Of a DNA stretch of 64,000 nt, positions 1-64,000 are shown piece after piece. The notes under the pieces are model-generated. The model did not search any database and was not told the DNA's origin. It saw only the letters and a program-made list of their open reading frames with translations. Source of the DNA: Dehalococcoidia bacterium. GTDB taxonomy: Bacteria; Chloroflexota; Dehalococcoidia; Lucifugimonadales; UBA3495. The stretch is from assembly GCA_965221385.1 (NCBI GenBank), contig OZ244885.1, forward strand, positions 1,718,757-1,782,756, written 5' to 3'. The translations under genes were made by a program, and so were the position numbers. The number at the start of each line of letters is the position of its first letter. Position 1 is the first letter of the stretch.

Positions 1-610
1 TCTTGGACCCCATCACCGCGCCGAGACCGCCGCGCCCGGCCTGGCGGCCCCCGTCGTTGCTGATGGAGGCGAACTTGACCTGCGCCTCTCCGGCGGGGCC
101 GATGCAGGCCACCCGGTAGCGCCGGTCGCCCAGCCGGGCCTTTACCGACGCCTCCTTGTCGGCGGCCCCCAGGCCCACCAAATGGGCGGCATCCTCGAAG
201 TGGACGCTAACCTTATCCGGTTCCAGGGCATCCCCCTCAATCCGCAGCAGGGTGGGCGAACTGGCCCGGCCCACGACTACCAGGGCATCGCCGCAGCACT
301 TCTTCAGTTCCGGGGCCAGGTGGCTGGAGGAAAGGGAATCGGCGATGAAGCCGGTCAGGGGCGACTTGGTGAGGACGGCAAATTTGCTGGTGGTGGTGAG
401 CCGGGTGCCCACCAGGGGACTGCCCACGAAAAGGAGTGGATTGTCCGGCCCCAGGGGGTCGGCCCCGGCGGGACAGTAGCGGTACAGCAGGTAGGTTCCC
501 AACCCGATACCGCCGATGAAACGGCGCAGGGCCACCGGGTCTATTCCGTCCCACCTGTGGGTGCGGCTGGTCAAATCTACGACCAGGGTTTTGCCGTGGT
601 AACCGTACAT
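1..610 (-). CDS. aor: Aldehyde:ferredoxin oxidoreductase (W/Mo AOR family), N-terminal part, runs off the window edge
   Basis: Not in the ORF track. My minus-strand translation from ATG 610 reads MYGYHGKTLVVDLT..FIGGIGLG..KSPLTG..ACIGPAGE..GRGGLGAVMGSK, typical AOR N-terminal motifs. Lies downstream of moaD and mobA. Confidence 0.88.
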   Translation of the reverse strand, partial: MYGYHGKTLVVDLTSRTHRWDGIDPVALRRFIGGIGLGTYLLYRYCPAGADPLGPDNPLLFVGSPLVGTRLTTTSKFAVLTKSPLTGFIADSLSSSHLAPELKKCCGDALVVVGRASSPTLLRIEGDALEPDKVSVHFEDAAHLVGLGAADKEASVKARLGDRRYRVACIGPAGEAQVKFASISNDGGRQAGRGGLGAVMGSK

Positions 611-725
611 CACGTCAACTTCGTTTCGTCGGTTGGGAATTGGTACACCATGAGCCTCTCATCGAAGGGGGCCATTTCCGGCGGAGTGGTTACTCATTCG
701 GGGATGGGTGAGTTTCCCACCGGAT

Positions 726-1025
726 TCAGCCACCGGCCTGGCTGGAAATCAACAGCAGGGACTCGCCAGCCCGTACCGTGAAGTCGCCCTCTCCCAGAAA
801 TGCCAGGCCGTCGCGGTTGAAGATGTACCCCTCCTCCAGGTCGGTACGGTCGTTCCGAATGCCGTGGCCCACCAGGTTGGGGCAGGCATCGGCCAGGGCC
901 GCCACCAAGCTGCCCCGGTCTGCCGGTGGAAGCACCAAAACCTCCACTTCTGCCGCCCCGGCGCGAATCCGCGCGGCGCCGAAAACCTCAACCTTAACCC
1001 GGACCGCCCCTCTTTCACCGTTCAT
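726..1025 (-). CDS. moaD: MoaD/ThiS family sulfur-carrier protein
   Basis: 99 aa ubiquitin-like size, VKVEVFG start, C-terminal SQAGG di-glycine; operon with AOR and mobA. Confidence 0.8.
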   Translation of the reverse strand: MNGERGAVRVKVEVFGAARIRAGAAEVEVLVLPPADRGSLVAALADACPNLVGHGIRNDRTDLEEGYIFNRDGLAFLGEGDFTVRAGESLLLISSQAGG

Positions 1026-1657
1026 GGTTCCCCGGCGGCCAACTCCCGGGCCCGGGCCAGGTCCTCAGGGGAGTTGACGTTGAAGAAACTGCGCAGATCG
1101 GGGTCGAGCTTCCGCACCTCGTCCTCGTCCACGTACCGAACCCGCACCGATTCGAAGAAGCCGGAAATCTTCAGGTCGTTGGCCCGCAGTTTGGCCTCGA
1201 TGTCCGGTAGGCAGTTCCTGGAATAGAGGGCGAGGGTGGGTTCCGGGTAGGGGCCCGGCGCTGGCACCACGGCGTCGCAACCCTGGCGCAGGCCCAGCAT
1301 ATACTCCAGCAGCGATCGGTTCAGGAAGGGCATATCGCAGGCCACCACCAAGCCCCATTGGTTGGTTGCCGCCGAAAGTCCGGCGAAAATCCCGCCCAGG
1401 GAACCGCCCTCCGGGTAAACATCCGTCGCCACCCGGTGTTCCGGTCCCAGGGGCAGAGCCGCGGCCCGGGCGGCATCGGCCACCACCACCACGACCTCGT
1501 TGGTCAGGGGCGCCACCCGTCCGATCACCCGACGGATGAGGGGCTGACCGGCCAGGGGTTCCACCGCCTTATCTCGACCCAGACGCCGGCTGCGGCCCCC
1601 GGCAAGCACGATGCCGGTAACGGGTTCGCCATTGGGGGAGCAGACTGAATCGGCCAC
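1022..1657 (-). CDS. mobA: Molybdenum cofactor guanylyltransferase
   Basis: IVLAGGRSRRLGRDKA, VVACDMPF and FFNVNSPEDL motifs. Confidence 0.92.
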   Translation of the reverse strand: MADSVCSPNGEPVTGIVLAGGRSRRLGRDKAVEPLAGQPLIRRVIGRVAPLTNEVVVVVADAARAAALPLGPEHRVATDVYPEGGSLGGIFAGLSAATNQWGLVVACDMPFLNRSLLEYMLGLRQGCDAVVPAPGPYPEPTLALYSRNCLPDIEAKLRANDLKISGFFESVRVRYVDEDEVRKLDPDLRSFFNVNSPEDLARARELAAGEP

Positions 1658-1831
1658 GGCAACACCTGCTTCCAGGGTTGGACGACATCCGGCGGGAAAT
1701 AGGGCGCCGGCGATCCCAATTCATTCCCAAGTTGCGGTTGGAGTATAGCACAGGGCCAGGAACAACGGGGTTTGCCCTCGATTCGGGCGGCGGTTGCCAA
1801 TGCAAGAGAAGGCCGCCGGATTCAAAGTCAC

Positions 1832-1884
1832 TGAAATTTCCCCCTTGACGGCTGGGATTGCACATATATAGCGTAAACATTGTC
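1832..1884 (+). promoter_or_regulatory. Promoter/operator motif copy 1, upstream of the terminase-portal module
   Basis: TTGACG (1845-1850), 18 bp spacer containing GGATTGCAC, TAGCGT (1869-1874); 37/53 ungapped identity to 53521-53573. Confidence 0.75.
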
Positions 1885-1919
1885 AGACCGGCCCGGGACA
1901 TGGGTCGGTCTTTCCTTTC
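1885..1919 (+). terminator. Leader hairpin plus pyrimidine tract (attenuator-like)
   Basis: AGACCGGCCC-gggacat-GGGTCGGTCT stem (one G-U pair) followed by TTCCTTTC, immediately after the promoter motif. Confidence 0.55.
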
Positions 1920-1962
1920 GGGCAAACACCCATCTCTCACCAATTTCCTGGAGGTTCACCCA

Positions 1963-2190
1963 TTGCAATGTCGCCGTTGTAATTCCCCTCGACTGATCCG
2001 GCTCAAGGTCTTCCGCGCTGGTGACCATCTTGTTCTGCGCTGCCAGGAATGCGGGTGCCTGTTCAGCCCCGCCCAGCCGGCCGAGGCACCCATGCCTTCG
2101 CAGCCCGGTGGTTCCCATAATTCCAGGCTCCGGCGGGTGGAGCCACGTTCCGCCGGCGCGCAGAACCTACCCGCGCCCCAGGAGGCATAG
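1963..2190 (+). CDS. Small Zn-ribbon protein (two CxxC pairs), first gene of the packaging module
   Basis: GGAGG at 1950-1954 then TTG start; CRRC...CQEC; stop lies 6 bp before the terminase ATG. Confidence 0.6.
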   Translation: MQCRRCNSPRLIRLKVFRAGDHLVLRCQECGCLFSPAQPAEAPMPSQPGGSHNSRLRRVEPRSAGAQNLPAPQEA

Positions 2191-2196
2191 CAGCCA

Positions 2197-3684
2197 ATGG
2201 CAGGAAGACGACGAGCCGGACCGGCCGTTAGAGAAGTTGCGCAACCGGAAGGCAAGCCGGACCCCACAGCTATGCCCACCGGAGCAGGGGAGAGGGATAC
2301 AGCGGCCGCGCCGCTCCTGTCTCCCGTGGAGTTTGCGGAGAGTGTGCTGGGCGTCCGGTTGTGGGCCAAGCAGCAGGAGTTGCTATCCGCCCTGCCGGTA
2401 CATCGGAGGGTGGCGGTCAAGTCGGGAAACGGGTTGGGCAAGGGATTCAGCGCGGCGGTGGCCGTGCTGTGGTTCTTATACTGCCACAACCCGGCCATAG
2501 TGCTGAGCACCGCGCCCACCTTCCGGCAGGTGCGCCACATCCTCTGGCGGCAGATTCACAGCCTCTACCGCCGCGCGCCCCAGACCCTGGGCGGCAAGCT
2601 GCTGGACACCCGTTGGGAGCTGGCCGACGACCGCTACGCCATGGGGCTGTCCGCCGACACCGCCGACCAGTTCCAGGGATTTCACAGCCCCAACATGCTG
2701 GTGGTGGTGGACGAGGCCGAGGGGGTCAGCGACCTGATATACGAGGCCATCGAATCGGTGATGACCTCGGCGGAAACCCGGCTGCTGCTCATCGGCAACC
2801 CCACCACCGTGTCGGGGATGTTCCGTCGGGCCTTCCACGAGGAACGGGAAATCTACCATTGCATCACCATTTCGGCGTTGGACAGCCCCAACGTGGCAGC
2901 CGGACGGGTGGTGGTTCCCGGCCTGGCCACCGCCCGTTGGGTGGAGGAACGACGGCAAATCTGGGGCGAGGGGAATCCCCTGTTTCGCGCCCGGGTTTTG
3001 GGCGAGTTCCCGGACCAGGCGGAGGACAACCTCATCCGGCTTTCCGACGTGGAGGCGGCGGTGGAACGCTGGCGGGGCGCACAACCGGGCATGGGCGGCC
3101 TGGCGCAATCAGATTCAACGGCGGACACCCTGGAGGAACCGGACACCCTGGAGGAAGAGGTGGTGCTGGCGGTGGACGTGGCCCGCTTCGGCTCGGACCA
3201 CAGCGTCATTCTAAAGCGCCGGGGCAGTCGGGTGGAGGAAATACGCACCTTCAACGGCATGAACACCATGGAACTGGCCGGTTGGGTGGCCGCCGCCATA
3301 CGGGAATGCCAGCCCCTGCAGACCTGCGTGGACGAGGTGGGCGTGGGCGCCGGGGTCGTGGACCGGCTGCGGGAGCAGGGTTACGGTGTCCGAGGGGTCA
3401 ACGCGGCCCATGCCGCCCGCCAAAAGGAAACCTTCGCCAACCTGCGCGCCGAGGCCTATTGGCGCCTGCGGGAACTCTTCGTCGCCGGCAGCATCGCCAT
3501 CCCGCCCGACCAACGGCTGATGGGAGAACTGGCCTCGCTGCGGTACGGATTTGACAGCCAGGGCCGCATCCTGATGGAGAGCAAGGACGAAATGCGCAAG
3601 CGGGGCGTATCCTCGCCTGACCGGGCCGACGCCCTGATGTTGGCCTTTTCCTCGCCGTCGAGCCGGCCCCGGCTTTGGATCTAA
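2197..3684 (+). CDS. terL: Phage terminase large subunit
   Basis: Walker A VAVKSGNGLGKG, Walker B VVVDEAEG, LLIGNP coupling motif, RNase H-like nuclease LAVDVARFGSD ... SPDRADALMLAF. The start may be 2272. Confidence 0.92.
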   Translation: MAGRRRAGPAVREVAQPEGKPDPTAMPTGAGERDTAAAPLLSPVEFAESVLGVRLWAKQQELLSALPVHRRVAVKSGNGLGKGFSAAVAVLWFLYCHNPAIVLSTAPTFRQVRHILWRQIHSLYRRAPQTLGGKLLDTRWELADDRYAMGLSADTADQFQGFHSPNMLVVVDEAEGVSDLIYEAIESVMTSAETRLLLIGNPTTVSGMFRRAFHEEREIYHCITISALDSPNVAAGRVVVPGLATARWVEERRQIWGEGNPLFRARVLGEFPDQAEDNLIRLSDVEAAVERWRGAQPGMGGLAQSDSTADTLEEPDTLEEEVVLAVDVARFGSDHSVILKRRGSRVEEIRTFNGMNTMELAGWVAAAIRECQPLQTCVDEVGVGAGVVDRLREQGYGVRGVNAAHAARQKETFANLRAEAYWRLRELFVAGSIAIPPDQRLMGELASLRYGFDSQGRILMESKDEMRKRGVSSPDRADALMLAFSSPSSRPRLWI

Positions 3685-3818
3685 CGGGGGTTCATCCCCG
3701 CTCGTGGGTCCGCCGGCCATGCCGAAGGCACCAACCCAGAACATACAGGTCATTATGCCGAACCCGAACCAACCTATCCTGGCAATCTACTCTTCCACAC
3801 GAAAGGAGGACTTCTGCA

Positions 3819-5132
3819 ATGAACTTTGGAGTTACCACCTGGCCCGAAAAACTGGCAGCCCTGGCGGGACTGGTCAGACCCGTTCGCCCCGGGCCGGCGA
3901 GCGCCGAACGCAACGCCGCCGCCAGCCAGGTTCGCCGGGGCCGGCGGGCCGTTGGCGCTGGCCTGGATCCCCTGGCGGAGACTTTCGGCGCCGGTTCCGG
4001 CTGGGCCCGGCCCGAATACGGGGCCTACTACACATCATCGGCGCCGGTGTACGCCGCCATCAAGCTGCGGGCCGATGCGGTTAGCCGACCCGCGGTGCGT
4101 CTCTACCGCCAGAACCCCGACGGTTCCCGCACACCCGTGCCCGCCAGTCATCCCGTCAACCAATTGCTGGAGCAGGTCAACCCGTGGCATACCCGGGGCG
4201 ACCTGTGGCAGGCCACGGAAATATACCTGAATCTGTGGGGGCAGGCCTTCTGGGCATTGGAACGAGACGAGGAGGGTCGGCGGGAAATCTGGCCCTTGCG
4301 ACCGGACCGGGTAACCGTCCTGCCCGACCGCATGAACCACGTGCGGGGTTTCGTTTACCGCAGCCGGGGCGGCGCGCCGGTGGCCTACACCGCCGAGGAG
4401 GTGGTCTGGCTGCGCTACTTCAATCCTCTGGAGGAGTTCGCCGGCCTTTCACCCCTGGCGCCAGCCCGAATGTCGGTGGAGATGGGCGGCGACGGTCTGC
4501 GGTTCAACCGCAATTTCCTGCGGAACTCGGCCCAGCCCGATTTCGTGCTGCTGACCGACGCCCAGCTTACCGATTCGGAGATCGAGGAATTCTACGAACG
4601 TTGGGAGGCCCGGTACCAGGGGCCGCAGAATGCCCGCCGCCCGGCCATCGCCAACTTTATCAAGGACATCCGCACCCTGGGGATGAGCCATAGAGACATG
4701 GACTTCATCCGGGGGCTGCGCTGGAGCCTGGAGGAGGTGAGCCGGGCCTTTGGGGTGCCGAAGCCCCTGCTGGCCGACCTGGAGCGGGCCACCTTCGCCA
4801 ACATCAACGCCGCCGAGCGAATCTTCTGGCGAAACACCATTGTGCCGGAGCTGCGCTTCCTGGAGGAACACCTGAACCGGATGCTGCTGCCCCGGCTGGG
4901 CTACCCGGATTTGGTCCTGGAGTTCGACCTGAGCACCATCGAGGCGATGAAGGAGGATGAGGACCACCGGGTGGCGCGCCAAGTACAGTTGTTGGACCGG
5001 GGGGTGCTGACCGTCAACGAGGTACGCCGGGAACACAACCTGCCCGAGGTGCCCTGGGGCGACGAGCCGGGGCGACGATTCGGCAAGAATCAGGAGACGC
5101 TCTCCCACCTGCCGACGCAGGGAGATACATAG
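3819..5132 (+). CDS. HK97-family phage portal protein
   Basis: AAAGGAGG RBS before ATG 3819; motifs LWGQAFW, WPLRPDRV, NPLEEFAGLSPL, RAFGVPKPLL, ATFANI, LTVNEVRR; directly follows terL. Confidence 0.92.
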   Translation: MNFGVTTWPEKLAALAGLVRPVRPGPASAERNAAASQVRRGRRAVGAGLDPLAETFGAGSGWARPEYGAYYTSSAPVYAAIKLRADAVSRPAVRLYRQNPDGSRTPVPASHPVNQLLEQVNPWHTRGDLWQATEIYLNLWGQAFWALERDEEGRREIWPLRPDRVTVLPDRMNHVRGFVYRSRGGAPVAYTAEEVVWLRYFNPLEEFAGLSPLAPARMSVEMGGDGLRFNRNFLRNSAQPDFVLLTDAQLTDSEIEEFYERWEARYQGPQNARRPAIANFIKDIRTLGMSHRDMDFIRGLRWSLEEVSRAFGVPKPLLADLERATFANINAAERIFWRNTIVPELRFLEEHLNRMLLPRLGYPDLVLEFDLSTIEAMKEDEDHRVARQVQLLDRGVLTVNEVRREHNLPEVPWGDEPGRRFGKNQETLSHLPTQGDT

Positions 5133-5139
5133 TCCATCA

Positions 5140-5175
5140 ATATACATTGACTAATGTATATAATCCTCACATAAT
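5140..5175 (+). promoter_or_regulatory. Sigma70-like promoter overlapped by a perfect palindromic operator
   Basis: ATATACATT-gact-AATGTATAT (5140-5161) overlaps TTGACT (5147-5152); CATAAT at 5170-5175 with a 17 bp spacer; upstream of padR. Confidence 0.7.
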
Positions 5176-5367
5176 AATAGAAGGAGGTTTGAGAGTTGAA
5201 CGCACCGGCCGGCGGGTGGAACCGGCCGGGAAGTCGAATGGCTGGGTCCGTCCTTCAAGAATCTTCCATAATCAAGGACCACGCCGGGGCAGCAAAGGGC
5301 AAACGGAGGCAGAGGCCTTTGGAAGCGGTTCCCAACGCCGGCGGGGCCCTCAAGGGAAAGAGAAATT

Positions 5368-5712
5368 ATGAGCCAACCAGAAATGCTCAAGGGAAACACG
5401 GAAACCTTGCTCTTGTCCCTGCTGTTGGTGGAACCAATGTACGGCTACCAAATCGTGAAGGAGATGAACTCCAGGAGCAGCGGTTACTTCGATTTCAAAG
5501 AAGGCACGCTATACCCCGCCCTTCATCGCATGGAACGGGAGGGGCTCATAGAGGGGCGTTGGCAAACCACCCCGGGCGGCATGCGCCGATGCTACTACAA
5601 CGTCACCCTCAAGGGCCGCTTCGTTCTGCTGGACCGGCGCGCCGAGTGGCAAAAGTTCAGCCGGGCGATGAACTCGATCATCGAACAGACGCTGGTTCAA
5701 TCGGAGCCCTAG
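5368..5712 (+). CDS. PadR family transcriptional regulator
   Basis: MLKGNTETLLLSLL..PMYGYQI..KEGTLYPALHRME..RRCYYNVT..G..EWQKF. Confidence 0.92.
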   Translation: MSQPEMLKGNTETLLLSLLLVEPMYGYQIVKEMNSRSSGYFDFKEGTLYPALHRMEREGLIEGRWQTTPGGMRRCYYNVTLKGRFVLLDRRAEWQKFSRAMNSIIEQTLVQSEP

Positions 5713-6041
5713 CCGGGTCCGGCCCATGGGCCGGACCCTTCCTCTTTTTCGGGAATTTCCTTCTACAGGTACTTGGCGCCTGTTCCCAAGTCGCCCCATG
5801 CCAGGTATGCTCGCCTCAGTACCTTCCCTATTCCCACACCGGCGTCCACAACGGTCCCCGCACTGGGCCATAACCGAGCCCAACACACCTATGTTCCCGC
5901 CCTAAAGAAGGCCCGAAAATGGTTGCAACCGTCCTTTTGCTGGTATCCTGAACCGAGCCACCCGGCGCCAACGGGGGCAGGCGACAATGCGGTCGGTCCG
6001 AATTCGGGAACGACCCAGACCGTTCCGGGGCATCCGGACCA

Positions 6042-6689
6042 TTGAGTCAGCAGGCCAGGGCATTGGAAGAATTAAGCGAACGGGCAGCGGGCGGCCTTGA
6101 CCAGGCCATCACGGGGGACGTGGCCACCCTGAGGCGCGCCCTGGCCCACGAATTAGCGCACAGCTCCGCAACGCCGGGGGGCGGATTCCTGGTGGCCCTG
6201 TGCGGCCTGCCCGGAACGGGGAAGTCCCATTTCGCCGCCGCCCTTTGTCGTCGGGTCCCCTGCCTGACCCTGGGCAGCGACCGCCTTCGCAAGACCTTGG
6301 TGGAGCAGCCCGTTTACAGCCGAGGCGAACACGCCCGGGTCTTTCGGGCCGCCCATGTCCTGTTGCAGCAATTGCTGGTCGAGGGCCACCGGGTAATCTT
6401 CGATGCCACCAACCTGACGGAGCGGGCGCGGGAGCCGTTGCGGGAAATAGCCCGACGGACGGGGGCGCCCCTGGCATTGGTTCAGTTGGAAGCGCCGCCC
6501 GACCTGGTGCGGCAGCGACTGGCCCGCCGTTCCCGGGGCGAGACGGACGATTCCTGGTCCGACGCCGACTGGCGAATCTACTGCCGCCTGTACCCCGGCC
6601 AGGAACCCATCGCCGGACCCCACCTCACCGTTGATTCGTCGCAAGACATCGGCCCGGCCGTTGACGAACTGGCCGCCCTGCTGCAATAG
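6042..6689 (+). CDS. AAA_33-type P-loop kinase
   Basis: LCGLPGTGKS P-loop, SDRLRK, VIFDATN, SDADW. Confidence 0.8.
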   Translation: MSQQARALEELSERAAGGLDQAITGDVATLRRALAHELAHSSATPGGGFLVALCGLPGTGKSHFAAALCRRVPCLTLGSDRLRKTLVEQPVYSRGEHARVFRAAHVLLQQLLVEGHRVIFDATNLTERAREPLREIARRTGAPLALVQLEAPPDLVRQRLARRSRGETDDSWSDADWRIYCRLYPGQEPIAGPHLTVDSSQDIGPAVDELAALLQ

Positions 6690-6882
6690 GACTAACAACC
6701 ACCCCCGCTTCAAAGGGTGGGGAGAAGGGAAGGGGGCTTACAACAAAGCGGGGCAGGGCAGGGTTACCGGGCAGAAATGTGGGAGACCCGCCCGACCCGC
6801 GTTGTTCAGCAGCGTTCTGCTGGCCATTTCTCCCCTTGCCCAATGCTATAATTCCTCCATACCTTGAACGAGGGATTCAACC

Positions 6883-7992
6883 ATGCCTGACCACCGGGAA
6901 TTGGCCCTGGATAATCTGGCTCGGCTGGGCGCCCAGCCGGCTACTTCCTTCCTTGAGGACGGCGTGGCCGGGGTGGTGCGCCAGGCCCTGGACGCGGCCC
7001 ACGTCCCCCACCGTACCGACGACTACGGCAACATCATCGCCCACCTGCGGGGAAGCGGCGCCGAAGGTTCCGTACCTCCCATCGCATTCATGGCCCACAT
7101 GGACCATCCCGGGTTCGAGGCCGTGGCCCTGGAAGGCGATTTCCTGGTTGGCGTGGCCATGGGCGGCGTACCCCAGTCCTCCTTCGAGGCCGGCGTTCCG
7201 GTGCGGGTAATCCTGCCCAACGGAGAGCGGCTCGCCGCCATCACCGCCGGGCCCAACGGCGAACCCTCAGAACGTCGGACCCTGATCCGCCTGGAGGACG
7301 CCTCGCGCCTGGCCGAGGTTTCCCTGCCGGCGTCGGTGGTGTTCGACCTGGTGGATTTTGAACTGGACGAGGGTTACATACGGATGCGGGCCGTGGACGA
7401 CCTGGCCGGCTGTGGCAGTACCCTAACCGTGCTGTCGGTTCTTGTTGGCGAGCAACCGGCCGGGGATGTGTACGGCGTGTTCACCCGGGCCGAGGAGGTG
7501 GGATTGGTTGGCGCCCGCCTGCTGGCCGAGGCGGGAACGCTGCCCAGGGAAACGTTGGTGGTGTCGCTGGAATCCAGCCGCACCCTGCCCGGGGCGGAAA
7601 TCGGCGGCGGCCCGGTCATCCGGGTGGGCGACGCCGGATTCACCTTCAACGCCGATGCGGAGACGGCCCTAATTCGCGCCCGGGAGACCCTGCAGGCCCG
7701 CCCGGAGGGGTTCCGCGTCCAGCGCCAGTTGATGAGCGGCGGCACCTGCGAGGCCAGCGCCTTCTCGGTATATGGGTACCGCACCACCGGCATTGCCTTT
7801 CCCCTGGGCAACTACCACAACGCCGCCCCTGAGGGCCGCATTGAGGCGGAATACATCCACGAGGAGGACTACCTGGGCGGTGTGGACCTGATGCTGGAGG
7901 CCGTCCGCCAAATGCCGGAGCGGGAGGACACGGCCTTCCGCCGCCGCCTGCGGGAAATACCGGGGGAGTTTCGGGAGAGAATGGTGGGGTAG
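6883..7992 (+). CDS. M20/M42 family metallo-aminopeptidase
   Basis: AHMDH, AVDDLAG, RAEEVG, GGTCE and NYHN metal ligands. Confidence 0.85.
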   Translation: MPDHRELALDNLARLGAQPATSFLEDGVAGVVRQALDAAHVPHRTDDYGNIIAHLRGSGAEGSVPPIAFMAHMDHPGFEAVALEGDFLVGVAMGGVPQSSFEAGVPVRVILPNGERLAAITAGPNGEPSERRTLIRLEDASRLAEVSLPASVVFDLVDFELDEGYIRMRAVDDLAGCGSTLTVLSVLVGEQPAGDVYGVFTRAEEVGLVGARLLAEAGTLPRETLVVSLESSRTLPGAEIGGGPVIRVGDAGFTFNADAETALIRARETLQARPEGFRVQRQLMSGGTCEASAFSVYGYRTTGIAFPLGNYHNAAPEGRIEAEYIHEEDYLGGVDLMLEAVRQMPEREDTAFRRRLREIPGEFRERMVG

Positions 7993-8044
7993 GGGGTGGG
8001 GGGTTATTGCTCCCTCCCAACTGCTGTCATCACGCCTCCAATTT

Positions 8045-8655
8045 CCTGTCATTCCGAGCGACAGCCGAGGAATCGCAACCGCGCGGGGCCAGAATTGCGC
8101 CTGTGGCAGGACCCCCTAACCTGTCATTCCGAGCGCCGCAGGCGTCGAGGAATCCCAACCGCAACCTGCTACCACGCCACCCACCACAAACCAACCAGGC
8201 CTGACAGGGGGGCTGGGCATGGCCATGCTGCATCCCCCGCACCGTTGGGATTCCTCGGCTGCCGCTCGGAATGACAGGGAGGGTTGGTTTGTGGTGGGAA
8301 GCACGGTTGTCCCCCTGCGGTTGGGATTCCTCGACTGCCGCTCGGAATGACAGGCGTGGTTGGTTTGGGGTGGGTAGCGTGGTTGAAGGGTGCAGTTGGG
8401 ATTCCTCGACTGCCGCTAGGAATGACAGGCGTGGTTGGTTTGGGGTGGGTAGCGTGGTTGAAGGGTGCGGTTGGGATTCCTCGGCTGCCGCCCGGAATGA
8501 CAAAGAAGAGGGGCCGGGCATGGGAAGCACGGTTGTCCATCTGCGGTTGGGATTCCTCGGCTGCCGCCCGGAATGACAGGCTTGGTTGGTTTGGGGTGGG
8601 TAGCGTGGTTGAAGGGTGCAGTTGGGATTCCTCGACTCCGCTCGGAATGACAGTT
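8045..8655. repeat. Cluster of about 8 palindromic REP-like units (TGTCATTCCGAGCG..GAGGAATCCCAAC family), about 75 bp period
   Basis: Two forward copies (about 8047, 8122) then about six reverse copies; intergenic between convergent genes. Confidence 0.85.
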
Positions 8656-8692
8656 ATCTTGACTCCACTGACTTTACAGATCTGACACGGTA

Positions 8693-9346
8693 TTAGCCCA
8701 ACGACGGGCGCTCCCCCCGGCGCACCAGCCAGCCCTTGAGCGGAATCAGCAGCGCCAGCGCCGTTATCCCGTACAGGTAGCCACCCAATACGTCGCTGGG
8801 CCAGTGCACTCCCAGGTACACCCGGGAGACGCCCACCGCCAGTATCGCCACGGCCAGCGCCAGGGATATTCCCCAGCGGGCCCACCGGCTCTCCCGGTAC
8901 CGCCATACCAGGTAAATCAGGATACCGCCCAACAGCATGGCGAAGGCGGCGTGTCCGCTGGGAAAGCTCAGGGTGTGGGGAATGGGGTCAACAAAGGAGG
9001 GGTCGACCATGGAGAAGGCGGGACGGGGCCGCCCCACCAGCGCCTTGAAGAGTAGGGTCAGCAATGCCGAGGCGGCAGCCGCCACCACCAGCAGACCCTC
9101 TGCCCAGAGTCTCCGCAGCAGCAGAATGCCCGCCGCCGCGACAGTGAGTGCCGTCGCCACTGGATACGATCCCAGGTGGGTCACGGCGCGAAAGACTCCC
9201 GTTAGCGCCGGGCTTTGCCAGGCCTGAATCCACGACAGCAGCTCTTTGTCGCCGGGCCAGACGGGAAAGGCCCAGGCCAAGATGCCGGCGACAATACACG
9301 CCGCCGGCAATCCCAGGGCTGCAATGCTCCGAATTCCGGCACGCAT
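8693..9346 (-). CDS. PAP2 family membrane phosphatase
   Basis: KALVGRPRP, SFPSGHA, SRVYLGVHWPSDVLGG. Confidence 0.92.
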   Translation of the reverse strand: MRAGIRSIAALGLPAACIVAGILAWAFPVWPGDKELLSWIQAWQSPALTGVFRAVTHLGSYPVATALTVAAAGILLLRRLWAEGLLVVAAAASALLTLLFKALVGRPRPAFSMVDPSFVDPIPHTLSFPSGHAAFAMLLGGILIYLVWRYRESRWARWGISLALAVAILAVGVSRVYLGVHWPSDVLGGYLYGITALALLIPLKGWLVRRGERPSLG

Positions 9347-9443
9347 GGCAACTCTCCTTTCTACGGGGTCAGCCCCAGTTCCCCGGCCGTTCGGCCCGGT
9401 CGCTTCCCTCCGCCCCGGTCATCTGAACTACAGGGAGAGGCGG

Positions 9444-10799
9444 TTACGGCAACACCTCCAGGTACCCCACCTCCAGTTCCGCCTCCCCACTTTCCGCCTC
9501 CTGGTGGCCCCCGGAGGCGCTGGCATCGCTGCCGTGGTGGTCGGTCGCCGCGTCTTCGCCGGTTTCCGAGCCGGAGTCACCGACCGGGGTTTCCTCGTGA
9601 ACTGTAACAGAGACCGAAACGGGCAGCCCGTCGTATTGGTAGGGCTGACCTTCGTTATTCAGCAGGACGACGGTAAGGGTGTGTTCCCCTTCGCCCTGGG
9701 CCGGTACCTGGAGCCAGGGGACATACATCCGGCTGAATTCCTCGCCGCCAATGGACAGCAGGGCGTACCCCTGGCCGGGGACATGATCCTGATTCGCTGA
9801 CCGGGCAAACTCGAATCCATCGGGTATGACCTGGAGGTTGTACCCACCCAGCGGGTCCTCGTGAGCCACCACCTCCAGGGCCATGGGTCCGTCGGAATCC
9901 ACCGGGTCCGGAGCTGCCATTTCGGCCATTTCCTGATGGTCCATGGCCGATGCCTCGGGCGCCGTGATGGTGGCCGAGGCTGCCAGCAGGGACCCCTGCC
10001 AGGATAGGTCGCTGTGGTCGTTGCTGGTCAGGGAGACACTCAACTCCCGGACACCCGGTTCCAGGCCCGTCAGATAATGCCGGTCGCCGTACACGCGGCT
10101 CAGCTTTACACCGTCGGCGTAGATGTGGGCATGGCCGGCGCCGGCGCTGTTGGCCCCGCTCACCTCTTCCGGCGCCCACCGCCAGCCGTCGGTTTCGATG
10201 GTCACGAATACGCCGCCCCTGTCGTCCACCTGGGCGGCAATTTCGATGCTGACGGGCAGGGCCGATTCGGCAGGGCCATGGTCCATAGTTGCGCCGGCCA
10301 TTCCGGCCATATCGTGACCGCCGCCCGAAGTCTTGTCCGTGTCCATGGTCATGTCCTTGCCCATGTCCATGTCCATGGTCGCCGCCATGTCCTCTTCCGG
10401 CGTGGCGGCCATGCCGTGGAAGTTGATCCGGAACCGGCCCGTGGCGTTGGCCTCGAACTGGAACTGGGTTACCTGTCCCGCCTCCACCGCCTGCTCCAGG
10501 TCGTAGCCGTGGATGTGGAAGGTTCCGGGCCGATCGGTGTTCAGGTTCAAAGTTACCTGGTCGCCCTGCTTTACCCGAATGGTTTCGGGGTTCAATTGGT
10601 CGTTGGCGAAGCTCACCGCCACCACCGATTCCGGTATAGGTTCGGTCATGCTGGCAGTCTTGTCGGTTGTCGGGTTTTGACTGGCCGCCGGCTCAGGCCC
10701 GGCGGGGGCGCTGGGGCCGCAGGCGACCGCCAGGATCAGCAGGGCAGCAGCAATACCGCCCAGCGAAAGGGAAGACTTGATTCTTTTGATGAAGCGCAT
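9444..10799 (-). CDS. Lipoprotein with cupredoxin-like domain, Met/His-rich linker and two repeated beta domains (putative metal/copper binding)
   Basis: ATG 10799 MRFIKR, lipobox AVAC; TIRVKQGDQVTL..FHIHGYD..ATGRFRINFH; MDMDMGKDMTMD; GHAHIYADG repeat-like domains. Confidence 0.65.
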   Translation of the reverse strand: MRFIKRIKSSLSLGGIAAALLILAVACGPSAPAGPEPAASQNPTTDKTASMTEPIPESVVAVSFANDQLNPETIRVKQGDQVTLNLNTDRPGTFHIHGYDLEQAVEAGQVTQFQFEANATGRFRINFHGMAATPEEDMAATMDMDMGKDMTMDTDKTSGGGHDMAGMAGATMDHGPAESALPVSIEIAAQVDDRGGVFVTIETDGWRWAPEEVSGANSAGAGHAHIYADGVKLSRVYGDRHYLTGLEPGVRELSVSLTSNDHSDLSWQGSLLAASATITAPEASAMDHQEMAEMAAPDPVDSDGPMALEVVAHEDPLGGYNLQVIPDGFEFARSANQDHVPGQGYALLSIGGEEFSRMYVPWLQVPAQGEGEHTLTVVLLNNEGQPYQYDGLPVSVSVTVHEETPVGDSGSETGEDAATDHHGSDASASGGHQEAESGEAELEVGYLEVLP

Positions 10800-10950
10800 G
10801 TCAACTCCTGTACAGATTCGCAGAGTAGCGCCCCAGGGGGACTGTCCGTGGGGCAGGCGCCCCCTCCGTGGGGGCTGGCAAGGGAGGCGAATCGCGCGTC
10901 CGGCCCTGCGGCCGTATTGCAACGGCTGGCGGCCAAACGCGTAAGAGGAG

Positions 10951-11403
10951 TTACGCCGGGGGTGGCTTGCCGGGGGGCGCAACCAGGGCGCCAACGGGGA
11001 CAGTCTGGGAAGCATCATAGGCCAACAGCAGGGGACAGGTATCGGGCCCGCCAAAGCACAGAGACTGACCCGCCGGGCCGGTGGGGGCGAAGATGGGGCC
11101 GTTGCCGGAACCATCGTAGCCGGAAAGGTAGGCCACCCCCTCGGGTGGGCTGGTCCGGGCGGGAATCCCGCCGGACGCCACTTGGCCGGATGCCAGGATG
11201 TGGGACGCGAGATGGTCGTGGCTGACGCCGGAATCGTACACGTGCAAATGCCGCCCGCCCTCGTGGCCTGCGGGGTCGCCGAAGAAGACGTGGGCATGGT
11301 TGTGCTGCCATTCCACGTAATGGTGGTCCAGCAACGGCCCCATTACGGGCAGCAGCAGCGCGTACAGGGCAATGACAATTACGGGTTTAAGGAATTGGGA
11401 CAC
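10951..11403 (-). CDS. His-rich hypothetical exported/membrane protein
   Basis: N-terminal hydrophobic segment, DHHYVEWQHNHAH, HLH, HDH, C-terminal PP motif. Confidence 0.5.
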   Translation of the reverse strand: MSQFLKPVIVIALYALLLPVMGPLLDHHYVEWQHNHAHVFFGDPAGHEGGRHLHVYDSGVSHDHLASHILASGQVASGGIPARTSPPEGVAYLSGYDGSGNGPIFAPTGPAGQSLCFGGPDTCPLLLAYDASQTVPVGALVAPPGKPPPA

Positions 11404-11478
11404 TGGTTATTTACTCGTGGCCAACGCAAATGGGGCGCCAGTCCAGGCGGGGCATGACATTAGCACCTTGACCACCTG

Positions 11479-12063
11479 CTAGGCCCGGCGGCGGCGCAGT
11501 CCCGACCTGATCCGGTCGTAGGTCCAGATTCCGGCGGCGAGAACGGCTACCGCGATGGCCGCCACCAGGATCAGGTTTATTGGCCTCCCCTCTCTTACGT
11601 CCATGGGTACCTGGATGGTTTCCTCGCCCATGTCGGTGTTCACCCGGATGCTTACCTGCCACAAACCGGGCACCCGGAAGGGCAGGAGGGTCTCGAAGAA
11701 CTGGGGCAGAAGATCATTGCCGGCCACCAGGGGGCCAAAGCTGTCGGCGGAAGTGGGGCCGGTGGCCGACACCCGCACCTCGGCCTGGGTAATGGTCTCC
11801 TCCGATTCCAGGGACACCACCCGCAGGCTCAGGTGGGTGTTGTTGACGATGGCCCGGCTGGGCAGGATGGAGACCTCCATCCGGTAGGGCCCCTGTTCCT
11901 GGGTGGAAATCAGCGTGGCCCGGCCGTTGGCGGAAACGGGCGTCAACCCCGCCGCAGAGATGCCGAGAAGCGCTGCCGAAAGAATCACGAGCAGGCAGGA
12001 AAGGAACTTGAGCCGGGGCGCCGGAAGCTGCAAATCAGAAATCCAAATACTATCAGGGTTCAA
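11479..12063 (-). CDS. Secreted Ig-like (YtkA/FixH-like) protein with C-terminal membrane anchor
   Basis: Signal peptide, GPYRMEV..PGLWQVSIRV beta strands, C-terminal TM plus RRRR. Confidence 0.5.
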   Translation of the reverse strand: MNPDSIWISDLQLPAPRLKFLSCLLVILSAALLGISAAGLTPVSANGRATLISTQEQGPYRMEVSILPSRAIVNNTHLSLRVVSLESEETITQAEVRVSATGPTSADSFGPLVAGNDLLPQFFETLLPFRVPGLWQVSIRVNTDMGEETIQVPMDVREGRPINLILVAAIAVAVLAAGIWTYDRIRSGLRRRRA

Positions 12064-12162
12064 TTATCATATCATGGCCCGCTTGCCGTAACAACGGCGA
12101 CGGCGCGCCTGACTCCCACCGAAGGGGCGCCCAGCTGGACGCCCCCGTCCTTTCCCCTGGCT

Positions 12163-13575
12163 TCACGCTGTTCTTGCCGGCCAAACCGGTTCGTGGTAGC
12201 CCAGGGGCACGGAGGGTCTGGCCCAGTGGGGGCGGGTTTCCGAGAGTTCCAGGGTCGGCGCCAGATGCTTCAGGCTGCCGCCGGGAACCTGGCTTTCGGT
12301 GGACCAGGCCCCTATTTCCTCGGGAGTGAAGTCGGAAGGGATGTTCCCCAGTTCATCTTCGGGGACCTGCCCCTGCCCCACCAGCCACCGGCCGGTCTGA
12401 GCCAGAGAAAGCCGGACCAGCCAGCTGCCGCCCTCGGTGGCGCGGCGGGCCAGGGCCGTCAGGGCGCCATAGGCCATCAGGTAGCCGGTAAGGTAGTCGA
12501 TGGCCGACACCGGATAGAATTGGGGGCCGGGCTCGGCTCCGGGGAACAACTCTCCCTGCCGGTGGGTTATGCCGCTGACCGTCTGGATTACGGTATCGAA
12601 GCCCCGCCGGTCGGCCCAGGGCCCCACTCGGCCAAAGGCACACAGGGAAACGTAGATGATTCCCGGGCGGATTTGGGCCAAATCCTGGGGCGAGAGGCCC
12701 CGCTGGGCCAGGGTATTGGGCCGGTAACCCTGGGAAAAGATGTCGCACTCCCCAATCAGCCCACGCAGGGTTTCCATGTCCTGGCCCTGGCGCAAGTCCA
12801 GGTGAGCGGAAAGCTTGCCGTGTCCGGTGTCATGCTCCTGTCCCTCGTTGTAGGGCAGGTGGGGGCCGGCGATCTTCATCACGTCGGCGCCGTGCTCGGC
12901 CAGGGTGCGGGCGCAGGTGGGGCCGGCCAGCACCCGGGTCAGGTCCAGAACCCGTATCCCCGACAGAGGACGGTCGCCCTGGGGCAGGGGTTGGGGCGGG
13001 GCGTCGCCAATCCGGTCTATCTCCAGCAGGGGCAGGGAATTGACCGCCGCCGACTGGGGATGCTGGGCCCATTCCTGCATGGTGCGCACCATGCCACCGG
13101 CGCCCCGGGCTGCGATGATCGCCTCCTCCAGTTCCCGGGCGTCCCATTGGGACACCGCCTGCCGAACGGCCCCCTTATCCTCCTCTACGCCCAGCACCTG
13201 GAGGGCAGCCTCCCGGTGGTTGGGGAAGTTGCAATGCAGGTAGCTCCACCGGCCATCCTTCGCGGGATAGACGCCCATGACGGCGTTCCGTTCACCGGCG
13301 GCCGGCTGGCCGTTCAGGGTCATGTAGCGGCTGCTGCGGAGGGATGCGGTGGCCCGGCGGACGTTTACTCCGACCTGCTGGCGGCGTCCCGTGCGCAGTT
13401 CCCACAAATCCGATACGGCCAGACCCACCGCGGCCAGGCTGGCGGCGGCGGCGGAGCCGATACGTAAGGGAGTGGGCAGTATGGGGTCCATGCCGCCGCT
13501 GAAGTCTATCTCGTTGAACTTGGCCGGATCCAGGTGGGGTATGCCGTTCAGGGCGAACATGGTGTAGTCGGTCAT
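12163..13575 (-). CDS. CoA-transferase family III (CaiB/BaiF)
   Basis: PLSGIRVLDLTRVLAGPTCARTLAEHGADV, QGYRP, GPWADRRGFD. Confidence 0.9.
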   Translation of the reverse strand: MTDYTMFALNGIPHLDPAKFNEIDFSGGMDPILPTPLRIGSAAAASLAAVGLAVSDLWELRTGRRQQVGVNVRRATASLRSSRYMTLNGQPAAGERNAVMGVYPAKDGRWSYLHCNFPNHREAALQVLGVEEDKGAVRQAVSQWDARELEEAIIAARGAGGMVRTMQEWAQHPQSAAVNSLPLLEIDRIGDAPPQPLPQGDRPLSGIRVLDLTRVLAGPTCARTLAEHGADVMKIAGPHLPYNEGQEHDTGHGKLSAHLDLRQGQDMETLRGLIGECDIFSQGYRPNTLAQRGLSPQDLAQIRPGIIYVSLCAFGRVGPWADRRGFDTVIQTVSGITHRQGELFPGAEPGPQFYPVSAIDYLTGYLMAYGALTALARRATEGGSWLVRLSLAQTGRWLVGQGQVPEDELGNIPSDFTPEEIGAWSTESQVPGGSLKHLAPTLELSETRPHWARPSVPLGYHEPVWPARTA

Positions 13576-13872
13576 GGCGCAATTGCTCCCGGGTTGGAGT
13601 TGGAATACGGCTTGGCGAGGAAGCCATGCAAGGCTGTCGATGCCGGAACCAATGATACAGGATGGCGGGGCAACTGCAACACCGGGCCCGGTCTTCCCTG
13701 AGGACAATACGATGGCAATGGACTCCGGGGCTATTGAGGCTGGCGCCCCGCAACCTGTCCAGGTTTGTACCTGGTTGACCCCATAAACTATAATTGTCGG
13801 AACCCTTCACCCTGCGGCGGAAGACGTTTCAGCCCTCAGCCAGGACTACTGCCGCATTCCCAGGATGTGTTC

Positions 13873-14673
13873 ATGGACTTGACCTTCGAAAAGGGAGATG
13901 CCCAACGCCCCAGGGGACACGCGCTGGTGTACTTTCGGGTGGATACGGAACCGGACAAGCTGTACGCCAGCTACATAGTGGTGCTGCCGGTGCAGGCCGA
14001 TTTCGGGAAATACGTGCCTCCCTTCCTGGCCTCCCACCTGGGCAACCTGCCCCTGAACGACTTTTCCGCCTTTGCCATGCCGCCGGTGCCGGAGGAGGTC
14101 GCGGGACATGGGGAACTGGACCGGCTCAGCGACCTGCGGGGCGACGACCTGGTGTTTGCGTCCAGCATGTTCAACTTCGAGCTGACCCGGATGATGGAGG
14201 GCATTACCGATGCCGTGCAGTCCTATGCGGACCTTTACGCCGCCTTCTGCGACCGGCAGGGGCTGAACGCCGCTCCGGCCTCCGAGACGCTGGCCTCCGC
14301 TCCTTCGCCCGACGCTGATACCGGTTCGGAATTGGATACATCTTACTCGGTAAACGAGGTATTGTTCAGCCTGATGAGCGAGCGGGACAAGCTGGGTGAG
14401 CTGGCCCGGTTGCTGGGCAAGCTCCAGTTCGCCCAGGAGGGCAACGACGAGAACATGACGGGAGAGGTTACGGAGGAGATTACCGCCCTGTCGCGGCACC
14501 TGCCCGAGGAATTCCAGGTGCTGAATCTGTTGGCCGCCGCCCGGGAAGCGACCCGGCGGGGGTCTCAACTGGCCCAACTGTACCTGGACCGGTGTTTCCG
14601 CCTAACCGACGGTGACACCGCCACCGCCCAATCCCTGGAAGCGCAGATAGAGGACTTGAAAGGGGAGGGATAG
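13873..14673 (+). CDS. Hypothetical protein
   Basis: Coding-like ORF MDLTFEKG..; no motif recognised. Confidence 0.6.
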   Translation: MDLTFEKGDAQRPRGHALVYFRVDTEPDKLYASYIVVLPVQADFGKYVPPFLASHLGNLPLNDFSAFAMPPVPEEVAGHGELDRLSDLRGDDLVFASSMFNFELTRMMEGITDAVQSYADLYAAFCDRQGLNAAPASETLASAPSPDADTGSELDTSYSVNEVLFSLMSERDKLGELARLLGKLQFAQEGNDENMTGEVTEEITALSRHLPEEFQVLNLLAAAREATRRGSQLAQLYLDRCFRLTDGDTATAQSLEAQIEDLKGEG

Positions 14674-14674
14674 G

Positions 14675-15994
14675 ATGCTGAAGCGAATACACATCAAGGG
14701 GTACAAGTCCCTGGAGGACTTGGACGTGACCCTTGCCCCTTTGACCGTCTTGTTCGGCCCCAACGCCTCCGGCAAGAGCAACTTTCTGGATGCTTTGCAG
14801 CTTCTCTCCCGAATGGCTACCAGCCGCACCCTGCGGGAAGCCTTTGAGCCGCCCTACCGGGGCAAACCTCTGGAGTCCTTCGCCATGGGAGAAGGTGGCA
14901 TAGAGGGCCTGCTGAAGAAGGAGCGACTGACCTTCTCCATCGAGGCAGACCTGGAGCTATCTGATTCGCTGGTGGAATCGGTTAACCGGGAAATTCAGGA
15001 AATGCGACGAGGGGGAGACGATAGCCGTTCCGAGGGCGTAGGCAATAAGCCCCGCAGGGTTAGAGAGCGCAACCTGCGTTATCGGGTGGAAATTGAGATG
15101 ACCCCCCGCACCGGCTTGCTTCGGGTCAGCGACGAATACCTGGCGGCGCTGAATACCAGGGGCGAGCCCAGGGGTAGCCGCAAGCCCTTCCTGGGTCCCC
15201 ACGTGACTCAGGAGGACAAACTGACTGTTCGCCTAGAAGGGCAGTCCCACCCCACCTACTACGACAAGTACCTTGACCGGACTATTCTCTCCCTGCCCCA
15301 CTATCCACCCCATTATCCCCACGTGACGGCGGCGCGCCGGGAGTTGGAGAGCTGGCTCTTCTTCTACCTTGAACCCAGGGAGCGCATGAGGGCCGTGGGC
15401 CCGGTGAAGGATGTGCGCCACATCGGGTTGATGGGTGAAGAGTTGGCCGCCCACCTGAATACACTGAAGGCCAGCGATCCCAGGCAATTTGAAACCATTG
15501 AAAAGGCCTTGCATTTGCTGCTGCCCGACGCCGAGAAAATCCAGGTCGAAGTGAACCCCCTGGGTGAGGTGGAATTGTCCCTTAAGGAGGACGGCATAGC
15601 AATGCCAGCCAGGGTTCTGTCCGAAGGCACGTTGCGGCTTTTGGGACTTCTGGCTTTGGCCGGGTCATCAGACCCCCCTTCCCTGGTGGGTTTTGAAGAA
15701 CCCGAGAATGGGGTTCACCCCGCCAAGATAGACCTAATCGCCGAATTCCTGAACACCCGACGAATTTTGGGCGATACCCAATATGTGGTCACCACCCATT
15801 CGCCCAGGCTGCTGGATTGCATGTCGCCCGAATATCTGTATTCCATGCAGAGGAGGAATCGCAAGACTGTGATTCTTCCACTGCGGAACGAATTGTACCT
15901 GAAAAAGCCAGCCATCATTAGGGATTCCCCGGAGGGCGGCGACCCGCCTCTCTTGATATCCGGCAGAATCATGCGGGGCGATTTCAATGGTTGA
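14675..15994 (+). CDS. ABC-type AAA_21 ATPase (COG4637-like)
   Basis: IKGYKSL, FGPNASGKSN, LSEGTLR, FEEPENGVHP, TTHSP. Confidence 0.88.
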   Translation: MLKRIHIKGYKSLEDLDVTLAPLTVLFGPNASGKSNFLDALQLLSRMATSRTLREAFEPPYRGKPLESFAMGEGGIEGLLKKERLTFSIEADLELSDSLVESVNREIQEMRRGGDDSRSEGVGNKPRRVRERNLRYRVEIEMTPRTGLLRVSDEYLAALNTRGEPRGSRKPFLGPHVTQEDKLTVRLEGQSHPTYYDKYLDRTILSLPHYPPHYPHVTAARRELESWLFFYLEPRERMRAVGPVKDVRHIGLMGEELAAHLNTLKASDPRQFETIEKALHLLLPDAEKIQVEVNPLGEVELSLKEDGIAMPARVLSEGTLRLLGLLALAGSSDPPSLVGFEEPENGVHPAKIDLIAEFLNTRRILGDTQYVVTTHSPRLLDCMSPEYLYSMQRRNRKTVILPLRNELYLKKPAIIRDSPEGGDPPLLISGRIMRGDFNG

Positions 15995-16562
15995 GGTTAC
16001 CCTGTTCGGGGAGGACTACGGCCACGAGAGGGTCATTGGGGCGCTGATAGGAGGAATTGCCGCTGAATTCGGTATTGAAGCTCAGCTCAATTGGCGAAGC
16101 GCGGTCCAGGGTCACGGAAGGGTGGTTAGGGAGCTTCGCAGGTACTTGGAGGAACTGGAGGAGAACGCAGGTCCATATCCGGACCTCCTGGTTGTCGCGA
16201 CCGATGCAAACTGCCTTGGAGCGAATGAACGCAGGCGAGAGTTCCAGATTTTCAATCCACCTCGCCCGCTAATCCTGGCAACCCCGGACCCGCACGTAGA
16301 ACGTTGGTTACTGTTGGACGGTGCAGCCTTCAACCAGGTATTTGGCCGAGGCTGCCAAGCGCCAACCTACAAATGTGGGCGCGACGAATACAAGAGGCTC
16401 CTGATAGAGAGTATTCGGGAGACGGGAGTCAGGCCGGAGCTTGGGGGTATTGAGTTTGCCGCCGACTTGGTTCAGGCCATGGATATTGACCGCGCGGCGC
16501 GGGCCGACCCTTCACTGCAAGCCTTCGTCAACGACCTGAGGTCCTTTTTCTCCAATCCATAA
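15987..16562 (+). CDS. DUF4276-like (TOPRIM-type) partner of the ATPase
   Basis: Overlaps the ATPase stop; LFGED, VVATDAN, PHVERWLLLD, DPSLQAF pattern. Confidence 0.6.
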   Translation: MVEVTLFGEDYGHERVIGALIGGIAAEFGIEAQLNWRSAVQGHGRVVRELRRYLEELEENAGPYPDLLVVATDANCLGANERRREFQIFNPPRPLILATPDPHVERWLLLDGAAFNQVFGRGCQAPTYKCGRDEYKRLLIESIRETGVRPELGGIEFAADLVQAMDIDRAARADPSLQAFVNDLRSFFSNP

Positions 16563-16602
16563 TCGGCCAGGTAATGGCTGAGCGGTCAGCAGAGCATATC
16601 CT

Positions 16603-16642
16603 ACAAACCGGGGCGGGCCAAAGTTGGCCCGCCCCGGTTTGT
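16603..16642. terminator. Bidirectional terminator hairpin
   Basis: ACAAACCGGGGCGGGCCA-aagt-TGGCCCGCCCCGGTTTGT perfect stem between convergent genes. Confidence 0.75.
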
Positions 16643-16713
16643 TGCTCTACCAGTTGACACTAAATTGGGTTGGGGAGCAGTCGCTCCCAACTTGACGTAG
16701 TGGGGATTCCCCC

Positions 16714-18309
16714 CTACCCCAGCAGGCTGCTGCCCTCCCCTTTTACGAAGTCGGCGGTGCGCAGGGCCAGGGCCTGGATGGTGCTGGTGGGGTTGATGCA
16801 GGCCCCGGTGGTAAAGATGCTCCCGTCGATGATCAACAGGTTCGGCACGTCGTGGGCGCGGCCCCACCGGTCCACCACCGACGTATTGGGGTCATCGCCC
16901 ATGCGGGCCGTGCCCAGCAGATGCCAACCGGCGTTGCGACGGATGTGAGAGGTGAAAATCTGCTTGGCGCCCGCCGCCTCCAGAACCTCCACCGCCCGGG
17001 CCACGCCGTGGTCCAGCATCCGGTCCGTATTCTCGCTGACGGTGTACTCAATCTTGGGCGCCGGAATGCCGTGGGCATCGGTCAGCGTCGGATCCAACGT
17101 AACCTGGTTGTGCTCCTCGGGCAGGTCCTCAGTCATCACCGTGATGTTGATGCTGTGGCCGAACCGCTCGGCGAAGGCGCCGTGGTGTTCCTGTCCCCAC
17201 GGGATGATCTCCTGCTGGACGCCGCCCAGGGCCGTGGGCAAGGGTGAACCGGTTACGCCGGTAATCTGCAGGTCGTAGCCCCGAACAAAGCCCCGGTTCA
17301 GGTCGGTTTCGTAGAATTCCTGGCTGAGCATGGTGCTGCCCCGGGGGCCCGACTCGGCCCCCAGCCATTCGTCGAAAATGCCCGTGGCGCCGCCGCAGGG
17401 GTGGTGCATCAGGTTCTTCCCGACCAGGCCGCTGCTGTTGGCAAGCCCCTCCGGGAAGAGGGCCGACTTGGAATTTAGCAACAGGCGGGCAGTGCCCACG
17501 CCGTTGCCAGCCACCACCACCACCCGGGCCCGTTGCTCCTGCAGATTGCCATTGGCGTCGTAGTATAGGACTCCGGTGGCCCGACCCGACTTGTCCACCA
17601 GGATTTCCCGCACTCGGCAGAAGGTCTTGAGGCGGGCGCCCCGGCGAATGGCCCGGGGCCAGTAGATGATGTCGGCGCTGGCCAGTGACCGCAGGGTGCC
17701 GCCCGTATCGGGCTGGCGACCGTCGTACTCCACCGAGGCAATGGCGCTGTCGGAAGACCACCAATGCCAACCCAGCTGATTGAAGGCATGGGCCAGCAGT
17801 TCCCCACCCCGGCCGATGGGCAGGGGTGGCGTGGGACGGTCGGGCTTGGGCGGGTATGCCGGGTCGCCCCGGAGGCCGGAAACCCCGTTCAGCCGGTCAT
17901 TCAAGTCGTAGTATGGTTCCAGTTCCGCGTAGGTCATGGGCCAATCATCGGCCACGCCGTCCTGGGACTGGAGAACGAAGTCCGAGGGATGGAAGCGAGG
18001 GAAGTGGGAACCCCAGTGGATGGTGCTGCCGCCCACGGCGTTGTACATGAGGGGCGCTATGGGCGTTTCGTCCTCGTTTACCGGGTAGTCCTCGGGCAGA
18101 TTGCGAAAGTTGGGGTTGGAATGGAAGTCGGTCTGCCAATGAATCTGGGCGTCGGGTTCGCTGGTGGAAAAGACGTCCAACGGCACCCAGCCCCCTTGTT
18201 CCAGGCAAACCACCTTGATGCCGGCCTGGGCCAGGCTCCAAGTGAAAGCCGCGCCGGACGCGCCCGCCCCGATAACCAGCACGTCGGTTTCATCGTATCG
18301 ATTGGCCAT
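16714..18309 (-). CDS. GMC family oxidoreductase
   Basis: IGAGASG FAD motif, VGGSTIHW, GLVGKNLMHH, HLLGTARMG, NPTSTIQALA. Confidence 0.92.
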   Translation of the reverse strand: MANRYDETDVLVIGAGASGAAFTWSLAQAGIKVVCLEQGGWVPLDVFSTSEPDAQIHWQTDFHSNPNFRNLPEDYPVNEDETPIAPLMYNAVGGSTIHWGSHFPRFHPSDFVLQSQDGVADDWPMTYAELEPYYDLNDRLNGVSGLRGDPAYPPKPDRPTPPLPIGRGGELLAHAFNQLGWHWWSSDSAIASVEYDGRQPDTGGTLRSLASADIIYWPRAIRRGARLKTFCRVREILVDKSGRATGVLYYDANGNLQEQRARVVVVAGNGVGTARLLLNSKSALFPEGLANSSGLVGKNLMHHPCGGATGIFDEWLGAESGPRGSTMLSQEFYETDLNRGFVRGYDLQITGVTGSPLPTALGGVQQEIIPWGQEHHGAFAERFGHSINITVMTEDLPEEHNQVTLDPTLTDAHGIPAPKIEYTVSENTDRMLDHGVARAVEVLEAAGAKQIFTSHIRRNAGWHLLGTARMGDDPNTSVVDRWGRAHDVPNLLIIDGSIFTTGACINPTSTIQALALRTADFVKGEGSSLLG

Positions 18310-18372
18310 ACTTCCCTCCCATTTTCGAATCAACCCTGGGAATCAACCTGACCTGACGAATCAGGCTCGCCC

Positions 18373-19569
18373 CTACCGTCGCTCGAAGACTGCGGCCACG
18401 CCCTGGCCGCCGCCCACGCACATGGTTTCCAGGCCGTACTGGGCGTCCCTGCGCTCCATTTCATACATCAGGGTGGTCAGGATGCGGGCGCCAGTGGCGG
18501 CTATGGGATGGCCCAGGGAGATGCCCGAGCCATTGACGTTCAGGGTGTCCTCGTTGGGGAGTTTCCACTCCCGCAATACCGAAAGCACCTGGGCGGCGAA
18601 GGCCTCGTTCAGTTCAATCAGGTCCATGTCCTGCAGGGACATGCCAATCTTGCCCATGAGCTTGTTGACCGAGGGAACCGGGCCGATGCCCATGTAGGCG
18701 GGGTGGCAGCCGGTGACGGCCCAGCCCTTCAGGTAGGCCATGGGGGTGACGCCCAACTCCTCCACCTTGTCCTCGGCCACCACCAGGCACACGGAGGCGG
18801 CGTCGTTCTGGCTGCTGGCGTTGCCGGCGGTTACGGTGCCATCGGGCATCACCGGACGCAGCCGTCCCAGTACTTCCATGTTGGTGTCGGCCCTGGGATT
18901 CTCGTCCTTCACGAAGTCCACCGGATCGCCCCGACGCTGGGGAATGGGAACCGACACGATTTCCTGGTCGAACTTGCCATTTTCCACGGCGGCGACGGCC
19001 CGTTGGTGGCTCCGGAGGGCGTATTCGTCCTGCTCCTGCCGGGAAATCTCGTACTGCTTGGCCAGGTTCTCGGCGGTCTCGACCATGCCGGAGATGTAGC
19101 CGAAGCGTTCTTCGGGGGAGATGGTCTCCCGCGCCCGTACCAGCCGGTCGTGGAAGGTGAGGGAGCCGAAGCGGCCACCCCATCGGGACTCGTTGACGTA
19201 GTATTCGGCATTGCTCATGCTCTCTACGCCCCCGGCGATAACGGCGTCGGCATTGTCGGTCTGGACCAGCATGGCGGCGTTGAGGATGGCCTGCAGGCCG
19301 GAGGAGCAGCGCCGATCCAGCTGGTAGCCGGGCACCTCGATGGGCAGGTCTGCCTTGAGGCCGGCCAGGCGTCCGATGGCCGGATTCTCGCCGCTGGGAT
19401 AGCCGCAGCCGAGGATAACATCGTCGATGCGGGCGGGGTCGATGCCGCTGCGCTGGACCGATTCCTTGACGACGATGGAGGCCAGGTCGGCGGCGGAAAC
19501 GCTGCGGAGGCCCCCGCCGAAGGTGGCAACGGCGGTGCGGACCGGGGAAACGATGGCGACTCCACGCAT
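18373..19569 (-). CDS. Acetyl-CoA C-acyltransferase (thiolase)
   Basis: RRCSSGLQA, NEAFA, GHPIAATG, CVGGGQG. Confidence 0.95.
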   Translation of the reverse strand: MRGVAIVSPVRTAVATFGGGLRSVSAADLASIVVKESVQRSGIDPARIDDVILGCGYPSGENPAIGRLAGLKADLPIEVPGYQLDRRCSSGLQAILNAAMLVQTDNADAVIAGGVESMSNAEYYVNESRWGGRFGSLTFHDRLVRARETISPEERFGYISGMVETAENLAKQYEISRQEQDEYALRSHQRAVAAVENGKFDQEIVSVPIPQRRGDPVDFVKDENPRADTNMEVLGRLRPVMPDGTVTAGNASSQNDAASVCLVVAEDKVEELGVTPMAYLKGWAVTGCHPAYMGIGPVPSVNKLMGKIGMSLQDMDLIELNEAFAAQVLSVLREWKLPNEDTLNVNGSGISLGHPIAATGARILTTLMYEMERRDAQYGLETMCVGGGQGVAAVFERR

Positions 19570-19716
19570 GGTAAGCTCCTTTCTGATTGAAGAGGGTCGA
19601 GCGGGCGGGAAGGCGAACCGCGATCAGGCCCGTCGGGATGGCCCATATAATACCCGTTTGGCAGTGGGATGTCGAACCGGGGGCGGGTACGTGGTAGAAT
19701 GGAGTTCCACAGAATT

Positions 19717-19791
19717 GGGGGTGTAGCTCAGAGGGAGAGCACCTGCTTTGCACGCAGGGGGTCAGGGGTTCGAATCCCCTCACCTCCACCA
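19717..19791 (+). tRNA. tRNA-Ala (TGC)
   Basis: GGGGGTG acceptor stem, TAGCTCAG D-arm, CCTGC-TTTGCAC-GCAGG anticodon arm, GGTTCGAATCC T-arm, encoded CCA. Confidence 0.96.
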
Positions 19792-20172
19792 CCGCAAGCT
19801 GACCCCCACTCCACAGATAAAGCCTTGCCTTCATCTTGGGGAGCCTTAACCATAGCTAGTACACTTGGTTGACAGCCCAACGGCTCCCGTGTACGCTGAA
19901 TATGTACCCCCCTATTGTTTCGATGGTAGGGTCGAGACTGCCTCTGGGCAGTCTCTGTTTTTTTGTCAGAAGCCAGTAGTCAGTCAAATTTGGAACGATA
20001 GGGTAGGAAGGGGGCGGGACGAATGGTTGCCCCTCTCAAGCTCTAGGCGAGCATGAAACTCGTTCCGAGCAAATTTATTCCCGCTACCAGGAGTTGTTTT
20101 AGCTGCGAGCCGGGCCCGGCTGGGAGAGGTCTAACAGCCGGGCCCGGCGCCTGTGCACCGATCAATTACGCA

Positions 20173-20867
20173 TCAGCCAAAAAACAGCTTGCTAAACTTG
20201 AAGACCGCTCTTAGACCTCCGCCAATGAAAAAGAGAGCAACCAACCACTCCTTTTCTTTGTACCCCTGCCACGTCAAGGTAGGGAAGACCTCTGGGACGA
20301 GGACGGCCCAGATCAAAACCCAAGAAAGAACTACGGCAATGCCTACGGGCAGGACGTTACGAAGGATTTCGTAGTAGATCATAAGAACTGCTCCTATTCT
20401 AAGGCTGGAAGAACAGTCAGCCTCAGTTAAATCTTTTGCGACACTTTCTGGTCGCAGAAGGTAAACGAACAGGAGAATTTCTACTCTAATCTTGGCGAGT
20501 GGCCGGGAACGTGGCCGACGGAGAGAGTCAGGAGGTTGGGGAGAAGTAACCGGAAAACTGAACCAAGGTACCAAGGGTGAAACAGGGTACGGTCTGTTCT
20601 GATTAGAACCAACCAGACCCCAATGAACGGTCTTATTCGGCGGGATAATCTCCCTGCTTGGTCAGAGAGGAAAACATCGAATCCTAGACTGCGCACTAAG
20701 AGGATCAGGCCCCACAGGACAGAGACAAAGATGAGCATCTTTGCCTGGAGCAAGGCCACTGGTCCGGCGACATCCCACAGGAAATCGTTGGCGATTTCCA
20801 AGCCCACTGTGCCGTATGGAAAGGCCATCAGGGCAACAGGGCTGTAAAAAAGCCAACCATCAGCCAC
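20173..20867 (-). pseudogene. Possible frameshifted membrane protein (two overlapping hydrophobic ORFs)
   Basis: ORFs 20481-20867 and 20173-20574 overlap in different frames, both with TM-like runs, in an AT-richer stretch downstream of the tRNA. Confidence 0.35.
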
Positions 20868-21068
20868 GGAATTACCGCAGCCCTAATGGCGCTTGCCTTA
20901 AGCACCACGAAGAGCCAGGCACAGAGTCCCTTCAATCCCTCTGAGTAGCTCATGCATCAATTATAGCAGAATCAAAACATTTGACCAGAATAGAAGCTGC
21001 ATAAGAGGGGAATAGGGCACCGTGCAGACCCTTGACATTAGTAACGGCTTGCATTAGTATGCCTGCCA

Positions 21069-21347
21069 GTGAACCAATTTAGAGATGACCTCACCAGACG
21101 CCTCTTCAGTGGGGAGCAGGTCCGGCGGCTACCCCCCGAAATTCAACGTCGGGCCAGAATGCGGCTGCAAAGGGTTGTGGCGGCCATGGCCCTCAACGAC
21201 CTGCGGGTGCCTCCCTCCCATCGCCTTGAGGCTCTGCGCGGAGACCGTCAGGGACAGCACAGCATCCGTATCAATGACCAATGGCGGGTGTGCTTCATCT
21301 GGACGGAACAGGGCGCAATGGAAATTGAGGTCGTTGACTACCATTAG
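21069..21347 (+). CDS. higB: HigB/RelE-family toxin
   Basis: DLRVPPSHRLEALRGDRQGQHSIRINDQWRVCF..EVVDYH. Confidence 0.93.
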   Translation: MNQFRDDLTRRLFSGEQVRRLPPEIQRRARMRLQRVVAAMALNDLRVPPSHRLEALRGDRQGQHSIRINDQWRVCFIWTEQGAMEIEVVDYH

Positions 21348-21358
21348 GAAGGCTACCC

Positions 21359-21649
21359 ATGACTACTGTCGAGGCGATACATCCGGGCGAGCATCTGGCC
21401 GAGATGCTGGACGAGATGGGCATCACCCAATACCGCCTGGCGAAAACCATAGGAGTGCCGCAGATTCGGGTCAGCGAGGTTGTGCGCTGCCGCCGGTCGA
21501 TTACCGCCGACACGGCGCTGAGAATCGGGAAGGCGCTGGGAACGACTCCCGAGTTCTGGCTGAATCTGCAACGGATGTATGACCTGGATACGGCCCGCGC
21601 GAAAACGGACATCAGCGCCATCGAATCCCTGGCGGCGGTTTCCGAGTGA
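21359..21649 (+). CDS. higA: HigA antitoxin (HTH)
   Basis: IHPGEHL..ITQYRLAK..ITADTALR..TPEFWLNLQ. Confidence 0.93.
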   Translation: MTTVEAIHPGEHLAEMLDEMGITQYRLAKTIGVPQIRVSEVVRCRRSITADTALRIGKALGTTPEFWLNLQRMYDLDTARAKTDISAIESLAAVSE

Positions 21650-21719
21650 GCAGGGCGTAAGGGAACGAAACCAGGGGCGCCAGCCCTGAACCCCGTCCAG
21701 GGCTGGCGCTGCCCTTTCT

Positions 21720-23144
21720 CTACCGGCGGTGGACTTTCACCTGGAACTTCCTGGGCATCAGGCTCATGCCGATTTCCGTATCCTCTCCCAGGCCGTTGGG
21801 GGGCGCTTCAAACCGGAAATTGCGGAAGAGTCGCACCGTCTGAATCCACAGCATGGACATGGCCAGGGGCTGCCCGGGGCAGGAGCGGCGCCCAACGCCA
21901 AAGGGCATGTAGGCCTCATTGTCGTAGTTCCTGGAAGGGGAGCCGTCCGCTTCGGGCAGGAACCGCTCCGGCATGAATTCATTGGGCGAATCCCAGAATC
22001 TTTCGTCGTGCATTATGCTGTGCAGGTTGGGCAGAACCTGGGTGTCCTTGGGGATGGTGTAGCCGTCAACCTCGCAGTCCTCGTTGGCCCGATGGGGCAG
22101 GGCAACGAAGGGGACGACTTTGTAGCGGAAATTCTCCGTCATGACGGCCTTGGAATAGGGGAGCGCGTCCATATCTTCGAACGCTGGTTCCCGTCCATTT
22201 TCCTCGGAGAAGGCCTTCAATTCCTCGTACATCCGTTCCTGGATCTCCGGCCGGCGGGCCAAGTTCAGGATGAGCCAGGACATGGTTTGGCTGTTGGTAT
22301 CGGTGCCGGCAAACAGGAGGTCGATCAACAGCGCTTCCGCGAAGTGCATTTCAATCTCACCGTTGGCTTCGTCGGACAGCAGCACCTCCAGGAGGCAGGT
22401 GGGGTGGTCCAGGTCGAATAATGGGTGGTTCTTGTAAATATCCATGCTAAACCCACCTACCGCTTCATCAGACAGCAGTCTGCGGGTCAATCGGGGAATG
22501 AGAAAATTGTCCACGGGATTGGGCAAGTAGCGCAATAAGCTCATGGGCGCCAGGCACCAGTGGGGGCCGAAGGCGATGCGAACGGCCTTCAATATATTGC
22601 GCAAGTTCTGGTTGGTGCTCTCGGTTTGGGAAAGACCGAAGATGCCGAAGATCAGGTCAATCATGATGCGAGCGTTCATAAAGAACATCGTGTCGCGGGG
22701 GTGCATGTATTGGCCCGAATCGGCAAATTCACCAACGGTGTCGAGAATAAGGTCGATTATTGGCTCGATGTAGGCATCCCGCATGGCCGACACGCGACGG
22801 TGCGACAACACGTTCCGGTTGATGTAACGCTGGTGTACCCGCCATCTCTGGTTGGAATAACCCATGACCAGAATGGAGGCGTCGCTGAGGAAACTCCGCC
22901 ACGAGGGCTTTGTCCATCGGTCTGAGAGTTCGTCCATGGCCAGGGCTTCGCGCAGTATGGCGGGGTGGCTGATGCTTACGGTGGGCGAGCCGCCCAACCG
23001 GAACATGCACACGTCGCCATACTGCCGGGCGTACTTGGCCAGCACCTCATGGGGGTTTTTTCTCACGTCCAGCAGTGACCCCACCATGGGCAGGCCTCGG
23101 GGTCCAGGGGGCAACTTCCCAACGGTACGAGTGGTCGTGGTCAT
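21720..23144 (-). CDS. Cytochrome P450
   Basis: PPGPRGLP, AGTDT I-helix, ENFR (ExxR), PERF, FGVGRRSCPG heme ligand. Confidence 0.95.
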   Translation of the reverse strand: MTTTTRTVGKLPPGPRGLPMVGSLLDVRKNPHEVLAKYARQYGDVCMFRLGGSPTVSISHPAILREALAMDELSDRWTKPSWRSFLSDASILVMGYSNQRWRVHQRYINRNVLSHRRVSAMRDAYIEPIIDLILDTVGEFADSGQYMHPRDTMFFMNARIMIDLIFGIFGLSQTESTNQNLRNILKAVRIAFGPHWCLAPMSLLRYLPNPVDNFLIPRLTRRLLSDEAVGGFSMDIYKNHPLFDLDHPTCLLEVLLSDEANGEIEMHFAEALLIDLLFAGTDTNSQTMSWLILNLARRPEIQERMYEELKAFSEENGREPAFEDMDALPYSKAVMTENFRYKVVPFVALPHRANEDCEVDGYTIPKDTQVLPNLHSIMHDERFWDSPNEFMPERFLPEADGSPSRNYDNEAYMPFGVGRRSCPGQPLAMSMLWIQTVRLFRNFRFEAPPNGLGEDTEIGMSLMPRKFQVKVHRR

Positions 23145-23218
23145 AACATTAATCTCCTTGCATGGGCCCCTGAGCGCCCAATTTTGATGCTAATGCTTGC
23201 CTCGCTTGACTGCCGGGA

Positions 23219-24298
23219 CTACCGGAACTTGAAGGTCCGAACCGCAATCAGGGCGGTCACCACCAGCCAGCAGGCCAGGGTGGCCAACTCCACCGGAAAG
23301 TCCCAGATGGGCCTGGCTTCCAGGGAAATGCCCCGCATGGCCACCAGGGCCGGGGACAGGGGCAGGAACTCCACGATGTTCCGGACCACATCGGGCAGTA
23401 CATTCGTGGGGAAGAACACCCCGGAAAGCAGGAAAAGCGGCAGCACTATCACGTTGCCCAGGCCGCTGGCCGCCGCCGTAGTTCTTGAATGGGCCGCCAC
23501 GATGAACCCCAGGCAGAGGAACACCAGGTTGGCGAATATCACGATGGCCCCTATGTGGAGCAGGTCTCCCTGCAGCGTGGCGCCAAACACGAAAACGCCG
23601 GCGGACATCAGAATGGCGATTTGGAACAGCGCCAGAATCAGGTAGGTAATCACCTTCGTGGCGAAGAAGTAACTAACCCGCAACGGCGTCGCCTGAATGC
23701 GGACCAGGATGCGCTTCTCCCGGTAGGTGGTTAGCGCCGTGGCCAGTCCCATCACCGAAAAGCTCATCACCCCCCACACTGCCAGTCCGGGCATCACCAG
23801 GTCAACCCGGCTGAAATGCTGCCGAGACACCCGCTCCGGCGAAAGGGCAATCGGGGGCTGTACGGCCAGCATCTCCAGGTTGGCCCGGCCGATTGAACTT
23901 TCAACGAATCCGATGACGAACGACCCGAAGGGCCTGGTATCGTCGTAGATCAGGCTCACCTGAGCCGGGGGATTGGCGGCAGCGGTTTCACCGAACCCCT
24001 CGGGTATCACCAGGGCGAAGCCTATCTCCCCGTCGAACACCTGACGCCTGGCTTCCGCTTCATCCTCCAGCTGGACCACTTCCAGGTTGTCGGCGCCAGC
24101 CAACCGGTCCACCAGCGTCCGGGATACTTCGTCGTCCGCCCGGTCGATTACCGCCATGGTGGCGCCGCCGGTTTCGGCGCCGTAGAAAATGCCGAAGACG
24201 AACACAAAAATTAGCGGAAAGGCCAGCGACCAGAACAATGCCTGCCGGTTGCGCAGCATCATCTTGATGTGGGCGATGGTCAAATTCAGCAGTATCAC
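23219..24298 (-). CDS. ABC-2 type transporter permease
   Basis: FWSLAFP, multiple TMs, LSGVFFP. Confidence 0.88.
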   Translation of the reverse strand: MILLNLTIAHIKMMLRNRQALFWSLAFPLIFVFVFGIFYGAETGGATMAVIDRADDEVSRTLVDRLAGADNLEVVQLEDEAEARRQVFDGEIGFALVIPEGFGETAAANPPAQVSLIYDDTRPFGSFVIGFVESSIGRANLEMLAVQPPIALSPERVSRQHFSRVDLVMPGLAVWGVMSFSVMGLATALTTYREKRILVRIQATPLRVSYFFATKVITYLILALFQIAILMSAGVFVFGATLQGDLLHIGAIVIFANLVFLCLGFIVAAHSRTTAAASGLGNVIVLPLFLLSGVFFPTNVLPDVVRNIVEFLPLSPALVAMRGISLEARPIWDFPVELATLACWLVVTALIAVRTFKFR

Positions 24299-24313
24299 TT
24301 TGCAGCTGCCCCT

Positions 24314-25255
24314 CTATTCCCTGAGTTCATGCCCGGTGGTGGCCAGGAATACATCCTCCAGGTTCGATGCCACCACTTCCAGATGGGCGAAAGAAAGGCC
24401 CGCCGCCTTGGCCCATTCCGTGAGGGCCGCCACGGCGGCCGAAGCGTCGGTGCAGCTCAGGCGATACAGGTCCTCCCCGTCCTGCTTCACGGCCACCACG
24501 CCGGGCAGCCCGTCCAGATCCGCCGCCCTTTCCCCGACGGCGGCCGCGGTGAACCGGATCTCGTAGGGTATGGGCAACTGACTTATGAGCATGGCCGGAG
24601 TGTCCAGGGCAATCACCTTGCCGTTATCCATGATGGCCACCCGGTCGCAGAGGTATTCCGCCTCCTCCATGTAGTGGGTGGTCAATACCACGGTACGCCC
24701 CTCTTCCTTCATGGATTGGACGAACTCCCAGAGATTGCGCCGGGCCTGGGGGTCCAGGCCGGTGGTTGGCTCGTCGAGAAAGACCAGATCGGGATTGTTG
24801 ATCAGGGCCGCGGCTATGGTGAATCGCTGCTGCTGGCCCCCCGACAGTTTGCCTACGTTGGTATTCGCCCGGTCCAGCAGGTCCACCCGCTTCAGGAGTT
24901 CCTCGGGCGAGGCCATCTGCCGATAGAAGCCCCCGAACAGGCGGAGGATTTCCAGCAGGGTTAGGTAGTCGAAATAGGCCGAAGCCTGGAGTTGAACGCC
25001 AATGCGTTCCTTGATGTTCGCCGAGTCCCTGCCAACGTCCATCCCCAGGACCGTTGCCGAACCGGAGGACGGATCGACCAGACCCTCCAGGCAGCTCAAC
25101 GTGGTGGTCTTGCCGGCTCCGTTGGGTCCAAGGATGCCGAAGATCTCGCCCCGTTGTACGCTGAAGGACACATCGTCCACGGCGACGAATGCGCCGTAGC
25201 GCTTGCTCAGGCCATCCACCCGAATTACAACGTCGTCCCCGCCGGGAAACTCCAT
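24314..25255 (-). CDS. ABC transporter ATP-binding protein
   Basis: GPNGAGKTT, LSGGQQQR, LDEPTTGLDP, TTHYMEEA. Confidence 0.93.
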   Translation of the reverse strand: MEFPGGDDVVIRVDGLSKRYGAFVAVDDVSFSVQRGEIFGILGPNGAGKTTTLSCLEGLVDPSSGSATVLGMDVGRDSANIKERIGVQLQASAYFDYLTLLEILRLFGGFYRQMASPEELLKRVDLLDRANTNVGKLSGGQQQRFTIAAALINNPDLVFLDEPTTGLDPQARRNLWEFVQSMKEEGRTVVLTTHYMEEAEYLCDRVAIMDNGKVIALDTPAMLISQLPIPYEIRFTAAAVGERAADLDGLPGVVAVKQDGEDLYRLSCTDASAAVAALTEWAKAAGLSFAHLEVVASNLEDVFLATTGHELRE

Positions 25256-25475
25256 ATCCCTTGCCCCTGGTTGGCTCTGCCGGAATCGGACGCCCCCATT
25301 GCAGGGCATCCGATTGCGTGAATATCCGTTTGTACTGCGTTACTTTCCCGAAATGGTACATTCCCCGATACGATATTGCAAACATTCCCCCGGCTTCGGA
25401 TAGCGACCGGCTTGGCCACAGGTAGCGTCGGCAAGGGACGGGAGAGTCGCCTGCCTTCCACCGATCCCCTTTGCA

Positions 25476-25928
25476 TCAGCTCCCGCTCCGATGCAGCAGC
25501 GCCTGGCGTACCACCCTGCGAGTCTGGTCCGAAAGCGGGTATTCGCTCAACTCTTCCTCGCCGGCCCAGGCGAAATCCTCATGTTCCGACAGCGCAACCG
25601 GCGCCGGATGCACGCTGACCAGGAAGTTCAGCTGTCGCGTCGGCCTCCCACTCCTTGAGGGATAGTCAAAGCAGCCCAGGTATCCGTCCACATGGGTTAT
25701 GGACAGGCCCGTTTCCTCCAGGGTCTCCCGTTCCAGCGCTTGGAGGAGGGACTCGCCGTCCTCGACTCTTCCACTGGGAATTTCATACATGCCGCCCAGG
25801 TAGTCCTCCTGACGGCGCTTGAGAAGGAGCGCCTCTTTGCCCCGGATGATGACGGCGCCCACCACGATGCGGCCAGGACTGGAAGCCAGAGCCTCCGCGG
25901 TCAGCCGGTCAATCTCCTGGGGAGTCAC
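25476..25928 (-). CDS. NUDIX hydrolase
   Basis: Nudix box GRVEDGESLLQALERETLEETGL. Confidence 0.9.
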   Translation of the reverse strand: MTPQEIDRLTAEALASSPGRIVVGAVIIRGKEALLLKRRQEDYLGGMYEIPSGRVEDGESLLQALERETLEETGLSITHVDGYLGCFDYPSRSGRPTRQLNFLVSVHPAPVALSEHEDFAWAGEEELSEYPLSDQTRRVVRQALLHRSGS

Positions 25929-26121
25929 GGATACAGCGCCTCTTCACTATTCCAGGGAATGGGGTGCAGAAGGATTTGGGCGCAGTCAGGATAACAGGAA
26001 TAGAGGCGAGTGGTCACAGGATTGGCACAATTTAGTATGATTGTTTCACGGGTTGGCCACGTCCAATTCGTTAAAAGAACGTCACGGCCTCGAAGAGCGA
26101 CAATTGAGGAGGACCCAATCA

Positions 26122-27099
26122 ATGACTATGAATGAAGGGAACAGCAATCCGGTGGAGGCCTTCCTTACCGGGCCCATCCTGGTTCCGCTGGATGGAAGCG
26201 AAGTTGCAGACGGCATACTTCCCTACGTATCGCAACTGGCGGAGAAGGGGAATCTGTCCCTCGTTCTCCTGACGGCAATTGATCCCGACGACCTGGACTA
26301 CCCCTCTTGGGTCTTGGTCCAGCCCATATCCTCCCCCGGCGAGGACCGGGAAATCAGCAGGGACGAATACGAGGAGAGGGCAAGGAACCAGGCCCTGGCC
26401 GCGCTGCGGGAACGGGAGGCCAGCCTGCAGGGCGCGGGTATAGCCACAAAGACTATCGTATCGCTGGGAAAGCCGGCGGAGGTTATTTCGCGGGTTGCCG
26501 ACGAGGAGGGGTGTGGGCTGATCGCAATGTCAACTCACGGCCGCAATGCCATCGCCCGGGGCATTCTGGGCAGCGTGACGGACCGGGTCATCCACTCCGC
26601 CAGTACACCGGTCCTGGCCCTCACACCGGAGAAGGCGCAGGAGTACCGGAGCAGGGAGGGGGCCTCCCTCAGGACCATCGTCGTTCCCCTGGACGGATCC
26701 GAGCTGGCCGAAAGGGCGCTGCCCTACGCCGAAAAGCTGGCCCGCCTGATGTCGATGCGAATCCTGCTGACCAGGGCGGTCCGGTTCGAGCTACCCTACC
26801 ACCATGACTTCGGCTCCCAACTGCCCCATGTCACCGAGGAAGTGGTGAAGGACGCCAACCAGTACCTGGGCAGGGTTGCAAATCGCCTGGAACGCCGGGG
26901 CCTGAGGGTTACCACCAAGGTGATGCAGGGCACCCCGGCCCAGGCCCTGCTGCAGTTGGCCCACGATACGCCCCAGAGCCTGATTGCCATTACCACCAAT
27001 GCCAGGTCGGGCCTGTCACGGTGGATGATGGGCAGCGTGGCGGAAGCCCTGGTCCGGGGCGCCGGTGAGCCGGTGCTGGTTATTCGGCCCAGGACGTAG
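26122..27099 (+). CDS. Tandem-domain universal stress protein
   Basis: Two LVPLDGSE..GSV..V repeats; GAGGAGG RBS before ATG 26122. Confidence 0.9.
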   Translation: MTMNEGNSNPVEAFLTGPILVPLDGSEVADGILPYVSQLAEKGNLSLVLLTAIDPDDLDYPSWVLVQPISSPGEDREISRDEYEERARNQALAALREREASLQGAGIATKTIVSLGKPAEVISRVADEEGCGLIAMSTHGRNAIARGILGSVTDRVIHSASTPVLALTPEKAQEYRSREGASLRTIVVPLDGSELAERALPYAEKLARLMSMRILLTRAVRFELPYHHDFGSQLPHVTEEVVKDANQYLGRVANRLERRGLRVTTKVMQGTPAQALLQLAHDTPQSLIAITTNARSGLSRWMMGSVAEALVRGAGEPVLVIRPRT

Positions 27100-27199
27100 C
27101 CCGGCACTTGGCCAGGCCGGGATTGGCGCTGTCATTACGGGCATGGCGAGGAATGACAGACGTGGGTGGCTGGGAATGCCGGACAAGGGGACATGCACC

Positions 27200-27456
27200 G
27201 TAGGGGCGCACGGCTGTGCGCCCCTACCCTAACAGGAAAACCATCCATCCCATTCCAAACCAACCACACCTGTCATTCCGAGCGGCAGTCGAGGAATCCC
27301 AACCGCAGAGGGCGAGAATGTCTGGGCATGCCGATGAAGGTTCCCCCGCACCGTTGGGATTCCTCGGCTGTCGCTCGGAATGACAGACAAGGGGGGTCTG
27401 GAAAGGCAAACAGGAGAGTCCGTCCACCGTAGGGGCGCACAGCCGTGCGCCCCTAC
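27200..27456. repeat. Nested palindromic composite: GTAG-REP, inverted pair of GTCATTCCGAGCG units, inverted GTAG-REP
   Basis: GTAGGGGCGCAC-ggct-GTGCGCCCCTAC at 27200-27227 and its reverse complement at 27429-27456 enclose units at about 27271 and 27355-27386. Confidence 0.8.
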
Positions 27457-27516
27457 CCCCATCAGCCAACCAACCCTCCCACTCGTAGCCGCCCTACCAC
27501 GTCATTCCAGGCTTGG

Positions 27517-27675
27517 CTAACTACTAACCTGACATAGCGGGGTGGCCACCGATGTCGGGGCGTTAAGGTTGTCGACGCTCAAGTACCGGGCCGCCTGGGC
27601 CAGTTCCCGCAGGCTGCGTTCCGCCAGGTGGTGGACCGTTCCCTCCGGGTAGGAGCCATCTTCCTCAGGAATCAC
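27517..27675 (-). pseudogene. Remnant resembling the C-terminus of a LonB/AAA_32-type protease
   Basis: My translation VIPEEDGSYPEGTVHHLAERSLRELAQAAR resembles the DGxYPEGTV..RLxELA tail of that family, from memory. Confidence 0.4.
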
Positions 27676-27993
27676 TCATAATCTGATCAATCTCTTCGAA
27701 CAGGAAGCGCAATCCACCCTTGCCCTGGGTCCGGCGGGACGCCAGAGTTCCTTCCCGGCCTGGTGTGGTGGTCATTGTTCTTCCTCCTTCTTCCATCTTC
27801 CTTCACGCTTCCATCTTCTTTCACGGATTTCAGGACGCATTGGCTGTTTGCAGGACCACTTCACTATAGAAAGGTCGTGTCAACAGGGTGTGATGCAACG
27901 GCCCTTGGATGTGTGCATTTCGTGCCAAAGACTGCCAAAGACCTGGGTCGCAGTCGGTGGGACATGGCCGCGGCTGCTGGGAGGGAGGGGAAA

Positions 27994-29958
27994 TCAATTG
28001 CCGGGGAAGAAGGGGCCGGCCATCCGGTAACCTACGCTCGGCACGGTATGAATGAAGCGAGGACAGCGGGCGTCGTCGCCCAGCTTTCGGCGCAGGTTGC
28101 GGACTATGGAGCGCACCAGGTGGCCCTCGCCCGCGTATCCCGTACCCCAGACCCGCCGCAGAATCTGGTCGTAGGTCAGGGCCTTGCCGGAGTTGATGGA
28201 CAGTTCGTACAGCAGCTTGTACTCGGTGGCCGTAAGTTTGACTTCCCTCCCTGCTACGGTGACGTGCCGGGCGCCATAGTCTATAACCAGGCCATTGATG
28301 GCCAGGGAGGGGCGTACCTCGATCTGGTCGGGAAGGACCCGCCGCCGCATGCAGGCCTCGATCCGGGCCAGCAACTCGTATGGGGAGAAGGGCTTGATAA
28401 CGTAATCATCGGCGCCCAGCCTGAGCGCGCGTACAATATCCTCCTCGCTGTCCCGGGCCGTGAGGATCAGCGCCGGCGCTCCGGATACCTGGCGAATTTG
28501 CTCCAGCGCCTTAAATCCGTTGACGCCGGGGAGATCCAGGTCCAGCAGCACCGCCTGAGGTTCCTCCTGTTCCAGCAACCCCATCACCTCCGCCGGGTCG
28601 CCGGTGACGATTGGGTGGTAACCGGCGTGGCGCAGGATGCCTTGCAGGTGGCGCAAGACCTGAGGCTCTGGGTCCACCGCCAGAACCCTGGCCCGCTTCC
28701 CGCCCTGGGCAACTCTTCCCAGGTGTTCGGCGCCCCGGCAAACTTTGGCGCCTTGCCCTGTTTCCTGCTGCGGAGCGCGGGGAAGGGTGAAACAGAAGGA
28801 GGAACCCCGTCCCTCTCCGGGGCTGGTAGCCCAGATGCGCCCGCCATGGGCCTCCACAATGCCCTTGCATAGGTCCAGGCCCAGCCCGCGGCCTTCCAGT
28901 CCGTCCCCGCCCTCCGAGTGCGCCCGGAAGAATTTCTTGAATACGTGGGGCAGGGCTTGTTGACCCAGGCCACGGCCCTGGTCCAAAACCTCTACCAGGA
29001 CGAAATCGTCGTCCTTTGTTGCCCTTACGGTTATGGGTGCGTCTTCGGGGGAGAACCTGCCGGCATTGCCCAAGAGAATGTTCAGCGCCTGGTCAATCCT
29101 CCGGCGGTCGGCGTTGACCATTACGGGGCCGTCGGGCTGCTCGATGAGTATCGGCTGTCCACCGCCGCGCCGGAGGTAGGTGTCCCGCGCCGCCGCCAGG
29201 GATTCTCTCAGGTCGTAGGGGTCTGGACTTACAGGGAGGGCTCCCACCTCGATTCGGGTCATATCCAGCAGGCTGTTGACCAACTCCCGCATGCGGTCGG
29301 CCTGCTCATCCACCATGCGGAAGAATTCCCGTGCTTCCCCCTCGTCAAACCCGTCAGTACGGCCCAATACGGTGGCCGCTGCCCCCTTGATGGTCGTGAG
29401 AGGGGTTCTCAACTGGTGGCAGACAATCCCCAGGAACTCGCTCTTCAGCCGCTCCAACTCTTCCCGGGGCGATACGTCCAGGACAGTCGCCACCGCCCCG
29501 GTTATGTCGCCCTGTTCCCCATAGACGGGCGCTGCGCTTACCAGGGTGGGGACGGCCCACCCGTCGGGGCGCTCGTGGACGAATTCTTCGGCCCGCACCA
29601 CCTCGCCCCGTTCCAATGCCCGCCGCGCCGGGTGGTTCGCCGCCAGGGACGGTAAGCCATTGCCTTGAACATCATCCAGGGTACTGGCCAGGGTATTGTC
29701 CCCATGGTGCGAGGGGCCCAGGATTCGTTCCGCCTCCCGGTTGGCTACGATGATCCGCTCGCTGGCCGCCTCCAGCATCAGGATGCCGACGGGGGAGAGG
29801 CGCAGCACCGTCTCCAGTAGGCGCCGTTCTTCGCGCAACCTGGCAATTTCCCGCTGGGTGTCAAGGTCTGGCGACACTGTCCCTTCTCCTGTACCCTCGC
29901 CTTCCCGTCCCACTGGCGGCCCGACCCGTCCGCTCGCCAATCCTTTAGATATTAACAA
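27994..29958 (-). CDS. Hybrid PAS-HisKA-HATPase-REC-OmpR wHTH protein
   Basis: PAS region; CHQLRTPLTTIKG H-box; GRGLGL..HGGRIW; VLAVD..LLDLDLPG..DDYVIKPF; LTATEYKLL..LRRKL..TVPSVGYR. Exact start uncertain. Confidence 0.88.
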   Translation of the reverse strand: MLISKGLASGRVGPPVGREGEGTGEGTVSPDLDTQREIARLREERRLLETVLRLSPVGILMLEAASERIIVANREAERILGPSHHGDNTLASTLDDVQGNGLPSLAANHPARRALERGEVVRAEEFVHERPDGWAVPTLVSAAPVYGEQGDITGAVATVLDVSPREELERLKSEFLGIVCHQLRTPLTTIKGAAATVLGRTDGFDEGEAREFFRMVDEQADRMRELVNSLLDMTRIEVGALPVSPDPYDLRESLAAARDTYLRRGGGQPILIEQPDGPVMVNADRRRIDQALNILLGNAGRFSPEDAPITVRATKDDDFVLVEVLDQGRGLGQQALPHVFKKFFRAHSEGGDGLEGRGLGLDLCKGIVEAHGGRIWATSPGEGRGSSFCFTLPRAPQQETGQGAKVCRGAEHLGRVAQGGKRARVLAVDPEPQVLRHLQGILRHAGYHPIVTGDPAEVMGLLEQEEPQAVLLDLDLPGVNGFKALEQIRQVSGAPALILTARDSEEDIVRALRLGADDYVIKPFSPYELLARIEACMRRRVLPDQIEVRPSLAINGLVIDYGARHVTVAGREVKLTATEYKLLYELSINSGKALTYDQILRRVWGTGYAGEGHLVRSIVRNLRRKLGDDARCPRFIHTVPSVGYRMAGPFFPGN

Positions 29959-30175
29959 CGATTATACTATTGTGGTTAGTTATTCACTACAGCCTGCCCA
30001 TAGCCATGACCGGCCCTTCGGGGAGGATTATGGCAGTTTCCTGAAACATAAACCTTGCTCAATTTATTGGAAGGGAAATATAATGTCATGGCAAAGGAGG
30101 TGGCAGGCTCATATCCGTTGGTAGTGGACGTTCATTGGCGTTTGCAGGCGCATCCGGATCCGGGAGGCGTTAGCC

Positions 30176-32560
30176 ATGACCGAAGCTACAACTGACGCTA
30201 CGACCGAACCTATAATCGGACCTACGGTAGAAGTCCATCGCACGACCAGGGCGACCCGCGCCCTTTGGATTGGCCTGGGGGCATTGGTTCTGGCTTCCTT
30301 CGCGGGGCTGCTCTATTTCGGAAGGGAGATATACCAGGAAACCCCGCCAACTCCCGCCGCCATCGTCACCACCCAGGGGCAGCCCCTGTTCACCGGCGAC
30401 GACATTCGCGCCGGCCAGGACGTTTGGCGCTCCATTGGCGGCCACGAACTGGGCTCCATCTGGGGGCACGGCGCCTACACCGCGCCCGACTGGACCGCCG
30501 ACTGGCTCCACCGGGAATCCCTCTGGCTGGTGGAGCGTTGGGCAAGGCAGGACCACAGCGCGGACTTCGACTCGCTGGGTGAGGAACAGAGGGCCGCGCT
30601 CCAGGCCAGGCTGCAGTCGGAGCTGCGGACCAATACCTACGACCCCCTGACCAATACCATTACCGTTTCTCCCTTGCGGGCCGAGGCCATCGCCCACGTA
30701 CAGGCTCACTACATGGGTCTGTTCGGCTCCGAGCCGGGGCTGGACGACCTGCGGGAGAGCTACGCCATGCCCCGCGCGGTCATCCCGAATGGGGAAAGGC
30801 GGGAGGCCTTCACCGCCTTCATCTTCTGGGCCTCGTGGGCGACCATAACCGAGCGGCCCGGCAAGGACTTCACCTACACCAACAACTGGCCGCCCGATGA
30901 CCTGGTGGGCAACCGGCCCACCGGGGTGATGGTGGTGGTTTCGGTGATCAGCTTCGTGCTGTTGCTGGGGGGCATCGGCGGGCTGGCCTGGTTCTACGCC
31001 GCCACCCGCGACACCTGGAGAAGCCAGTCCGAGGCGCTGGAGGCCGACCCGTTGGCCCAGGTCGAAACCACTCCTTCCATGCGGGCCACCCGCATCTACT
31101 TCTGGGTGGTGGGGGCGCTTGCGGTGGCCCAAATCGTCACGGGCATAGTCGCCGCCCATTACGGCGTGGAAGGCACCGGCTTCTACGGCATACCCCTCTC
31201 GGAGTTGATACCCTATTCCCTGGCCCGAACGTGGCACATTCAGACGGGCATCTTCTGGATTGCCACCTCCTGGCTGGCGACGGGCCTGTGTTTGGCGCCG
31301 CTGATCGCCGGCCGGGAACCCCGCTTCCAGGGGTTGGGTGTTTACCTGCTCCTCGGGGCATTGGTGGTGGTGGTTGGCGGTTCCATGCTCGGCCAGGCGC
31401 TGGCCATCCACCAGACGCTGGGAGACCGGGCAAACTTCTGGTTCGGGCACCAGGGCTACGAATACCTGGACCTGGGTCGGCTGTGGCAGGCGCTGCTGTT
31501 CGTGGGGTTGCTGGTGTGGCTGGCGCTGATGGTGCGGCCTCTGCTATGGGCCTGGCTGCGGGCCGGCGGCGACCGGCGGCATCGCCAGTTCCTGATGATA
31601 TTCATGCTGTCCGTGGCGGCCATTGCCCTGTTCTACGCCCCGGGGCTGGTGCCGGGGCAGCACACCAACCTGGCCATTGCCGAATACTGGCGCTGGTGGG
31701 TCGTCCACCTGTGGGTGGAGGGGTTCTTCGAGGTGTTCGCCACCACGGTAATCGCCCTCACCTTCGTGCGCCTGGGCCTGGTCCATGTCCGGTCGGCGAC
31801 CATGGCCGTCCTCTTCACCACCATTCTCTACCTGACCGGGGGCGTGCTGGGGATGTTCCACCACCTCTACTTCACCGGAACCACCCCCATAATCATGGTG
31901 ATTGGCGGAACCATGAGCGCCCTGGAACTGATGCCACTGGTGATGATCGGGTACGAGGCGTATGAGAACCTTTCCGCCACCCGCCGGACTACGTGGATAC
32001 ACCACTACAAGTGGCCGGTGTACTTCTTCGTGGCTTCGGCCTTCTGGAACCTGGTGGGGGCGGGCCTGTTCGGCTTCCTCATCAACCCACCGATCGCCCT
32101 GTACTACATGCAGGGGCTCAACACCACCGCCGTCCATGCCCATGCCGCCCTGTTCGGGGTGTATGGCAACCTGGGGCTGGGCCTTACGCTGCTGAGCCTG
32201 CGGATACTGACCGTCCGCACCCAATGGCGGTCCGGCAGCCTGGCCACCGCCTTCTGGGGCGTGAACGTTGGGCTGGCCCTGATGGTTCTCCTCAGCCTGC
32301 TGCCGGTGGGTCTGGCGCAAACCTGGGCCAGCGTGGAGCATGGCATGTGGTATGCCCGCTCGGCGGAGTTCCTGCAGACGCCGGTACTGGAGGTTTTCCG
32401 TTGGCTCCGCACCATCGGCGACACCATATTCGCTGTGGGAATCCTGGCCAACGGCTGGTTTGTCATTGGGCTTTCCACCGGATGGTCCGTCCGGGGAGAG
32501 CGGGCCGATGTTGCCCCCAACCTGCCGGAGGAGGCGGTGGCGCCCGACCCTGCTTCCTAG
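30176..32560 (+). CDS. norB: Quinol-dependent nitric oxide reductase (qNor)
   Basis: GSIWGHGAYTAPDWTADWLHRE, YTNNWP, WWVVHLWVEGFFEVF, FHHLYF, HAHAALFGVYG; 794 aa single subunit. Confidence 0.95.
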   Translation: MTEATTDATTEPIIGPTVEVHRTTRATRALWIGLGALVLASFAGLLYFGREIYQETPPTPAAIVTTQGQPLFTGDDIRAGQDVWRSIGGHELGSIWGHGAYTAPDWTADWLHRESLWLVERWARQDHSADFDSLGEEQRAALQARLQSELRTNTYDPLTNTITVSPLRAEAIAHVQAHYMGLFGSEPGLDDLRESYAMPRAVIPNGERREAFTAFIFWASWATITERPGKDFTYTNNWPPDDLVGNRPTGVMVVVSVISFVLLLGGIGGLAWFYAATRDTWRSQSEALEADPLAQVETTPSMRATRIYFWVVGALAVAQIVTGIVAAHYGVEGTGFYGIPLSELIPYSLARTWHIQTGIFWIATSWLATGLCLAPLIAGREPRFQGLGVYLLLGALVVVVGGSMLGQALAIHQTLGDRANFWFGHQGYEYLDLGRLWQALLFVGLLVWLALMVRPLLWAWLRAGGDRRHRQFLMIFMLSVAAIALFYAPGLVPGQHTNLAIAEYWRWWVVHLWVEGFFEVFATTVIALTFVRLGLVHVRSATMAVLFTTILYLTGGVLGMFHHLYFTGTTPIIMVIGGTMSALELMPLVMIGYEAYENLSATRRTTWIHHYKWPVYFFVASAFWNLVGAGLFGFLINPPIALYYMQGLNTTAVHAHAALFGVYGNLGLGLTLLSLRILTVRTQWRSGSLATAFWGVNVGLALMVLLSLLPVGLAQTWASVEHGMWYARSAEFLQTPVLEVFRWLRTIGDTIFAVGILANGWFVIGLSTGWSVRGERADVAPNLPEEAVAPDPAS

Positions 32561-32790
32561 GAGGGCCTGCCCATGTCCCGGCCCATGGTTCCGGGACATG
32601 GGCCGAAATACCAAGTTCCGAAATACCCTGATGGGGCCCTCGACAGGGGGCCCCTGTCACTGTCTGCCCGGGCGCCGCCGCGTCAACATCGCCCCAGCCA
32701 ATACCCGACCAACAACTGGCCTGAATCCAACAACCGACCGGTAATCGGGTATAATCTGACCACCACAAGGCATGAGCATCGAGGAAGAAC

Positions 32791-35700
32791 GTGATTTCCA
32801 ACCGAGCCCGGATTGGCCGAGCCCTTTACCTGCTGAAGATTGACCTGGACAACTTTGTACCCAGGGAGTTTCTCGGTTACCACCGGGAACAGGCCACCGC
32901 AGCCGTCAACCAGATTCTGGGGCAGACCCGGAACGAGGACAGGCCCTTTGAAAGGATGAAGACCCAGGACCTGCTGACGGTGATGCAGAGTTCCTGGTGG
33001 ACCGTGTTCGACCGGGCCCTGGGGGGCGTGGAACCCGGCACAGTGAGGGAGGTTGCCCTAGCCCACGAAGCCTGGGCTTCCCGCCAGGACTTTTCCCCGG
33101 AGGGGGCGTTCCAGGTGCTGAATGCCATCCAGAGAATCCTGGCGGCCATGGAATCCCCCTGTACCCTGGAGATGGAAATACTCAAGCGGGAGTGCCTGGA
33201 GTCGGGAGTTGAAGCCGACGAGGGCCAGGTCCAGGTACAAGAACAGGGCCCGACCCCGCCCCACTCCGTGGCGGTGGAGGGGGCCATAGACGTTGAACCC
33301 GAGGCGGCGCCCGCCCCGGCAGAACCGGTTCAACCCGAATCACCGACCCCGGCGGCGCCAGTGGCGGCGGAGCATCGGGGCGAAACCGCCGAGACGGTGG
33401 GGCAAGCGGTGGCGGAGGCAGGACCGGCGCCGGAACCCGCCCCGGACGGCTCCCAATCCTACCCGTCCAACCTGATCCGGGCCCTGCGAGCCGCCGGGGC
33501 CCTTCAGGACCAGGACCACCTGGTTCGCGCCACCACCGAACCGGTTTTGCCCGCCGAAGCTGGGGACACCGCCATAGGGGAGTTGGAACCGGCCCTGGCT
33601 CAGGCCCTGGAAGATCTGGGTATTGACCGGCTCTGGGATTACCAGAACGAGGCAATAGCCCTCTCCCTTTCCGGGGCCAACGTTGCCCTGGAGGTGGGAG
33701 GGTTCACCGATGAGACGCTGGCCTGGGCCATACCCATGGCCGATACCCTACTTCGTAACCCCTCGGCAAACGCCCTGGTCCTCTGCCCCGACGAACCCTC
33801 GGCAAACGCCGTACTTGCCCTCCTGTCGGGTCTCCTCGCTCCGGTTGGCCTCCCCGTGGTTACCACCCTGGACGGTCTCGCCACCGACCCGCCGCAACCG
33901 GGGGAAGCGGCGGCAATGGAAGGGAAAGAGCTTCAGGGGGAGGATTCCCCGAAAGATGAGCTTCCCGATGAAGCTGCGCGGGGGGTTGAAGCCCAGGAGG
34001 AGGAACCCATCCCTAGCGTCGCGCTGGTGACCACGCCGGAGGGCCTGGATTCCCTGGTACCGTCCAGCGGGTATGTTGAGCGAACCTTCATGGCAAACCT
34101 GAAGTTCGTCGCCCTGGAAGGAGTGCGGGAGTACCAGGGCAATTTCGGGTCCAACGTGGCCTTGCTGCTGCGCCGCCTCTTCCACCGACTGGCAATCCTG
34201 GGCGCTGACCCCTGCTGCTTCGTGGCGATCCCTGGAATAAGCAATGGGGCCGAACTGGCCGCCAGCCTCACCGGCAAGCAGTTTGAGCCGGTCCGGGCCG
34301 TCAATACACCGGCCTCGCTGCGCCATAACCTGTTCATCGAGCCCCGAGAACCAAGCGCAGAGGGCGCTTCCGGCCTTACCCAACGGGTGGCCCGGGCGGC
34401 GCTGGCCTGCGTGGGAGCGGGAAGGTCGGTCCTGGTCCAGTGCGCCAGCGAAAACCAGGCCCGGGAAGCCTTCGCTGCCGCCCAGGCCTTGGCCGGAGAG
34501 GCGGCGGAGGGTCTGCTATCGCTGCCGACCGCGCCGCCGGAACCTTCCCTTGCCCGAAGCCCCGGCGCCCCCGCAGACGCAGTTGCCGCCGGGGCGGGCA
34601 GCGTTGACGGGACGGGGGTTGGCGCAACTGGGGCGGTATTCATCGCCTCGCCACTTCCCCATCCCGGCTGCTACCGCAACTTCGACGGAATCATCGTGGC
34701 CGGCTACCCCGGTTCGCTGTCCCGGTTGCGGCAGCTGATGGACAGCGCCGGTACCGGCCCGGAGCGGGAGTCATTCTTCATCTACTACGCCTCGGAAGAC
34801 TTCGCCGGGCGGTTCGCCGCGCACAACCTGGATGCGTTGCTGGCCATGCCGCCCACCCAGGCGGTGGCGGATGCCGACCTGCCGGAGGCCGTAGCCCTTC
34901 ACCTGCCGGCCGTCCTCCGGGAACTGGAGGGCCGGGTATATTCCTTCACCCGCGACACATTGGGCAGCGCCCTGTTCCAGGCCCTGTGCCGGGACGCTCC
35001 CCTCTTGAAGATAGCCGGAGGCGCTCCATCGCCCCTGGCGGCCGCCAGGGAGGCGGGGCTCCCGGACTGGGCCCTCATCGTCGAGGACGCTCAGGTCGGT
35101 CAACTGTCTCCCTACGGAAAGTTCCGGGAGATTTACCCCGGCAGCGTGGCGCTGGCCGGGGGCGCCCGGTACCGGGTGGCATCGGTCAACGACGCCGGGC
35201 CAGGCAGTCCGGAACCGCAGGTCATCCTGGAAGAGTCGGAAACGCTGGCCCACATCCGGACGGCGCCCACCTTTGCCGTGAACGTATCGGTGCAGGATGA
35301 GTCCCTGTGCCTTTCCCCGGCGACGGGCGTTTCCCTGTACCTGGGGGCCGTGGCGGTGGAAGAAACCCTGGAGAAGGTATCGGTGATTGACGAGTCCGAT
35401 GCAACCGGAGGGGGAGACGCCCCGGAGGACGGCGGAGCCGACCTGGTAACCGCCACCTTCGAACCTGAGGAGGAAATCGTCTGGCGCCTGCAGGCTCCCT
35501 CCTTCTGGCTGGACGTGGCCGGGCTGTTGCCCCAGCCGGCGTCCTCCGGGGAAGCGCCCGACCAGGGTGGGCCGCTAGACCCGGTTGCCGCCGGCAGTGT
35601 GGCCGCCGTGGCGCAGATGCTCCGGGTGGGTGCGGCCTTCACCTTTTGCGTGGGGCGGTACGACCTGGCCACCTACAGCCAAGGTTCGGCCATCTACCTG

Positions 35701-35907
35701 GTGGAGGTCGGCCCCCAGGCCCAGGGAGTCGCCAAGAGGGCCTTCGACCTGTGGCGGGAACTGCTGGAGAAGGGCGCATTTCTGGCCCGGGCCTGCCCGT
35801 GCCGCCAAGGCTGCATCCGTTGCCTGCTGCCCCACACCCCCTGGGAGGAAGGCATGGATAAGGAAGCAGGCCTGGCGCTGGCGGAAAAGCTGTTGGAAAC
35901 GGCGTGA
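32791..35907 (+). CDS. Swt1/HEPN-like N-domain fused to a degenerate DUF1998 (Hrq1/YprA-like) DEAH helicase
   Basis: GIDRLWDYQNEAI Q-motif, YQGNFGSNVALLLRRL, IIVAGYPGSL, EIYPGSV, C-terminal CPCRQGCIRCL; Walker A and DEAH motifs are missing. Confidence 0.7.
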   Translation: MISNRARIGRALYLLKIDLDNFVPREFLGYHREQATAAVNQILGQTRNEDRPFERMKTQDLLTVMQSSWWTVFDRALGGVEPGTVREVALAHEAWASRQDFSPEGAFQVLNAIQRILAAMESPCTLEMEILKRECLESGVEADEGQVQVQEQGPTPPHSVAVEGAIDVEPEAAPAPAEPVQPESPTPAAPVAAEHRGETAETVGQAVAEAGPAPEPAPDGSQSYPSNLIRALRAAGALQDQDHLVRATTEPVLPAEAGDTAIGELEPALAQALEDLGIDRLWDYQNEAIALSLSGANVALEVGGFTDETLAWAIPMADTLLRNPSANALVLCPDEPSANAVLALLSGLLAPVGLPVVTTLDGLATDPPQPGEAAAMEGKELQGEDSPKDELPDEAARGVEAQEEEPIPSVALVTTPEGLDSLVPSSGYVERTFMANLKFVALEGVREYQGNFGSNVALLLRRLFHRLAILGADPCCFVAIPGISNGAELAASLTGKQFEPVRAVNTPASLRHNLFIEPREPSAEGASGLTQRVARAALACVGAGRSVLVQCASENQAREAFAAAQALAGEAAEGLLSLPTAPPEPSLARSPGAPADAVAAGAGSVDGTGVGATGAVFIASPLPHPGCYRNFDGIIVAGYPGSLSRLRQLMDSAGTGPERESFFIYYASEDFAGRFAAHNLDALLAMPPTQAVADADLPEAVALHLPAVLRELEGRVYSFTRDTLGSALFQALCRDAPLLKIAGGAPSPLAAAREAGLPDWALIVEDAQVGQLSPYGKFREIYPGSVALAGGARYRVASVNDAGPGSPEPQVILEESETLAHIRTAPTFAVNVSVQDESLCLSPATGVSLYLGAVAVEETLEKVSVIDESDATGGGDAPEDGGADLVTATFEPEEEIVWRLQAPSFWLDVAGLLPQPASSGEAPDQGGPLDPVAAGSVAAVAQMLRVGAAFTFCVGRYDLATYSQGSAIYLVEVGPQAQGVAKRAFDLWRELLEKGAFLARACPCRQGCIRCLLPHTPWEEGMDKEAGLALAEKLLETA

Positions 35908-35949
35908 TGGGGGCGAGCATTGCCAGAGGGCCAATAGGGGGCATGAACC

Positions 35950-37197
35950 ATGACCACCTCCACCTTCAGCATTAACGCGGACCGGCTCAACCGGAACCTG
36001 GCCGACCTAGGGCGCATTGGCGAAACTCCCCAGGGTATGATGCGCCTAGCCTACTCTCCTGCCGACATTCAGGGGCGCGAGTACACCATGAGGTTGATGC
36101 GCCAGGCAGGGCTGGAAACGAGGGTGGACCCGGCCGGCAATATCATCGGCCACAAGCCCGGCTCGAATCCCAACCTGCCGGCAATTGCCCTCGGTTCCCA
36201 CATCGATACCGTGCCCAACGGCGGCAAGTATGACGGCGCGCTGGGAGTCCTCGGAGCCATTGAAGTGGCGCAAACCCTGGCCGAGAAGGGGCAATCCCTA
36301 CGCCATCCCCTTGAGATCATTGTTTTCACCAACGAGGAAGGTACCCGCTTCCATCGCTGGCTGCTGGGCAGCCGAGCCATGGCCGGCCTGCTGGAGCCGG
36401 AGGACTACACGGCGGTGGACGACGAGGGCGTATCCATCGAGCGGAGGCTGGCCGACGTGGGAGGCGACCTGGCCCGCATCGACCAGGCTCGCCGCTACCC
36501 CGGCGAGTTGGCAGGCTACTTTGAACTTCACATCGAACAGGGGCCAACCCTGCACCGGACCGGCACTCCCCTGGGCGTGGTCGAGGGTATCACGGGACGC
36601 TACGTATTCCGGGTGGAGGTGCAGGGCACGGCCAACCATGCCGGAACCACGCCCATGTCCGACCGGCACGACGCCCTGGCCGCGGCCTCCCACCTGGTGT
36701 TGGCCACCCAGCGCCTGGCCACCGATGCCGAAATCTGCCGGGTTGCCACCGTCGGCAACATCCAGGTGTCGCCCAACGCCGTCAACGTGGTGCCTGGGGA
36801 GGTCACCCTGGGGGTGGAGTTTCGCGACGTGGAGACCAACTCTCTGTCTGCGGCCGAAGCCACCCTGCGCCGCAACGCCGCCGAAATCGCCGACGCCAAC
36901 CGGGTGTCCATTGCCATCAACCCGGTGGAAGCATCGCCCGCCGTTCCCCTGCCGTCCCGCACTCGGAACCTGGTGGCCGAGGCGGCGGATCAGGCCGGGC
37001 TGTCCTTCCAGTCGCTGCCCAGCGGCGCAGGCCACGATGCCCAGGCCATGGCCGCCATCACCGAGGCCGGCATGGTGTTCGTACCCAGCGAGGAGGGTAT
37101 CAGCCATTCGCCCCACGAGTACACAGCTCCGGGTGATTGCGCCAATGGAGCCCAGGCCCTGTTGAATATGCTGCTGTTGGCCGACTCCCGAATGTAG
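35950..37197 (+). CDS. M20 Zn-amidohydrolase (allantoate amidohydrolase / N-carbamoyl-amino-acid hydrolase)
   Basis: GSHIDTVPNGGKYDG, NEEG, ELHIEQG, HAGTTPM, SGAGHDA, GISHSP. Confidence 0.93.
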   Translation: MTTSTFSINADRLNRNLADLGRIGETPQGMMRLAYSPADIQGREYTMRLMRQAGLETRVDPAGNIIGHKPGSNPNLPAIALGSHIDTVPNGGKYDGALGVLGAIEVAQTLAEKGQSLRHPLEIIVFTNEEGTRFHRWLLGSRAMAGLLEPEDYTAVDDEGVSIERRLADVGGDLARIDQARRYPGELAGYFELHIEQGPTLHRTGTPLGVVEGITGRYVFRVEVQGTANHAGTTPMSDRHDALAAASHLVLATQRLATDAEICRVATVGNIQVSPNAVNVVPGEVTLGVEFRDVETNSLSAAEATLRRNAAEIADANRVSIAINPVEASPAVPLPSRTRNLVAEAADQAGLSFQSLPSGAGHDAQAMAAITEAGMVFVPSEEGISHSPHEYTAPGDCANGAQALLNMLLLADSRM

Positions 37198-37318
37198 GGC
37201 CGTACACGAAAGGCCCCGGGTCTGGCCCAATGTAACGGCCAGGCCGGCCGCATTTCTTAACCCACTGCCCCGTTCCCGCGCCGCCAAGGCGACGGTTCCC
37301 CGTTTGGAGGCTACTCCC

Positions 37319-37759
37319 ATGGACATCAACGCCAGCTACGATTTCAACGCACCGGCCGAGCAGGTATGGAATACCCTGATGGATCCCCAGGCGCTGGCGG
37401 CCTGCGTACCCGGCTGCCAGAGCCTTGAACCCACCGGCGAAAACGAATACCAGGCGGTGGTAAGCGTGGGCATTGGCCCCGTGCGGGGCAACTTCACGGC
37501 CCGGGTGGCCATCACCGAAACCAACCCCTATCATTCCTACCGCCTTTCCCTCAGTGGCAACAGCAACATCGGTTTCGGCAGCGGCGACTCCCTGGTGACC
37601 CTGGAAGAAGCGGAGGGACGAACCATCGTCCGGGTGGAGAGCACAGCCCAGGCCGGCGGGCAGGTGGCCCGGGTGGGCCAGCGCATGATGGAGAGCGTGG
37701 CCCGCGGGATGCTGGACCGGTTCTTCTCCTGCCTCCAGGAATCGGTCAACCGGAGTTGA
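37319..37759 (+). CDS. coxG: CoxG/SRPBCC family protein
   Basis: VWNTLMDPQALAACVPGC..VGQRMM..FF. Confidence 0.85.
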   Translation: MDINASYDFNAPAEQVWNTLMDPQALAACVPGCQSLEPTGENEYQAVVSVGIGPVRGNFTARVAITETNPYHSYRLSLSGNSNIGFGSGDSLVTLEEAEGRTIVRVESTAQAGGQVARVGQRMMESVARGMLDRFFSCLQESVNRS

Positions 37760-37922
37760 CCTGGCGGCCCCTGACCCTGAACAGTCGACATTGGTTAACT
37801 TCTTGACCTGGCCCCTGGGTTTGGATACATTGGAATGAGGGAGTTGGTTAATCCGGCGCTTCCGCAGCCTGCGGTTAACCGGAGAACCCGACACAAGAAT
37901 TGCTATTGCCAGAGGTAAGAAA

Positions 37923-38654
37923 ATGACAATGTACAACCCCTCCGCCGGCGGAGGTTTCGGGTATAACCTGGCCGAGTCGGACCGCATATTCACCGGCGCC
38001 ATGACGGGCCTCTACGGCTGGACTGCCGCGGGGCTGGGCATGGCGGGCGTTGTGGGCTGGCTGCTCAGCGCGGCCAACATCTTCCCATCCGCCAGCTTCA
38101 TGGGTATGATCCTGGGGCTGGTGTTGGCCATTGGTTGCCTGTTCGGGATGAACTACGCCGCCCGCAAGGGAGCGCCCCTGGCGGCGGTGGGAGCCCTCTA
38201 CCTGGGCTTCACGGCCATTATGGGGGCCACCCTGTCCGTGGTGTTCGCCGTGTACTCCAGCTCCAGCATCGCCCAGGCCTTTGCCGGCGCCTGCGGCCTC
38301 TTCGCCCTGATGAGCGTCTTTGGCTTCACCACCAAGAAGGACCTGTCCAAGATTGGCATGCTGGCCCTGATTGCCATCATCGGGATGATAGTGGTGGGTC
38401 TGCTCAACGCCTTCCTGTTCCAGTCCAGCGGGCTGCAGTTGCTGCTGAGCGTCATAACCCTGCCCATCTTCATGGGGTTGACGGCGTGGGAGACCCAGGC
38501 GGTGAAGCAGGAGGCCCAGGAAGCCGCCGCCCAGGGCAACGCTGATGCCGCCAGTCGCATCGCCCTCATTGGCGCTGCCGGCATGTTCCTGAACATCGTC
38601 AACATGTTCCTGGCCCTGCTGCACATCCTCAACTTCTTCGGCGGGGATGATTAG
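37923..38654 (+). CDS. Bax inhibitor-1/YccA family membrane protein
   Basis: Seven-TM pattern, TKKDLS, GLTAWETQ, FLNIVNMFL. Confidence 0.88.
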   Translation: MTMYNPSAGGGFGYNLAESDRIFTGAMTGLYGWTAAGLGMAGVVGWLLSAANIFPSASFMGMILGLVLAIGCLFGMNYAARKGAPLAAVGALYLGFTAIMGATLSVVFAVYSSSSIAQAFAGACGLFALMSVFGFTTKKDLSKIGMLALIAIIGMIVVGLLNAFLFQSSGLQLLLSVITLPIFMGLTAWETQAVKQEAQEAAAQGNADAASRIALIGAAGMFLNIVNMFLALLHILNFFGGDD

Positions 38655-38747
38655 CGGAAAGGGAAGGGGGAAGGGTAAAGAGTCACTCCACTCCCTCCTC
38701 TTCGCCCTGAATGACGTATAGGGCTCGAATAGAGACCGTGGTGGGGG

Positions 38748-38774
38748 GTAGGGGCGCACAGCCGTGCGCCCCTA
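38748..38774. repeat. GTAG-type REP palindrome
   Basis: GTAGGGGCGCACAGCCGTGCGCCCCTA between convergent genes. Confidence 0.8.
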
Positions 38775-38796
38775 AGGATTTCTGGTTGACTTGGTA

Positions 38797-39237
38797 TTAG
38801 GCCGGGCGGGCTATGAACACCGGAATCTTGCGGGTGGTGCGCTGCTGGTACTCCTGGTAGGGCGGGTAGGCTTCCACCGCCAGCGCCCATAGGCGGGCCC
38901 GCTCGCCGTCGTCGTGCACCTCGGTGACCGTCATGTCAGAAACCTCGGCCCTGTCCCGAATTTGCACGTTGTTGTCTGCCCGCAGGTTGAAGACCCAAGC
39001 CGGATGCTTGGGTGCGCCGCCCTGGGACCCCACCAGCACGTAGCCATCCCCATCCTTGACCCGCATCAGGGGAGTCTTGCGGATGCCGCCAGACTTGTTG
39101 CCCTGATTGGTGACGATGATCACGGGCATTCCTGTATCCCGCAGGGTGGTACCCTGGGCGCCGTTGGTGCTCTCGTACAGTTCCACCTGCTCCCGCACCC
39201 AGTCCCTCGTTGAAGGCATATACTCAGCCATGTTCAT
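38797..39237 (-). CDS. F420-dependent nitroreductase (Ddn/FDOR-A)
   Basis: GNKSGGIRKTPLM, GSQGGAPKHPAWVFNL, YQQRTTRKIPV. Confidence 0.9.
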   Translation of the reverse strand: MNMAEYMPSTRDWVREQVELYESTNGAQGTTLRDTGMPVIIVTNQGNKSGGIRKTPLMRVKDGDGYVLVGSQGGAPKHPAWVFNLRADNNVQIRDRAEVSDMTVTEVHDDGERARLWALAVEAYPPYQEYQQRTTRKIPVFIARPA

Positions 39238-39424
39238 CTCCAGTCTGCTGAAAATGCTGTACGGGACATATTAGCACAGGGCGGGGGAACCGGACTCTGC
39301 CCTGGTAAACCTCGTCGGCAACTCCGGCCAGAGCGGTAAGCAAACGCCCACCATTTTCCAACGGGCAGGGGCACGGGGGCAGGTGTAGAATGAGCATGGG
39401 ACGACAACACAGGAAGGTGCAGCC

Positions 39425-40018
39425 ATGACCACGGCCCAGGAAGCATCGGGAAAGGCGCCTACCAGGGTGGAAACCCCCTGCAGGTTCACCAGCCAACAGT
39501 ACCACTGGCTCATCGAGGCTGGAATCCTCACTACCGAACACCGGGTGGAACTCATCGGGGGAGAAATACGCAGCATGGCGCCCATGGGACCAGCTCACCG
39601 CAGAAGCATGAGACAGCTAACCTCCTGGCTTGGCGACCGGCGGGGACAGAACTACGTGCTGGAGTGCCAACTAACCATAGAAATGGCGGAAGGGTTCAGC
39701 CCGGACCCGGACTTCGTCCTTTCACGCTACAGGGAAGGCGGTTACCCGGCGGGGGAGAATCCGGGAATAGCCGATGTCCTGCTGGTCATCGAGGTGGCGG
39801 ACTCGTCCCTGGAATACAACCTGGGGGAGAAGGCCCGGGCCTACGCCCAAGCCGGAGCGCCGGAACTGTGGGTGGTGGACATTCCCCAACGGCAGCTTCA
39901 TGTCCTTCTCAACCCGTCACCCCAGGGCTATCAGGACCACACCACGACCGGAGAGGATGGAACCGTGACGGCAACCCTGATACCCGACCTGCAACTGCCG
40001 GTGGGGGAGGCCCTGTAG
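39425..40018 (+). CDS. Uma2/DUF820 family PD-(D/E)XK endonuclease
   Basis: RVELIGGEI..MGPAH, PDPD, LVIEVADSSLEY..KARAYA..ELWVVD. Confidence 0.88.
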   Translation: MTTAQEASGKAPTRVETPCRFTSQQYHWLIEAGILTTEHRVELIGGEIRSMAPMGPAHRRSMRQLTSWLGDRRGQNYVLECQLTIEMAEGFSPDPDFVLSRYREGGYPAGENPGIADVLLVIEVADSSLEYNLGEKARAYAQAGAPELWVVDIPQRQLHVLLNPSPQGYQDHTTTGEDGTVTATLIPDLQLPVGEAL

Positions 40019-40137
40019 GCGTTTGGGAAGCCGCTTCTCCACGACTCGGAACAGCGCAGCCCCGAAGGTGTCGCTTCCTTGACACTCCCTAGCGCCGGTT
40101 GTATCCTTTGGCCCATAGCTGAAGGGAGGTTTTTGCC

Positions 40138-40596
40138 TTGTCCACCCCCACCCCGCTCCTCACCGAAGAGATGCGCCAGCAGGCCATTGGCCTTGAAAGC
40201 TCGCCGGTTACCATGGAGGTGGAGAAGGGGGCGATAGCCCGGTTTGCCGAGGCCATCGGCGACCCCAATCCGGTGTACAATGACGAGGCAGCCGCCCGCA
40301 AGTCGCAGTACGGCGGCTTGGTTGCGCCGCCCACTTTCCTGCGCTCGGTTCGGGGCGTGAACTTGGAACTGCCCTTCGACCTTTCCTTCAGCCGTCGCCT
40401 GGACGGGGGCAGCGACTGGGAGTACTTCCAGCCCGTGCGGGTCGGGGACCGGATAACCGCCGTGGCCCGCATATCCGAACTTACCGAACGCAGTGGTCGC
40501 CTGGGAGCGATGGTATTCATGACAACCGTGACTACCTACACCAACCAGTTCGACGAGGTAGTCGCCACCCAGACCAATACCCTGATCGCCTACTAG
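40138..40596 (+). CDS. MaoC-like dehydratase (HadA-like subunit)
   Basis: FAEAIGDPNPVY..APPTF, PVRVGDRI. Confidence 0.85.
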   Translation: MSTPTPLLTEEMRQQAIGLESSPVTMEVEKGAIARFAEAIGDPNPVYNDEAAARKSQYGGLVAPPTFLRSVRGVNLELPFDLSFSRRLDGGSDWEYFQPVRVGDRITAVARISELTERSGRLGAMVFMTTVTTYTNQFDEVVATQTNTLIAY

Positions 40597-40699
40597 ACCA
40601 GCCTTAGATACAGCAAGCAGCCGGGCCGCAGCCAAATGGGCCGGCAGCAGGCCTTCCGCAAGGACGCGGCAGAGGTCCCCACTTTTGCAGAGGTTTCCC

Positions 40700-41134
40700 A
40701 TGGCTCAGCAAGTTTACTGGGAGGACGTGACCGAGGGTATGGAGCTTCCCGCCCTGGTCAAGGACCCCACCACCCGCCAGTTGGTGCAGTATGCCGGTGC
40801 CTCCGGCGACTTCTACGAAATCCACTACGACAAGGACTTTGCCATCGGCAACCAGCTGGACGGGCCCATCCTCCACGGGGCGTTGAAGAGCGCCTTCCTG
40901 GGCCAGTTGGTCACCGACTGGATGGGTCCCCAGGGATTCTTGAAGAGGCTCCAGTGCCAGTACCGGGGAATGGATGCCCCGGGCAGCCCCATAACCGCCA
41001 GGGGTACCGTCAGCCGCAAGTACGAGGAAGAGGGTCGGTTGATGGTGGACTGCTCAATCTGGCTGGAGAATGCCGAGGGCCAGAACACCACCCCCGGCAA
41101 TGCCACGGTGGTACTCCCCAGCCGTGGGGGGTAG
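40700..41134 (+). CDS. MaoC dehydratase (HadB-like catalytic subunit)
   Basis: YAGASGDFYEIHYD..ILHG. Confidence 0.88.
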   Translation: MAQQVYWEDVTEGMELPALVKDPTTRQLVQYAGASGDFYEIHYDKDFAIGNQLDGPILHGALKSAFLGQLVTDWMGPQGFLKRLQCQYRGMDAPGSPITARGTVSRKYEEEGRLMVDCSIWLENAEGQNTTPGNATVVLPSRGG

Positions 41135-41139
41135 CGGCT

Positions 41140-41679
41140 ATGGTCACACCGGCGATACCGGCGCCAGTCCCCGGCGGCCAATCCCCCGAAGGCTACCTGC
41201 AGATGAGCAACCACTATCTGCGGCAGTCCCGGGCCGAATTGGAAGGCGGAGACCTGGTTCAGGCTTCGGAAAAGCTATCCGGCTCCGTGGCCACCGCCCT
41301 GAAAGCCATCGCCCAGCAGAGGGAGTGGAGGCATGACAGCCACGCGCTGCGTCATGCCATAGTTTCTCAATTGGGGTCGGAACTGGGTCCTTCGACGCCC
41401 ATGGCTCAGTCCCTCTACCGGGGGCGCGACGCCGGGGATATTCACCACGAGAGCTTCTTCGAGAATTTCCTCTACGAGGACGATATTCTCTACGCCATTG
41501 ACGCTACGGAAGCCTTTGTAGAGATTATTTCGCTTCTCATGGACCGGCCTCCCCTACCCTTCACCTTGACCAGGCCCCTGGACGCCCACCGCATCGGCCA
41601 GTTGACGGGCTATGAGCCGGAGGTGGGGGCAACAGACGCGCTGGGCTTCGCCAACTTTACCGGTGAGGTACGAGAGTAA
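41140..41679 (+). CDS. PaREP1/HEPN-like protein
   Basis: GDLVQASEKLSGSVATALKAIA..HDSH..HESFFE pattern. Confidence 0.7.
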   Translation: MVTPAIPAPVPGGQSPEGYLQMSNHYLRQSRAELEGGDLVQASEKLSGSVATALKAIAQQREWRHDSHALRHAIVSQLGSELGPSTPMAQSLYRGRDAGDIHHESFFENFLYEDDILYAIDATEAFVEIISLLMDRPPLPFTLTRPLDAHRIGQLTGYEPEVGATDALGFANFTGEVRE

Positions 41680-41777
41680 TAGGGCGGCCCCACTGGATTT
41701 CAAGTCAGGAATCAAACTTGACACTCCAATATGGAGATCAATACCAGTCAACAAACAAAACCGAGGTTAAAGCGCTT

Positions 41778-42695
41778 ATGGCAGACATTCTGAAAGACAA
41801 GGTGGCCATCGTTACCGGTTCCGGCCGGGGCGTGGGTCGAGGCGTGGCCAAGCTGATGGCCCAGGAGGGCGCCCAGGTGGTCGTGGTGGACCCAGGGGTC
41901 AACGTGGACGGTAGCGGGTTCGACCAGTCCATCGCCGACCAGGTGGTATCGGAGATTCGGGCCGAGGGCGGCCAGGCCGTGGCCTGCATGGAGTCGGTGG
42001 CCACCATGGAGGGCGGCGAGAAGATTGTCCAGACGGCAATAGATCAGTTTGGCAAGCTGGACATAGTGGTAACCTGCGCTGGCATCCTCCGCGACCGCAT
42101 GGTCTTCAACATGACCGAACAGGAATGGGACGATGTTATCGCCGTGCACCTGAAGGGCACCTTCAGCGTGGTCAAGAACGCCTGCATCCTCTTCCGGCAG
42201 CAGCGTTCGGGGCGCATAATCACCTTCAGTTCCCAGTCCGGATTGCAGGGCAACTCCGGCCAGGCCAACTATGGCGCCGCCAAGTCGGGCATTGCCGGCT
42301 TCACCAAGGTGGTGGCCAGGGACATGGGTCGCTACGGGGTGACCGCCAACGCCATCGCTCCCCGGGCCACCACCCGCATGATTGGCGCCATTCCCGACAG
42401 CGCGGCGGAGATTCGCGCCCGCGGCGGCGTCCAGACCCTGGACCAGGGCAATGAGCCGGAGGTTATGGACCCGGACGACATTGCGCCCTTCGTCTGCTAC
42501 CTGGCCAGCGACTATGCGGACAACGTCAACGGCCAGACCTTCCTGGTGTATGCCAGCGAAATTTCCCTGATGTCCCAGCCCAGGCCAGAGCGGTCCATCT
42601 ACAACGATGGCCACTGGTCCATGGAGGACATTGCCGCCCAGGCCAGGAACAACCTGACCCGGGGAATATACAATCCGGCCCCGCCTAGGGCGTAA
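41778..42695 (+). CDS. SDR family oxidoreductase (paralog 1)
   Basis: TGSGRGVG, AGILRD, YGAAK. Confidence 0.93.
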   Translation: MADILKDKVAIVTGSGRGVGRGVAKLMAQEGAQVVVVDPGVNVDGSGFDQSIADQVVSEIRAEGGQAVACMESVATMEGGEKIVQTAIDQFGKLDIVVTCAGILRDRMVFNMTEQEWDDVIAVHLKGTFSVVKNACILFRQQRSGRIITFSSQSGLQGNSGQANYGAAKSGIAGFTKVVARDMGRYGVTANAIAPRATTRMIGAIPDSAAEIRARGGVQTLDQGNEPEVMDPDDIAPFVCYLASDYADNVNGQTFLVYASEISLMSQPRPERSIYNDGHWSMEDIAAQARNNLTRGIYNPAPPRA

Positions 42696-42820
42696 CGGCC
42701 TATTCCAGGGCCCGACGCGAGTCGATATGAACAGTATCTTTCCCCTGACCCCACCGTGGGGATTGGCGGAAGGGTAGCATCCTATACACAAGCCAAGTCA
42801 GCAGCAACCGGAGCGCATAA

Positions 42821-43741
42821 ATGCCCAATTTACTGGAAAACAAGGTAGCAATCGTAACCGGCTCGGGCCGGGGCGTAGGCAAGGGCGTGGCCCTGCAGAT
42901 GGCCGCCGAGGGAGCCAAGGTGGTGGTCGTTGACCCCGGCGTTAACCTGGACGGCACCGGCGCCGACCAGTCCGTGGCCGAGCAGGTGGCGGCGGAAATC
43001 CGCGAGGCCGGCGGAGAGGCCGTGGCCTGCCAGGAATCGGTGGTATCCATGGAGGGCGGCGAAGCCATAGTCCAGACGGCCATCGACACCTACGGCAAGC
43101 TGGACGCGGTCGTCACCTGCCACGGCATCCTGCGAGACCGCATGGTCTTCAACATGAGCGAGCAGGAGTGGGACGACGTAATCGCCGTGCACCTGAAGGG
43201 TACCTTCACCGTAGTGAAGCATGCCTGCATCCTCTTCCGCCAGCAGCGGTCGGGGCGGGTAATCACCTTCAGTTCCACCTCTGGCCTGTACGGCAACACG
43301 GGCCAGGCCAACTACGGCGCGGCCAAAGACGGCATCGCCGGGTTCACGCGGGTGGTGGCCCGGGATATGGGGCGCTACGGCGTAACCGCCAATTCCATCG
43401 CCCCCAGCGCGCAGACCCGCATGATCGGCAGCGTACCTGATGAGGCGCGCAACTTGCGGGCGGCCCGGGGCGTCAGCGGCGGCAACGTGGGCGGTCTGCG
43501 GGGCGAGCCCGAAGACGTGGCGCCCTTCGTAACCTGGCTGGCCTCCGACGAGGCGGCCCACGTAAACGGGCACGTCTTCTACGTAACCGAGGGGCTGGTG
43601 AGCATGCTCAACGAGCCGGAACCGGTGCGAACCATGCACAAGGACGGCCGCTGGACGGTGGAGGAGATAATCCGGGTATTCCCGGCCACCCTGGGCGTTG
43701 AACTGCCCAACCCCGCCCCCGCCCCCCCGCCAGGGGCGTAG
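42821..43741 (+). CDS. SDR family oxidoreductase (paralog 2)
   Basis: TGSGRGVG, HGILRD, YGAAK; highly similar to the upstream gene. Confidence 0.93.
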   Translation: MPNLLENKVAIVTGSGRGVGKGVALQMAAEGAKVVVVDPGVNLDGTGADQSVAEQVAAEIREAGGEAVACQESVVSMEGGEAIVQTAIDTYGKLDAVVTCHGILRDRMVFNMSEQEWDDVIAVHLKGTFTVVKHACILFRQQRSGRVITFSSTSGLYGNTGQANYGAAKDGIAGFTRVVARDMGRYGVTANSIAPSAQTRMIGSVPDEARNLRAARGVSGGNVGGLRGEPEDVAPFVTWLASDEAAHVNGHVFYVTEGLVSMLNEPEPVRTMHKDGRWTVEEIIRVFPATLGVELPNPAPAPPPGA

Positions 43742-43967
43742 GGGGTTTTGGGGCCAGCAGGTGAGGGTTCTGCTGATTGAGTAACTGGAGCAAACTCCCT
43801 GCCTGAGTTGGGAAACGGGCCGTCGAAGAACCAATGAAGCGTGTCGTCTAGAGGTGAGGGAGGTACATATCGCACTAGAATCTTGTCGGGACTGACAGTT
43901 GCCGGTTGACCAGCGGTTAACGGGCGGTACAATACTCCCATCCCCTGCAAGCGATTAATATGTGACG

Positions 43968-44909
43968 ATGGAAACAATGCCAATTGCAGCCGGTAGCCCC
44001 ATGACCGGGATAGATTCGTTCCTTTTGGAATTGAGAAGCAGGGGAAAGCTGGATTATAAGCGTTACTTGGGGTCGCCGCTTCGCTATGCCGGGGGCAAGA
44101 GCCTGGCTGTCGGTTATGTAGTTGAGAGACTTCCCCGCTATATTGACCGGCTGGTCTGCCCCTTCATGGGTGGGGGCTCTGTCGAGATAGCCTGCGCGAG
44201 AGAGATCGGCTTGCGCGTCATCGGTTATGACGTGTTTGACATTCTGGTGAATTACTGGCAGCGTCAACTGACCGACGCCCCAGGATTGAGCGATTTGCTT
44301 CAACAGTTTGAGCCGACCAGGGAAACCTTCCGGCTTGTCAAGGAGCGGTTGTACGAGCATTGGAATGGACTGAACCAATTGCAACCTTGCGAACTGGCTG
44401 CTCACTACTACTTCAATACCCAAACATCTTACGGGCCTCATTTCCTGGGTTGGCCTTCAGACATATACCTACAGAAGAACCGGTACCAAGCCCTGCTTTC
44501 TCGGGTCAGGGACTTTTCGGCCCCGACCCTCACTGTCGAGTGCGCAAGCTTTGACGAATCTATCCCGTTGCACTCGGAGGACATGCTCTATTGCGACCCA
44601 CCCTACTTTCTTGGCGACGGCAGGATGTTCACGGGCATGTACCCCCACCGGAATTTTCCCGTACACCACGCCGGATTTGACCACGAGGGATTGCGGGACC
44701 TGCTACTGGACCATGCAGGGGGGTTTATTCTGTCTTACAATGATTGCGAAACTATCCGAGAATGGTACGCCGACTGTGAAATGTTCTGCCCGGAGTGGCA
44801 GTACACCTTCGGCCAGGGCGACACTCGCATTGGCGAAAACCGCAGCAGGGACAATGGCGGCTCCCATGTCAAAAAGTCACACGAACTGTTGATTTGGCGG
44901 TTACCTTAA
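43968..44909 (+). CDS. Dam/D12-class DNA adenine methyltransferase
   Basis: RYAGGKS, PFMGGGS, YCDPPY, ILSYND, HELLI. Confidence 0.9.
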   Translation: METMPIAAGSPMTGIDSFLLELRSRGKLDYKRYLGSPLRYAGGKSLAVGYVVERLPRYIDRLVCPFMGGGSVEIACAREIGLRVIGYDVFDILVNYWQRQLTDAPGLSDLLQQFEPTRETFRLVKERLYEHWNGLNQLQPCELAAHYYFNTQTSYGPHFLGWPSDIYLQKNRYQALLSRVRDFSAPTLTVECASFDESIPLHSEDMLYCDPPYFLGDGRMFTGMYPHRNFPVHHAGFDHEGLRDLLLDHAGGFILSYNDCETIREWYADCEMFCPEWQYTFGQGDTRIGENRSRDNGGSHVKKSHELLIWRLP

Positions 44910-45682
44910 TGGTGCGGCGGCGGGGATTTCAGAATGCAGACGAGGCCCGCGCAGTACGGGCCAGAGGCCACGAGAACGCATTAGCCTTTGCCAATGCTAT
45001 AGGTATGCCCAACGATTATCAGAATGACAGGACAGCAAAGAAGGACGTTATAGACCCTTCTGGTGATGCCCACTCCGTCAAGTCCGGTACCAAGAAGTGG
45101 CAGATATTCCTCTATGGCCGCAATCGCTTCGAGTCCGACGACGGGTTTCAGGCCCTCAATGGAGTAGGGGAATTGCTAATACACTGCCTTGACACCATGC
45201 CAGATACCTACGAGGCTTACCAGCAAGATAAGGACGCCGCTCGCAGAAAACTTCAGACGCCCATGCGTGAGCTCAAGGACCGCTTCCAGCGCAAGGCTTT
45301 GCTTAGGGCTTTCTTAATGAAGTCTATCTTCAACGGCGGAGAGGTTAACTATCTCACCGCGCTGCATGATGGGCGCTACCATGTTTTCCAGAATCTTGAA
45401 GCAGTGCGTCTAATGGGTGAGCGTTTCGAAGTTGTGAACTCCGCCGCTGTTGCACCGGGTTCCCCACCCGACCAAAAGGTACTCTTCCGAGTGGACGGTT
45501 TGAACACCGGTGAGCTGGAATTGAGGACCGATCGACTGAATTACCAGAAAGTACGTTTCAATATGATTGTCCCAAGAATTATGCAATTGCTATTATCCAT
45601 CGAGCCCATCAAGTATTTCAACGACGAGGTTGTGGCCCATGGCGAAGCCACAAGACGCTTTGGACGTTGGGCTCAGGAGTAG
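44909..45682 (+). CDS. Putative Type II restriction endonuclease
   Basis: TAATG coupling to the MTase; GHE..KKDVID..SVK resembles a PD-(D/E)XK variant; AT-richer codon usage. Confidence 0.6.
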   Translation: MVRRRGFQNADEARAVRARGHENALAFANAIGMPNDYQNDRTAKKDVIDPSGDAHSVKSGTKKWQIFLYGRNRFESDDGFQALNGVGELLIHCLDTMPDTYEAYQQDKDAARRKLQTPMRELKDRFQRKALLRAFLMKSIFNGGEVNYLTALHDGRYHVFQNLEAVRLMGERFEVVNSAAVAPGSPPDQKVLFRVDGLNTGELELRTDRLNYQKVRFNMIVPRIMQLLLSIEPIKYFNDEVVAHGEATRRFGRWAQE

Positions 45683-45803
45683 CAATGCCAAGCAAGAACA
45701 ACCATTCATTGCGGGGGGAGGGCATATACCCCGACAAATAGCTTGTTTGCAAGCGATGGGCAATTCCCCGGTTTCCCCAACAATAATTAAGAGGTAACAA
45801 CCC

Positions 45804-46958
45804 ATGTTTCGCACCTTTAGCGCTTCCTATGCCGGCCACGTGGTGGACGACAACCTTGGCTTTGGGGGTACCCCAGCCAACGACCGCAGCTATTCCAACG
45901 AGAAGCTGGCCCAGGCTTTCGACTGGGCTCTGAGCTTTTCCCGGCGCCTGGAAAGCCTGGGCTACGATGAGTTCTGGATGGCCGAGCACCACTTCCAGAC
46001 GGAAGGCTATGAGTGCATCCCCAACCTTTTGATGCTCAGCCTTTACCTGGCCTCCAACACCGAGCGGCTCAAGTACGGCTGCGGTTTCAACATCACCCCC
46101 ATGTGGCACCCCCTGCGCCTGGCCGAGGACTTCGCCATGGCCGACATCCTGACCCAGGGGAGGGTCATTTTCGGCGTGGGCCGGGGGTATCACACCCGTG
46201 AGGTGGAAACCTTCGCCGCGCCCATGCTGGACGGCGACGCCAACCGGGCGCTGTTCGAGGAGCAGGTGGAGGTGCTGGTCAAGGCCTTCTCCCAGGAATC
46301 CTTCTCCCATCACGGTGAGCATTACAAGTTCCCCGCCGATGTGCCCTATCGCGGCTACCAACTGGAGAAGATCAGCCTGGTCCCGCGACCCATCAGTCAA
46401 CCGGTGGACATCTGGCAGCCCCTGGTCAGCGGCAACCCCAAGGGCGTCGATTTCATGGGCCGAATGGGAATCAAGGCGCTGATTGCCAACACCCCGGAGC
46501 CGGTCCTGGGCGAGCGCATGGCAATGTACCAGCAGGCGGCAGCCACCCACGGACGGGAGCTGGCCCTGGGCGAGGATATTGCCGTGGGCTATCGCTTCTT
46601 CATCGGCGAGACCCAGGAGAAGGCTATCGAGCAGGCCCGGCCCTACTTCGAAGAGGCCCTCAAGTTCGCCGCGCCCCTCAATCTGATGCCCCTCAATCAG
46701 GAGCAGATCGACGCCGTGGCCCATCCCGGTCGCTCCCGAGGCGTGAGTCTGCCCACGCTGGAGCAGGCGGTGGCAAACAAGGTATGGCTCTGCGGCCCGC
46801 CCCAGTACATTGCCGAGCACCTCATGAGCGTGGAGGAGAAATACCCGGGCGTGGAACGGGTGAACCTGGGCGCGGTCATGGGAATGCCCCAGGATGTGTT
46901 CAATGACCAGCTAACCAAGTTCGCTGAGGGCGTCTTCCCGCTGATGCAAGGGCGGTAG
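45804..46958 (+). CDS. LLM-class (luciferase-like) flavin-dependent oxidoreductase
   Basis: FWMAEHHF, HPLRLAED, FGVGRGY. Confidence 0.92.
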   Translation: MFRTFSASYAGHVVDDNLGFGGTPANDRSYSNEKLAQAFDWALSFSRRLESLGYDEFWMAEHHFQTEGYECIPNLLMLSLYLASNTERLKYGCGFNITPMWHPLRLAEDFAMADILTQGRVIFGVGRGYHTREVETFAAPMLDGDANRALFEEQVEVLVKAFSQESFSHHGEHYKFPADVPYRGYQLEKISLVPRPISQPVDIWQPLVSGNPKGVDFMGRMGIKALIANTPEPVLGERMAMYQQAAATHGRELALGEDIAVGYRFFIGETQEKAIEQARPYFEEALKFAAPLNLMPLNQEQIDAVAHPGRSRGVSLPTLEQAVANKVWLCGPPQYIAEHLMSVEEKYPGVERVNLGAVMGMPQDVFNDQLTKFAEGVFPLMQGR

Positions 46959-47043
46959 GCGCAGTCGACAGCCAAACCCGTCTCCCCCGTTCCTCCTCGG
47001 GCCTCGCGGCTTCCGCCGGACACAAGGGTTTGTCGCGGATATT

Positions 47044-47810
47044 GTAGGGGCGCACAGCTGTGCGCCCCTACCGTGCATTGACCCACCTGTTTGCCATGCC
47101 CAGCCCCCCATGTCTGTCATTCCGAGCGACAGCCGAGGAATCCCAGCAGTGCGGGGGAATCCATCATTGCCATGCCCAGCCACTCTCTCCCCTTCCCCTG
47201 GAAAAGGAACGTGGGATTGGGGTGGGATGGATGGTTGCCCCGGTCGGTTGGGATTCCTCGACTGCCGCTCGGAATGACAGGCGTGGTTGGTTTGGGGTTG
47301 GTGGCTTGGTTGCCCCGCTCGGTTGGGATTCCTCGGATGCCGCTCGGAATGACAGACATGGGGGTCTGGACATGGCCATGATGGTTGCCCCGGTCGGTTG
47401 GGATTCCTCGGCTGCCGCTCGGAATGACAGGCATGGTTGATTTGGGATTGGTGGCTTGGTTGACCCGGTCGGTTGAGATTCCTTGGCTGCCGCTCGGAAT
47501 GACAGGTTGTGGTTGGTTTGGGGTGGTTGGCTTGGTTGCCCCGGTCGGTTGGGATTCCTCGGCTGTCGCTCGGAATGACCGGCGTGGTTTACTTGGGGTG
47601 GGTGGCTTGGTTGCCCCGCTCGGTTGGGATTCCTCGGCTGTCGCTCGGAATGACCGGCATGGTTGATTTGGGATTGGTGGCTTGGTTGCCCCGCTCGGTT
47701 GGGATTCCTCGGCTGTCGCTCGGAATGACAGGTTGTGGTTGGTTTGGGGTGGGTGGTTTGGTTGCCCCGCTCGGTTGGGATTCCTCGGCTGCCGCTCGGA
47801 ATGACAAACA
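47044..47810. repeat. GTAG-REP plus tandem array of about 9 GTCATTCCGAGCG-family units, 75-76 bp period
   Basis: REP at 47044-47071; one forward unit at about 47115; reverse units GGGATTCCTCG..CGCTCGGAATGAC at about 47250, 47325, 47400, 47475, 47551, 47626, 47701, 47777. Confidence 0.88.
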
Positions 47811-47866
47811 GGGGTAGGGCGGTAGGACAGCCTTGACCCAACCAGGGCCAGAGTTTCTCCCCTTCC

Positions 47867-48436
47867 CTAGCAGGAATCTCCGGTATCGGCAGGGGGCGCC
47901 GTGGGGTAAAGGGGGTGGGTCAAGAACTGCCAGGTGAGGACTCCCCGCAAGCCCTGGAAGAACAGGTAGGCAAAAACCAGGTTGAGGGCTACGGAAACTG
48001 GGTGCAGGTTGCCAGGTCCCAGCCCGGCGGCCGCCAACCCAAACAGCAACGCCTTGCTGACCACATGGTAGCCCAGGAGGGCAAAGGCAGCCTTTCGGTT
48101 GCGCCGCAGTACTCCCGCAGCCAGCAGCGTGTAGAGTCCCGCCTCGACCAGCACAAAAAGAAACTGGCCTCCGCTGGGCCGGACCACCCCTTCAACCGCC
48201 GTGTCTCCCACGAAGTAGGTGGACATTACCACGATGAAGTTGATGATGGCGGCGGCCAGTCCGGCGCCACCGCCCCAGAGGATGCGCTTGCGGGCCTGGG
48301 TCAGGTCGGTGCCGATCAGCCAGGGATTGGGACTCCTGGCCGGGGCGCGGGCGTAATCCGTCGTTCCCGAATCCTCCGGATTGGCCTCCGATTCCCGGGA
48401 TTCCTCGCCCTCTCCCCGTCGTTCCGGCGTTGTCAT
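47867..48436 (-). CDS. Hypothetical membrane protein (about 4 TM)
   Basis: Hydrophobic segments; starts 5 bp after the trxB stop. Confidence 0.55.
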   Translation of the reverse strand: MTTPERRGEGEESRESEANPEDSGTTDYARAPARSPNPWLIGTDLTQARKRILWGGGAGLAAAIINFIVVMSTYFVGDTAVEGVVRPSGGQFLFVLVEAGLYTLLAAGVLRRNRKAAFALLGYHVVSKALLFGLAAAGLGPGNLHPVSVALNLVFAYLFFQGLRGVLTWQFLTHPLYPTAPPADTGDSC

Positions 48437-48441
48437 GGACT

Positions 48442-49365
48442 TCAGCCCCGCAGCCGCTTGTAGGCGGCTATGGCGGCGGTGGCCCCGTCCCCGGCGGCAG
48501 CGACCAACTGGGCCGCCGAATGCTGGCGCACGTCGCCGACGGCGTACAGCCCCGGCTCGGTGGTCTCCATGGACAGGTTCACCACAATGTGACCGGCGGT
48601 GTCCCTCTCCGCCAGGTCGCTGATCAGTTCCGAGTTGGGTTCCAGGCCCGCATAGACGAACAGGCTGTTCAACTCAACTTGGCTGGCTTCATTGGTCTCC
48701 GTATTCAGCAGGCGCACGCCCGTCACCGAGTTGTCCCCCAGCACCTCCGTTACCTGGGTGTTCCAGTGGATGGCAATCTGGGGATGTTCCTTGAGTCGTT
48801 CCTGGAGAACGTGCTGGGCGCGCAACTGGTCCCGCCGGTGGAAAACCAGGACCTCGGAGGCGTACTCGGTAAGGGTCAGGGCCTCGTCGGCGGCCGAATC
48901 GCCTCCTCCGACCACGCCCACCCGTTTGCCCATGCTCATGGGGCCGTCGCAGGTGGCGCAGTGGGATACGCCCCGGTCACGGAAGTCCTCCTCGCCCGGT
49001 ATGCCCGCCGACCGCAACGAGGAGCCGGTGGCAATGATGACGGCGCGGGCCCGGTAGTCGCCGCCGTAGCCGGAGACCAGCTTGAAGTCGCCGTCCCGTG
49101 CCACCTGGGTGGCCTCGTCCATGATGAACTCCATACCGGCGTTCATGGCCTGCTCCTGCAGCAGGGGACCGAGCTCGGCGCCGGCCACGCCCTCCGGGAA
49201 GCCGGGGAAGTTCTCGATTCGTTCCACGTTGATGATCTGCGCGCCACCCATCATCTGCTCGATGAGGGCGGTGGACAGACCATAGCGGGAGGCATACATG
49301 CCGGCGGTCAGGCCGGCCAGTCCTCCGCCCACGATCAGCAGGTCATAGACGCCATTGGATGCCAA
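48442..49365 (-). CDS. trxB: Thioredoxin-disulfide reductase
   Basis: GGGLAG, GVSHCATCDG, GGGDSA, HRRD, GDV..AAGDG. Confidence 0.9.
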   Translation of the reverse strand: MASNGVYDLLIVGGGLAGLTAGMYASRYGLSTALIEQMMGGAQIINVERIENFPGFPEGVAGAELGPLLQEQAMNAGMEFIMDEATQVARDGDFKLVSGYGGDYRARAVIIATGSSLRSAGIPGEEDFRDRGVSHCATCDGPMSMGKRVGVVGGGDSAADEALTLTEYASEVLVFHRRDQLRAQHVLQERLKEHPQIAIHWNTQVTEVLGDNSVTGVRLLNTETNEASQVELNSLFVYAGLEPNSELISDLAERDTAGHIVVNLSMETTEPGLYAVGDVRQHSAAQLVAAAGDGATAAIAAYKRLRG

Positions 49366-49691
49366 GGGGACACCTCCGGTGGGAGACAGTACAAGCTACT
49401 ATAGACGGGGGCAGATTTTGGTGTCAACGCAGGGTGTATGCAGGGCGTATGGACGAAGCAGGTTGTTACCGTGAAATGCCGGCGGCACAGGCGTGAGCCC
49501 CGGGCGGCCACTTTCAGGTCGGGCGGAGCCGGAACCCCTACGGTATGGGTCAAAGACCAAGCCCACTGGCTACGCCTGGCCATAGGCGGCTATGGCCGGA
49601 ACCTTCGAGGTGGTGGTGGCGCTGTAGCTGCCAAGCGGCTGCCAGGTCGATGTCCATTGACAAGCGACAGGCTACGTCTTAAACTGCCATT

Positions 49692-49970
49692 GTGATCCAG
49701 TCTTTCAAACATCGGGACCTAGAGTCACTTTACGACGGGCGAGGAGGTCGAAGAGTCGCTCCGGAGCATGTCGGAAAGCTGACCCGCATCCTCGCGACGC
49801 TGGACCGGAGCAGCAAGCCCCAGGACATGGACCTGCCGGGGTTTCGGCTGCACCCCCTAGCCGGCCAACTCACTGGCCACTACGCTGTTTCCGTGTCAGG
49901 AAACTGGCGGATAACCTTCAGATTCGAGGACGGCCACGCAGTCGATGTCGATTACACGGATTACCACTGA
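49692..49970 (+). CDS. higB: HigB-family toxin
   Basis: IQSFKHRDL..PGFRLHPL..SVSGNWRITF..DYH. Confidence 0.92.
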   Translation: MIQSFKHRDLESLYDGRGGRRVAPEHVGKLTRILATLDRSSKPQDMDLPGFRLHPLAGQLTGHYAVSVSGNWRITFRFEDGHAVDVDYTDYH

Positions 49971-49982
49971 GGAGGAAAACCC

Positions 49983-50276
49983 ATGCCGATGCAGAACCCT
50001 CCCCATCCGGGCGAGATCGTCCGTTACGAGTGCCTGGAGCCTCTGGGACTGACCGTAACCCGCGCCGCCCAGGGCTTGGGGGTAACCCGTCAGGCCCTGT
50101 CGGACCTGGTGAACGGGAAGGCCGGCGTATCGGTGGAGATGTCCATCCGCCTTTCCCGAGCCTTCGGCTCCACGCCGGAGACCTGGCTGGGGATGCAGAC
50201 AGCCTACGACCTGTGGCAGATACAGGAACGGGCCGAGCAAATTGAGGTGGAGGACCTCACCGCTGCTTCACGGTAG
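49983..50276 (+). CDS. higA: HigA antitoxin
   Basis: NPPHPGE..LTVTRAA..GVTRQALS..STPETWLGMQ. Confidence 0.92.
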   Translation: MPMQNPPHPGEIVRYECLEPLGLTVTRAAQGLGVTRQALSDLVNGKAGVSVEMSIRLSRAFGSTPETWLGMQTAYDLWQIQERAEQIEVEDLTAASR

Positions 50277-50579
50277 CCAGCGATATTGGCCCGCGCTCCA
50301 ACCCGTTTCAAATTCCAGAGGGGCCAAGTTTAGCGTGGTTGGCCGGTCTGGTGGCTTCTGCGACTCTTCCCCGGCCACTTCTTTCTGCGGACCGGGTTTC
50401 CCTGGCCGCTCGACCTGACAACGTTGATTTGAGCAGGTACGGGAACCAGGGCAGTTAAAGCCAGGGGCGGATCTGTTACGACCCGCCCCCTTCTGCTATT
50501 TAAGTCTTCCTGAGTTGTACCGCCCGGGGGCGCCGCAGCGCTTCCCTTCCACGGGACCCATGGACCGGCGCCGGCGTTC

Positions 50580-52850
50580 CTACTGGTGGAACAGGTTCAG
50601 GGCCGAACCCAGCTTGAACCAGGCCAGTTGCGATTCGCTGTAGGAATGGTTCAGCAGCAGGGTTTCGCTGGAACCGTCGCTGTGCTGCACCCGGCATTCC
50701 ACGGGCTTGCCGGGGGCCAGATCGTTCAGACCCACCAGGCTCAGGCGGTCATCCTCCCGAATCCGGTCGTAATCAGCCGGGTCGGGGAAGGTGAGGGCCA
50801 ACAGGCCCTGCTTCTTCAGGTTGCTCTCGTGGATACGGGCAAAGCTGCGGACGATAACGGCCGCGCCGCCCAGCAGACGGGGCGACAGGGCGGCATGCTC
50901 GCGGCTGCTGCCCTCGCCGTAGTTGGAATCGCCCACCACCACCCACTTGATGCCCTGGGCCTGGTAGTCCCGGGCGATGCGGGAGAAGCCCACACCCTCT
51001 TCGCCCGTCACCACGTTCTTGCCCTTGCCGGCCTCGCCGGTGTAGGCATTGATTGCGCCCATGAACATGTTATCGCTGAACCGGTCCAGGTGACCCCGGA
51101 ACCGCAGCCAAACGCCGGCGGGGGAGATGGAGTCGGTGGTGGTCTTGCCCTGGGCTTTCACCAGCACGGGCATATCCACGAAGTCACCGCCGTCCCAAGG
51201 CGACCAGGGGCTGAGCAACTGGATGCGCTCGCTGTCTGGGGCCACGGTCAGTTCAATATCGGTGCCGTTGTCGGGCGGATCCTCATAGGAGGAGGAACCC
51301 CGGTCGAAGTCCTGGGGGGGAACATCGGCGGCAGGCTTGGGCGGCTCCAGCTTGAACTCCTGACCATCGGCGCCCACCAGGGTATCGGTGAGGGGATTGA
51401 AGGAAAGCCGTCCGGCCAGGGCCAGGGCTGTGACAATCTCCGGGCTGCCGATGATGTTCATGGTGGAGGCCTCCCCGTCGTTGCGGGCGGGGAAGTTCCG
51501 GTTGTAGGAGGTTACGATGGTATTGGGCCGTCCCACCGGGTCGCCCACCCTGCGCCACTGGCCGATGCAGGGGCCGCAGGCGTTGGCCAGCACGGTGGCG
51601 TTGATGTCCTGGAGGGACTTCATCTGCCCGTCCCGCTCGATGGTGGCCCGCACCTGCTCCGAACCGGGGGTAACCATGAAGGGCACCGCCGCCGTGAGGC
51701 CGTGGGCCCGGGCCTGCTCCGCCACGTCGGCGGAACGGCTCATGTCCTCGTAAGACGAGTTGGTGCAGCTGCCGATGAGGGCCGAGGATATTTCGTCCAC
51801 CAGGCCGCTGTCCTCTCGCAGTTCCTGAACCATGCGGGAGATGGGGCGGGCCCGGTCGGGCGAGTGGGGGCCTACCAGGTGCGGTTCCAGTTCCGAGAGG
51901 TTAATCTCCACCACCTGGTCGTAGTACTGGGACGGATTCTCATAGACTTCGGGGTCGGCGGCCAGCAGGTGCCGGTACTGCTCCGCCAGCTCCACCAGTT
52001 CACCCCGGTTGGTGGCCCGGAGGTAGCGGGCCATGGATTCATCGTAGGGGAAGGTGGACGAGGTGGCGCCCAGTTCCGCCCCCATGTTGCAGATGGTGCC
52101 CTTGCCCGTGGCGCTGATGGTGGAGGCGCCGGGGCCAAAGTACTCGATAATGCAGTTGGTGCCGCCGGAAACGGTAAGCACCCCGGCCAGGTACAGGATA
52201 ATGTCCTTCGGGGCGGTCCAGCCGCCCAGTTCACCGGTCAGGTGGACGCCAATGAAGCGGGGGTACAGAACCTCCCAGGGCAGACCGGCCATGACCTCCA
52301 CGGCATCGGCGCCACCCACGCCCACGGAAATGGAGCCGAGGCCCCCGCCGTTGGGGGTATGGGAGTCGGTGCCGAGCATCAGCTGGGCCGGGTAGGCATA
52401 GTTTTCCAGAGCCACCTGGTGGATTATCCCGGCGCCGGGACCCCAGAATCCGACGCCGTACTTGGCGGCGGCGGTGCGCAGGAAGTCATAGACCTCGCTG
52501 TTCTCGCCCAACGATTCCTGCAAGTCCTGGGCGCCCTCCACCCGGGCCTGGATCAGGTGGTCGCAGTGGACCGAGGTGGGAACGGCGGTGCTGCTGCGGA
52601 GGGTCTGCATGAACTGGAGCATGGCCGTCTGCCCCAGCACGTCCTGGAGGATGACCCGGTCCGGTCGAAGCTGGATGTAGGTCTCACCCCGCACCATATC
52701 CGTTTCGGCGGGGTTGTCCAGGTGGGAGAGGAGGATCTTGTCGGCCAGGGTCAGGGGCCGGTTCTGGAACTGCCGGACGGTGCGCAGGTTCCGGTCCAGC
52801 CTTTGATAGACTTCGGAAACCAACTCCCGAGTGGGTGCAATCGTAGGCAT
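50580..52850 (-). CDS. acnA: Aconitate hydratase (mitochondrial-like type)
   Basis: VHCDH, GIIHQ, DSHT, GSCTNSSYED, ACGPCIGQW, SYNRNF, GSSREHAA. Confidence 0.95.
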   Translation of the reverse strand: MPTIAPTRELVSEVYQRLDRNLRTVRQFQNRPLTLADKILLSHLDNPAETDMVRGETYIQLRPDRVILQDVLGQTAMLQFMQTLRSSTAVPTSVHCDHLIQARVEGAQDLQESLGENSEVYDFLRTAAAKYGVGFWGPGAGIIHQVALENYAYPAQLMLGTDSHTPNGGGLGSISVGVGGADAVEVMAGLPWEVLYPRFIGVHLTGELGGWTAPKDIILYLAGVLTVSGGTNCIIEYFGPGASTISATGKGTICNMGAELGATSSTFPYDESMARYLRATNRGELVELAEQYRHLLAADPEVYENPSQYYDQVVEINLSELEPHLVGPHSPDRARPISRMVQELREDSGLVDEISSALIGSCTNSSYEDMSRSADVAEQARAHGLTAAVPFMVTPGSEQVRATIERDGQMKSLQDINATVLANACGPCIGQWRRVGDPVGRPNTIVTSYNRNFPARNDGEASTMNIIGSPEIVTALALAGRLSFNPLTDTLVGADGQEFKLEPPKPAADVPPQDFDRGSSSYEDPPDNGTDIELTVAPDSERIQLLSPWSPWDGGDFVDMPVLVKAQGKTTTDSISPAGVWLRFRGHLDRFSDNMFMGAINAYTGEAGKGKNVVTGEEGVGFSRIARDYQAQGIKWVVVGDSNYGEGSSREHAALSPRLLGGAAVIVRSFARIHESNLKKQGLLALTFPDPADYDRIREDDRLSLVGLNDLAPGKPVECRVQHSDGSSETLLLNHSYSESQLAWFKLGSALNLFHQ

Positions 52851-53058
52851 AACAGTTTCTCCATGCTCGATTCGTTATTGGTCTGCCCCATTTCGCCCCG
52901 GCTGGGGCAGGGAATGGGGGAAGGGACAATGGCGGTAGTCTAGGATTATAAGCCCCCCCTGTCAATTGGGCTGCATAACAAAACCTCCCCGGGGCCGCCG
53001 GTGGTTGCCGAACCGGCGCAGAGGAGGTTTTGGCTGCCGTCCTGGGGCGGGAACCCGG

Positions 53059-53328
53059 CTACTTGCGCTTGAGGGCGTTGGGGTCGGTGTTCTTGAAGTA
53101 GTCGTAGTTCTTGGCGATGTAGCTCTCCCATTCCGGGGGAACGGCATCTTCCGCGAATATGGCGGTTACAGGACACACCGGCTCGCAGGCGGCGCAGTCA
53201 ATGCACTCGTCCGGGCTGATGTAGTACATATCGTCATCATCGGTGGTGTAGATGCAGTCAACCGGGCAGACATCCACGCAGGCGGCATCCTTCACACCAA
53301 CACAGGGTTCGGTAATTATGTAGGCCAT
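53059..53328 (-). CDS. fdxA: 7Fe/8Fe ferredoxin
   Basis: CVDVCPVDCI and CIDCAACEPVCPV. Confidence 0.93.
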   Translation of the reverse strand: MAYIITEPCVGVKDAACVDVCPVDCIYTTDDDDMYYISPDECIDCAACEPVCPVTAIFAEDAVPPEWESYIAKNYDYFKNTDPNALKRK

Positions 53329-53520
53329 TCTCTCTCTTGCTCCTCTGAACTAGCTCTTCTTGAGTCTCCCGGCCCCGGGCGGCCATGGTCAACCGACCGT
53401 TCAGCTCCCGCCCTATGGGAAGCCAACGAAATTATAGCATAGCCCGGCGGCTTTGCAATATTGGGGTGACGGCTCACAAAGGGCAAGAACCCGGCAAAGC
53501 TCCGGGGAATTTGTCGGACA

Positions 53521-53573
53521 TGACAGTTCCCTGTTGACACGCAGGATTGCACGTCTCTAGCCTGAATAGTGTC
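53521..53573 (+). promoter_or_regulatory. Promoter/operator motif copy 2, upstream of the head-tail module
   Basis: TTGACA (53534-53539), 18 bp spacer with GGATTGCAC, TAGCCT (53558-53563); matches 1832-1884. Confidence 0.75.
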
Positions 53574-53659
53574 GGGTGGGAACGGTCTGCCGGTTTCCCT
53601 GACCGTAGCGCCGGAAGCCAATCGAATATCGCGGCCTCGGAACGCCGCAATGCACGCGA

Positions 53660-53690
53660 GGGACTGACCTTTGTGGGTCGGTCCCTTTTT
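53660..53690 (+). terminator. Intrinsic terminator in the 5' leader of the head-tail operon
   Basis: GGGACTGACC-tttgtg-GGTCGGTCCC-TTTTT. Confidence 0.7.
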
Positions 53691-53809
53691 GTCGTTTCCG
53701 TGGATTCCAGGGTTTATGTGGTTAACGGGGTTTCCGGGGCTTCCGGGCCCGCACGCCACCGGCGTCCACACTGCCGGCCATGCCCCGGCATACATAAGGA
53801 GGTGAAGAA

Positions 53810-54559
53810 TTGACGATGATTCCCCCGGATGGCGATTACGGGACGGCGGATAGGGACCTGCTCCTGGAGTCGCTGGAGCGATACCGGCGGGGCCTGGCCG
53901 ACGCTCCCCTGCTGCGGAAATGGAGCATGGCAAGAGCGCCCGGCGGGGAGTTGACGGCAGTGGACCATCCCGTCTCACCCCAGGGCGCGGAAGAAGCGGA
54001 GGAAACGGCAATACTGGGAGGAATCGAAGGGACTGCGGCGAAGGAAGCGGAATCCGGCTTCCCGATGACCTTCGTGATTTCCAACGAGGAGGTGGACCGC
54101 CATGGCGACGTGGTGCTGGCCCGGGGCTGGCGACTCCAGGCCTACCTGAGCAACCCCGTGTTTCTCTGGGCCCACGACTACGGCCGGCCCGCCATCGGTC
54201 GCTCCCTGGCGGTTTGGACGGAACGGGCGCAATTAATGGCCCGCATGGAGTTCGCGCCCACCGCCTTCGCCCGCGAGGTGGCCGCCCTGTATCGCACCGG
54301 CTACCAGCAGGCGGTGTCGGTGGGCTTCAGGCCCCTGCGCTACGAGGAACGGCGCGACGAACGTACCGGCGCCTTCCTGGGCATCCGTTTCCTGGAGCAG
54401 GAACTGTTGGAGGTGAGCGCCGTCCCGGTGCCGGCCAATCGCCATGCCCTGCGCCGGGGGCTGGAAAAGGGGGAGTCCCCAGGGCCGGCGCCGGAAGTCC
54501 CCCTGCCCTTAGACCCCTTGAGGGAAGTGCTGGCGGCGCTGCGGTCCGCCGCCCGGTAA
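53810..54559 (+). CDS. HK97-family prohead protease
   Basis: VDRHGDVV, NPVFLWAHD..PAIG, VSVGF, LLEVSAVPVPAN; AAGGAGG RBS. Confidence 0.92.
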   Translation: MTMIPPDGDYGTADRDLLLESLERYRRGLADAPLLRKWSMARAPGGELTAVDHPVSPQGAEEAEETAILGGIEGTAAKEAESGFPMTFVISNEEVDRHGDVVLARGWRLQAYLSNPVFLWAHDYGRPAIGRSLAVWTERAQLMARMEFAPTAFAREVAALYRTGYQQAVSVGFRPLRYEERRDERTGAFLGIRFLEQELLEVSAVPVPANRHALRRGLEKGESPGPAPEVPLPLDPLREVLAALRSAAR

Positions 54560-54671
54560 TGGGCCTGCCCTTCCCCTGCGTCCGTCCCGCGCCCGGCCAG
54601 CGCAGCCATTCCCAGAGGAATAAATCCGGACAGCCCAAGAGACAACCAGCAGACGACTAGAGGAGGAACTT

Positions 54672-56003
54672 ATGACCCTGGCAACTCACGATATTGAACT
54701 GATCAAGCGGGAGGTGGCTGGTATTCGGGACTTCTACCAGTCCCGGATGGACGCCGAACTGCCGCCCCTGCAGGAGGAGGTGGGACGCATCGCCGCCCAG
54801 TTGGGACAGGTACAGGAACAGTGGCGGGACGGGGAGCGGCGGGCCCTTCTCTCCAGGTACGGCGGCGACGACCGGCCCCGGGTAACCCACGGCAAGTACC
54901 GGGGCATGGATGCCCTGTCGCTGGCCTACGTGCGCAGTGTGCTGAACGCTCAACTGCGGGAGCCGGCCGGCCTGAATCAACGCGCCCTGGAGGAATGGCA
55001 GAACAATCTGAAGGCCGCCATGGACAGCGCCACCGCCGGCTCCGGCGATGAGCTGGTGTCCACCGCCGAGGCCTCCGCCCTGTGGAGCGACGTGAACCTG
55101 GAGACCCTGATTGCGCCCCTCTTCTCGCGGGTGGACATGCCCACCAACCCCTTCGAGATTCCCCTGCAACTGGGCGGCGTCAACTGGTATCCGGGGAGCG
55201 AGAACACGGCGGTCACCGGCTCCGCTCCCGCCACCACCCGCCAGACCCTCACCGCCCACGAGCTGGTGGCCGAGGTTCCCTGGTCGCTGACCCTGGACGA
55301 GGATGCCGTCATCGCCATGGCCGAGGAGGTGCGCAGCTCCCTGGTGCGGAACGCGGTGGAGGTGATCGACGACGTGCTGCTGAACGCCGATGCCACCGCC
55401 GCCAACAACATCAACGCCGATGGGGCCACCATCAGCGCAACCACGGCCAGGAAGGGACACCTGCTCCTCGGCTTCGACGGCCTGCTGCACCTTCCCCTGG
55501 TGGACAACACCACCCAGGCCAACAACCACAACGCCGCGGTCAGCGATGGCATGTTCAACGAGATTCGCGGCAAGCTGGGCAAGTACGGCGTCCGGCCCTC
55601 GGAACTGGCCTACATCATGGACGTGAACACCTACATCAAGTCCCTGACCGTGGCCAACTTCCGCACCCTGGACAAGCTGGGCGGAAACGCCACCCTGCTG
55701 CGGGGTCAACTGGGCGCGGTGGAGGGCATACCCGTCATCGTCTCGGAGCAGATGGCCACCGCCGATACCGACGGCAAGGTCACCAATGACGGCACCGCCA
55801 ACACCAAGGGCCGTCTCCTCATCACCAATCGCACCCAATGGCGGCTGGGGTACCGGCGGGAGCTGCTCATCGAGACCACCCGCGACATCCAGAAACGGCA
55901 GAACATCATGGTGGTGAGCATGCGGCTGGCCTTCATGGAGCGCACGGGCAGCCGCTCCACCGCCACTCATACCGCCCTGCAGTACAACATCACGGGCGTC
56001 TAA
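54672..56003 (+). CDS. HK97-fold major capsid protein
   Basis: Follows the protease; GAGGAGG RBS; helical N-terminal delta-like region, GDELV, LLNAD..GFDGLL, GAVEGIPVIVSEQM. Confidence 0.85.
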   Translation: MTLATHDIELIKREVAGIRDFYQSRMDAELPPLQEEVGRIAAQLGQVQEQWRDGERRALLSRYGGDDRPRVTHGKYRGMDALSLAYVRSVLNAQLREPAGLNQRALEEWQNNLKAAMDSATAGSGDELVSTAEASALWSDVNLETLIAPLFSRVDMPTNPFEIPLQLGGVNWYPGSENTAVTGSAPATTRQTLTAHELVAEVPWSLTLDEDAVIAMAEEVRSSLVRNAVEVIDDVLLNADATAANNINADGATISATTARKGHLLLGFDGLLHLPLVDNTTQANNHNAAVSDGMFNEIRGKLGKYGVRPSELAYIMDVNTYIKSLTVANFRTLDKLGGNATLLRGQLGAVEGIPVIVSEQMATADTDGKVTNDGTANTKGRLLITNRTQWRLGYRRELLIETTRDIQKRQNIMVVSMRLAFMERTGSRSTATHTALQYNITGV

Positions 56004-56106
56004 CCTCCAGCCTCTCACCCGCCCTTTCCAACCCTGTCATGGACCCAGGTAGGGGCGGGGTGAGAGCCAACTTTTCAGGAGACCACGTTCCAGGAGACAA
56101 CCGACC

Positions 56107-56952
56107 ATGACCAATGCCTATTGCGACCTGGCAACCCTCAAATCCGCCGGCGCCCTCAACATCACCGGGGGCCTGTACGACCGCCGCCTGCTGGCCCTGC
56201 TGGAGGAGGCGTCGCGGGTAATCGACGGTTTCTGCAACCGCCACTTCTACCTCCTGCACACCACCCGCCGGTTCGAGACGGCCCCCTGGACGGGCCCGGT
56301 TCAACAACTGCTGGTGCCAGACCTGGCCCGGGCCGACACCGTCCGGGCGGCGAGCGTCCCGTCCGGACCAGCGCCGGAGGAACCCGACTGGCAGTCCATC
56401 GCCCATACCCTCTGTCCCCTGGACGCCGCGCCGGACCGTCACTGGGGGCGTCCCTACACCCGCATAACCCTGGGCCCCCTGACCGGTCCGGCGGCGCGCC
56501 GGGGCGGCCCAACCCTGATCCAGGTGGCCGGTCGCTGGGGATACCGGGAGGTGACCGAGGACACGGGCTGCACCCTTTCGGCCCCGGCCACTGCCACCGC
56601 CACCCGGTTGAGCGTATCCGGAGGCGGCGGCCTGTCCCCGGGCCAAACCCTGGTACTGGGGGATGAGCAACTGTACGTTCACGCGGTGGATGGCACGCAG
56701 GGATCGGTGGAACGGGGCATCAACGGTTCCACCGCAGCCGCCCACGAAAGCGGCACGGCCGTACACCTGCGGGGCTACCCGGGCCCGGTGACCGAGGCCT
56801 GCCTGCTGCTGGCGTCCGAACTGTGGCACGGGCGCCATCCGGCTGCGGTGGCCTCCGAACCCGGGCCGGCCCGTTCCGGGGCGCCGCCGCCTTCGGGGTT
56901 GGGCCGCGAGGTGGAAGCCCTGCTCTCCTCCTACCGCAAGCTCGCCCTCTGA
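56107..56952 (+). CDS. Head-tail connector/adaptor (gp6/gp15-like) with inserted beta domain
   Basis: AYCDLATLK..LLEEASRVIDGFCNRHF..GRWGY..PVTEACLLLASEL..LLSSYRK. Confidence 0.75.
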   Translation: MTNAYCDLATLKSAGALNITGGLYDRRLLALLEEASRVIDGFCNRHFYLLHTTRRFETAPWTGPVQQLLVPDLARADTVRAASVPSGPAPEEPDWQSIAHTLCPLDAAPDRHWGRPYTRITLGPLTGPAARRGGPTLIQVAGRWGYREVTEDTGCTLSAPATATATRLSVSGGGGLSPGQTLVLGDEQLYVHAVDGTQGSVERGINGSTAAAHESGTAVHLRGYPGPVTEACLLLASELWHGRHPAAVASEPGPARSGAPPPSGLGREVEALLSSYRKLAL

Positions 56953-57013
56953 AAGGCTCTGGGACTTGACGACGATCCGCCGGCGCGCGCCCGGCTGAGA
57001 AGGGAGGAAAAGT

Positions 57014-57433
57014 ATGACCCTGGTTGCCGCAACAAAGGACTTGGCGGAGCGGCTGGCGACGCTGCCCGGACTGCGGGTGTACACCACCCCGCCCGATGGG
57101 GCGCCGGAACTGCCCTGCGCCATTATCCAGCCGGGTCAGCCCCTGGCCGAGTACGACGGCACCCTGGCCGGCCGGGACGTAACCTACAACTTCGCCGTCC
57201 TGCTCCTGACCCGCTCGGGCCACGAGGGGCAGGCCTGGGAGGAGGTGGCCAGTTACGTTGCCCCAACCGGGTCGGCTTCCTTCAAGGCGGCGGTGGAAGC
57301 CCGGCCAGCCCAACCGGGCGGAACGGTGGACTGGTTCCGTACCCTGCGGGCCAGCGATGGAGGCCGGGTGTCCTACCGCAAGGCCGCCTACTGGGGCCTA
57401 ACCTTCCAGGTCCAGGCCTACGTTGGCGGCTAG
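57014..57433 (+). CDS. Putative tail completion/terminator protein
   Basis: 139 aa, GLRVY..P..LPCAII..F.V pattern; positioned between adaptor and tube genes. Confidence 0.6.
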   Translation: MTLVAATKDLAERLATLPGLRVYTTPPDGAPELPCAIIQPGQPLAEYDGTLAGRDVTYNFAVLLLTRSGHEGQAWEEVASYVAPTGSASFKAAVEARPAQPGGTVDWFRTLRASDGGRVSYRKAAYWGLTFQVQAYVGG

Positions 57434-57538
57434 GGGCAAGGGGCCCTCGTTCCCGGCTCAGGCCCCGGGTTTAAGCCGGCAGGGCTGGAGACGAGGCGTT
57501 AACCAAGACCCATCCAACCCCAATTCAGGAGGAACGCC

Positions 57539-57982
57539 ATGGCCAAGGTTCCAGTTTCCGGGCGCAGCTACATCGAGGTTGACGATGCCGGCGGGGTGGC
57601 CCGCGACCTCTCCCCTTCGGTGGCGGAGGTGGAACCCATCGGCATGCAGGTGACGGCCCTGGACGTGACCGCCCTGAACGACCGGTCGCGGCAGGTTTCC
57701 GCCGGGCCGGAGCCGGCGCAGCAGTTCACCCTGCACGGCCTGTTCGACGATACGCCGGTCACGGGTTCCGACGCGGTCCTGTCCGGCATCGTGGGCAGGG
57801 TGGTCACCGTCAGCTACGGCCCAGCCGGCAAGGGAACCGGTCAGCGCAAGGTAACGGGCCAATTCCTTTGCACTAGCTACCAGGTGGGCGGCCGGGCCGA
57901 GGGCGCCAGGAACGCCGGCCTGGTGCGCTTCGTCGCCCGGTTCCAGCAGTCGGGGTCGGTAACCCTCACCACATGGGCCTAG
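57539..57982 (+). CDS. Putative tail tube (major tail) protein
   Basis: 147 aa; DLS..LDVTALND..FTLHGLFD..YGPAG..G; AGGAGG RBS; gene position. Confidence 0.65.
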   Translation: MAKVPVSGRSYIEVDDAGGVARDLSPSVAEVEPIGMQVTALDVTALNDRSRQVSAGPEPAQQFTLHGLFDDTPVTGSDAVLSGIVGRVVTVSYGPAGKGTGQRKVTGQFLCTSYQVGGRAEGARNAGLVRFVARFQQSGSVTLTTWA

Positions 57983-58081
57983 GGGCAAGTCCCCGCGCCG
58001 CGCCACTGCCATGGGGGCCACAAAACTGTTCGAGACCCCGGATATTCATCCAAGATATTCATCATCGGAGGCAACGTTGAA

Positions 58082-60130
58082 ATGGCAAATCCCCACTGGC
58101 GGATATGGGTGGACTGGAACGACAACGGGGCCTGGGGCGAAAGCTCCCAAGATTATCGCGAAGACATAACCCCGGACGTGCTGGACCTGTCCTGGAGGTG
58201 GGGTATGCCCGTGGACTGCTCCCGCAACCGCCGCTGGCCGGCCCCGGCCCGCCTGTCGCTGACCCTGCGCAACGGCGGGATGACCTACACTCCGGGCAGT
58301 GCCCTTTCCCCCTTGTCCGGCAAGCTGGCGGTGGGGCGCCGGGTCTGGGCCGCCTTTGCCTATCCCTACGATGATTTTGCGCCGGAGGCCGGCGACGCCG
58401 ACGGAACCGACCTGGCCGGCCGTCTCCCGTCCCTGGGCGACGGCTATCAGTGGACCAAACGCACCACCGGGGCCGCCGGCATAACCCTCTCCCAGGGTCG
58501 GGCGAGGCCCGCCACCGGTTGGGGAGGCGCCATCTACACCCTGGATCTGGGGGACCCGGACGCCCACATTGGCTTCATCTACCGGCGCACCGGGAACGGG
58601 GTGGGCGGCGCGGCCCTGCGGGTGCAGAACCAGTGGGACTACCTGCGCCTGCGGTTCGGGGCCACCGCCACCCTGCTGGAGGATGTTACCTTCGGCTACC
58701 CGTCCATCCTGCGACGGGGCGACCCCCTGTTGGCGGGACGAGACTACTTCATAGAGATTGAACAGCACGGCGGCTCGGTGCGCGTATTCGCCACCGACCT
58801 GGCGGGCAACACCGCCGACCGCAAGACCATTCTGGGAGGCGTGTCCACCGCCGGCAACCGGACGGCCACCAGCCACGGTCTTTGGCACGACGGTACCGCC
58901 AATGCGGCCGCCGAGCGGTGGGCCGAATTCGGCGGCTGGCGCAGTTTCTTCTACGGCTCTCTGACCCACATCTCCCCGGAGCGAGATGGGGCCCTGGGTC
59001 AGGTGTGCCGCTGCCAGGCGCGGGACGACCTCCACCAGCTGGAGCAGATGCCCCTCTTCCACCTGGTAAGCGGAAGGCTCAAGACTTCGGCATCCATCGC
59101 CAACGACATACTCACCTGGTCGGGGTTCAGCCCCAGCCACCGCCGCCTGGACCGGGGCCGGACCCTGGTGGCCACCGAACCCCGGGCCCTGTGGCGAATC
59201 TCCGCCCGGTCGGCCCTGAACTCCCTGGCCGATGAGGAGGACGGGCGCATCTACGTGGACGGCCGGGGCTACCTGCGGCTGGAGTCCGCCGGCCACCGGC
59301 AGGCCGGGGCCCACACCGCCGCTCGCGCCACGCTGCGGGATACCGGAACCGGCGGGCCCAGTTTCGCCGCCCTGGACTGGAATGATGGCAGCGATGCAGT
59401 GGAGAATTCGGTGGCCTTCCGCTATCGGCTGGCGGAGAACCAGGGTACCCAGGAGATTTGGCGCCTGCGGGACGTGGCGGTCATACCCGCCGGCGAAAGC
59501 AGGGACTTCCTGGCCGAGAGCGTCGCCTACGACATGGTAGATTCCTTCATCCTTCCGTTGGCCACCACGGACTACGCCGCCAACTCCCGCGCCGACGGGG
59601 CCGGCGAAGACCTGAAGGCCAGCATTACCGTCAGCCTGCCCCACGCTGCCGCCGGCGCCCCGACCAACCCGTCGGGCCGCTACCGGGGCCGGGGGACGGT
59701 GGTGAGAGTGGCCAACAATCATGCCACGGCCACCGCCTACCTGACCCTGCTGCGGCTGCGGGCCCATCGTACCCACCAGGCGCCGGAGCCGACCAGCTTA
59801 TGGGCCGACAACGCCGCCAGCCAGACTGCCCACGGATTGCGGGATTCTACGGTGGAATGCCGGTTCATAGATCACTACGAGGCGGCCCGGGCCGGCGCCC
59901 AGAGCCGTCTGGCGCGGCGGGGACTGCCCCGACCCCGATTAACCCTGGCCATCGCCGCCGGCAGTGGCGACAACCTGGCGCAGATGGTTAATCGCACCCT
60001 GTCGGACCGGGTGAAGGTGGTGAGCAGCAACCCGACAATCAACGGAGACTTCTACATCGAGGGCATGGAACTGATCGCAAACCCCCGCACCGGGGAACTG
60101 ACTGCCCGTTGGCGGGTGGAAGGGGCCTAG
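58082..60130 (+). CDS. Putative tail-tip/hub (minor tail) protein
   Basis: WVDWNDNG..EDIT.DV, LSLTLRN, FFYG, EDGRIYVDGRG.LR, LSDRVKV..FYIEG resemble Siphoviridae minor tail proteins; last gene of the module. Confidence 0.6.
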   Translation: MANPHWRIWVDWNDNGAWGESSQDYREDITPDVLDLSWRWGMPVDCSRNRRWPAPARLSLTLRNGGMTYTPGSALSPLSGKLAVGRRVWAAFAYPYDDFAPEAGDADGTDLAGRLPSLGDGYQWTKRTTGAAGITLSQGRARPATGWGGAIYTLDLGDPDAHIGFIYRRTGNGVGGAALRVQNQWDYLRLRFGATATLLEDVTFGYPSILRRGDPLLAGRDYFIEIEQHGGSVRVFATDLAGNTADRKTILGGVSTAGNRTATSHGLWHDGTANAAAERWAEFGGWRSFFYGSLTHISPERDGALGQVCRCQARDDLHQLEQMPLFHLVSGRLKTSASIANDILTWSGFSPSHRRLDRGRTLVATEPRALWRISARSALNSLADEEDGRIYVDGRGYLRLESAGHRQAGAHTAARATLRDTGTGGPSFAALDWNDGSDAVENSVAFRYRLAENQGTQEIWRLRDVAVIPAGESRDFLAESVAYDMVDSFILPLATTDYAANSRADGAGEDLKASITVSLPHAAAGAPTNPSGRYRGRGTVVRVANNHATATAYLTLLRLRAHRTHQAPEPTSLWADNAASQTAHGLRDSTVECRFIDHYEAARAGAQSRLARRGLPRPRLTLAIAAGSGDNLAQMVNRTLSDRVKVVSSNPTINGDFYIEGMELIANPRTGELTARWRVEGA

Positions 60131-60379
60131 CCCCCGCGCCGGCACCGGCCATTGCCGGCGAAACCACAAGCCGGCAACCCCGGCAAGTACCAAAACCTGA
60201 GTCATTCGCTACGAATATTTGCCAGCAAAATATTTTCGATTTCCGTAACTGCCGGCATTTGTCCACGGATTAACAATCCGCTTTTCGGAACAAAACTTGA
60301 CGTATTGACACAAAAATGTCATTGCTCTATTATTCGCATTGCTTGTTCCGACAAAGCACTAAAGGGAGCGTACCAACCA

Positions 60380-60820
60380 ATGGATGAACTCGACAAAAAA
60401 ATAATCGCCCTGCTGCAACTGGACGGTCGGGCATCGAACGCCAAAATTGCCAGGGAAGTGGGGGTCAGCGAGGGAACCGTGCGCCGCCGGCTGCGGAAGC
60501 TGCTGGATGACGATGTGGTGAGGGTTGTGGCCGTGCCCAACCTGGAAAAGCTGGGCTTTTCCACCACCGCCCTCATCGGAATGCAGACGGGACCCGGCAA
60601 GTCGGACGTGGTGGCCGAGGCCCTGGTCAACCTGCCCGAGGCCCATTACGTGGCGGTGACCACCGGCGCCTACGATGTGTTCGTCTGGGCCGGCCTGGAA
60701 TCGGCGGAAAGCCTGGGCCAATTCCTGCGCACCAAGATCGGCCCCATCGAAGGGGTACAACGCACGGAAACCTTCGTAAACCTTTCCATCAAAAAGCGCA
60801 CCTACGGCCTGGTCCTGTAA
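60380..60820 (+). CDS. Lrp/AsnC family regulator
   Basis: MDELDKKIIALLQLDGRASNAKIAREVGVSEGTVRRR..TGAYD..RTET. Confidence 0.95.
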   Translation: MDELDKKIIALLQLDGRASNAKIAREVGVSEGTVRRRLRKLLDDDVVRVVAVPNLEKLGFSTTALIGMQTGPGKSDVVAEALVNLPEAHYVAVTTGAYDVFVWAGLESAESLGQFLRTKIGPIEGVQRTETFVNLSIKKRTYGLVL

Positions 60821-60958
60821 CCTGTCGATACCAATAGAAATCGGTGCAATGGGGGCAGTCTTTTCGGCTGCCCCCAATTGGTTTGGGCAGCCCACCCTAT
60901 GCCCTCGGTCCCCAGGAATGGCAGCGTCTGAAGGCCGGCAGAATGACCGGGTTTGGGT

Positions 60959-60986
60959 GTAGGGGCGCCCGGTTGGGCTCCCCTAC
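60959..60986. repeat. Degenerate GTAG-type REP
   Basis: GTAGGGGCGCCC-ggtt-GGGCTCCCCTAC. Confidence 0.6.
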
Positions 60987-61188
60987 GAATGTCAGGGTAA
61001 CACAGTTATCTGGCATGACGATGCAGGTTGCCTTTGGGGTGTGGTCAAGCTAGAATCGTCTAACGTTCCCTTTAATTTTCCTCCAGGTACCAGGCCGGCG
61101 CCGGGCACGGCCTCGGTAGGAGGAATCGGAACCGGAAAGTTCTTGGAAAGCTCGGCGGCGGAGTACCAAAACCTATATTGGAGGAGCC

Positions 61189-62973
61189 ATGAAGCTCAAA
61201 CGGCACATGAGAACCTGGTTCATTGGACTATTGGCCCTGTCGGCCCTGTTGATCATAGCCTGCGGGGGAGCGGCGGAACCCGTGCAGGAACAGCCGGCCG
61301 CGCCGCCGGCAGCAGCCCAGCCCACGGAAACACCCATACCAGACGCCCCGGCCACGGCAGCCCCCCAGGCAACGCCCCTGCCGGCCGATGTCCAGACGGC
61401 CCAGGACTCCATTGTCCTGGTGGTGCCGGAGGAGCCGGTCAACCTCAATTCCTTCCTGAGCATCGGCGGGGCGCTCTACGCCTCGATAACCCGGGCCAAT
61501 CTCCAGGACCCCCTGACCTGGCAATCGGGCGACGACCTGCGCATCGTCCCGACCAGCGCCACCGTCGGTTGGGAGCAGATCGACCCCGCCACCTGGCGCT
61601 TCTTCCTGAGGGAGGGTGTCAAGTTCCATAACGGCGAGCCCTGGAACGCCGAGGCCGCCATGCCCAGCCTTGCCTCCAACGGAAGCCAGGCCTCCGAGGG
61701 CGGCAGCATCATCTACACCGGCGCCTATGACGCCGAGGTGGTGGACGAATACTCGCTGGACATCAACTGCCAGAACGACTGTCCCATATTCCCCAGCACC
61801 TCCTTCTTCCTGGGTTTCGAAGCTCCGGGGTGGCTGGCCGCCACTCCCGAAGAGGACCAGGCTGGCACCAGCATTGGGTTCGGGCCCTACAAGCACGTGG
61901 AGTGGACGCCCGGCGTATCCATTACCCAGACGGCTTACGAAGATTACGTACCCGTCGATGACCACTTCGAGTTCCAGAAGCCCCTGATTCAGAACGTGGA
62001 ATGGCAGTGGCGCGGTGAACCCACCGTCATCGCCGCCATGATTCAGGCGGGAGAGGCGGACATGGGCTGGGACGTGGGTGTCGAACAGTTGGACGCCCTG
62101 CCGGAGGACATGCTGCGCTTCGGTTCTTCCGCAGAGACCTACTCGATGCAGATGGACACGGTGTGGCACCCGGAACTGAGCAAGGTTAAGGTGCGTCAGG
62201 CCATCGCCCATGCCGTAAACTGCCAGGAACTGGTTGAAACCCTCTACAAGGGCTACACCACCTGCCGCGGCAACATCATTTGGCCCGGCATCATCGGCGC
62301 CACCGAAGCGAATACCGCCCCCTACGAGTACAATCCCGAGCTTTCCAGGCAATTGCTGGCAGAGGCGGACTACAACCCGGAGAACACTATCACCCTGATC
62401 TCCCGCGGACAGCGGGTGGCCAAGCAGACGGAAATCTCCGAGGCGGTCCACGCCTATCTGAACGACGTCGGGATCAACTTTGAGTTCCAGATAGTGGAAC
62501 CCTCCATCCGCAGCGCCCGTTCCCGATGTGGCGTTGGTCAGGCAGTCCTCGACGTGCTGGAAGAATCGGGTCGGGACCCCCAGACCACGGAAGCCAGCCG
62601 CGAGGACATGGTTGCGGCCATCGCCAAGGGCGGCTCCAGTTGTGAAGGCATAGACATGATCGGCAACCAGCCTTCCAACGAGACCCTGGACTTTGGCCGG
62701 CAGGTGCTCTACTACATGAACTGCACCAGCCAGCGCTCCGGCGTCTGCGACCCCAGCCCCGGCGGCATCCAGGACCAGATTGACGATGCCCTGGCCGCCT
62801 CGGGGGACGAGCGGCAGCAGAAGCTCCAGGTTCTGGCCGACCGGTTCCGCGAGGAGGTGTACTTCCTGCCCCTCTTCGACCTGCCGGTCATCTACGCCGT
62901 CAACCCCAAGCTCCAGTGGGAACCCCGGCTGGACCCCACCTACCGCGTCAGCGCGATGTGGTTCGAGGAGTAG
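61189..62973 (+). CDS. ABC transporter substrate-binding lipoprotein (family 5, peptide/nickel)
   Basis: Lipobox IIAC, Pro/Ala linker, LREGVKFHNGEP, GFGPYK, VRQAIAHAVN. Confidence 0.9.
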   Translation: MKLKRHMRTWFIGLLALSALLIIACGGAAEPVQEQPAAPPAAAQPTETPIPDAPATAAPQATPLPADVQTAQDSIVLVVPEEPVNLNSFLSIGGALYASITRANLQDPLTWQSGDDLRIVPTSATVGWEQIDPATWRFFLREGVKFHNGEPWNAEAAMPSLASNGSQASEGGSIIYTGAYDAEVVDEYSLDINCQNDCPIFPSTSFFLGFEAPGWLAATPEEDQAGTSIGFGPYKHVEWTPGVSITQTAYEDYVPVDDHFEFQKPLIQNVEWQWRGEPTVIAAMIQAGEADMGWDVGVEQLDALPEDMLRFGSSAETYSMQMDTVWHPELSKVKVRQAIAHAVNCQELVETLYKGYTTCRGNIIWPGIIGATEANTAPYEYNPELSRQLLAEADYNPENTITLISRGQRVAKQTEISEAVHAYLNDVGINFEFQIVEPSIRSARSRCGVGQAVLDVLEESGRDPQTTEASREDMVAAIAKGGSSCEGIDMIGNQPSNETLDFGRQVLYYMNCTSQRSGVCDPSPGGIQDQIDDALAASGDERQQKLQVLADRFREEVYFLPLFDLPVIYAVNPKLQWEPRLDPTYRVSAMWFEE

Positions 62974-63013
62974 GGGAATCGGTTTCCCATTGGCCCATTA
63001 GTCGGGCAAAGGA

Positions 63014-63042
63014 AAGGGGGGTGGCTGCTGGCCACCCCCCTT
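63014..63042. terminator. Bidirectional terminator
   Basis: AAGGGGGGTGGC-tgctg-GCCACCCCCCTT between convergent genes. Confidence 0.7.
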
Positions 63043-63070
63043 ATGTCTCCCACCAAACAACGGCGCTGGG

Positions 63071-63694
63071 CTAGGGTTCGTTCAATCGGAAGGTGACCTT
63101 CCCCTCGGGCCCACGCGCCACGGTGAACAGGGACCAGAACTTGATGCCCCGCGCCTCCACCTTTTCCCGTCCCCCTTCGTCCCGGTCCAGGACGGCGAAG
63201 GCCCAGGCAACCTTCCGGCCGCTTTCCCGTTCGGCCATATCGATGGCCTCCAGCAGGGAATCGCCGGTGGTAACTACGTCATCTACGAAGGCCACCACAT
63301 CGCTGTCGCCGGGGGCCTTTCCCTCCAGCAGCTTTTCCCGACCATACCCTTTCGTTGCCTTCCTCATGTAGAAGGCCGGAATCGGCTGCCCGGTGAAACT
63401 GCTGTAAAGGCAAAGCTGGGAAGCTATGGGAATGGCGCTGTAGGGAGTGCCGCCAATCACCGTTATGCCTTCTATCGCACTCTTTTGCAGCAGTCGTTGG
63501 GCGACGAACTTCGCCCCTTCCGGGTGCATGGTCAACTGTTTGGAATCAAAGTAGTAATCGGAAACCCTGCCGGACGCAAGGGTAAATTCCCCGTACAGCA
63601 GCGCGCCGCACTCTTCCAGCAGGGACATGGCCTCCCCATCAGATTCCAGCTGTGGCTCGATAGCGCCAACCATGTTACTCTCCCAAGGTTCCAA
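63071..63694 (-). CDS. pyrE: Orotate phosphoribosyltransferase
   Basis: GEFTLASG..YYFD, RKATKGYG, FVDDVVTTGDS, VLDR; true start may be 63673 or later. Confidence 0.9.
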   Translation of the reverse strand: MEPWESNMVGAIEPQLESDGEAMSLLEECGALLYGEFTLASGRVSDYYFDSKQLTMHPEGAKFVAQRLLQKSAIEGITVIGGTPYSAIPIASQLCLYSSFTGQPIPAFYMRKATKGYGREKLLEGKAPGDSDVVAFVDDVVTTGDSLLEAIDMAERESGRKVAWAFAVLDRDEGGREKVEARGIKFWSLFTVARGPEGKVTFRLNEP

Positions 63695-63809
63695 GAAGGA
63701 TGCCAGTGTAAGAAATTCTCTGGATAAATTTAGGCTTCAGGGAGTATGCCCCTTCCCGTCTATTGGGTCAACCGGGGCAGTGGGTTGGCAACGGTTCAGG
63801 ATTGCAAGG

Positions 63810-63967
63810 GTAGGGGCGCACGGCTGCGCGCCCCTACGGTGCAAGAGGTTGCGTGTTGGTAATTGGCACCCCCTCTCGGCTGCCGCTCGGAATGACAGGG
63901 AAGGTTGTCTGGGGATGGGGGGATGGTTGCTCTGTTGGTGTAGGGGCGCACGGCTGTGCGCCCCTAC
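63810..63967. repeat. Two GTAG-REPs flanking a partial GTCATTCC unit (cluster probably continues past the window)
   Basis: GTAGGGGCGCAC..GCGCCCCTAC at 63810-63837 and 63940-63967; CGCTCGGAATGACAGG at about 63885. Confidence 0.8.
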
Positions 63968-64000
63968 GGTGCGAGGGGTTGCGTGTTTGCCATTGGCAGC

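What the first reader, a model, noticed from the sequence alone, without database searches (positions are those of the whole stretch)
1832..60130. Split, co-regulated virion gene set: candidate new gene-transfer-agent-like system
Seen in sequence: intact packaging genes (terL, portal; 2197-5132) and an intact head-tail operon (protease, capsid, adaptor, completion, tube, tail tip; 53810-60130) lie about 49 kb apart. Their neighbours are ordinary host genes (mobA and padR/kinase; ferredoxin and Lrp). The modules are complementary, with no duplicated function. All ORFs are full length, most have clear RBSs, and base composition looks host-like. I recognise no integrase, phage repressor, replication or lysis gene and no att repeats in the window. 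Established: RcGTA, BaGTA and VSH-1 are domesticated phage genes, lack their own replication/integration modules, and in RcGTA and VSH-1 are spread over separate loci. Inference: this is a domesticated GTA-like particle in a probable Dehalococcoidia/SAR202 host, a lineage in which I know of no characterised GTA.
Basis: partly seen in the sequence, partly recalled or inferred. Interest (0 to 1): 0.95.

Follow-up and report, generated by a model that had tools for sequence, protein, structure and literature searches.

The report
Split domesticated phage particle genes in SAR202
A marine Dehalococcoidia (SAR202-type) bacterium keeps a small set of phage head, packaging and tail genes in two distant operons that share a private promoter, and these genes have been inherited with the host like ordinary genes, which makes them a strong candidate for a new gene transfer agent.

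Summary
Nine intact phage-type genes lie in two operons 49 kb apart. The first holds a Zn-ribbon gene, TerL and portal (1963-5132). The second holds prohead protease, HK97 capsid, adaptor, tail terminator, tube and a lectin-bearing tail hub (53810-60130). The genes between them are host genes. The genome has one portal, one capsid, no tape-measure match and only two distant tyrosine recombinases.

The set behaves like host genes. Portal occurs in 16/16 species of the genus, and capsid and hub in 15/16. Capsid is as conserved as RpoB (90.7% vs 89.1% identity). dN/dS is 0.18-0.48. Portal and capsid distances track RpoB distances (Spearman 0.93 and 0.90, 27 genomes). The two operons lie 25 kb to 1.6 Mb apart in the family but are contiguous in two other families.

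New here: both operons start with the same promoter-like element, found nowhere else in the genome, followed by the same terminator-like hairpin. Both features are conserved in relatives. This supports co-regulation, possibly by antitermination.

Against a working particle: no tape measure, TerS or lysis gene was found, three of 16 species carry a disrupted gene, and DNA transfer is untested. Verdict: a well-supported domesticated element and a candidate GTA in Chloroflexota, unrelated to RcGTA.

The parts
1845..1874 (+). Promoter-like element of the packaging operon: TTGAC, 18-nt spacer holding GGATTGCAC, then a -10-like TAGCGT.
   Evidence: Read. TTGAC-N5-GGATTGCAC occurs exactly twice in the 2.9-Mb genome, here and at 53534, with no further site at 1 mismatch. 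TTGAC-N18-TAGC[CG]T also occurs only at these two sites. It is conserved upstream of the terL module in 19 of 27 relatives at up to 3 substitutions.
1885..1921 (+). Leader hairpin (11 pairs) followed by a T-rich tail. It is terminator-like and lies about 11 nt after the -10-like hexamer.
   Evidence: Called terminator-like on the + strand. It shares its stem core (GAC-N-GACC / GGTC-N-GTC) with the hairpin at 53658. In an alignment of 24 sequences from both modules, 2 of 11 pairs show compensatory changes.
1963..2190 (+). Small Zn-ribbon gene (75 aa, TTG start, RBS GGAGG) in the position where TerS usually lies. Its function is unknown.
   Evidence: Found upstream of terL in 28 of 30 named loci, with four invariant cysteines and a conserved F-S-P motif. 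No Pfam or NCBIfam family matches it. dN/dS is about 0.32 (5 comparisons).
2197..3684 (+). Large terminase (TerL), 495 aa.
   Evidence: phrog_2 E 2e-36. Weak Terminase_6C match. Walker A/B and nuclease motifs are present in the translation. A profile matches the nuclease C-terminus of 'Gene 2 protein' and large-terminase chains, E 5e-9. terL lies beside portal in 29 of 30 loci.
3819..5132 (+). Portal protein, 437 aa from ATG 3819. The open frame reaches back to 3675.
   Evidence: PF04860 E 3.5e-71. TIGR01537 E 4e-44. It is the only portal in the genome. The start was chosen from the RBS and from relatives' starts.
53534..53563 (+). Promoter-like element of the head-tail operon: TTGAC, 18-nt spacer holding GGATTGCAC, then a -10-like TAGCCT.
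   Evidence: In relatives the same place holds TTGAC-N5-GGAAAACCC...TAGCC. A degenerate form of the motif hits only sites just upstream of the two modules in G008, G001 and G014 (2 sites each), and one site each in G012 and G021, the G021 site about 5 kb upstream of its portal. The reversed control pattern has 0 hits.
53658..53697 (+). Leader hairpin (13 pairs) followed by a T-run. It is terminator-like, about 95 nt after the -10-like hexamer and about 110 nt before the protease start.
   Evidence: It is nearly invariant in 13 aligned leaders, while the leader upstream of it shows no conserved structure. The genes upstream are divergent (ferredoxin on the - strand here, sbp5 in relatives), so it is not their terminator.
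53810..54559 (+). Prohead (head maturation) serine protease, 249 aa, TTG start.
   Evidence: PF04586 E 1.4e-8. phrog_80 E 2e-17 and phrog_617 E 2e-22. TIGR01543 E 7e-9, below its cut-off.
54672..56003 (+). HK97-fold major capsid protein, 443 aa, with an N-terminal extension of about 110-130 aa lying before the Pfam Phage_capsid match, which starts at residue 135 (delta-domain-like; inference).
   Evidence: PF05065. TIGR01554 E 7e-15. It is the only capsid in the genome. Identity across the genus is 89-93%. Nearest solved chains are labelled major head/capsid proteins (8ho3, 8zvi, 5tjt), E 1e-12 to 1e-16.
56107..56952 (+). Head-tail adaptor (N-terminal about 150 aa) with a C-terminal extension weakly similar to tail or fibre segments.
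   Evidence: phrog_442 E 2e-7; phrog_1101 and phrog_9851 at E about 1e-3 on residues 152-220. It is collinear in all genus loci.
57014..57433 (+). Tail terminator, 139 aa.
   Evidence: phrog_17840 E 2e-19, matching the full length.
57539..57982 (+). Major tail (tube) protein, 147 aa.
   Evidence: phrog_10528 E 2.4e-11, matching the full length.
58082..60130 (+). Tail hub or tip protein, 682 aa: a gp27/gpD/VgrG-like hub with an inserted lectin (CBM66/ConA-like) domain. It is the likely receptor-binding part.
   Evidence: AF2 model with pLDDT 62.6; residues 1-400 are usable and 404-615 are poor. Foldseek PDB hits: CBM66 4b1m E 4e-6; tail and hub proteins 3d37, 3cdd, 1k28_D, 6v8i_AE and VgrG chains. 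BFVD best hit E 1e-36, TM 0.63, plus ConA-like phage proteins. The nearest Atlas clusters are viral. It is present in 15/16 species of the genus.

Best explanation
This is a domesticated set of phage-derived virion genes, a candidate gene transfer agent (viriform), carried by a SAR202-type Dehalococcoidia lineage and inherited vertically with the host. It consists of nine genes in two operons.

- Packaging operon: Zn-ribbon protein, TerL, portal.
- Head-tail operon: prohead protease, HK97 capsid, adaptor, tail terminator, tube, lectin-bearing hub.

Shown:
- The genes are intact and under purifying selection. The capsid is as conserved as RpoB.
- The two operons have been kept through many genome rearrangements, at distances of 25 kb to 1.6 Mb within the family.
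- Each operon starts with the same private promoter-like element, followed by the same terminator-like hairpin.

Inferred mechanism:
1. A host signal acts through an unidentified factor that recognises the shared promoter or spacer element. It lets RNA polymerase read through the leader hairpins. This could be an antitermination or attenuation switch like the late-gene control of lambdoid phages, or relief of a repressor bound to the palindrome.
2. Both operons are then expressed together.
3. The capsid assembles on the portal and is matured by the protease.
4. TerL fills heads with host chromosomal DNA by a headful mechanism, because the element has no replication module.
5. A short tail (terminator, tube, hub) is added.
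6. Particles bind a glycan on recipient cells through the lectin domain of the hub.

Because the two operons lie 49 kb or more apart, a capsid of ordinary size could not carry the whole element, so it cannot spread as a virus.
For: Gene identities.

Single copy, with no prophage context:
- One portal and one capsid in the genome.
- Only two tyrosine recombinases, at 0.013 and 0.95 Mb, while the window lies at 1.72-1.78 Mb.
- No integrase or transposase among the 30 intervening ORFs scanned.
- No att-like repeats.

Conservation:
- Portal in 28 of 40 relatives: genus 16/16, family 22/24, other families 6/16.
- Capsid in 26 of 40: genus 15/16, the miss being an 83%-complete genome.
- Hub in 21 of 40: genus 15/16.
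- Portal and capsid co-occur: 26 genomes have both, 2 have portal only, none has capsid only, 12 have neither.
- Mean identity to G000 in the genus: RpoB fragment 89.1%, capsid 90.7%, portal 81.7%.

Selection (NG86 medians): terL 0.20, portal 0.18, protease 0.36, capsid 0.20, adaptor 0.48, terminator 0.37, tube 0.25, hub 0.38. Host flanking genes give 0.06-0.38.

Vertical descent (27 genomes):
- Patristic Spearman: RpoB-portal 0.93, RpoB-capsid 0.90, capsid-portal 0.92. None of 2000 Mantel permutations reached these values.
- Shared bipartitions: 14/24 and 8/24, against at most 3 in permutations.

Split kept over time:
- The portal-capsid distance on one contig ranges from 25 kb to 1.6 Mb in the family, and the two genes are 3-4 kb apart in two other families (coordinates; loci).
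- In G035 portal, capsid and hub lie at three loci.

Shared private cis-elements.

No close phage:
- The best capsid match among 50,697 phage records is about 22% identical, and the hub has no match.
- The 61 IMG/VR contigs with relatives are short fragments of 4-32 kb.

Assembly: contigs of run X1 cover 50126-55155 and 55133-63953 with no differences, bridging both host-module junctions. X1 may be the source sample. The same flanks in many independent assemblies are the stronger argument.
Against: Missing functions:
- No tape measure: PF10145 finds none in the genome.
- No homologue of the extra ORFs of related contiguous clusters, including a 1300-aa ORF, at tblastn E 1e-5.
- No Dit, tail chaperones, head-completion protein, recognisable TerS, holin or endolysin was identified among the module genes. 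Lysis families were not searched genome-wide.
- It is therefore not clear that a working tailed particle can be built and released.

Disruptions in three of 16 species of the genus:
- Capsid cut by an IS transposase gene in G016.
- Protease cut by an IS21-like pair in G012.
- Hub split into two frames in G014.

The hub was not found in 6 of 24 family genomes, nor in several other families that keep portal and capsid. Part of the clade may keep only heads, or may be losing the system.

dS is 0.7-1.3, near saturation for NG86, so the ratios are rough. Adaptor (0.48) and hub (0.38) are less constrained.

The capsid tree shares only 8 of 24 bipartitions with RpoB. G012's capsid groups with G008 and G005 rather than with G014.

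Related genomes are not independent samples. The regulator is unknown. The promoter and terminator roles are read from sequence only. Nothing here shows particles, packaged DNA or transfer.
Confidence: 0.6

Rival explanations
1. The genes are domesticated and selected, but not for gene transfer. The particle, or only the head, could serve another host function. Examples are a PBSX-like killer particle, a defence that interferes with infecting phages by hijacking or poisoning their assembly, or a delivery or storage compartment.
For: All the evidence for domestication applies equally here. The tail set is minimal, with no tape measure. Some lineages keep portal and capsid while the hub was not found. 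Several defence-like genes lie between the modules.
Against: An intact TerL with ATPase and nuclease motifs and a portal are kept together with the capsid in every lineage examined. This points to DNA packaging. A lectin-bearing hub points to binding of other cells. A killing or defence effector was not recognised in either operon.
Confidence: 0.25
2. This is a cryptic prophage remnant split by rearrangement and decaying slowly, with no present function.
For: Virion and packaging genes alone resemble a defective prophage. Three of 16 species carry a disrupted gene. A transposase sits between portal and protease in G025. The gene set shrinks or varies in other genera.
Against: The set is present in 15-16 of 16 species of the genus and in most of the family. 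The capsid is as conserved as RpoB. dN/dS is 0.18-0.48. Congruence with RpoB reaches family and order depth. The promoter and hairpin are conserved at both loci. Neutral decay over this depth would have destroyed the frames.
Confidence: 0.07
3. This is an active or inducible prophage, or the 49-kb separation is an assembly artefact or a recent private rearrangement of one prophage.
For: IMG/VR lists 61 contigs with related capsids as viral. Two other families have terL-portal-protease-capsid contiguous.
Against: No integrase, replication or lysogeny genes were found nearby. The same split, with the same host flanks, is seen in many independent assemblies. Contigs of run X1 bridge both host junctions of the head-tail module. 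The IMG/VR contigs are short fragments, not phage genomes. No close relative occurs among 50,697 phage records.
Confidence: 0.03

Closest known systems
RcGTA (Rhodobacter capsulatus gene transfer agent) and RcGTA-like clusters of Alphaproteobacteria
   Same: Both are phage-derived head, packaging and tail genes of the HK97 type with no replication or integration genes. Both are vertically inherited and under purifying selection, encoded at more than one locus, and too dispersed to package themselves. The gene order is the same: TerL, portal, protease, capsid, adaptor, terminator, tube, hub. The multi-locus, no-replication and vertical-inheritance features of GTAs are taken from sections 2 and 4 of the review PMC11841831. 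The RcGTA gene order is recalled.
   Different: There is no family-level homology. NCBIfam gave only generic HK97 portal, capsid and protease models and no GTA-specific model. The host phylum differs (Chloroflexota). The core cluster itself is cut between portal and protease. No tape measure, Dit, chaperones, stopper, TerS, head spikes or fibres were found. A Zn-ribbon gene sits in the TerS position. Control appears to use a private promoter plus a leader terminator-like hairpin. The RcGTA part list is recalled.
Other experimentally known GTAs: BaGTA (Bartonella), VSH-1 (Brachyspira), Dd1 (Desulfovibrio), VTA (Methanococcus voltae)
   Same: They are independent domestications of different tailed phages that are functionally analogous but genetically distinct from RcGTA, as this one would be. 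They are the lineages listed in PMC11841831 section 2.
   Different: Those were found by experiment (particles, heterogeneous DNA). This one is known from sequence only. None of them is from Chloroflexota. I did not compare sequences with them directly.
PBSX-type defective phages (phage-like bacteriocins that package host DNA)
   Same: Both are chromosomal, non-replicating phage particle genes that would package host DNA.
   Different: PBSX is one contiguous region with a full contractile tail and lysis genes, and it kills rather than transfers (recalled, not tested here). This element is split, has a minimal non-contractile tail set and has no recognised lysis genes.
Late-gene control of lambdoid phages (PR' promoter, Q-binding element, tR' terminator)
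   Same: Both have a promoter with a conserved element in the spacer, followed by an intrinsic-terminator-like hairpin in the leader ahead of the virion genes.
   Different: No Q-like gene was identified, and none was searched for genome-wide. The resemblance is architectural and recalled, not tested. The palindrome could instead be a repressor operator.

Membership tests
Gene transfer agent / viriform (functional class) | Phage-derived structural and packaging genes without replication, integration or lysogeny modules | tested here: met
   Nine virion and packaging genes were identified. No integrase or transposase occurs among the 30 intervening ORFs scanned. The only two tyrosine recombinases in the genome lie more than 750 kb away.
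Gene transfer agent / viriform (functional class) | Vertical inheritance and co-evolution with the host lineage | tested here: met
   Genus presence is 16/16 for portal and 15/16 for capsid and hub. Patristic correlation with RpoB is 0.90-0.93, with 0 of 2000 permutations reaching it. Shared bipartitions are 14/24 and 8/24.
Gene transfer agent / viriform (functional class) | Purifying selection on the gene set | tested here: met
   Median dN/dS is 0.18-0.48, against 0.06-0.38 for host flanking genes. Capsid identity is 90.7% against 89.1% for RpoB within the genus. Caveats: dS is near saturation, and 3 of 16 species carry a disrupted gene.
Gene transfer agent / viriform (functional class) | Genes at several loci, so that a particle cannot carry the whole element | tested here: met
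   The two operons are 49 kb apart here and 25 kb to 1.6 Mb apart in the family. G035 has three loci. Capsid capacity itself cannot be read from sequence.
Gene transfer agent / viriform (functional class) | Control by host-integrated regulation | tested here: inconclusive
   Both operons have a private shared promoter-like element and leader hairpin. The factor that reads them is unknown. The adjacent PadR and Lrp genes are not shown to be involved, and Lrp is not syntenic in relatives.
Gene transfer agent / viriform (functional class) | TerS absent or lacking a sequence-specific DNA-binding domain | tested here: inconclusive
   No recognisable TerS was found. A conserved 75-aa Zn-ribbon protein occupies the TerS position. 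Its role is unknown.
Gene transfer agent / viriform (functional class) | Particles package random host DNA and transfer it to other cells | not testable with these tools
   This needs particle purification, sequencing of protected DNA and transfer assays.
RcGTA-like family (homologous group) | Sequence homology to RcGTA-specific families, beyond generic HK97 modules | tested here: not met
   NCBIfam returned only generic portal_HK97, major_cap_HK97 and proheadase_HK97 models. Adaptor, terminator, tube and hub gave nothing. The nearest solved capsids are chains labelled major head/capsid proteins (8ho3, 8zvi, 5tjt), and no RcGTA entry was listed.
Defective or decaying prophage | Patchy, strain-level distribution with pseudogenes and relaxed selection | tested here: not met
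   Presence is clade-wide, dN/dS is low and the trees are congruent. Disruptions occur in single species only.
Intact temperate prophage | One contiguous block with integrase, repressor, replication, lysis and att sites | tested here: not met
   The modules are separated by host genes such as aconitase, qNOR, P450 and thiolase.

The most novel reading that the evidence does not exclude
This would be a functional gene transfer agent that arose independently in Chloroflexota, and the first outside the lineages listed in the 2024 review. It would be built from only nine genes, with a tape-measure-less tail. It would be encoded by two unlinked operons switched on together through a private promoter and a leader terminator, in the manner of lambdoid late genes. 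If so, it would move host DNA between cells of SAR202-type Dehalococcoidia.
Probability: 0.45. Interest if true: 0.9.

Novelty: new variant of a known kind. Interest (0 to 1): 0.78.

Why it matters
GTAs are known from experiment in only a few lineages, and new ones are hard to tell from dead prophages (PMC11841831, section 2). This locus passes every comparative test that separates the two. It also offers a sequence signature, a private promoter with a leader hairpin shared by unlinked operons, that could be used to find other dispersed GTAs.

If it works, it would give an uncultured, environmentally widespread group of Dehalococcoidia its own route of gene exchange. It would also show how small a working head-tail particle can be, and it would provide a defined two-promoter regulon in which to look for the host signal that triggers particle production.

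Tried and rejected
- Riboswitch idea. Rfam scans of both leaders found nothing meaningful (best E 2-8). RNAalifold on 13 head-operon leaders found no conserved structure upstream of the hairpin. The idea was dropped.
- Further regulon members. Regex and pattern scans of the whole genome for the promoter, the hairpin or both found only the two module sites, plus a few unrelated hairpins.
- Missing parts. I ran tblastn of all ORFs I called in nine related loci, including the contiguous clusters, against the genome. It found no further phage-like gene. PF10145 (tape measure) found none. Lysis, TerS and Q-antiterminator families were not searched genome-wide.
- Zn-ribbon protein with TerL. One complex-prediction job gave 'no answer' (score 0.00). 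This is not evidence either way.
- Expression. The look-up of sequencing runs listed no RNA holder, so nothing can be said about expression.
- Read laying. Only contigs were available. Run X2 covers parts of the stretch at depth about 2 and was not used as evidence. The odd short joints and the depth peak at 63.9 kb belong to a repeat outside the finding.
- Literature.
  - 'gene transfer agent' + 'SAR202' gave 2 papers. I read the passages. One is a reference-list entry and the other concerns an RcGTA gp10 domain in small proteins.
  - 'gene transfer agent' + 'Chloroflexota' gave 15 papers, of which 14 were listed. I judged them from titles and abstract starts only, and none is about a Chloroflexota GTA.
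  - The search was too loose to be useful.
  - One search gave the GTA review and the viriform paper. From the eLife 2015 paper I read one passage, which says that viruses were detected in SAR202 genomes.
  - I found no description of this element.
- A script used a wrong reading frame for the small gene. It was corrected.

Full report
**What is there.** The window is G000:C1:1718757-1782756 of a 2.9-Mb single-contig genome with 61% GC. At the left end lie a 75-aa four-cysteine Zn-ribbon gene (1963-2190), TerL (2197-3684) and portal (3819-5132). At the right end lie the prohead protease (53810-54559), HK97-type capsid (54672-56003), head-tail adaptor (56107-56952), tail terminator (57014-57433), tube (57539-57982) and a 682-aa protein (58082-60130). 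TerL shows Walker A/B and nuclease acidic motifs. All nine starts have a GGAG-type ribosome-binding site.

The 682-aa protein matches no family. An AlphaFold model built on 10 homologues (pLDDT 62.6; residues 1-400 usable) matches gp27/gpD/VgrG-type tail hubs and, for an inserted domain, the CBM66/ConA-like lectin fold. It is therefore a tail hub with a probable glycan-binding domain.

I scanned 30 of the roughly 45 ORFs I called between the modules. They encode aconitase, a quinol NO reductase, P450, thiolase, dehydrogenases, a hybrid kinase-regulator and a few defence-like proteins. None is an integrase or transposase.

The genome has one portal and one capsid. It has no PhageMin_Tail tape measure. 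Its only two tyrosine recombinases lie far from the window. No att-like repeats flank either module.

**Who carries it.** Named relatives found with the portal are Dehalococcoidia or Chloroflexota MAGs, and one genus member is titled 'SAR202 cluster bacterium'.

| Gene | Relatives (of 40) | Genus | Family | Other families of the order |
|---|---|---|---|---|
| Portal | 28 | 16/16 | 22/24 | 6/16 |
| Capsid | 26 | 15/16 | 21/24 | 5/16 |
| Hub | 21 | 15/16 | 18/24 | 3/16 |

The genus genome without capsid is 83% complete. Portal and capsid co-occur: 26 genomes have both, 2 have portal only, none has capsid only and 12 have neither.

Across 400 other genomes drawn from the class, 15 have a capsid relative at E 1e-20 or better. 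Eight are in two further families of the same order, where every sampled species of three genera has it (3/3, 2/2, 3/3). Six are in one family of another order at about 50% identity, and one is a weak hit. The order genomes listed without it are mostly small, 1.2-2.1 Mb.

**Split and synteny.** In 29 of 30 named loci terL sits beside portal. The Zn-ribbon gene precedes terL in 28 of 30. mobA lies upstream in 10 and padR downstream in 14. Only one locus, a more distant relative at 65% portal identity, has protease and capsid within 10 kb of the portal.

In all seven genus loci fetched around the capsid the order protease-capsid-adaptor-terminator-tube-hub is kept, next to a divergent sbp5 gene. 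In G000 the module is inverted relative to sbp5.

From the coordinates, portal and capsid lie at these distances where both are on one contig:
- 51 kb in G000
- 70 kb in G014
- 110 kb in G017
- 152 kb in G012
- 204 kb in G001
- 273 kb in G013
- 358 kb in G008
- 615 kb in G021
- 1.6 Mb in G019
- 25 kb in G022
- 10-16 kb, divergent, in two other families
- 3-4 kb, contiguous, in two further families

In G035 portal, capsid and hub lie at three places. The split is therefore old, and both halves have been kept through many rearrangements. A transposase lies between portal and protease in G025.

Contigs of run X1 bridge both host junctions of the head-tail module without a difference. X1 may be the source sample, so the many independent assemblies with the same flanks are the stronger argument against misassembly.

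**Selection and descent.** Median NG86 dN/dS against G000 is as follows:

| Gene | dN/dS |
|---|---|
| terL | 0.20 |
| portal | 0.18 |
| protease | 0.36 |
| capsid | 0.20 |
| adaptor | 0.48 |
| terminator | 0.37 |
| tube | 0.25 |
| hub | 0.38 |
| host flanking genes | 0.06-0.38 |

dS is 0.7-1.3, near saturation, so the ratios are rough. Within the genus the capsid is as conserved as an RpoB fragment (mean identity 90.7% against 89.1%), and portal is at 81.7%.

I built quick LG+G4 trees for the 27 genomes that have all three genes. G015 (no capsid) and G036 were left out. The trees share 14 of 24 bipartitions (RpoB-portal) and 8 of 24 (RpoB-capsid and capsid-portal), against at most 3 in 2000 label permutations. 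Patristic distances correlate at 0.93, 0.90 and 0.92, with 0 of 2000 Mantel permutations reaching these values. Within the genus alone the correlations are 0.53, 0.67 and 0.47, with at most 2 of 2000. One clear discordance is that G012's capsid groups with G008 and G005 rather than with G014.

**Shared control elements (new).** Upstream of each operon lies TTGAC, an 18-nt spacer that contains GGATTGCAC, and a -10-like TAGCGT or TAGCCT (1845-1874 and 53534-53563). TTGAC-N5-GGATTGCAC occurs exactly twice in the genome, at these two places. There is no site at one mismatch. At two mismatches there are 15 sites, against 8 for the reversed control. TTGAC-N18-TAGC[CG]T also occurs only there.

Each element is followed by a terminator-like hairpin with a T-rich tail on the coding strand (1885-1911 and 53658-53687). 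The upstream genes are divergent, so these hairpins are not their terminators.

Both features are conserved in relatives. A degenerate form of the promoter motif hits only sites just upstream of the two modules in G008, G001 and G014 (two each). It hits one site each in G012 and G021, the G021 site about 5 kb upstream of its portal. The reversed control has no hits.

The hairpins of both modules share the stem core GAC-N-GACC / GGTC-N-GTC. In 24 aligned sequences, two of 11 pairs change on both sides while keeping the pair. The rest of the head-operon leader shows no conserved structure, and Rfam finds nothing.

In relatives the spacer motif differs between the two operons (GGATTGCCC against GGAAAACCC), whereas in G000 both read GGATTGCAC. 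This looks like a concerted change.

This is direct sequence support for co-regulation. The layout, with a conserved spacer element and a leader terminator ahead of the virion genes, recalls the Q-dependent late promoters of lambdoid phages. That comparison is recalled, not tested, and no regulator was identified. The palindrome could equally be an operator.

**Relation to phages and known GTAs.** Among 50,697 phage records the best capsid match is about 22% identical, and the hub has no match. The nearest solved capsids are chains labelled major head/capsid proteins, and the TerL nuclease end matches 'Gene 2 protein' and large-terminase chains.

IMG/VR holds 61 contigs with capsid relatives at 42-83% identity. 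All are short (4-19 kb, one of 32 kb), with varied gene orders, and none is a complete phage. NCBIfam gives only generic HK97 models and nothing GTA-specific, so this is not an RcGTA homologue.

According to the 2024 review, GTAs shown by experiment are those of Alphaproteobacteria (RcGTA type, Bartonella), Brachyspira, Desulfovibrio and Methanococcus. They are typically multi-locus, lack replication genes and have a TerS without a DNA-binding domain or no known TerS (PMC11841831, sections 2 and 4). My searches found no report of a GTA in SAR202 or Chloroflexota (see Tried and rejected for how much of each paper I saw).

**What speaks against a working GTA.** No tape measure, distal tail protein, tail chaperones, head-completion protein, TerS or lysis gene was found. 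Even the contiguous cluster of G025 has only two small ORFs between tube and hub. Three of 16 species of the genus carry a disruption: an IS in the capsid gene of G016, an IS21-like element in the protease gene of G012 and a split hub in G014. Several lineages keep portal and capsid while the hub was not found. Function is untested.

**Verdict.** I put domestication and vertical inheritance at about 0.9. I put the specific reading, a DNA-packaging transfer particle, at about 0.45-0.6. A different host function for the particle is at about 0.25. A dead remnant or an artefact is below 0.1.

The element is a new variant of a known kind. It is an independent, minimal, two-operon candidate GTA in a phylum where none is known, and it has a distinctive shared promoter-terminator signature.

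Noticed in passing
window 63875-63970: A short stretch at the right end of the window has summed contig depth of about 1600 in run X1, against about 44 for its surroundings. It also shows many small alternative joints. This looks like a short repeat present in many copies or many organisms.
   Followed up: no
window 13765-16562: An AAA_21/AAA_15 ATPase (14675-15994) is flanked by two ORFs without family matches (13765-14673 and 15987-16562). This is a candidate small defence cassette.
   Followed up: no
window 32791-35907: A 1038-aa protein has an N-terminal Swt1-like HEPN domain and a C-terminal MrfA Zn-binding domain. It looks defence-like.
   Followed up: no
window 43962-44909 and 19717-24300: A D12 adenine methyltransferase sits in a low-GC patch (0.54). 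A tRNA-Ala (19717-19791) is followed by a lower-GC stretch (0.56-0.59) with P450 and ABC-2 transporter genes. These may be small islands.
   Followed up: no
window 1845-1874 and 53534-53563 versus relatives (L015-L062): In G000 both promoters carry the identical 9-mer GGATTGCAC. In relatives the packaging side reads GGATTGCCC and the head side GGAAAACCC. This is an apparent concerted change at two unlinked sites.
   Followed up: partly
L061 (G016) 11798-13004; L047 (G012) 5031-7455; L049 (G014) about 7560-7750: Relatives' particle genes are disrupted in single species. An ISAs1/IS4-like transposase gene lies inside the capsid gene, an IS21-like istA/istB pair lies inside the protease gene, and the hub is split into two frames.
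   Followed up: yes
G036:C3:394-1575 and 49789-50970: The same distant portal (41% identity) appears at both ends of one contig in opposite orientation. This may be an inverted terminal duplication or an assembly artefact of a separate phage-like element.
   Followed up: no
L042 8208-9797: In one relative the Zn-ribbon frame runs on into TerL as a single open frame. This is either a fusion or a sequencing frameshift.
   Followed up: no
G012 capsid (L047) in the tree: G012's capsid groups with G008 and G005, although its RpoB and portal group with G014. This may reflect exchange of the head module between species.
   Followed up: no
L015-L028, between portal and padR: Many genus members have an extra membrane protein of about 330-360 aa between portal and padR. 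It is a paralogue of the membrane protein that follows padR. G000 lacks both.
   Followed up: no
window 5140-5200: A near-consensus sigma-70 promoter (TTGACT, 17 nt, TATAAT) lies just after the portal stop, ahead of the padR region. PadR therefore appears to have its own promoter.
   Followed up: no

What the first reader, a model, noticed from the sequence alone, without database searches (positions are those of the whole stretch)
1832..1884. Same 53-bp promoter/operator in front of both phage modules
By hand alignment, 1832-1884 (TGAAATTTCCCCCTTGACGGCTGGGATTGCACATATATAGCGTAAACATTGTC) and 53521-53573 (TGACAGTTCCCTGTTGACACGCAGGATTGCACGTCTCTAGCCTGAATAGTGTC) match at 37/53 positions with no gaps. 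Both have a -35 TTGAC, an 18-bp spacer with invariant GGATTGCAC, a -10 TAGCnT and a downstream TGTC. Conservation inside the spacer exceeds what sigma70 needs and suggests a shared regulator site. This is the strongest internal evidence that the two distant modules form one regulon rather than unrelated debris.
Basis: seen in the sequence. Interest (0 to 1): 0.88.

Follow-up and report, generated by a model that had tools for sequence, protein, structure and literature searches.

The report
Shared switch before split phage-like genes
Two distant groups of virus-derived head, packaging and tail genes in a Dehalococcoidia bacterium each begin with the same promoter followed by the same stop-signal hairpin, which suggests the cell switches both groups on together.

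Summary
1832-1884 and 53521-53573 match at 37/53 without gaps (window background 12.8 +/- 3.1). The next best match in the 2.9-Mb genome is 31.

Each site is a promoter, TGA(C/A)A-N8-TTGAC-N18-TAGCNT. A terminator-like RNA hairpin with the conserved stem GGGACnGACC/GGTCnGTCCC follows it.

This hairpin occurs only at these two loci in the genome. One cassette precedes a Zn-ribbon gene, TerL and portal. The other precedes prohead protease, capsid, adaptor, tail terminator, tail tube and a 682-aa protein.

The cassette is kept at the orthologous loci of relatives. The modules co-occur (26 genomes have both, 11 neither, 4 discordant, of 41) and the capsid is under purifying selection (dN/dS 0.10-0.30).

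Two corrections apply. The upstream half, TGACA-N8-TTGAC, is generic in this genome (36 sites against about 2 expected). The spacer block GGATTGCAC is specific to this genome at the protease locus.

My best reading is a default-off cassette opened by an unidentified antiterminator, as in the Bartonella and Caulobacter GTAs. No Q-family gene and no RNA data were found. PadR and Lrp are not conserved neighbours. I found no paper describing a GTA-like element in this lineage.

The parts
1832..1836 (+). Upstream box TGAAA, a one-base variant of TGACA, 8 nt before the -35
   Evidence: TGACA sits at this place in the TerL-locus promoters of relatives. The motif class is generic in this genome.
1845..1850 (+). 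-35 hexamer TTGACG of the TerL-module promoter
1851..1868 (+). 18-nt spacer holding GGATTGCAC (1855-1863)
   Evidence: GGATTGC is kept at the TerL locus in 8 of the 16 relatives with a recognisable core.
1869..1874 (+). -10 hexamer TAGCGT. The start site, inferred only, lies near 1881-1882.
   Evidence: The simple sigma-70 scan does not call it.
1885..1921 (+). Leader hairpin (stem 1885-1911, 11 pairs) with a T-rich tail TTCCTTTCGG; terminator-like
   Evidence: -21.2 kcal/mol, z -2.8; model R1 match, E 3e-5.
1963..2190 (+). 75-aa Arg-rich Zn-ribbon protein (CRRC...RCxEC) with a TTG start after GGAGG and a disordered tail. First gene of module 1.
2197..3684 (+). Terminase large subunit
3675..5132 (+). 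Portal protein
53431..53458 (-). Divergent promoter TTGCAA-16-TG-TATAAT for the ferredoxin gene (53328-53059). It explains the extra 'TATAGCA' match upstream of both sites.
53521..53525 (+). Upstream box TGACA
   Evidence: 53 of 64 loci.
53534..53539 (+). -35 hexamer TTGACA of the head-tail module promoter
   Evidence: TTGAC in 64 of 64.
53540..53557 (+). 18-nt spacer holding GGATTGCAC (53544-53552)
   Evidence: The block is specific to this genome at this locus.
53558..53563 (+). -10 hexamer TAGCCT. The start site, inferred only, lies near 53570-53571.
   Evidence: TAGCCT in 31, TAACCT in 10, TAGGCT in 10 and TAGTCT in 6 of 64. The simple scan does not call it.
53658..53697 (+). Leader hairpin GAGGGACTGACC-TTTG-TGGGTCGGTCCCTT with tail TTTGTCGTTT; a canonical intrinsic-terminator shape
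   Evidence: -25.7 kcal/mol, z -4.3; E 2e-8.
53810..54559 (+). Prohead (head maturation) protease
54672..56003 (+). HK97-type major capsid protein
56107..56952 (+). Head-tail adaptor-like protein
57014..57433 (+). Tail terminator / tail completion protein
57539..57982 (+). Major tail protein
58082..60130 (+). 682-aa protein of no named family, nearest to viral hypothetical proteins. Last conserved gene of module 2.

Best explanation
The repeated unit is a promoter-plus-leader-terminator cassette. It heads each of the two operons of a split, vertically inherited, phage-derived head/packaging/tail gene set, that is, a GTA-like element.

The promoter is TGACA box, N8, TTGAC, N18, TAGCNT. Its -35 region follows the organism's common promoter grammar, and its G+C-rich -10 is kept unusually constant. 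Transcripts begin with GUCGGG and run into an RNA hairpin with the conserved stem GGGACnGACC/GGTCnGTCCC and a U-rich tail. The hairpin starts about 4 nt after the inferred start site at the TerL operon and about 90 nt after it at the protease operon.

By default most transcripts stop there. A trans-acting factor lets RNA polymerase read through both hairpins at once, so terminase/portal and protease/capsid/tail genes come on together.

Shown: the repeat, its uniqueness, its conservation at both orthologous loci, the RNA-type covariation of the hairpin, and the co-occurrence and purifying selection of the modules.

Inferred: promoter activity, the start sites, termination, and the existence and identity of the antiterminator. 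That factor could be loaded on promoter DNA like Q, BrrG or GafZ. It could also be loaded on the hairpin RNA, possibly the Zn-ribbon protein.

Confidence that this is a shared promoter and terminator-like cassette of one functional unit is about 0.85. Confidence that control is by antitermination is about 0.5.
For: The repeat is real and there are only two copies in the genome.

Position: each copy lies between a divergently transcribed host gene and the first gene of a module.

Conservation: identity to G000 averages 30.5/53 at the TerL locus (16 relatives) and 39.1/53 at the protease locus (12 relatives). The 53 nt just upstream score 13.1 and 13.7. In 64 of 80 protease/capsid loci from other Dehalococcoidia records the architecture is TGACA (53/64), N8 (59/64), TTGAC (64/64), 18-nt spacer (59/64), then TAnnCT-type -10.

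The cassette moves with its module. In 5 of 5 relatives checked an SBP gene is the divergent neighbour of the protease promoter. In G000 the SBP gene lies downstream of the module, which fits an inversion, and similarity to relatives begins at the TGACA box.

Hairpin: the pattern occurs only at the two loci and both are called terminator-like. Of 648 cells, 92.7% pair, and the variable pair shows AU 23, CG 18, UG 5, GC 3, UA 3. U-G pairs and loops of differing length (alignment) point to RNA on the sense strand.

Covariance model R1 finds 2 matches in G000. In 41 genomes, 34 of the 38 matches with E <= 3e-5 lie within 345 nt upstream of a TerL or protease match. The 11 genomes with neither gene have none.

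The scan calls no other strong terminator-like site on the sense strand inside module 2. The three weaker ones inside module 1 match the number expected from shuffles.

One unit: 26 genomes have both modules, 11 neither, 4 are discordant. Capsid dN/dS is 0.10-0.30. TerL is at most 38% and capsid about 22% identical to any phage record.

Precedent: antitermination controls the Caulobacter GTA, whose GafZ site lies between -35 and -10 (PMC11150451, abstract and section 12 read). It also controls the Bartonella GTA, with the Q21-like BrrG, a strong promoter and an attenuating leader (bioRxiv 10.1101/2024.11.20.624540, abstract and first part of Results read).
Against: There are no transcript data, and no RNA run holds the locus, so the start site, promoter activity and termination are all inferred.

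The simple sigma-70 scan does not call either promoter, because the -10 matches TATAAT at only 3 of 6 positions.

No antiterminator was identified. PF06323 gave only a sub-threshold hit (12.4 bits against a cut-off of 25). PF03589 gave none. There is a single NusG.

The U-tract at the TerL locus is interrupted (TTTCCTTTC).

The spacer that would hold a Q- or GafZ-type site is conserved only at genus level and is not palindromic.

The upstream TGACA box is generic.

A leader hairpin could instead be a constitutive attenuator or a stabiliser.
Confidence: 0.55

Rival explanations
1. The promoter depends on an activator or an alternative sigma factor. The conserved, non-consensus -10 (TAGCNT) and the spacer are read by a dedicated sigma factor or activator. 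Initiation, not termination, is the switch. The hairpin is then only a modest attenuator, an insulator or an mRNA-stabilising structure.
For: The -10 is TAnnCT-type in nearly all of 64 loci. Other TGACA-box promoters of the genome carry TAnAAT-type -10s. The spacer is conserved within the genus. At the TerL operon the hairpin sits almost at the 5' end of the inferred transcript, where stem-loops can stabilise mRNA.
Against: The -35 is perfect and T1, A2 and T6 of the -10 are kept, so the housekeeping sigma could use it. At the protease locus the hairpin lies 8 to 135 nt from the inferred start (median 35.5), so it is not 5'-terminal. It also has a canonical U-tract. The conserved stem sequence is not needed for mere stabilisation.
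Confidence: 0.2
2. The control is RNA-loaded, on the model of lambda N with boxB or phage Mu Com. The conserved hairpin is the binding site of a small RNA-binding protein that prevents termination or unmasks translation. The best candidate is the Arg-rich Zn-ribbon protein encoded right after the first hairpin, which would give positive feedback.
For: The stem sequence GGGACnGACC is conserved across an order-level set and at both loci, while one pair covaries freely. The Zn-ribbon gene is the only conserved non-structural gene of either module (7 of 10 TerL loci by tblastn). Its 36-aa core is invariant at C3, R4, R5, C6, R26, C27 and C30.
Against: No family, structure or partner evidence supports an RNA-binding role. 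By position it could equally be a small-terminase substitute. Its gene lies downstream of the terminator, so something else must start the loop.
Confidence: 0.15
3. The feature acts at the DNA level. The palindrome would be a cos/pac-like packaging site or a repressor operator, and the 53-bp similarity would come from gene conversion without regulatory meaning.
For: The palindrome lies just before the terminase genes, where packaging sites often lie. In G000 the two spacers share a 9-nt block absent from the orthologous protease loci, which is compatible with a conversion patch.
Against: A packaging site has no reason to be kept in front of the protease/capsid operon. U-G pairs in 5 sequences, covariation, and loops that differ in length fit RNA and not a dimeric DNA-binding site. 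The promoter part is conserved at both loci in many genomes, not only in G000.
Confidence: 0.05

Closest known systems
Bartonella GTA (BaGTA): promoter P_bgtA-K, attenuating leader and the Q21-like antiterminator BrrG (bioRxiv 10.1101/2024.11.20.624540; abstract and first part of Results read)
   Same: A domesticated phage-derived element with separate loci. A near-consensus -35 promoter is followed by a leader that holds expression down before the capsid operon. One factor ties the loci together.
   Different: No BrrG/Q21-like gene was found here. The leader here is short, and the same cassette is duplicated at two structural operons. The lineage is Chloroflexota rather than Alphaproteobacteria.
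Caulobacter GTA: GafY/GafZ with the GafZ-binding element between -35 and -10 and bypass of a terminator (PMC11150451; abstract and section 12 read)
   Same: A GTA in which a sequence inside the promoter spacer recruits an antiterminator and a terminator near the start of the cluster is bypassed. Accessory loci are co-regulated.
   Different: The Caulobacter element is a near-perfect palindrome, and the spacer here is not. Spacer conservation here is only genus-deep. The terminator there lies after the first gene, and here it lies before it. No GafZ relative was sought by structure.
Lambdoid late promoter PR' with Q and terminator tR' (recalled from general knowledge, not from a call)
   Same: A constitutively competent promoter, a terminator before the late structural genes, and a factor that loads at the promoter and makes polymerase terminator-resistant.
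   Different: Pfam Q families are not matched above cut-off. A -10-like pause element could not be identified with confidence. There are two cassettes on a bacterial chromosome instead of one on a phage.
Lambda N/nut and HK022 put elements (recalled, not from a call)
   Same: Two related RNA stem-loop elements sit just downstream of two promoters and coordinate read-through of two operons.
   Different: Here the hairpin itself looks like the terminator. No N-like protein is known.
RcGTA-type gene transfer agents with structural genes in several loci (recalled; see also PMC11841831, seen only in a search listing)
   Same: Phage-derived head and tail genes are inherited vertically and scattered over more than one locus, with no integrase or replication genes beside them.
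   Different: There is no sequence relationship beyond generic folds. The gene set recognised is smaller (9 genes), with no tape measure, baseplate or lysis genes found. No particle or transfer data exist.

Membership tests
Housekeeping (sigma-70-type) promoter | -35 hexamer close to TTGACA | tested here: met
   TTGACG and TTGACA. TTGAC is present in 64 of 64 scored loci.
Housekeeping (sigma-70-type) promoter | -10 hexamer close to TATAAT, 16-19 nt downstream | tested here: inconclusive
   TAGCGT and TAGCCT lie at 18 nt. T1, A2 and T6 are kept but only 3 of 6 positions match, and the consensus scan does not call them.
Housekeeping (sigma-70-type) promoter | Mapped transcription start | not testable with these tools
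   No RNA holder was listed.
Intrinsic (Rho-independent) terminator | G+C-rich stem-loop in the RNA | tested here: met
   Stems of 11 and 13 pairs. Free energies of -21.2 and -25.7 kcal/mol. 92.7% of cells pair, with covariation.
Intrinsic (Rho-independent) terminator | U-tract directly after the stem | tested here: met
   The tail is TTTGTCGTTT at 53688-53697. At 1912-1921 it is the interrupted TTCCTTTCGG. Both pass the scan's rule of 5 T in 8.
Intrinsic (Rho-independent) terminator | Transcripts end there | not testable with these tools
   There are no RNA data.
Q / BrrG / GafZ-type antitermination cassette | Terminator between promoter and late structural genes | tested here: met
Q / BrrG / GafZ-type antitermination cassette | Factor-binding element in or next to the promoter | tested here: inconclusive
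   A 9-nt identical spacer block exists in G000, and the spacer is conserved within the genus. It is not conserved in the wider set, is not a palindrome, and the two spacers show no within-genome matching.
Q / BrrG / GafZ-type antitermination cassette | A Q-, BrrG- or GafZ-like protein encoded in the genome | tested here: not met
   PF06323 gives 12.4 bits against a cut-off of 25. PF03589 gives no match. PF06530 and fold-level searches were not run.
Specialised NusG paralogue (RfaH/LoaP type) control | A second NusG-family gene | tested here: not met
   PF02357 gives one match in the genome.
Gene transfer agent | Phage-derived head/tail/packaging genes, vertically inherited and under purifying selection | tested here: met
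   TerL is found in 16/16 genomes of the genus and 22/24 of the family, with identity falling with kinship. Capsid dN/dS is 0.10-0.30. Identity to any phage record is at most 38% for TerL and about 22% for capsid.
Gene transfer agent | No integration, replication or lysogeny genes beside the structural genes; genes in more than one locus | tested here: met
   Neighbours are host genes: a MobA-like transferase, PadR, ferredoxin, aconitase, Lrp and SBP. The loci are split in relatives.
Gene transfer agent | Complete particle gene set (tape measure, tail tip, lysis) | tested here: inconclusive
   Only 9 conserved genes were recognised. No third locus carries the cassette. Other loci were not searched by family.
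Gene transfer agent | Particles that package host DNA and transfer it | not testable with these tools
   This needs experiment.

The most novel reading that the evidence does not exclude
A lineage of Dehalococcoidia carries a previously undescribed gene transfer agent; one relative's record is titled SAR202 cluster bacterium. Its two operons would be locked by a dedicated RNA hairpin and unlocked by the 75-aa Arg-rich Zn-ribbon protein encoded just behind the first hairpin. This would be a new, minimal RNA-binding antiterminator, and its positive feedback would give all-or-none particle production in a few cells.
Probability: 0.12. Interest if true: 0.85.

Novelty: new variant of a known kind. 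Interest (0 to 1): 0.62.

Why it matters
If the reading is right, it gives a concrete and testable handle on a phage-derived particle system in an abundant but poorly cultivable bacterial group. The handle is two short cis-elements and one small protein. In the library searched, no gene transfer agent is described for this group (the four papers that hold both terms did not appear to treat the subject, one checked in the text and three seen only in listings).

It would also extend beyond the Alphaproteobacteria the recently proposed rule that GTAs are switched by antitermination. It shows how a split of a structural cluster can be healed by duplicating a promoter-terminator cassette. More distant relatives with a contiguous TerL-to-capsid cluster lack the hairpin.

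Practically, the hairpin model is a compact marker for finding these operons in metagenomes. In each genome its strongest matches lie directly upstream of the two modules.

Tried and rejected

2. Expression: the look-up of sequencing runs listed no RNA holder. Read laying was therefore not used, because contigs cannot show starts or ends.

3. Complex prediction of TerL with the Zn-ribbon protein gave no verdict (score 0.00). This is not evidence either way.

4. I tested whether the two spacers co-vary within genomes, which would point to a co-evolving regulator. Among 12 genomes the mean within-genome identity is 9.5/18 against 9.61 for permuted pairs, p 0.69, so I rejected the idea. Only G000 stands out, at 11 against a mean of 6.55.

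5. I tested whether GGATT in the spacer is generic. TTGAC-N5-GGATT occurs 13 times against 5 in a random genome, a weak excess, so the answer is unclear.

6. The regex was faulty and found only 15 loci. The scoring replaced it.

7. Third weaker R1 matches appear in relatives. I inspected 6 of them. All are ordinary gene-end terminators of similar composition, so they do not mark a third module.

8. In G025 an XRE repressor and an ImmA-like peptidase sit beside a contiguous Zn-ribbon-TerL cluster. Their weak G000 homologues lie in an island with serine recombinases and in a region rich in toxin-antitoxin genes. I did not pursue them as regulators.

9. PadR (5368-5712) and Lrp (60152-60820) are not conserved next to the modules. 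The protein matching phrog_18374 (61189-62973) is an ABC-type solute-binding protein and not a phage gene.

10. Rfam gave no match to either leader.

11. The Zn-ribbon protein gave only sub-threshold Pfam hits, no NCBIfam match and no meaningful PDB sequence match.

12. A consensus fold of the protease-locus leader (13 sequences) gave only the terminator as a shared structure. A conserved CAACnGAAUAG stretch in that leader stays unexplained.

13. I rejected the cos/pac or operator reading (see the rival explanations).

Rows left out of alignment A1: of 65 distinct protease-locus hairpin hits I used 39. I left out 22 from the clade with an extended GCCGG...CCGGC stem; they do have the hairpin. 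I also left out 4 that looked like false hits (L065, L105, L108, L122). Supplementary files of papers were not consulted.

Full report
THE OBSERVATION

The two 53-mers match at 37 of 53 positions without gaps. A scan of either one over both strands of the window gives a mean of about 13 identities (sd 3.1) and a runner-up of 27-28. Over the whole 2.9-Mb, single-contig, 61% G+C genome the runner-up is 31. There are therefore exactly two copies.

The pair also stands out from other promoters of the same type. 42 genome sites share the TGA[CA]A-N8-TTGAC frame, giving 861 pairs. This pair ranks first, with 28 of 43 identities outside the fixed motif against 11.7 +/- 3.4.

An additional short match about 85 nt upstream of both sites ('TATAGCA') is the reverse complement of extended -10 elements. 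These belong to the divergent promoters of the neighbouring host genes, a MobA-like transferase and a ferredoxin. It is not part of the feature.

WHAT LIES BEHIND EACH COPY

Site 1 precedes three genes:
- a 75-aa Zn-ribbon protein (TTG start at 1963 after GGAGG);
- the terminase large subunit (2197-3684);
- the portal (3675-5132).

Site 2 precedes six genes:
- the prohead protease (53810-54559);
- an HK97-type capsid protein (54672-56003);
- an adaptor-like protein;
- a tail terminator;
- a major tail protein;
- a 682-aa protein whose nearest look-alikes are viral hypothetical proteins.

Synteny with 20 fetched regions of relatives shows that only these nine genes are conserved as modules. PadR (5368-5712), Lrp (60152-60820) and the solute-binding protein (61189-62973) are host neighbours.

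THE ORGANISM AND THE ELEMENT

Close relatives of the capsid (69-93% identity, 126 confirmed stretches) come from records titled Dehalococcoidia or Chloroflexota MAGs. One is titled SAR202 cluster bacterium.

Distribution:
- TerL is found in 16 of 16 genomes of the same genus and 22 of 24 of the family. Identity falls from about 80% to about 60% with kinship.
- The protease is found in 15 of 16 and 22 of 24.
- Of 41 genomes, 26 have both, 11 have neither and 4 are discordant. Two of the discordant ones are assemblies 83-86% complete and two are weak hits.
- In an even sample of the class only 12 of 301 genomes have the capsid.

The two modules lie at separate places in most relatives, 13 kb to 360 kb apart. 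Capsid dN/dS against six relatives is 0.10-0.30, with dS 0.5-1.1. The nearest phage records are at most 38% identical for TerL and about 22% for capsid.

This is the pattern of an old, domesticated, GTA-like element. It is not prophage debris.

THE PROMOTER PART

At both orthologous loci of relatives the same architecture is kept: TGACA, 8 nt (9 at most TerL loci), TTGAC, an 18-nt spacer, TAGC(G/C)T, an A/T-rich stretch, then TGTC GGG.

Identity to G000 is 30.5/53 (16 relatives) at the TerL locus and 39.1/53 (12 relatives) at the protease locus. The 53 nt immediately upstream are at chance level, 13.1 and 13.7.

Of 80 wider capsid loci, 64 score at least 12 of 13 for this frame:
- TGACA in 53;
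- N8 in 59;
- TTGAC in 64;
- an 18-nt spacer in 59;
- -10 hexamers TAGCCT (31), TAACCT (10), TAGGCT (10), TAGTCT (6) and others.

Nine of the 80 loci had no hairpin hit, and seven scored low.

The cassette travels with its module. In 5 of 5 relatives checked the solute-binding-protein gene is the divergent neighbour of the protease promoter. In G000 it lies downstream in the same direction, which fits an inversion of the module with its promoter.

First, TGACA-N8-TTGAC is not special to these loci. It occurs 36 times in the genome against about 2 in a Markov control, with a sharp peak at exactly 8 nt. Of the 36 sites, 15 have a TAnnnT hexamer at 16-19 nt, for instance before a CTP synthase gene. 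About 11 belong to small repeat families. The excess varies among relatives, for example 34 against 3 in G014, 60 against 2 in G028 and 5 against 4 in G016.

Second, GGATTGCAC is shared by the two G000 sites, but at the protease locus it is not found in any of 12 same-genus relatives. There is no general within-genome matching of the two spacers, and the spacer is not conserved in the wider set. A conversion patch or a lineage-specific contact could explain it, and one case cannot decide.

Third, the simple sigma-70 scan does not call either promoter, because the -10 matches TATAAT at only 3 of 6 positions.

THE HAIRPIN

In G000 they are AGACCGGCCCG-GGACA-TGGGTCGGTCT with tail TTCCTTTCGG (1885-1921) and GAGGGACTGACC-TTTG-TGGGTCGGTCCCTT with tail TTTGTCGTTT (53658-53697).

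- Both are called terminator-like.
- They fold at -21.2 and -25.7 kcal/mol.
- The arm pattern occurs nowhere else in the genome.

I aligned 54 hairpins: the window's own, 39 of 65 distinct protease-locus hits and 14 TerL-locus ones. In this alignment 92.7% of 648 cells pair, against 86.1% in shuffles and at most 55.7% when the partner is slid. One pair takes five forms, AU 23, CG 18, UG 5, GC 3 and UA 3. GAC and CC of the 5' arm are invariant. U-G pairs and loops of differing length indicate an RNA structure on the sense strand and not a protein-binding DNA palindrome.

A covariance model of the hairpin finds two matches in G000. In 41 genomes, 34 of the 38 matches with E <= 3e-5 lie within 345 nt upstream of a TerL or protease match. 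The exceptions are:
- two ordinary gene-end terminators (inspected);
- one site in G035;
- one in a fragmented assembly where the protease was not found.

The 11 genomes without the modules have no match. The model was built partly from these same loci. The informative part is therefore the lack of other strong matches and the absence from module-free genomes.

The inferred distance from start site to hairpin ranges from 8 to 135 nt, with a median of 35.5. The scan calls no comparable sense-strand terminator inside module 2. It calls three weaker sense-strand ones inside module 1, a number that shuffled sequence also gives.

MECHANISM

A strong -35, a terminator before the first structural gene, the same pair of signals at both operons, and no upstream gene for the terminator to serve: this is the logic of a late-gene antitermination cassette.

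The logic has been shown for two GTAs. In Caulobacter, GafZ binds a palindrome between -35 and -10 and lets polymerase pass a terminator (PMC11150451, abstract and section 12). In Bartonella, the Q21-like BrrG binds at a strong sigma-70-type promoter whose leader attenuates expression (bioRxiv 10.1101/2024.11.20.624540, abstract and first part of Results).

I therefore favour default termination relieved by a trans-acting factor. I could not find the factor. Pfam Q families are not matched above cut-off and there is only one NusG.

The conserved stem sequence suggests that the hairpin itself is recognised. The only conserved non-structural gene of the modules is the Arg-rich Zn-ribbon protein behind the first hairpin, but nothing tested here shows what it binds. 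Promoter activity, start sites and termination remain inferences, because no RNA data could be had.

EVOLUTION

Three more distant relatives, G275, G184 and G167 (capsid 48-59% identical), have TerL within 3-7 kb of the capsid gene. They have no R1 match. The split with a duplicated promoter-terminator cassette therefore appears to be derived within the order. In G025 a contiguous cluster keeps an XRE repressor and an ImmA-like peptidase beside a two-ribbon version of the Zn-ribbon gene.

NOVELTY

Full-text searches for 'gene transfer agent' together with Chloroflexi, Chloroflexota, Dehalococcoidia or SAR202 listed no paper that, by title and abstract, treats such an element in this lineage. 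Of the four papers that hold 'gene transfer agent' with Dehalococcoidia or SAR202, I opened one, and there the term occurs only in the reference list. The other three were seen only in the listings. The kind of control is known from alphaproteobacterial GTAs. The lineage, the duplicated cassette with a sequence-conserved terminator stem, and the lack of a recognisable Q-type factor make this a new variant.

VERDICT

The mechanism is plausible but untested.

Noticed in passing
whole genome G000; in the window e.g. 43893 and 11455: TGACA-N8-TTGAC occurs 36 times against about 2 expected, with a sharp peak at a spacing of 8 nt. Many sites carry a proper -10 at 17-18 nt, for example before pyrG. 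About 11 belong to small repeat families. The excess varies strongly among relatives (5 to 60 sites). It could be an unrecognised upstream promoter element or the site of a global factor in this lineage.
   Followed up: partly
window 43962-45682: A low-G+C island (54% against 63%) holds two ORFs. The first has a DPPY motif typical of DNA adenine methylases. I read it as probably a horizontally acquired restriction-modification pair, from the motif and the composition only. A TGACA-type promoter with TACAAT lies just upstream.
   Followed up: no
window 49692-50276: A HigB-like toxin (PF05015) and an HTH_3 antitoxin pair lie 3.3 kb upstream of the protease promoter. The pair is not conserved in relatives.
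   Followed up: no
window 53600-53657 and orthologous leaders: A conserved stretch (A/G)ACAAC(U/C)GAAUAG lies about 40 nt before the terminator in the protease-locus leader of the genus. It resembles the CCTGAATAG just after the -10 of the same promoter. It is unexplained.
   Followed up: partly
protease-locus promoters of relatives (L023, L027, L031-L034): The 3' part of the spacer (CCCGTCCC or CCGTCTC) is complementary to the start of the transcript (GGGACGGG or GAGACGG), with one compensatory change. The inverted repeat brackets the -10. It is weak in G000.
   Followed up: no
G001, G002, G006, G012, G021: TerL matches are split into two or three pieces with gaps of some 100 to 3,300 nt and no stops in the matched frames. 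This could be an intein, an intron or an insertion in the terminase gene of some relatives.
   Followed up: no
G000:C1:1096000-1113000 (L147): An island with two serine recombinases, an XRE/ImmA-like pair and several very large ORFs. It looks like an integrative mobile element unrelated to the modules.
   Followed up: partly
G031: This genome has ten weak-to-moderate matches to the hairpin model but no clear modules. It may use a terminator family of similar composition.
   Followed up: no
whole genome G000: TTGAC-N11-GGATT occurs 28 times against 4 in the random control. This is probably part of a repeat family.
   Followed up: no
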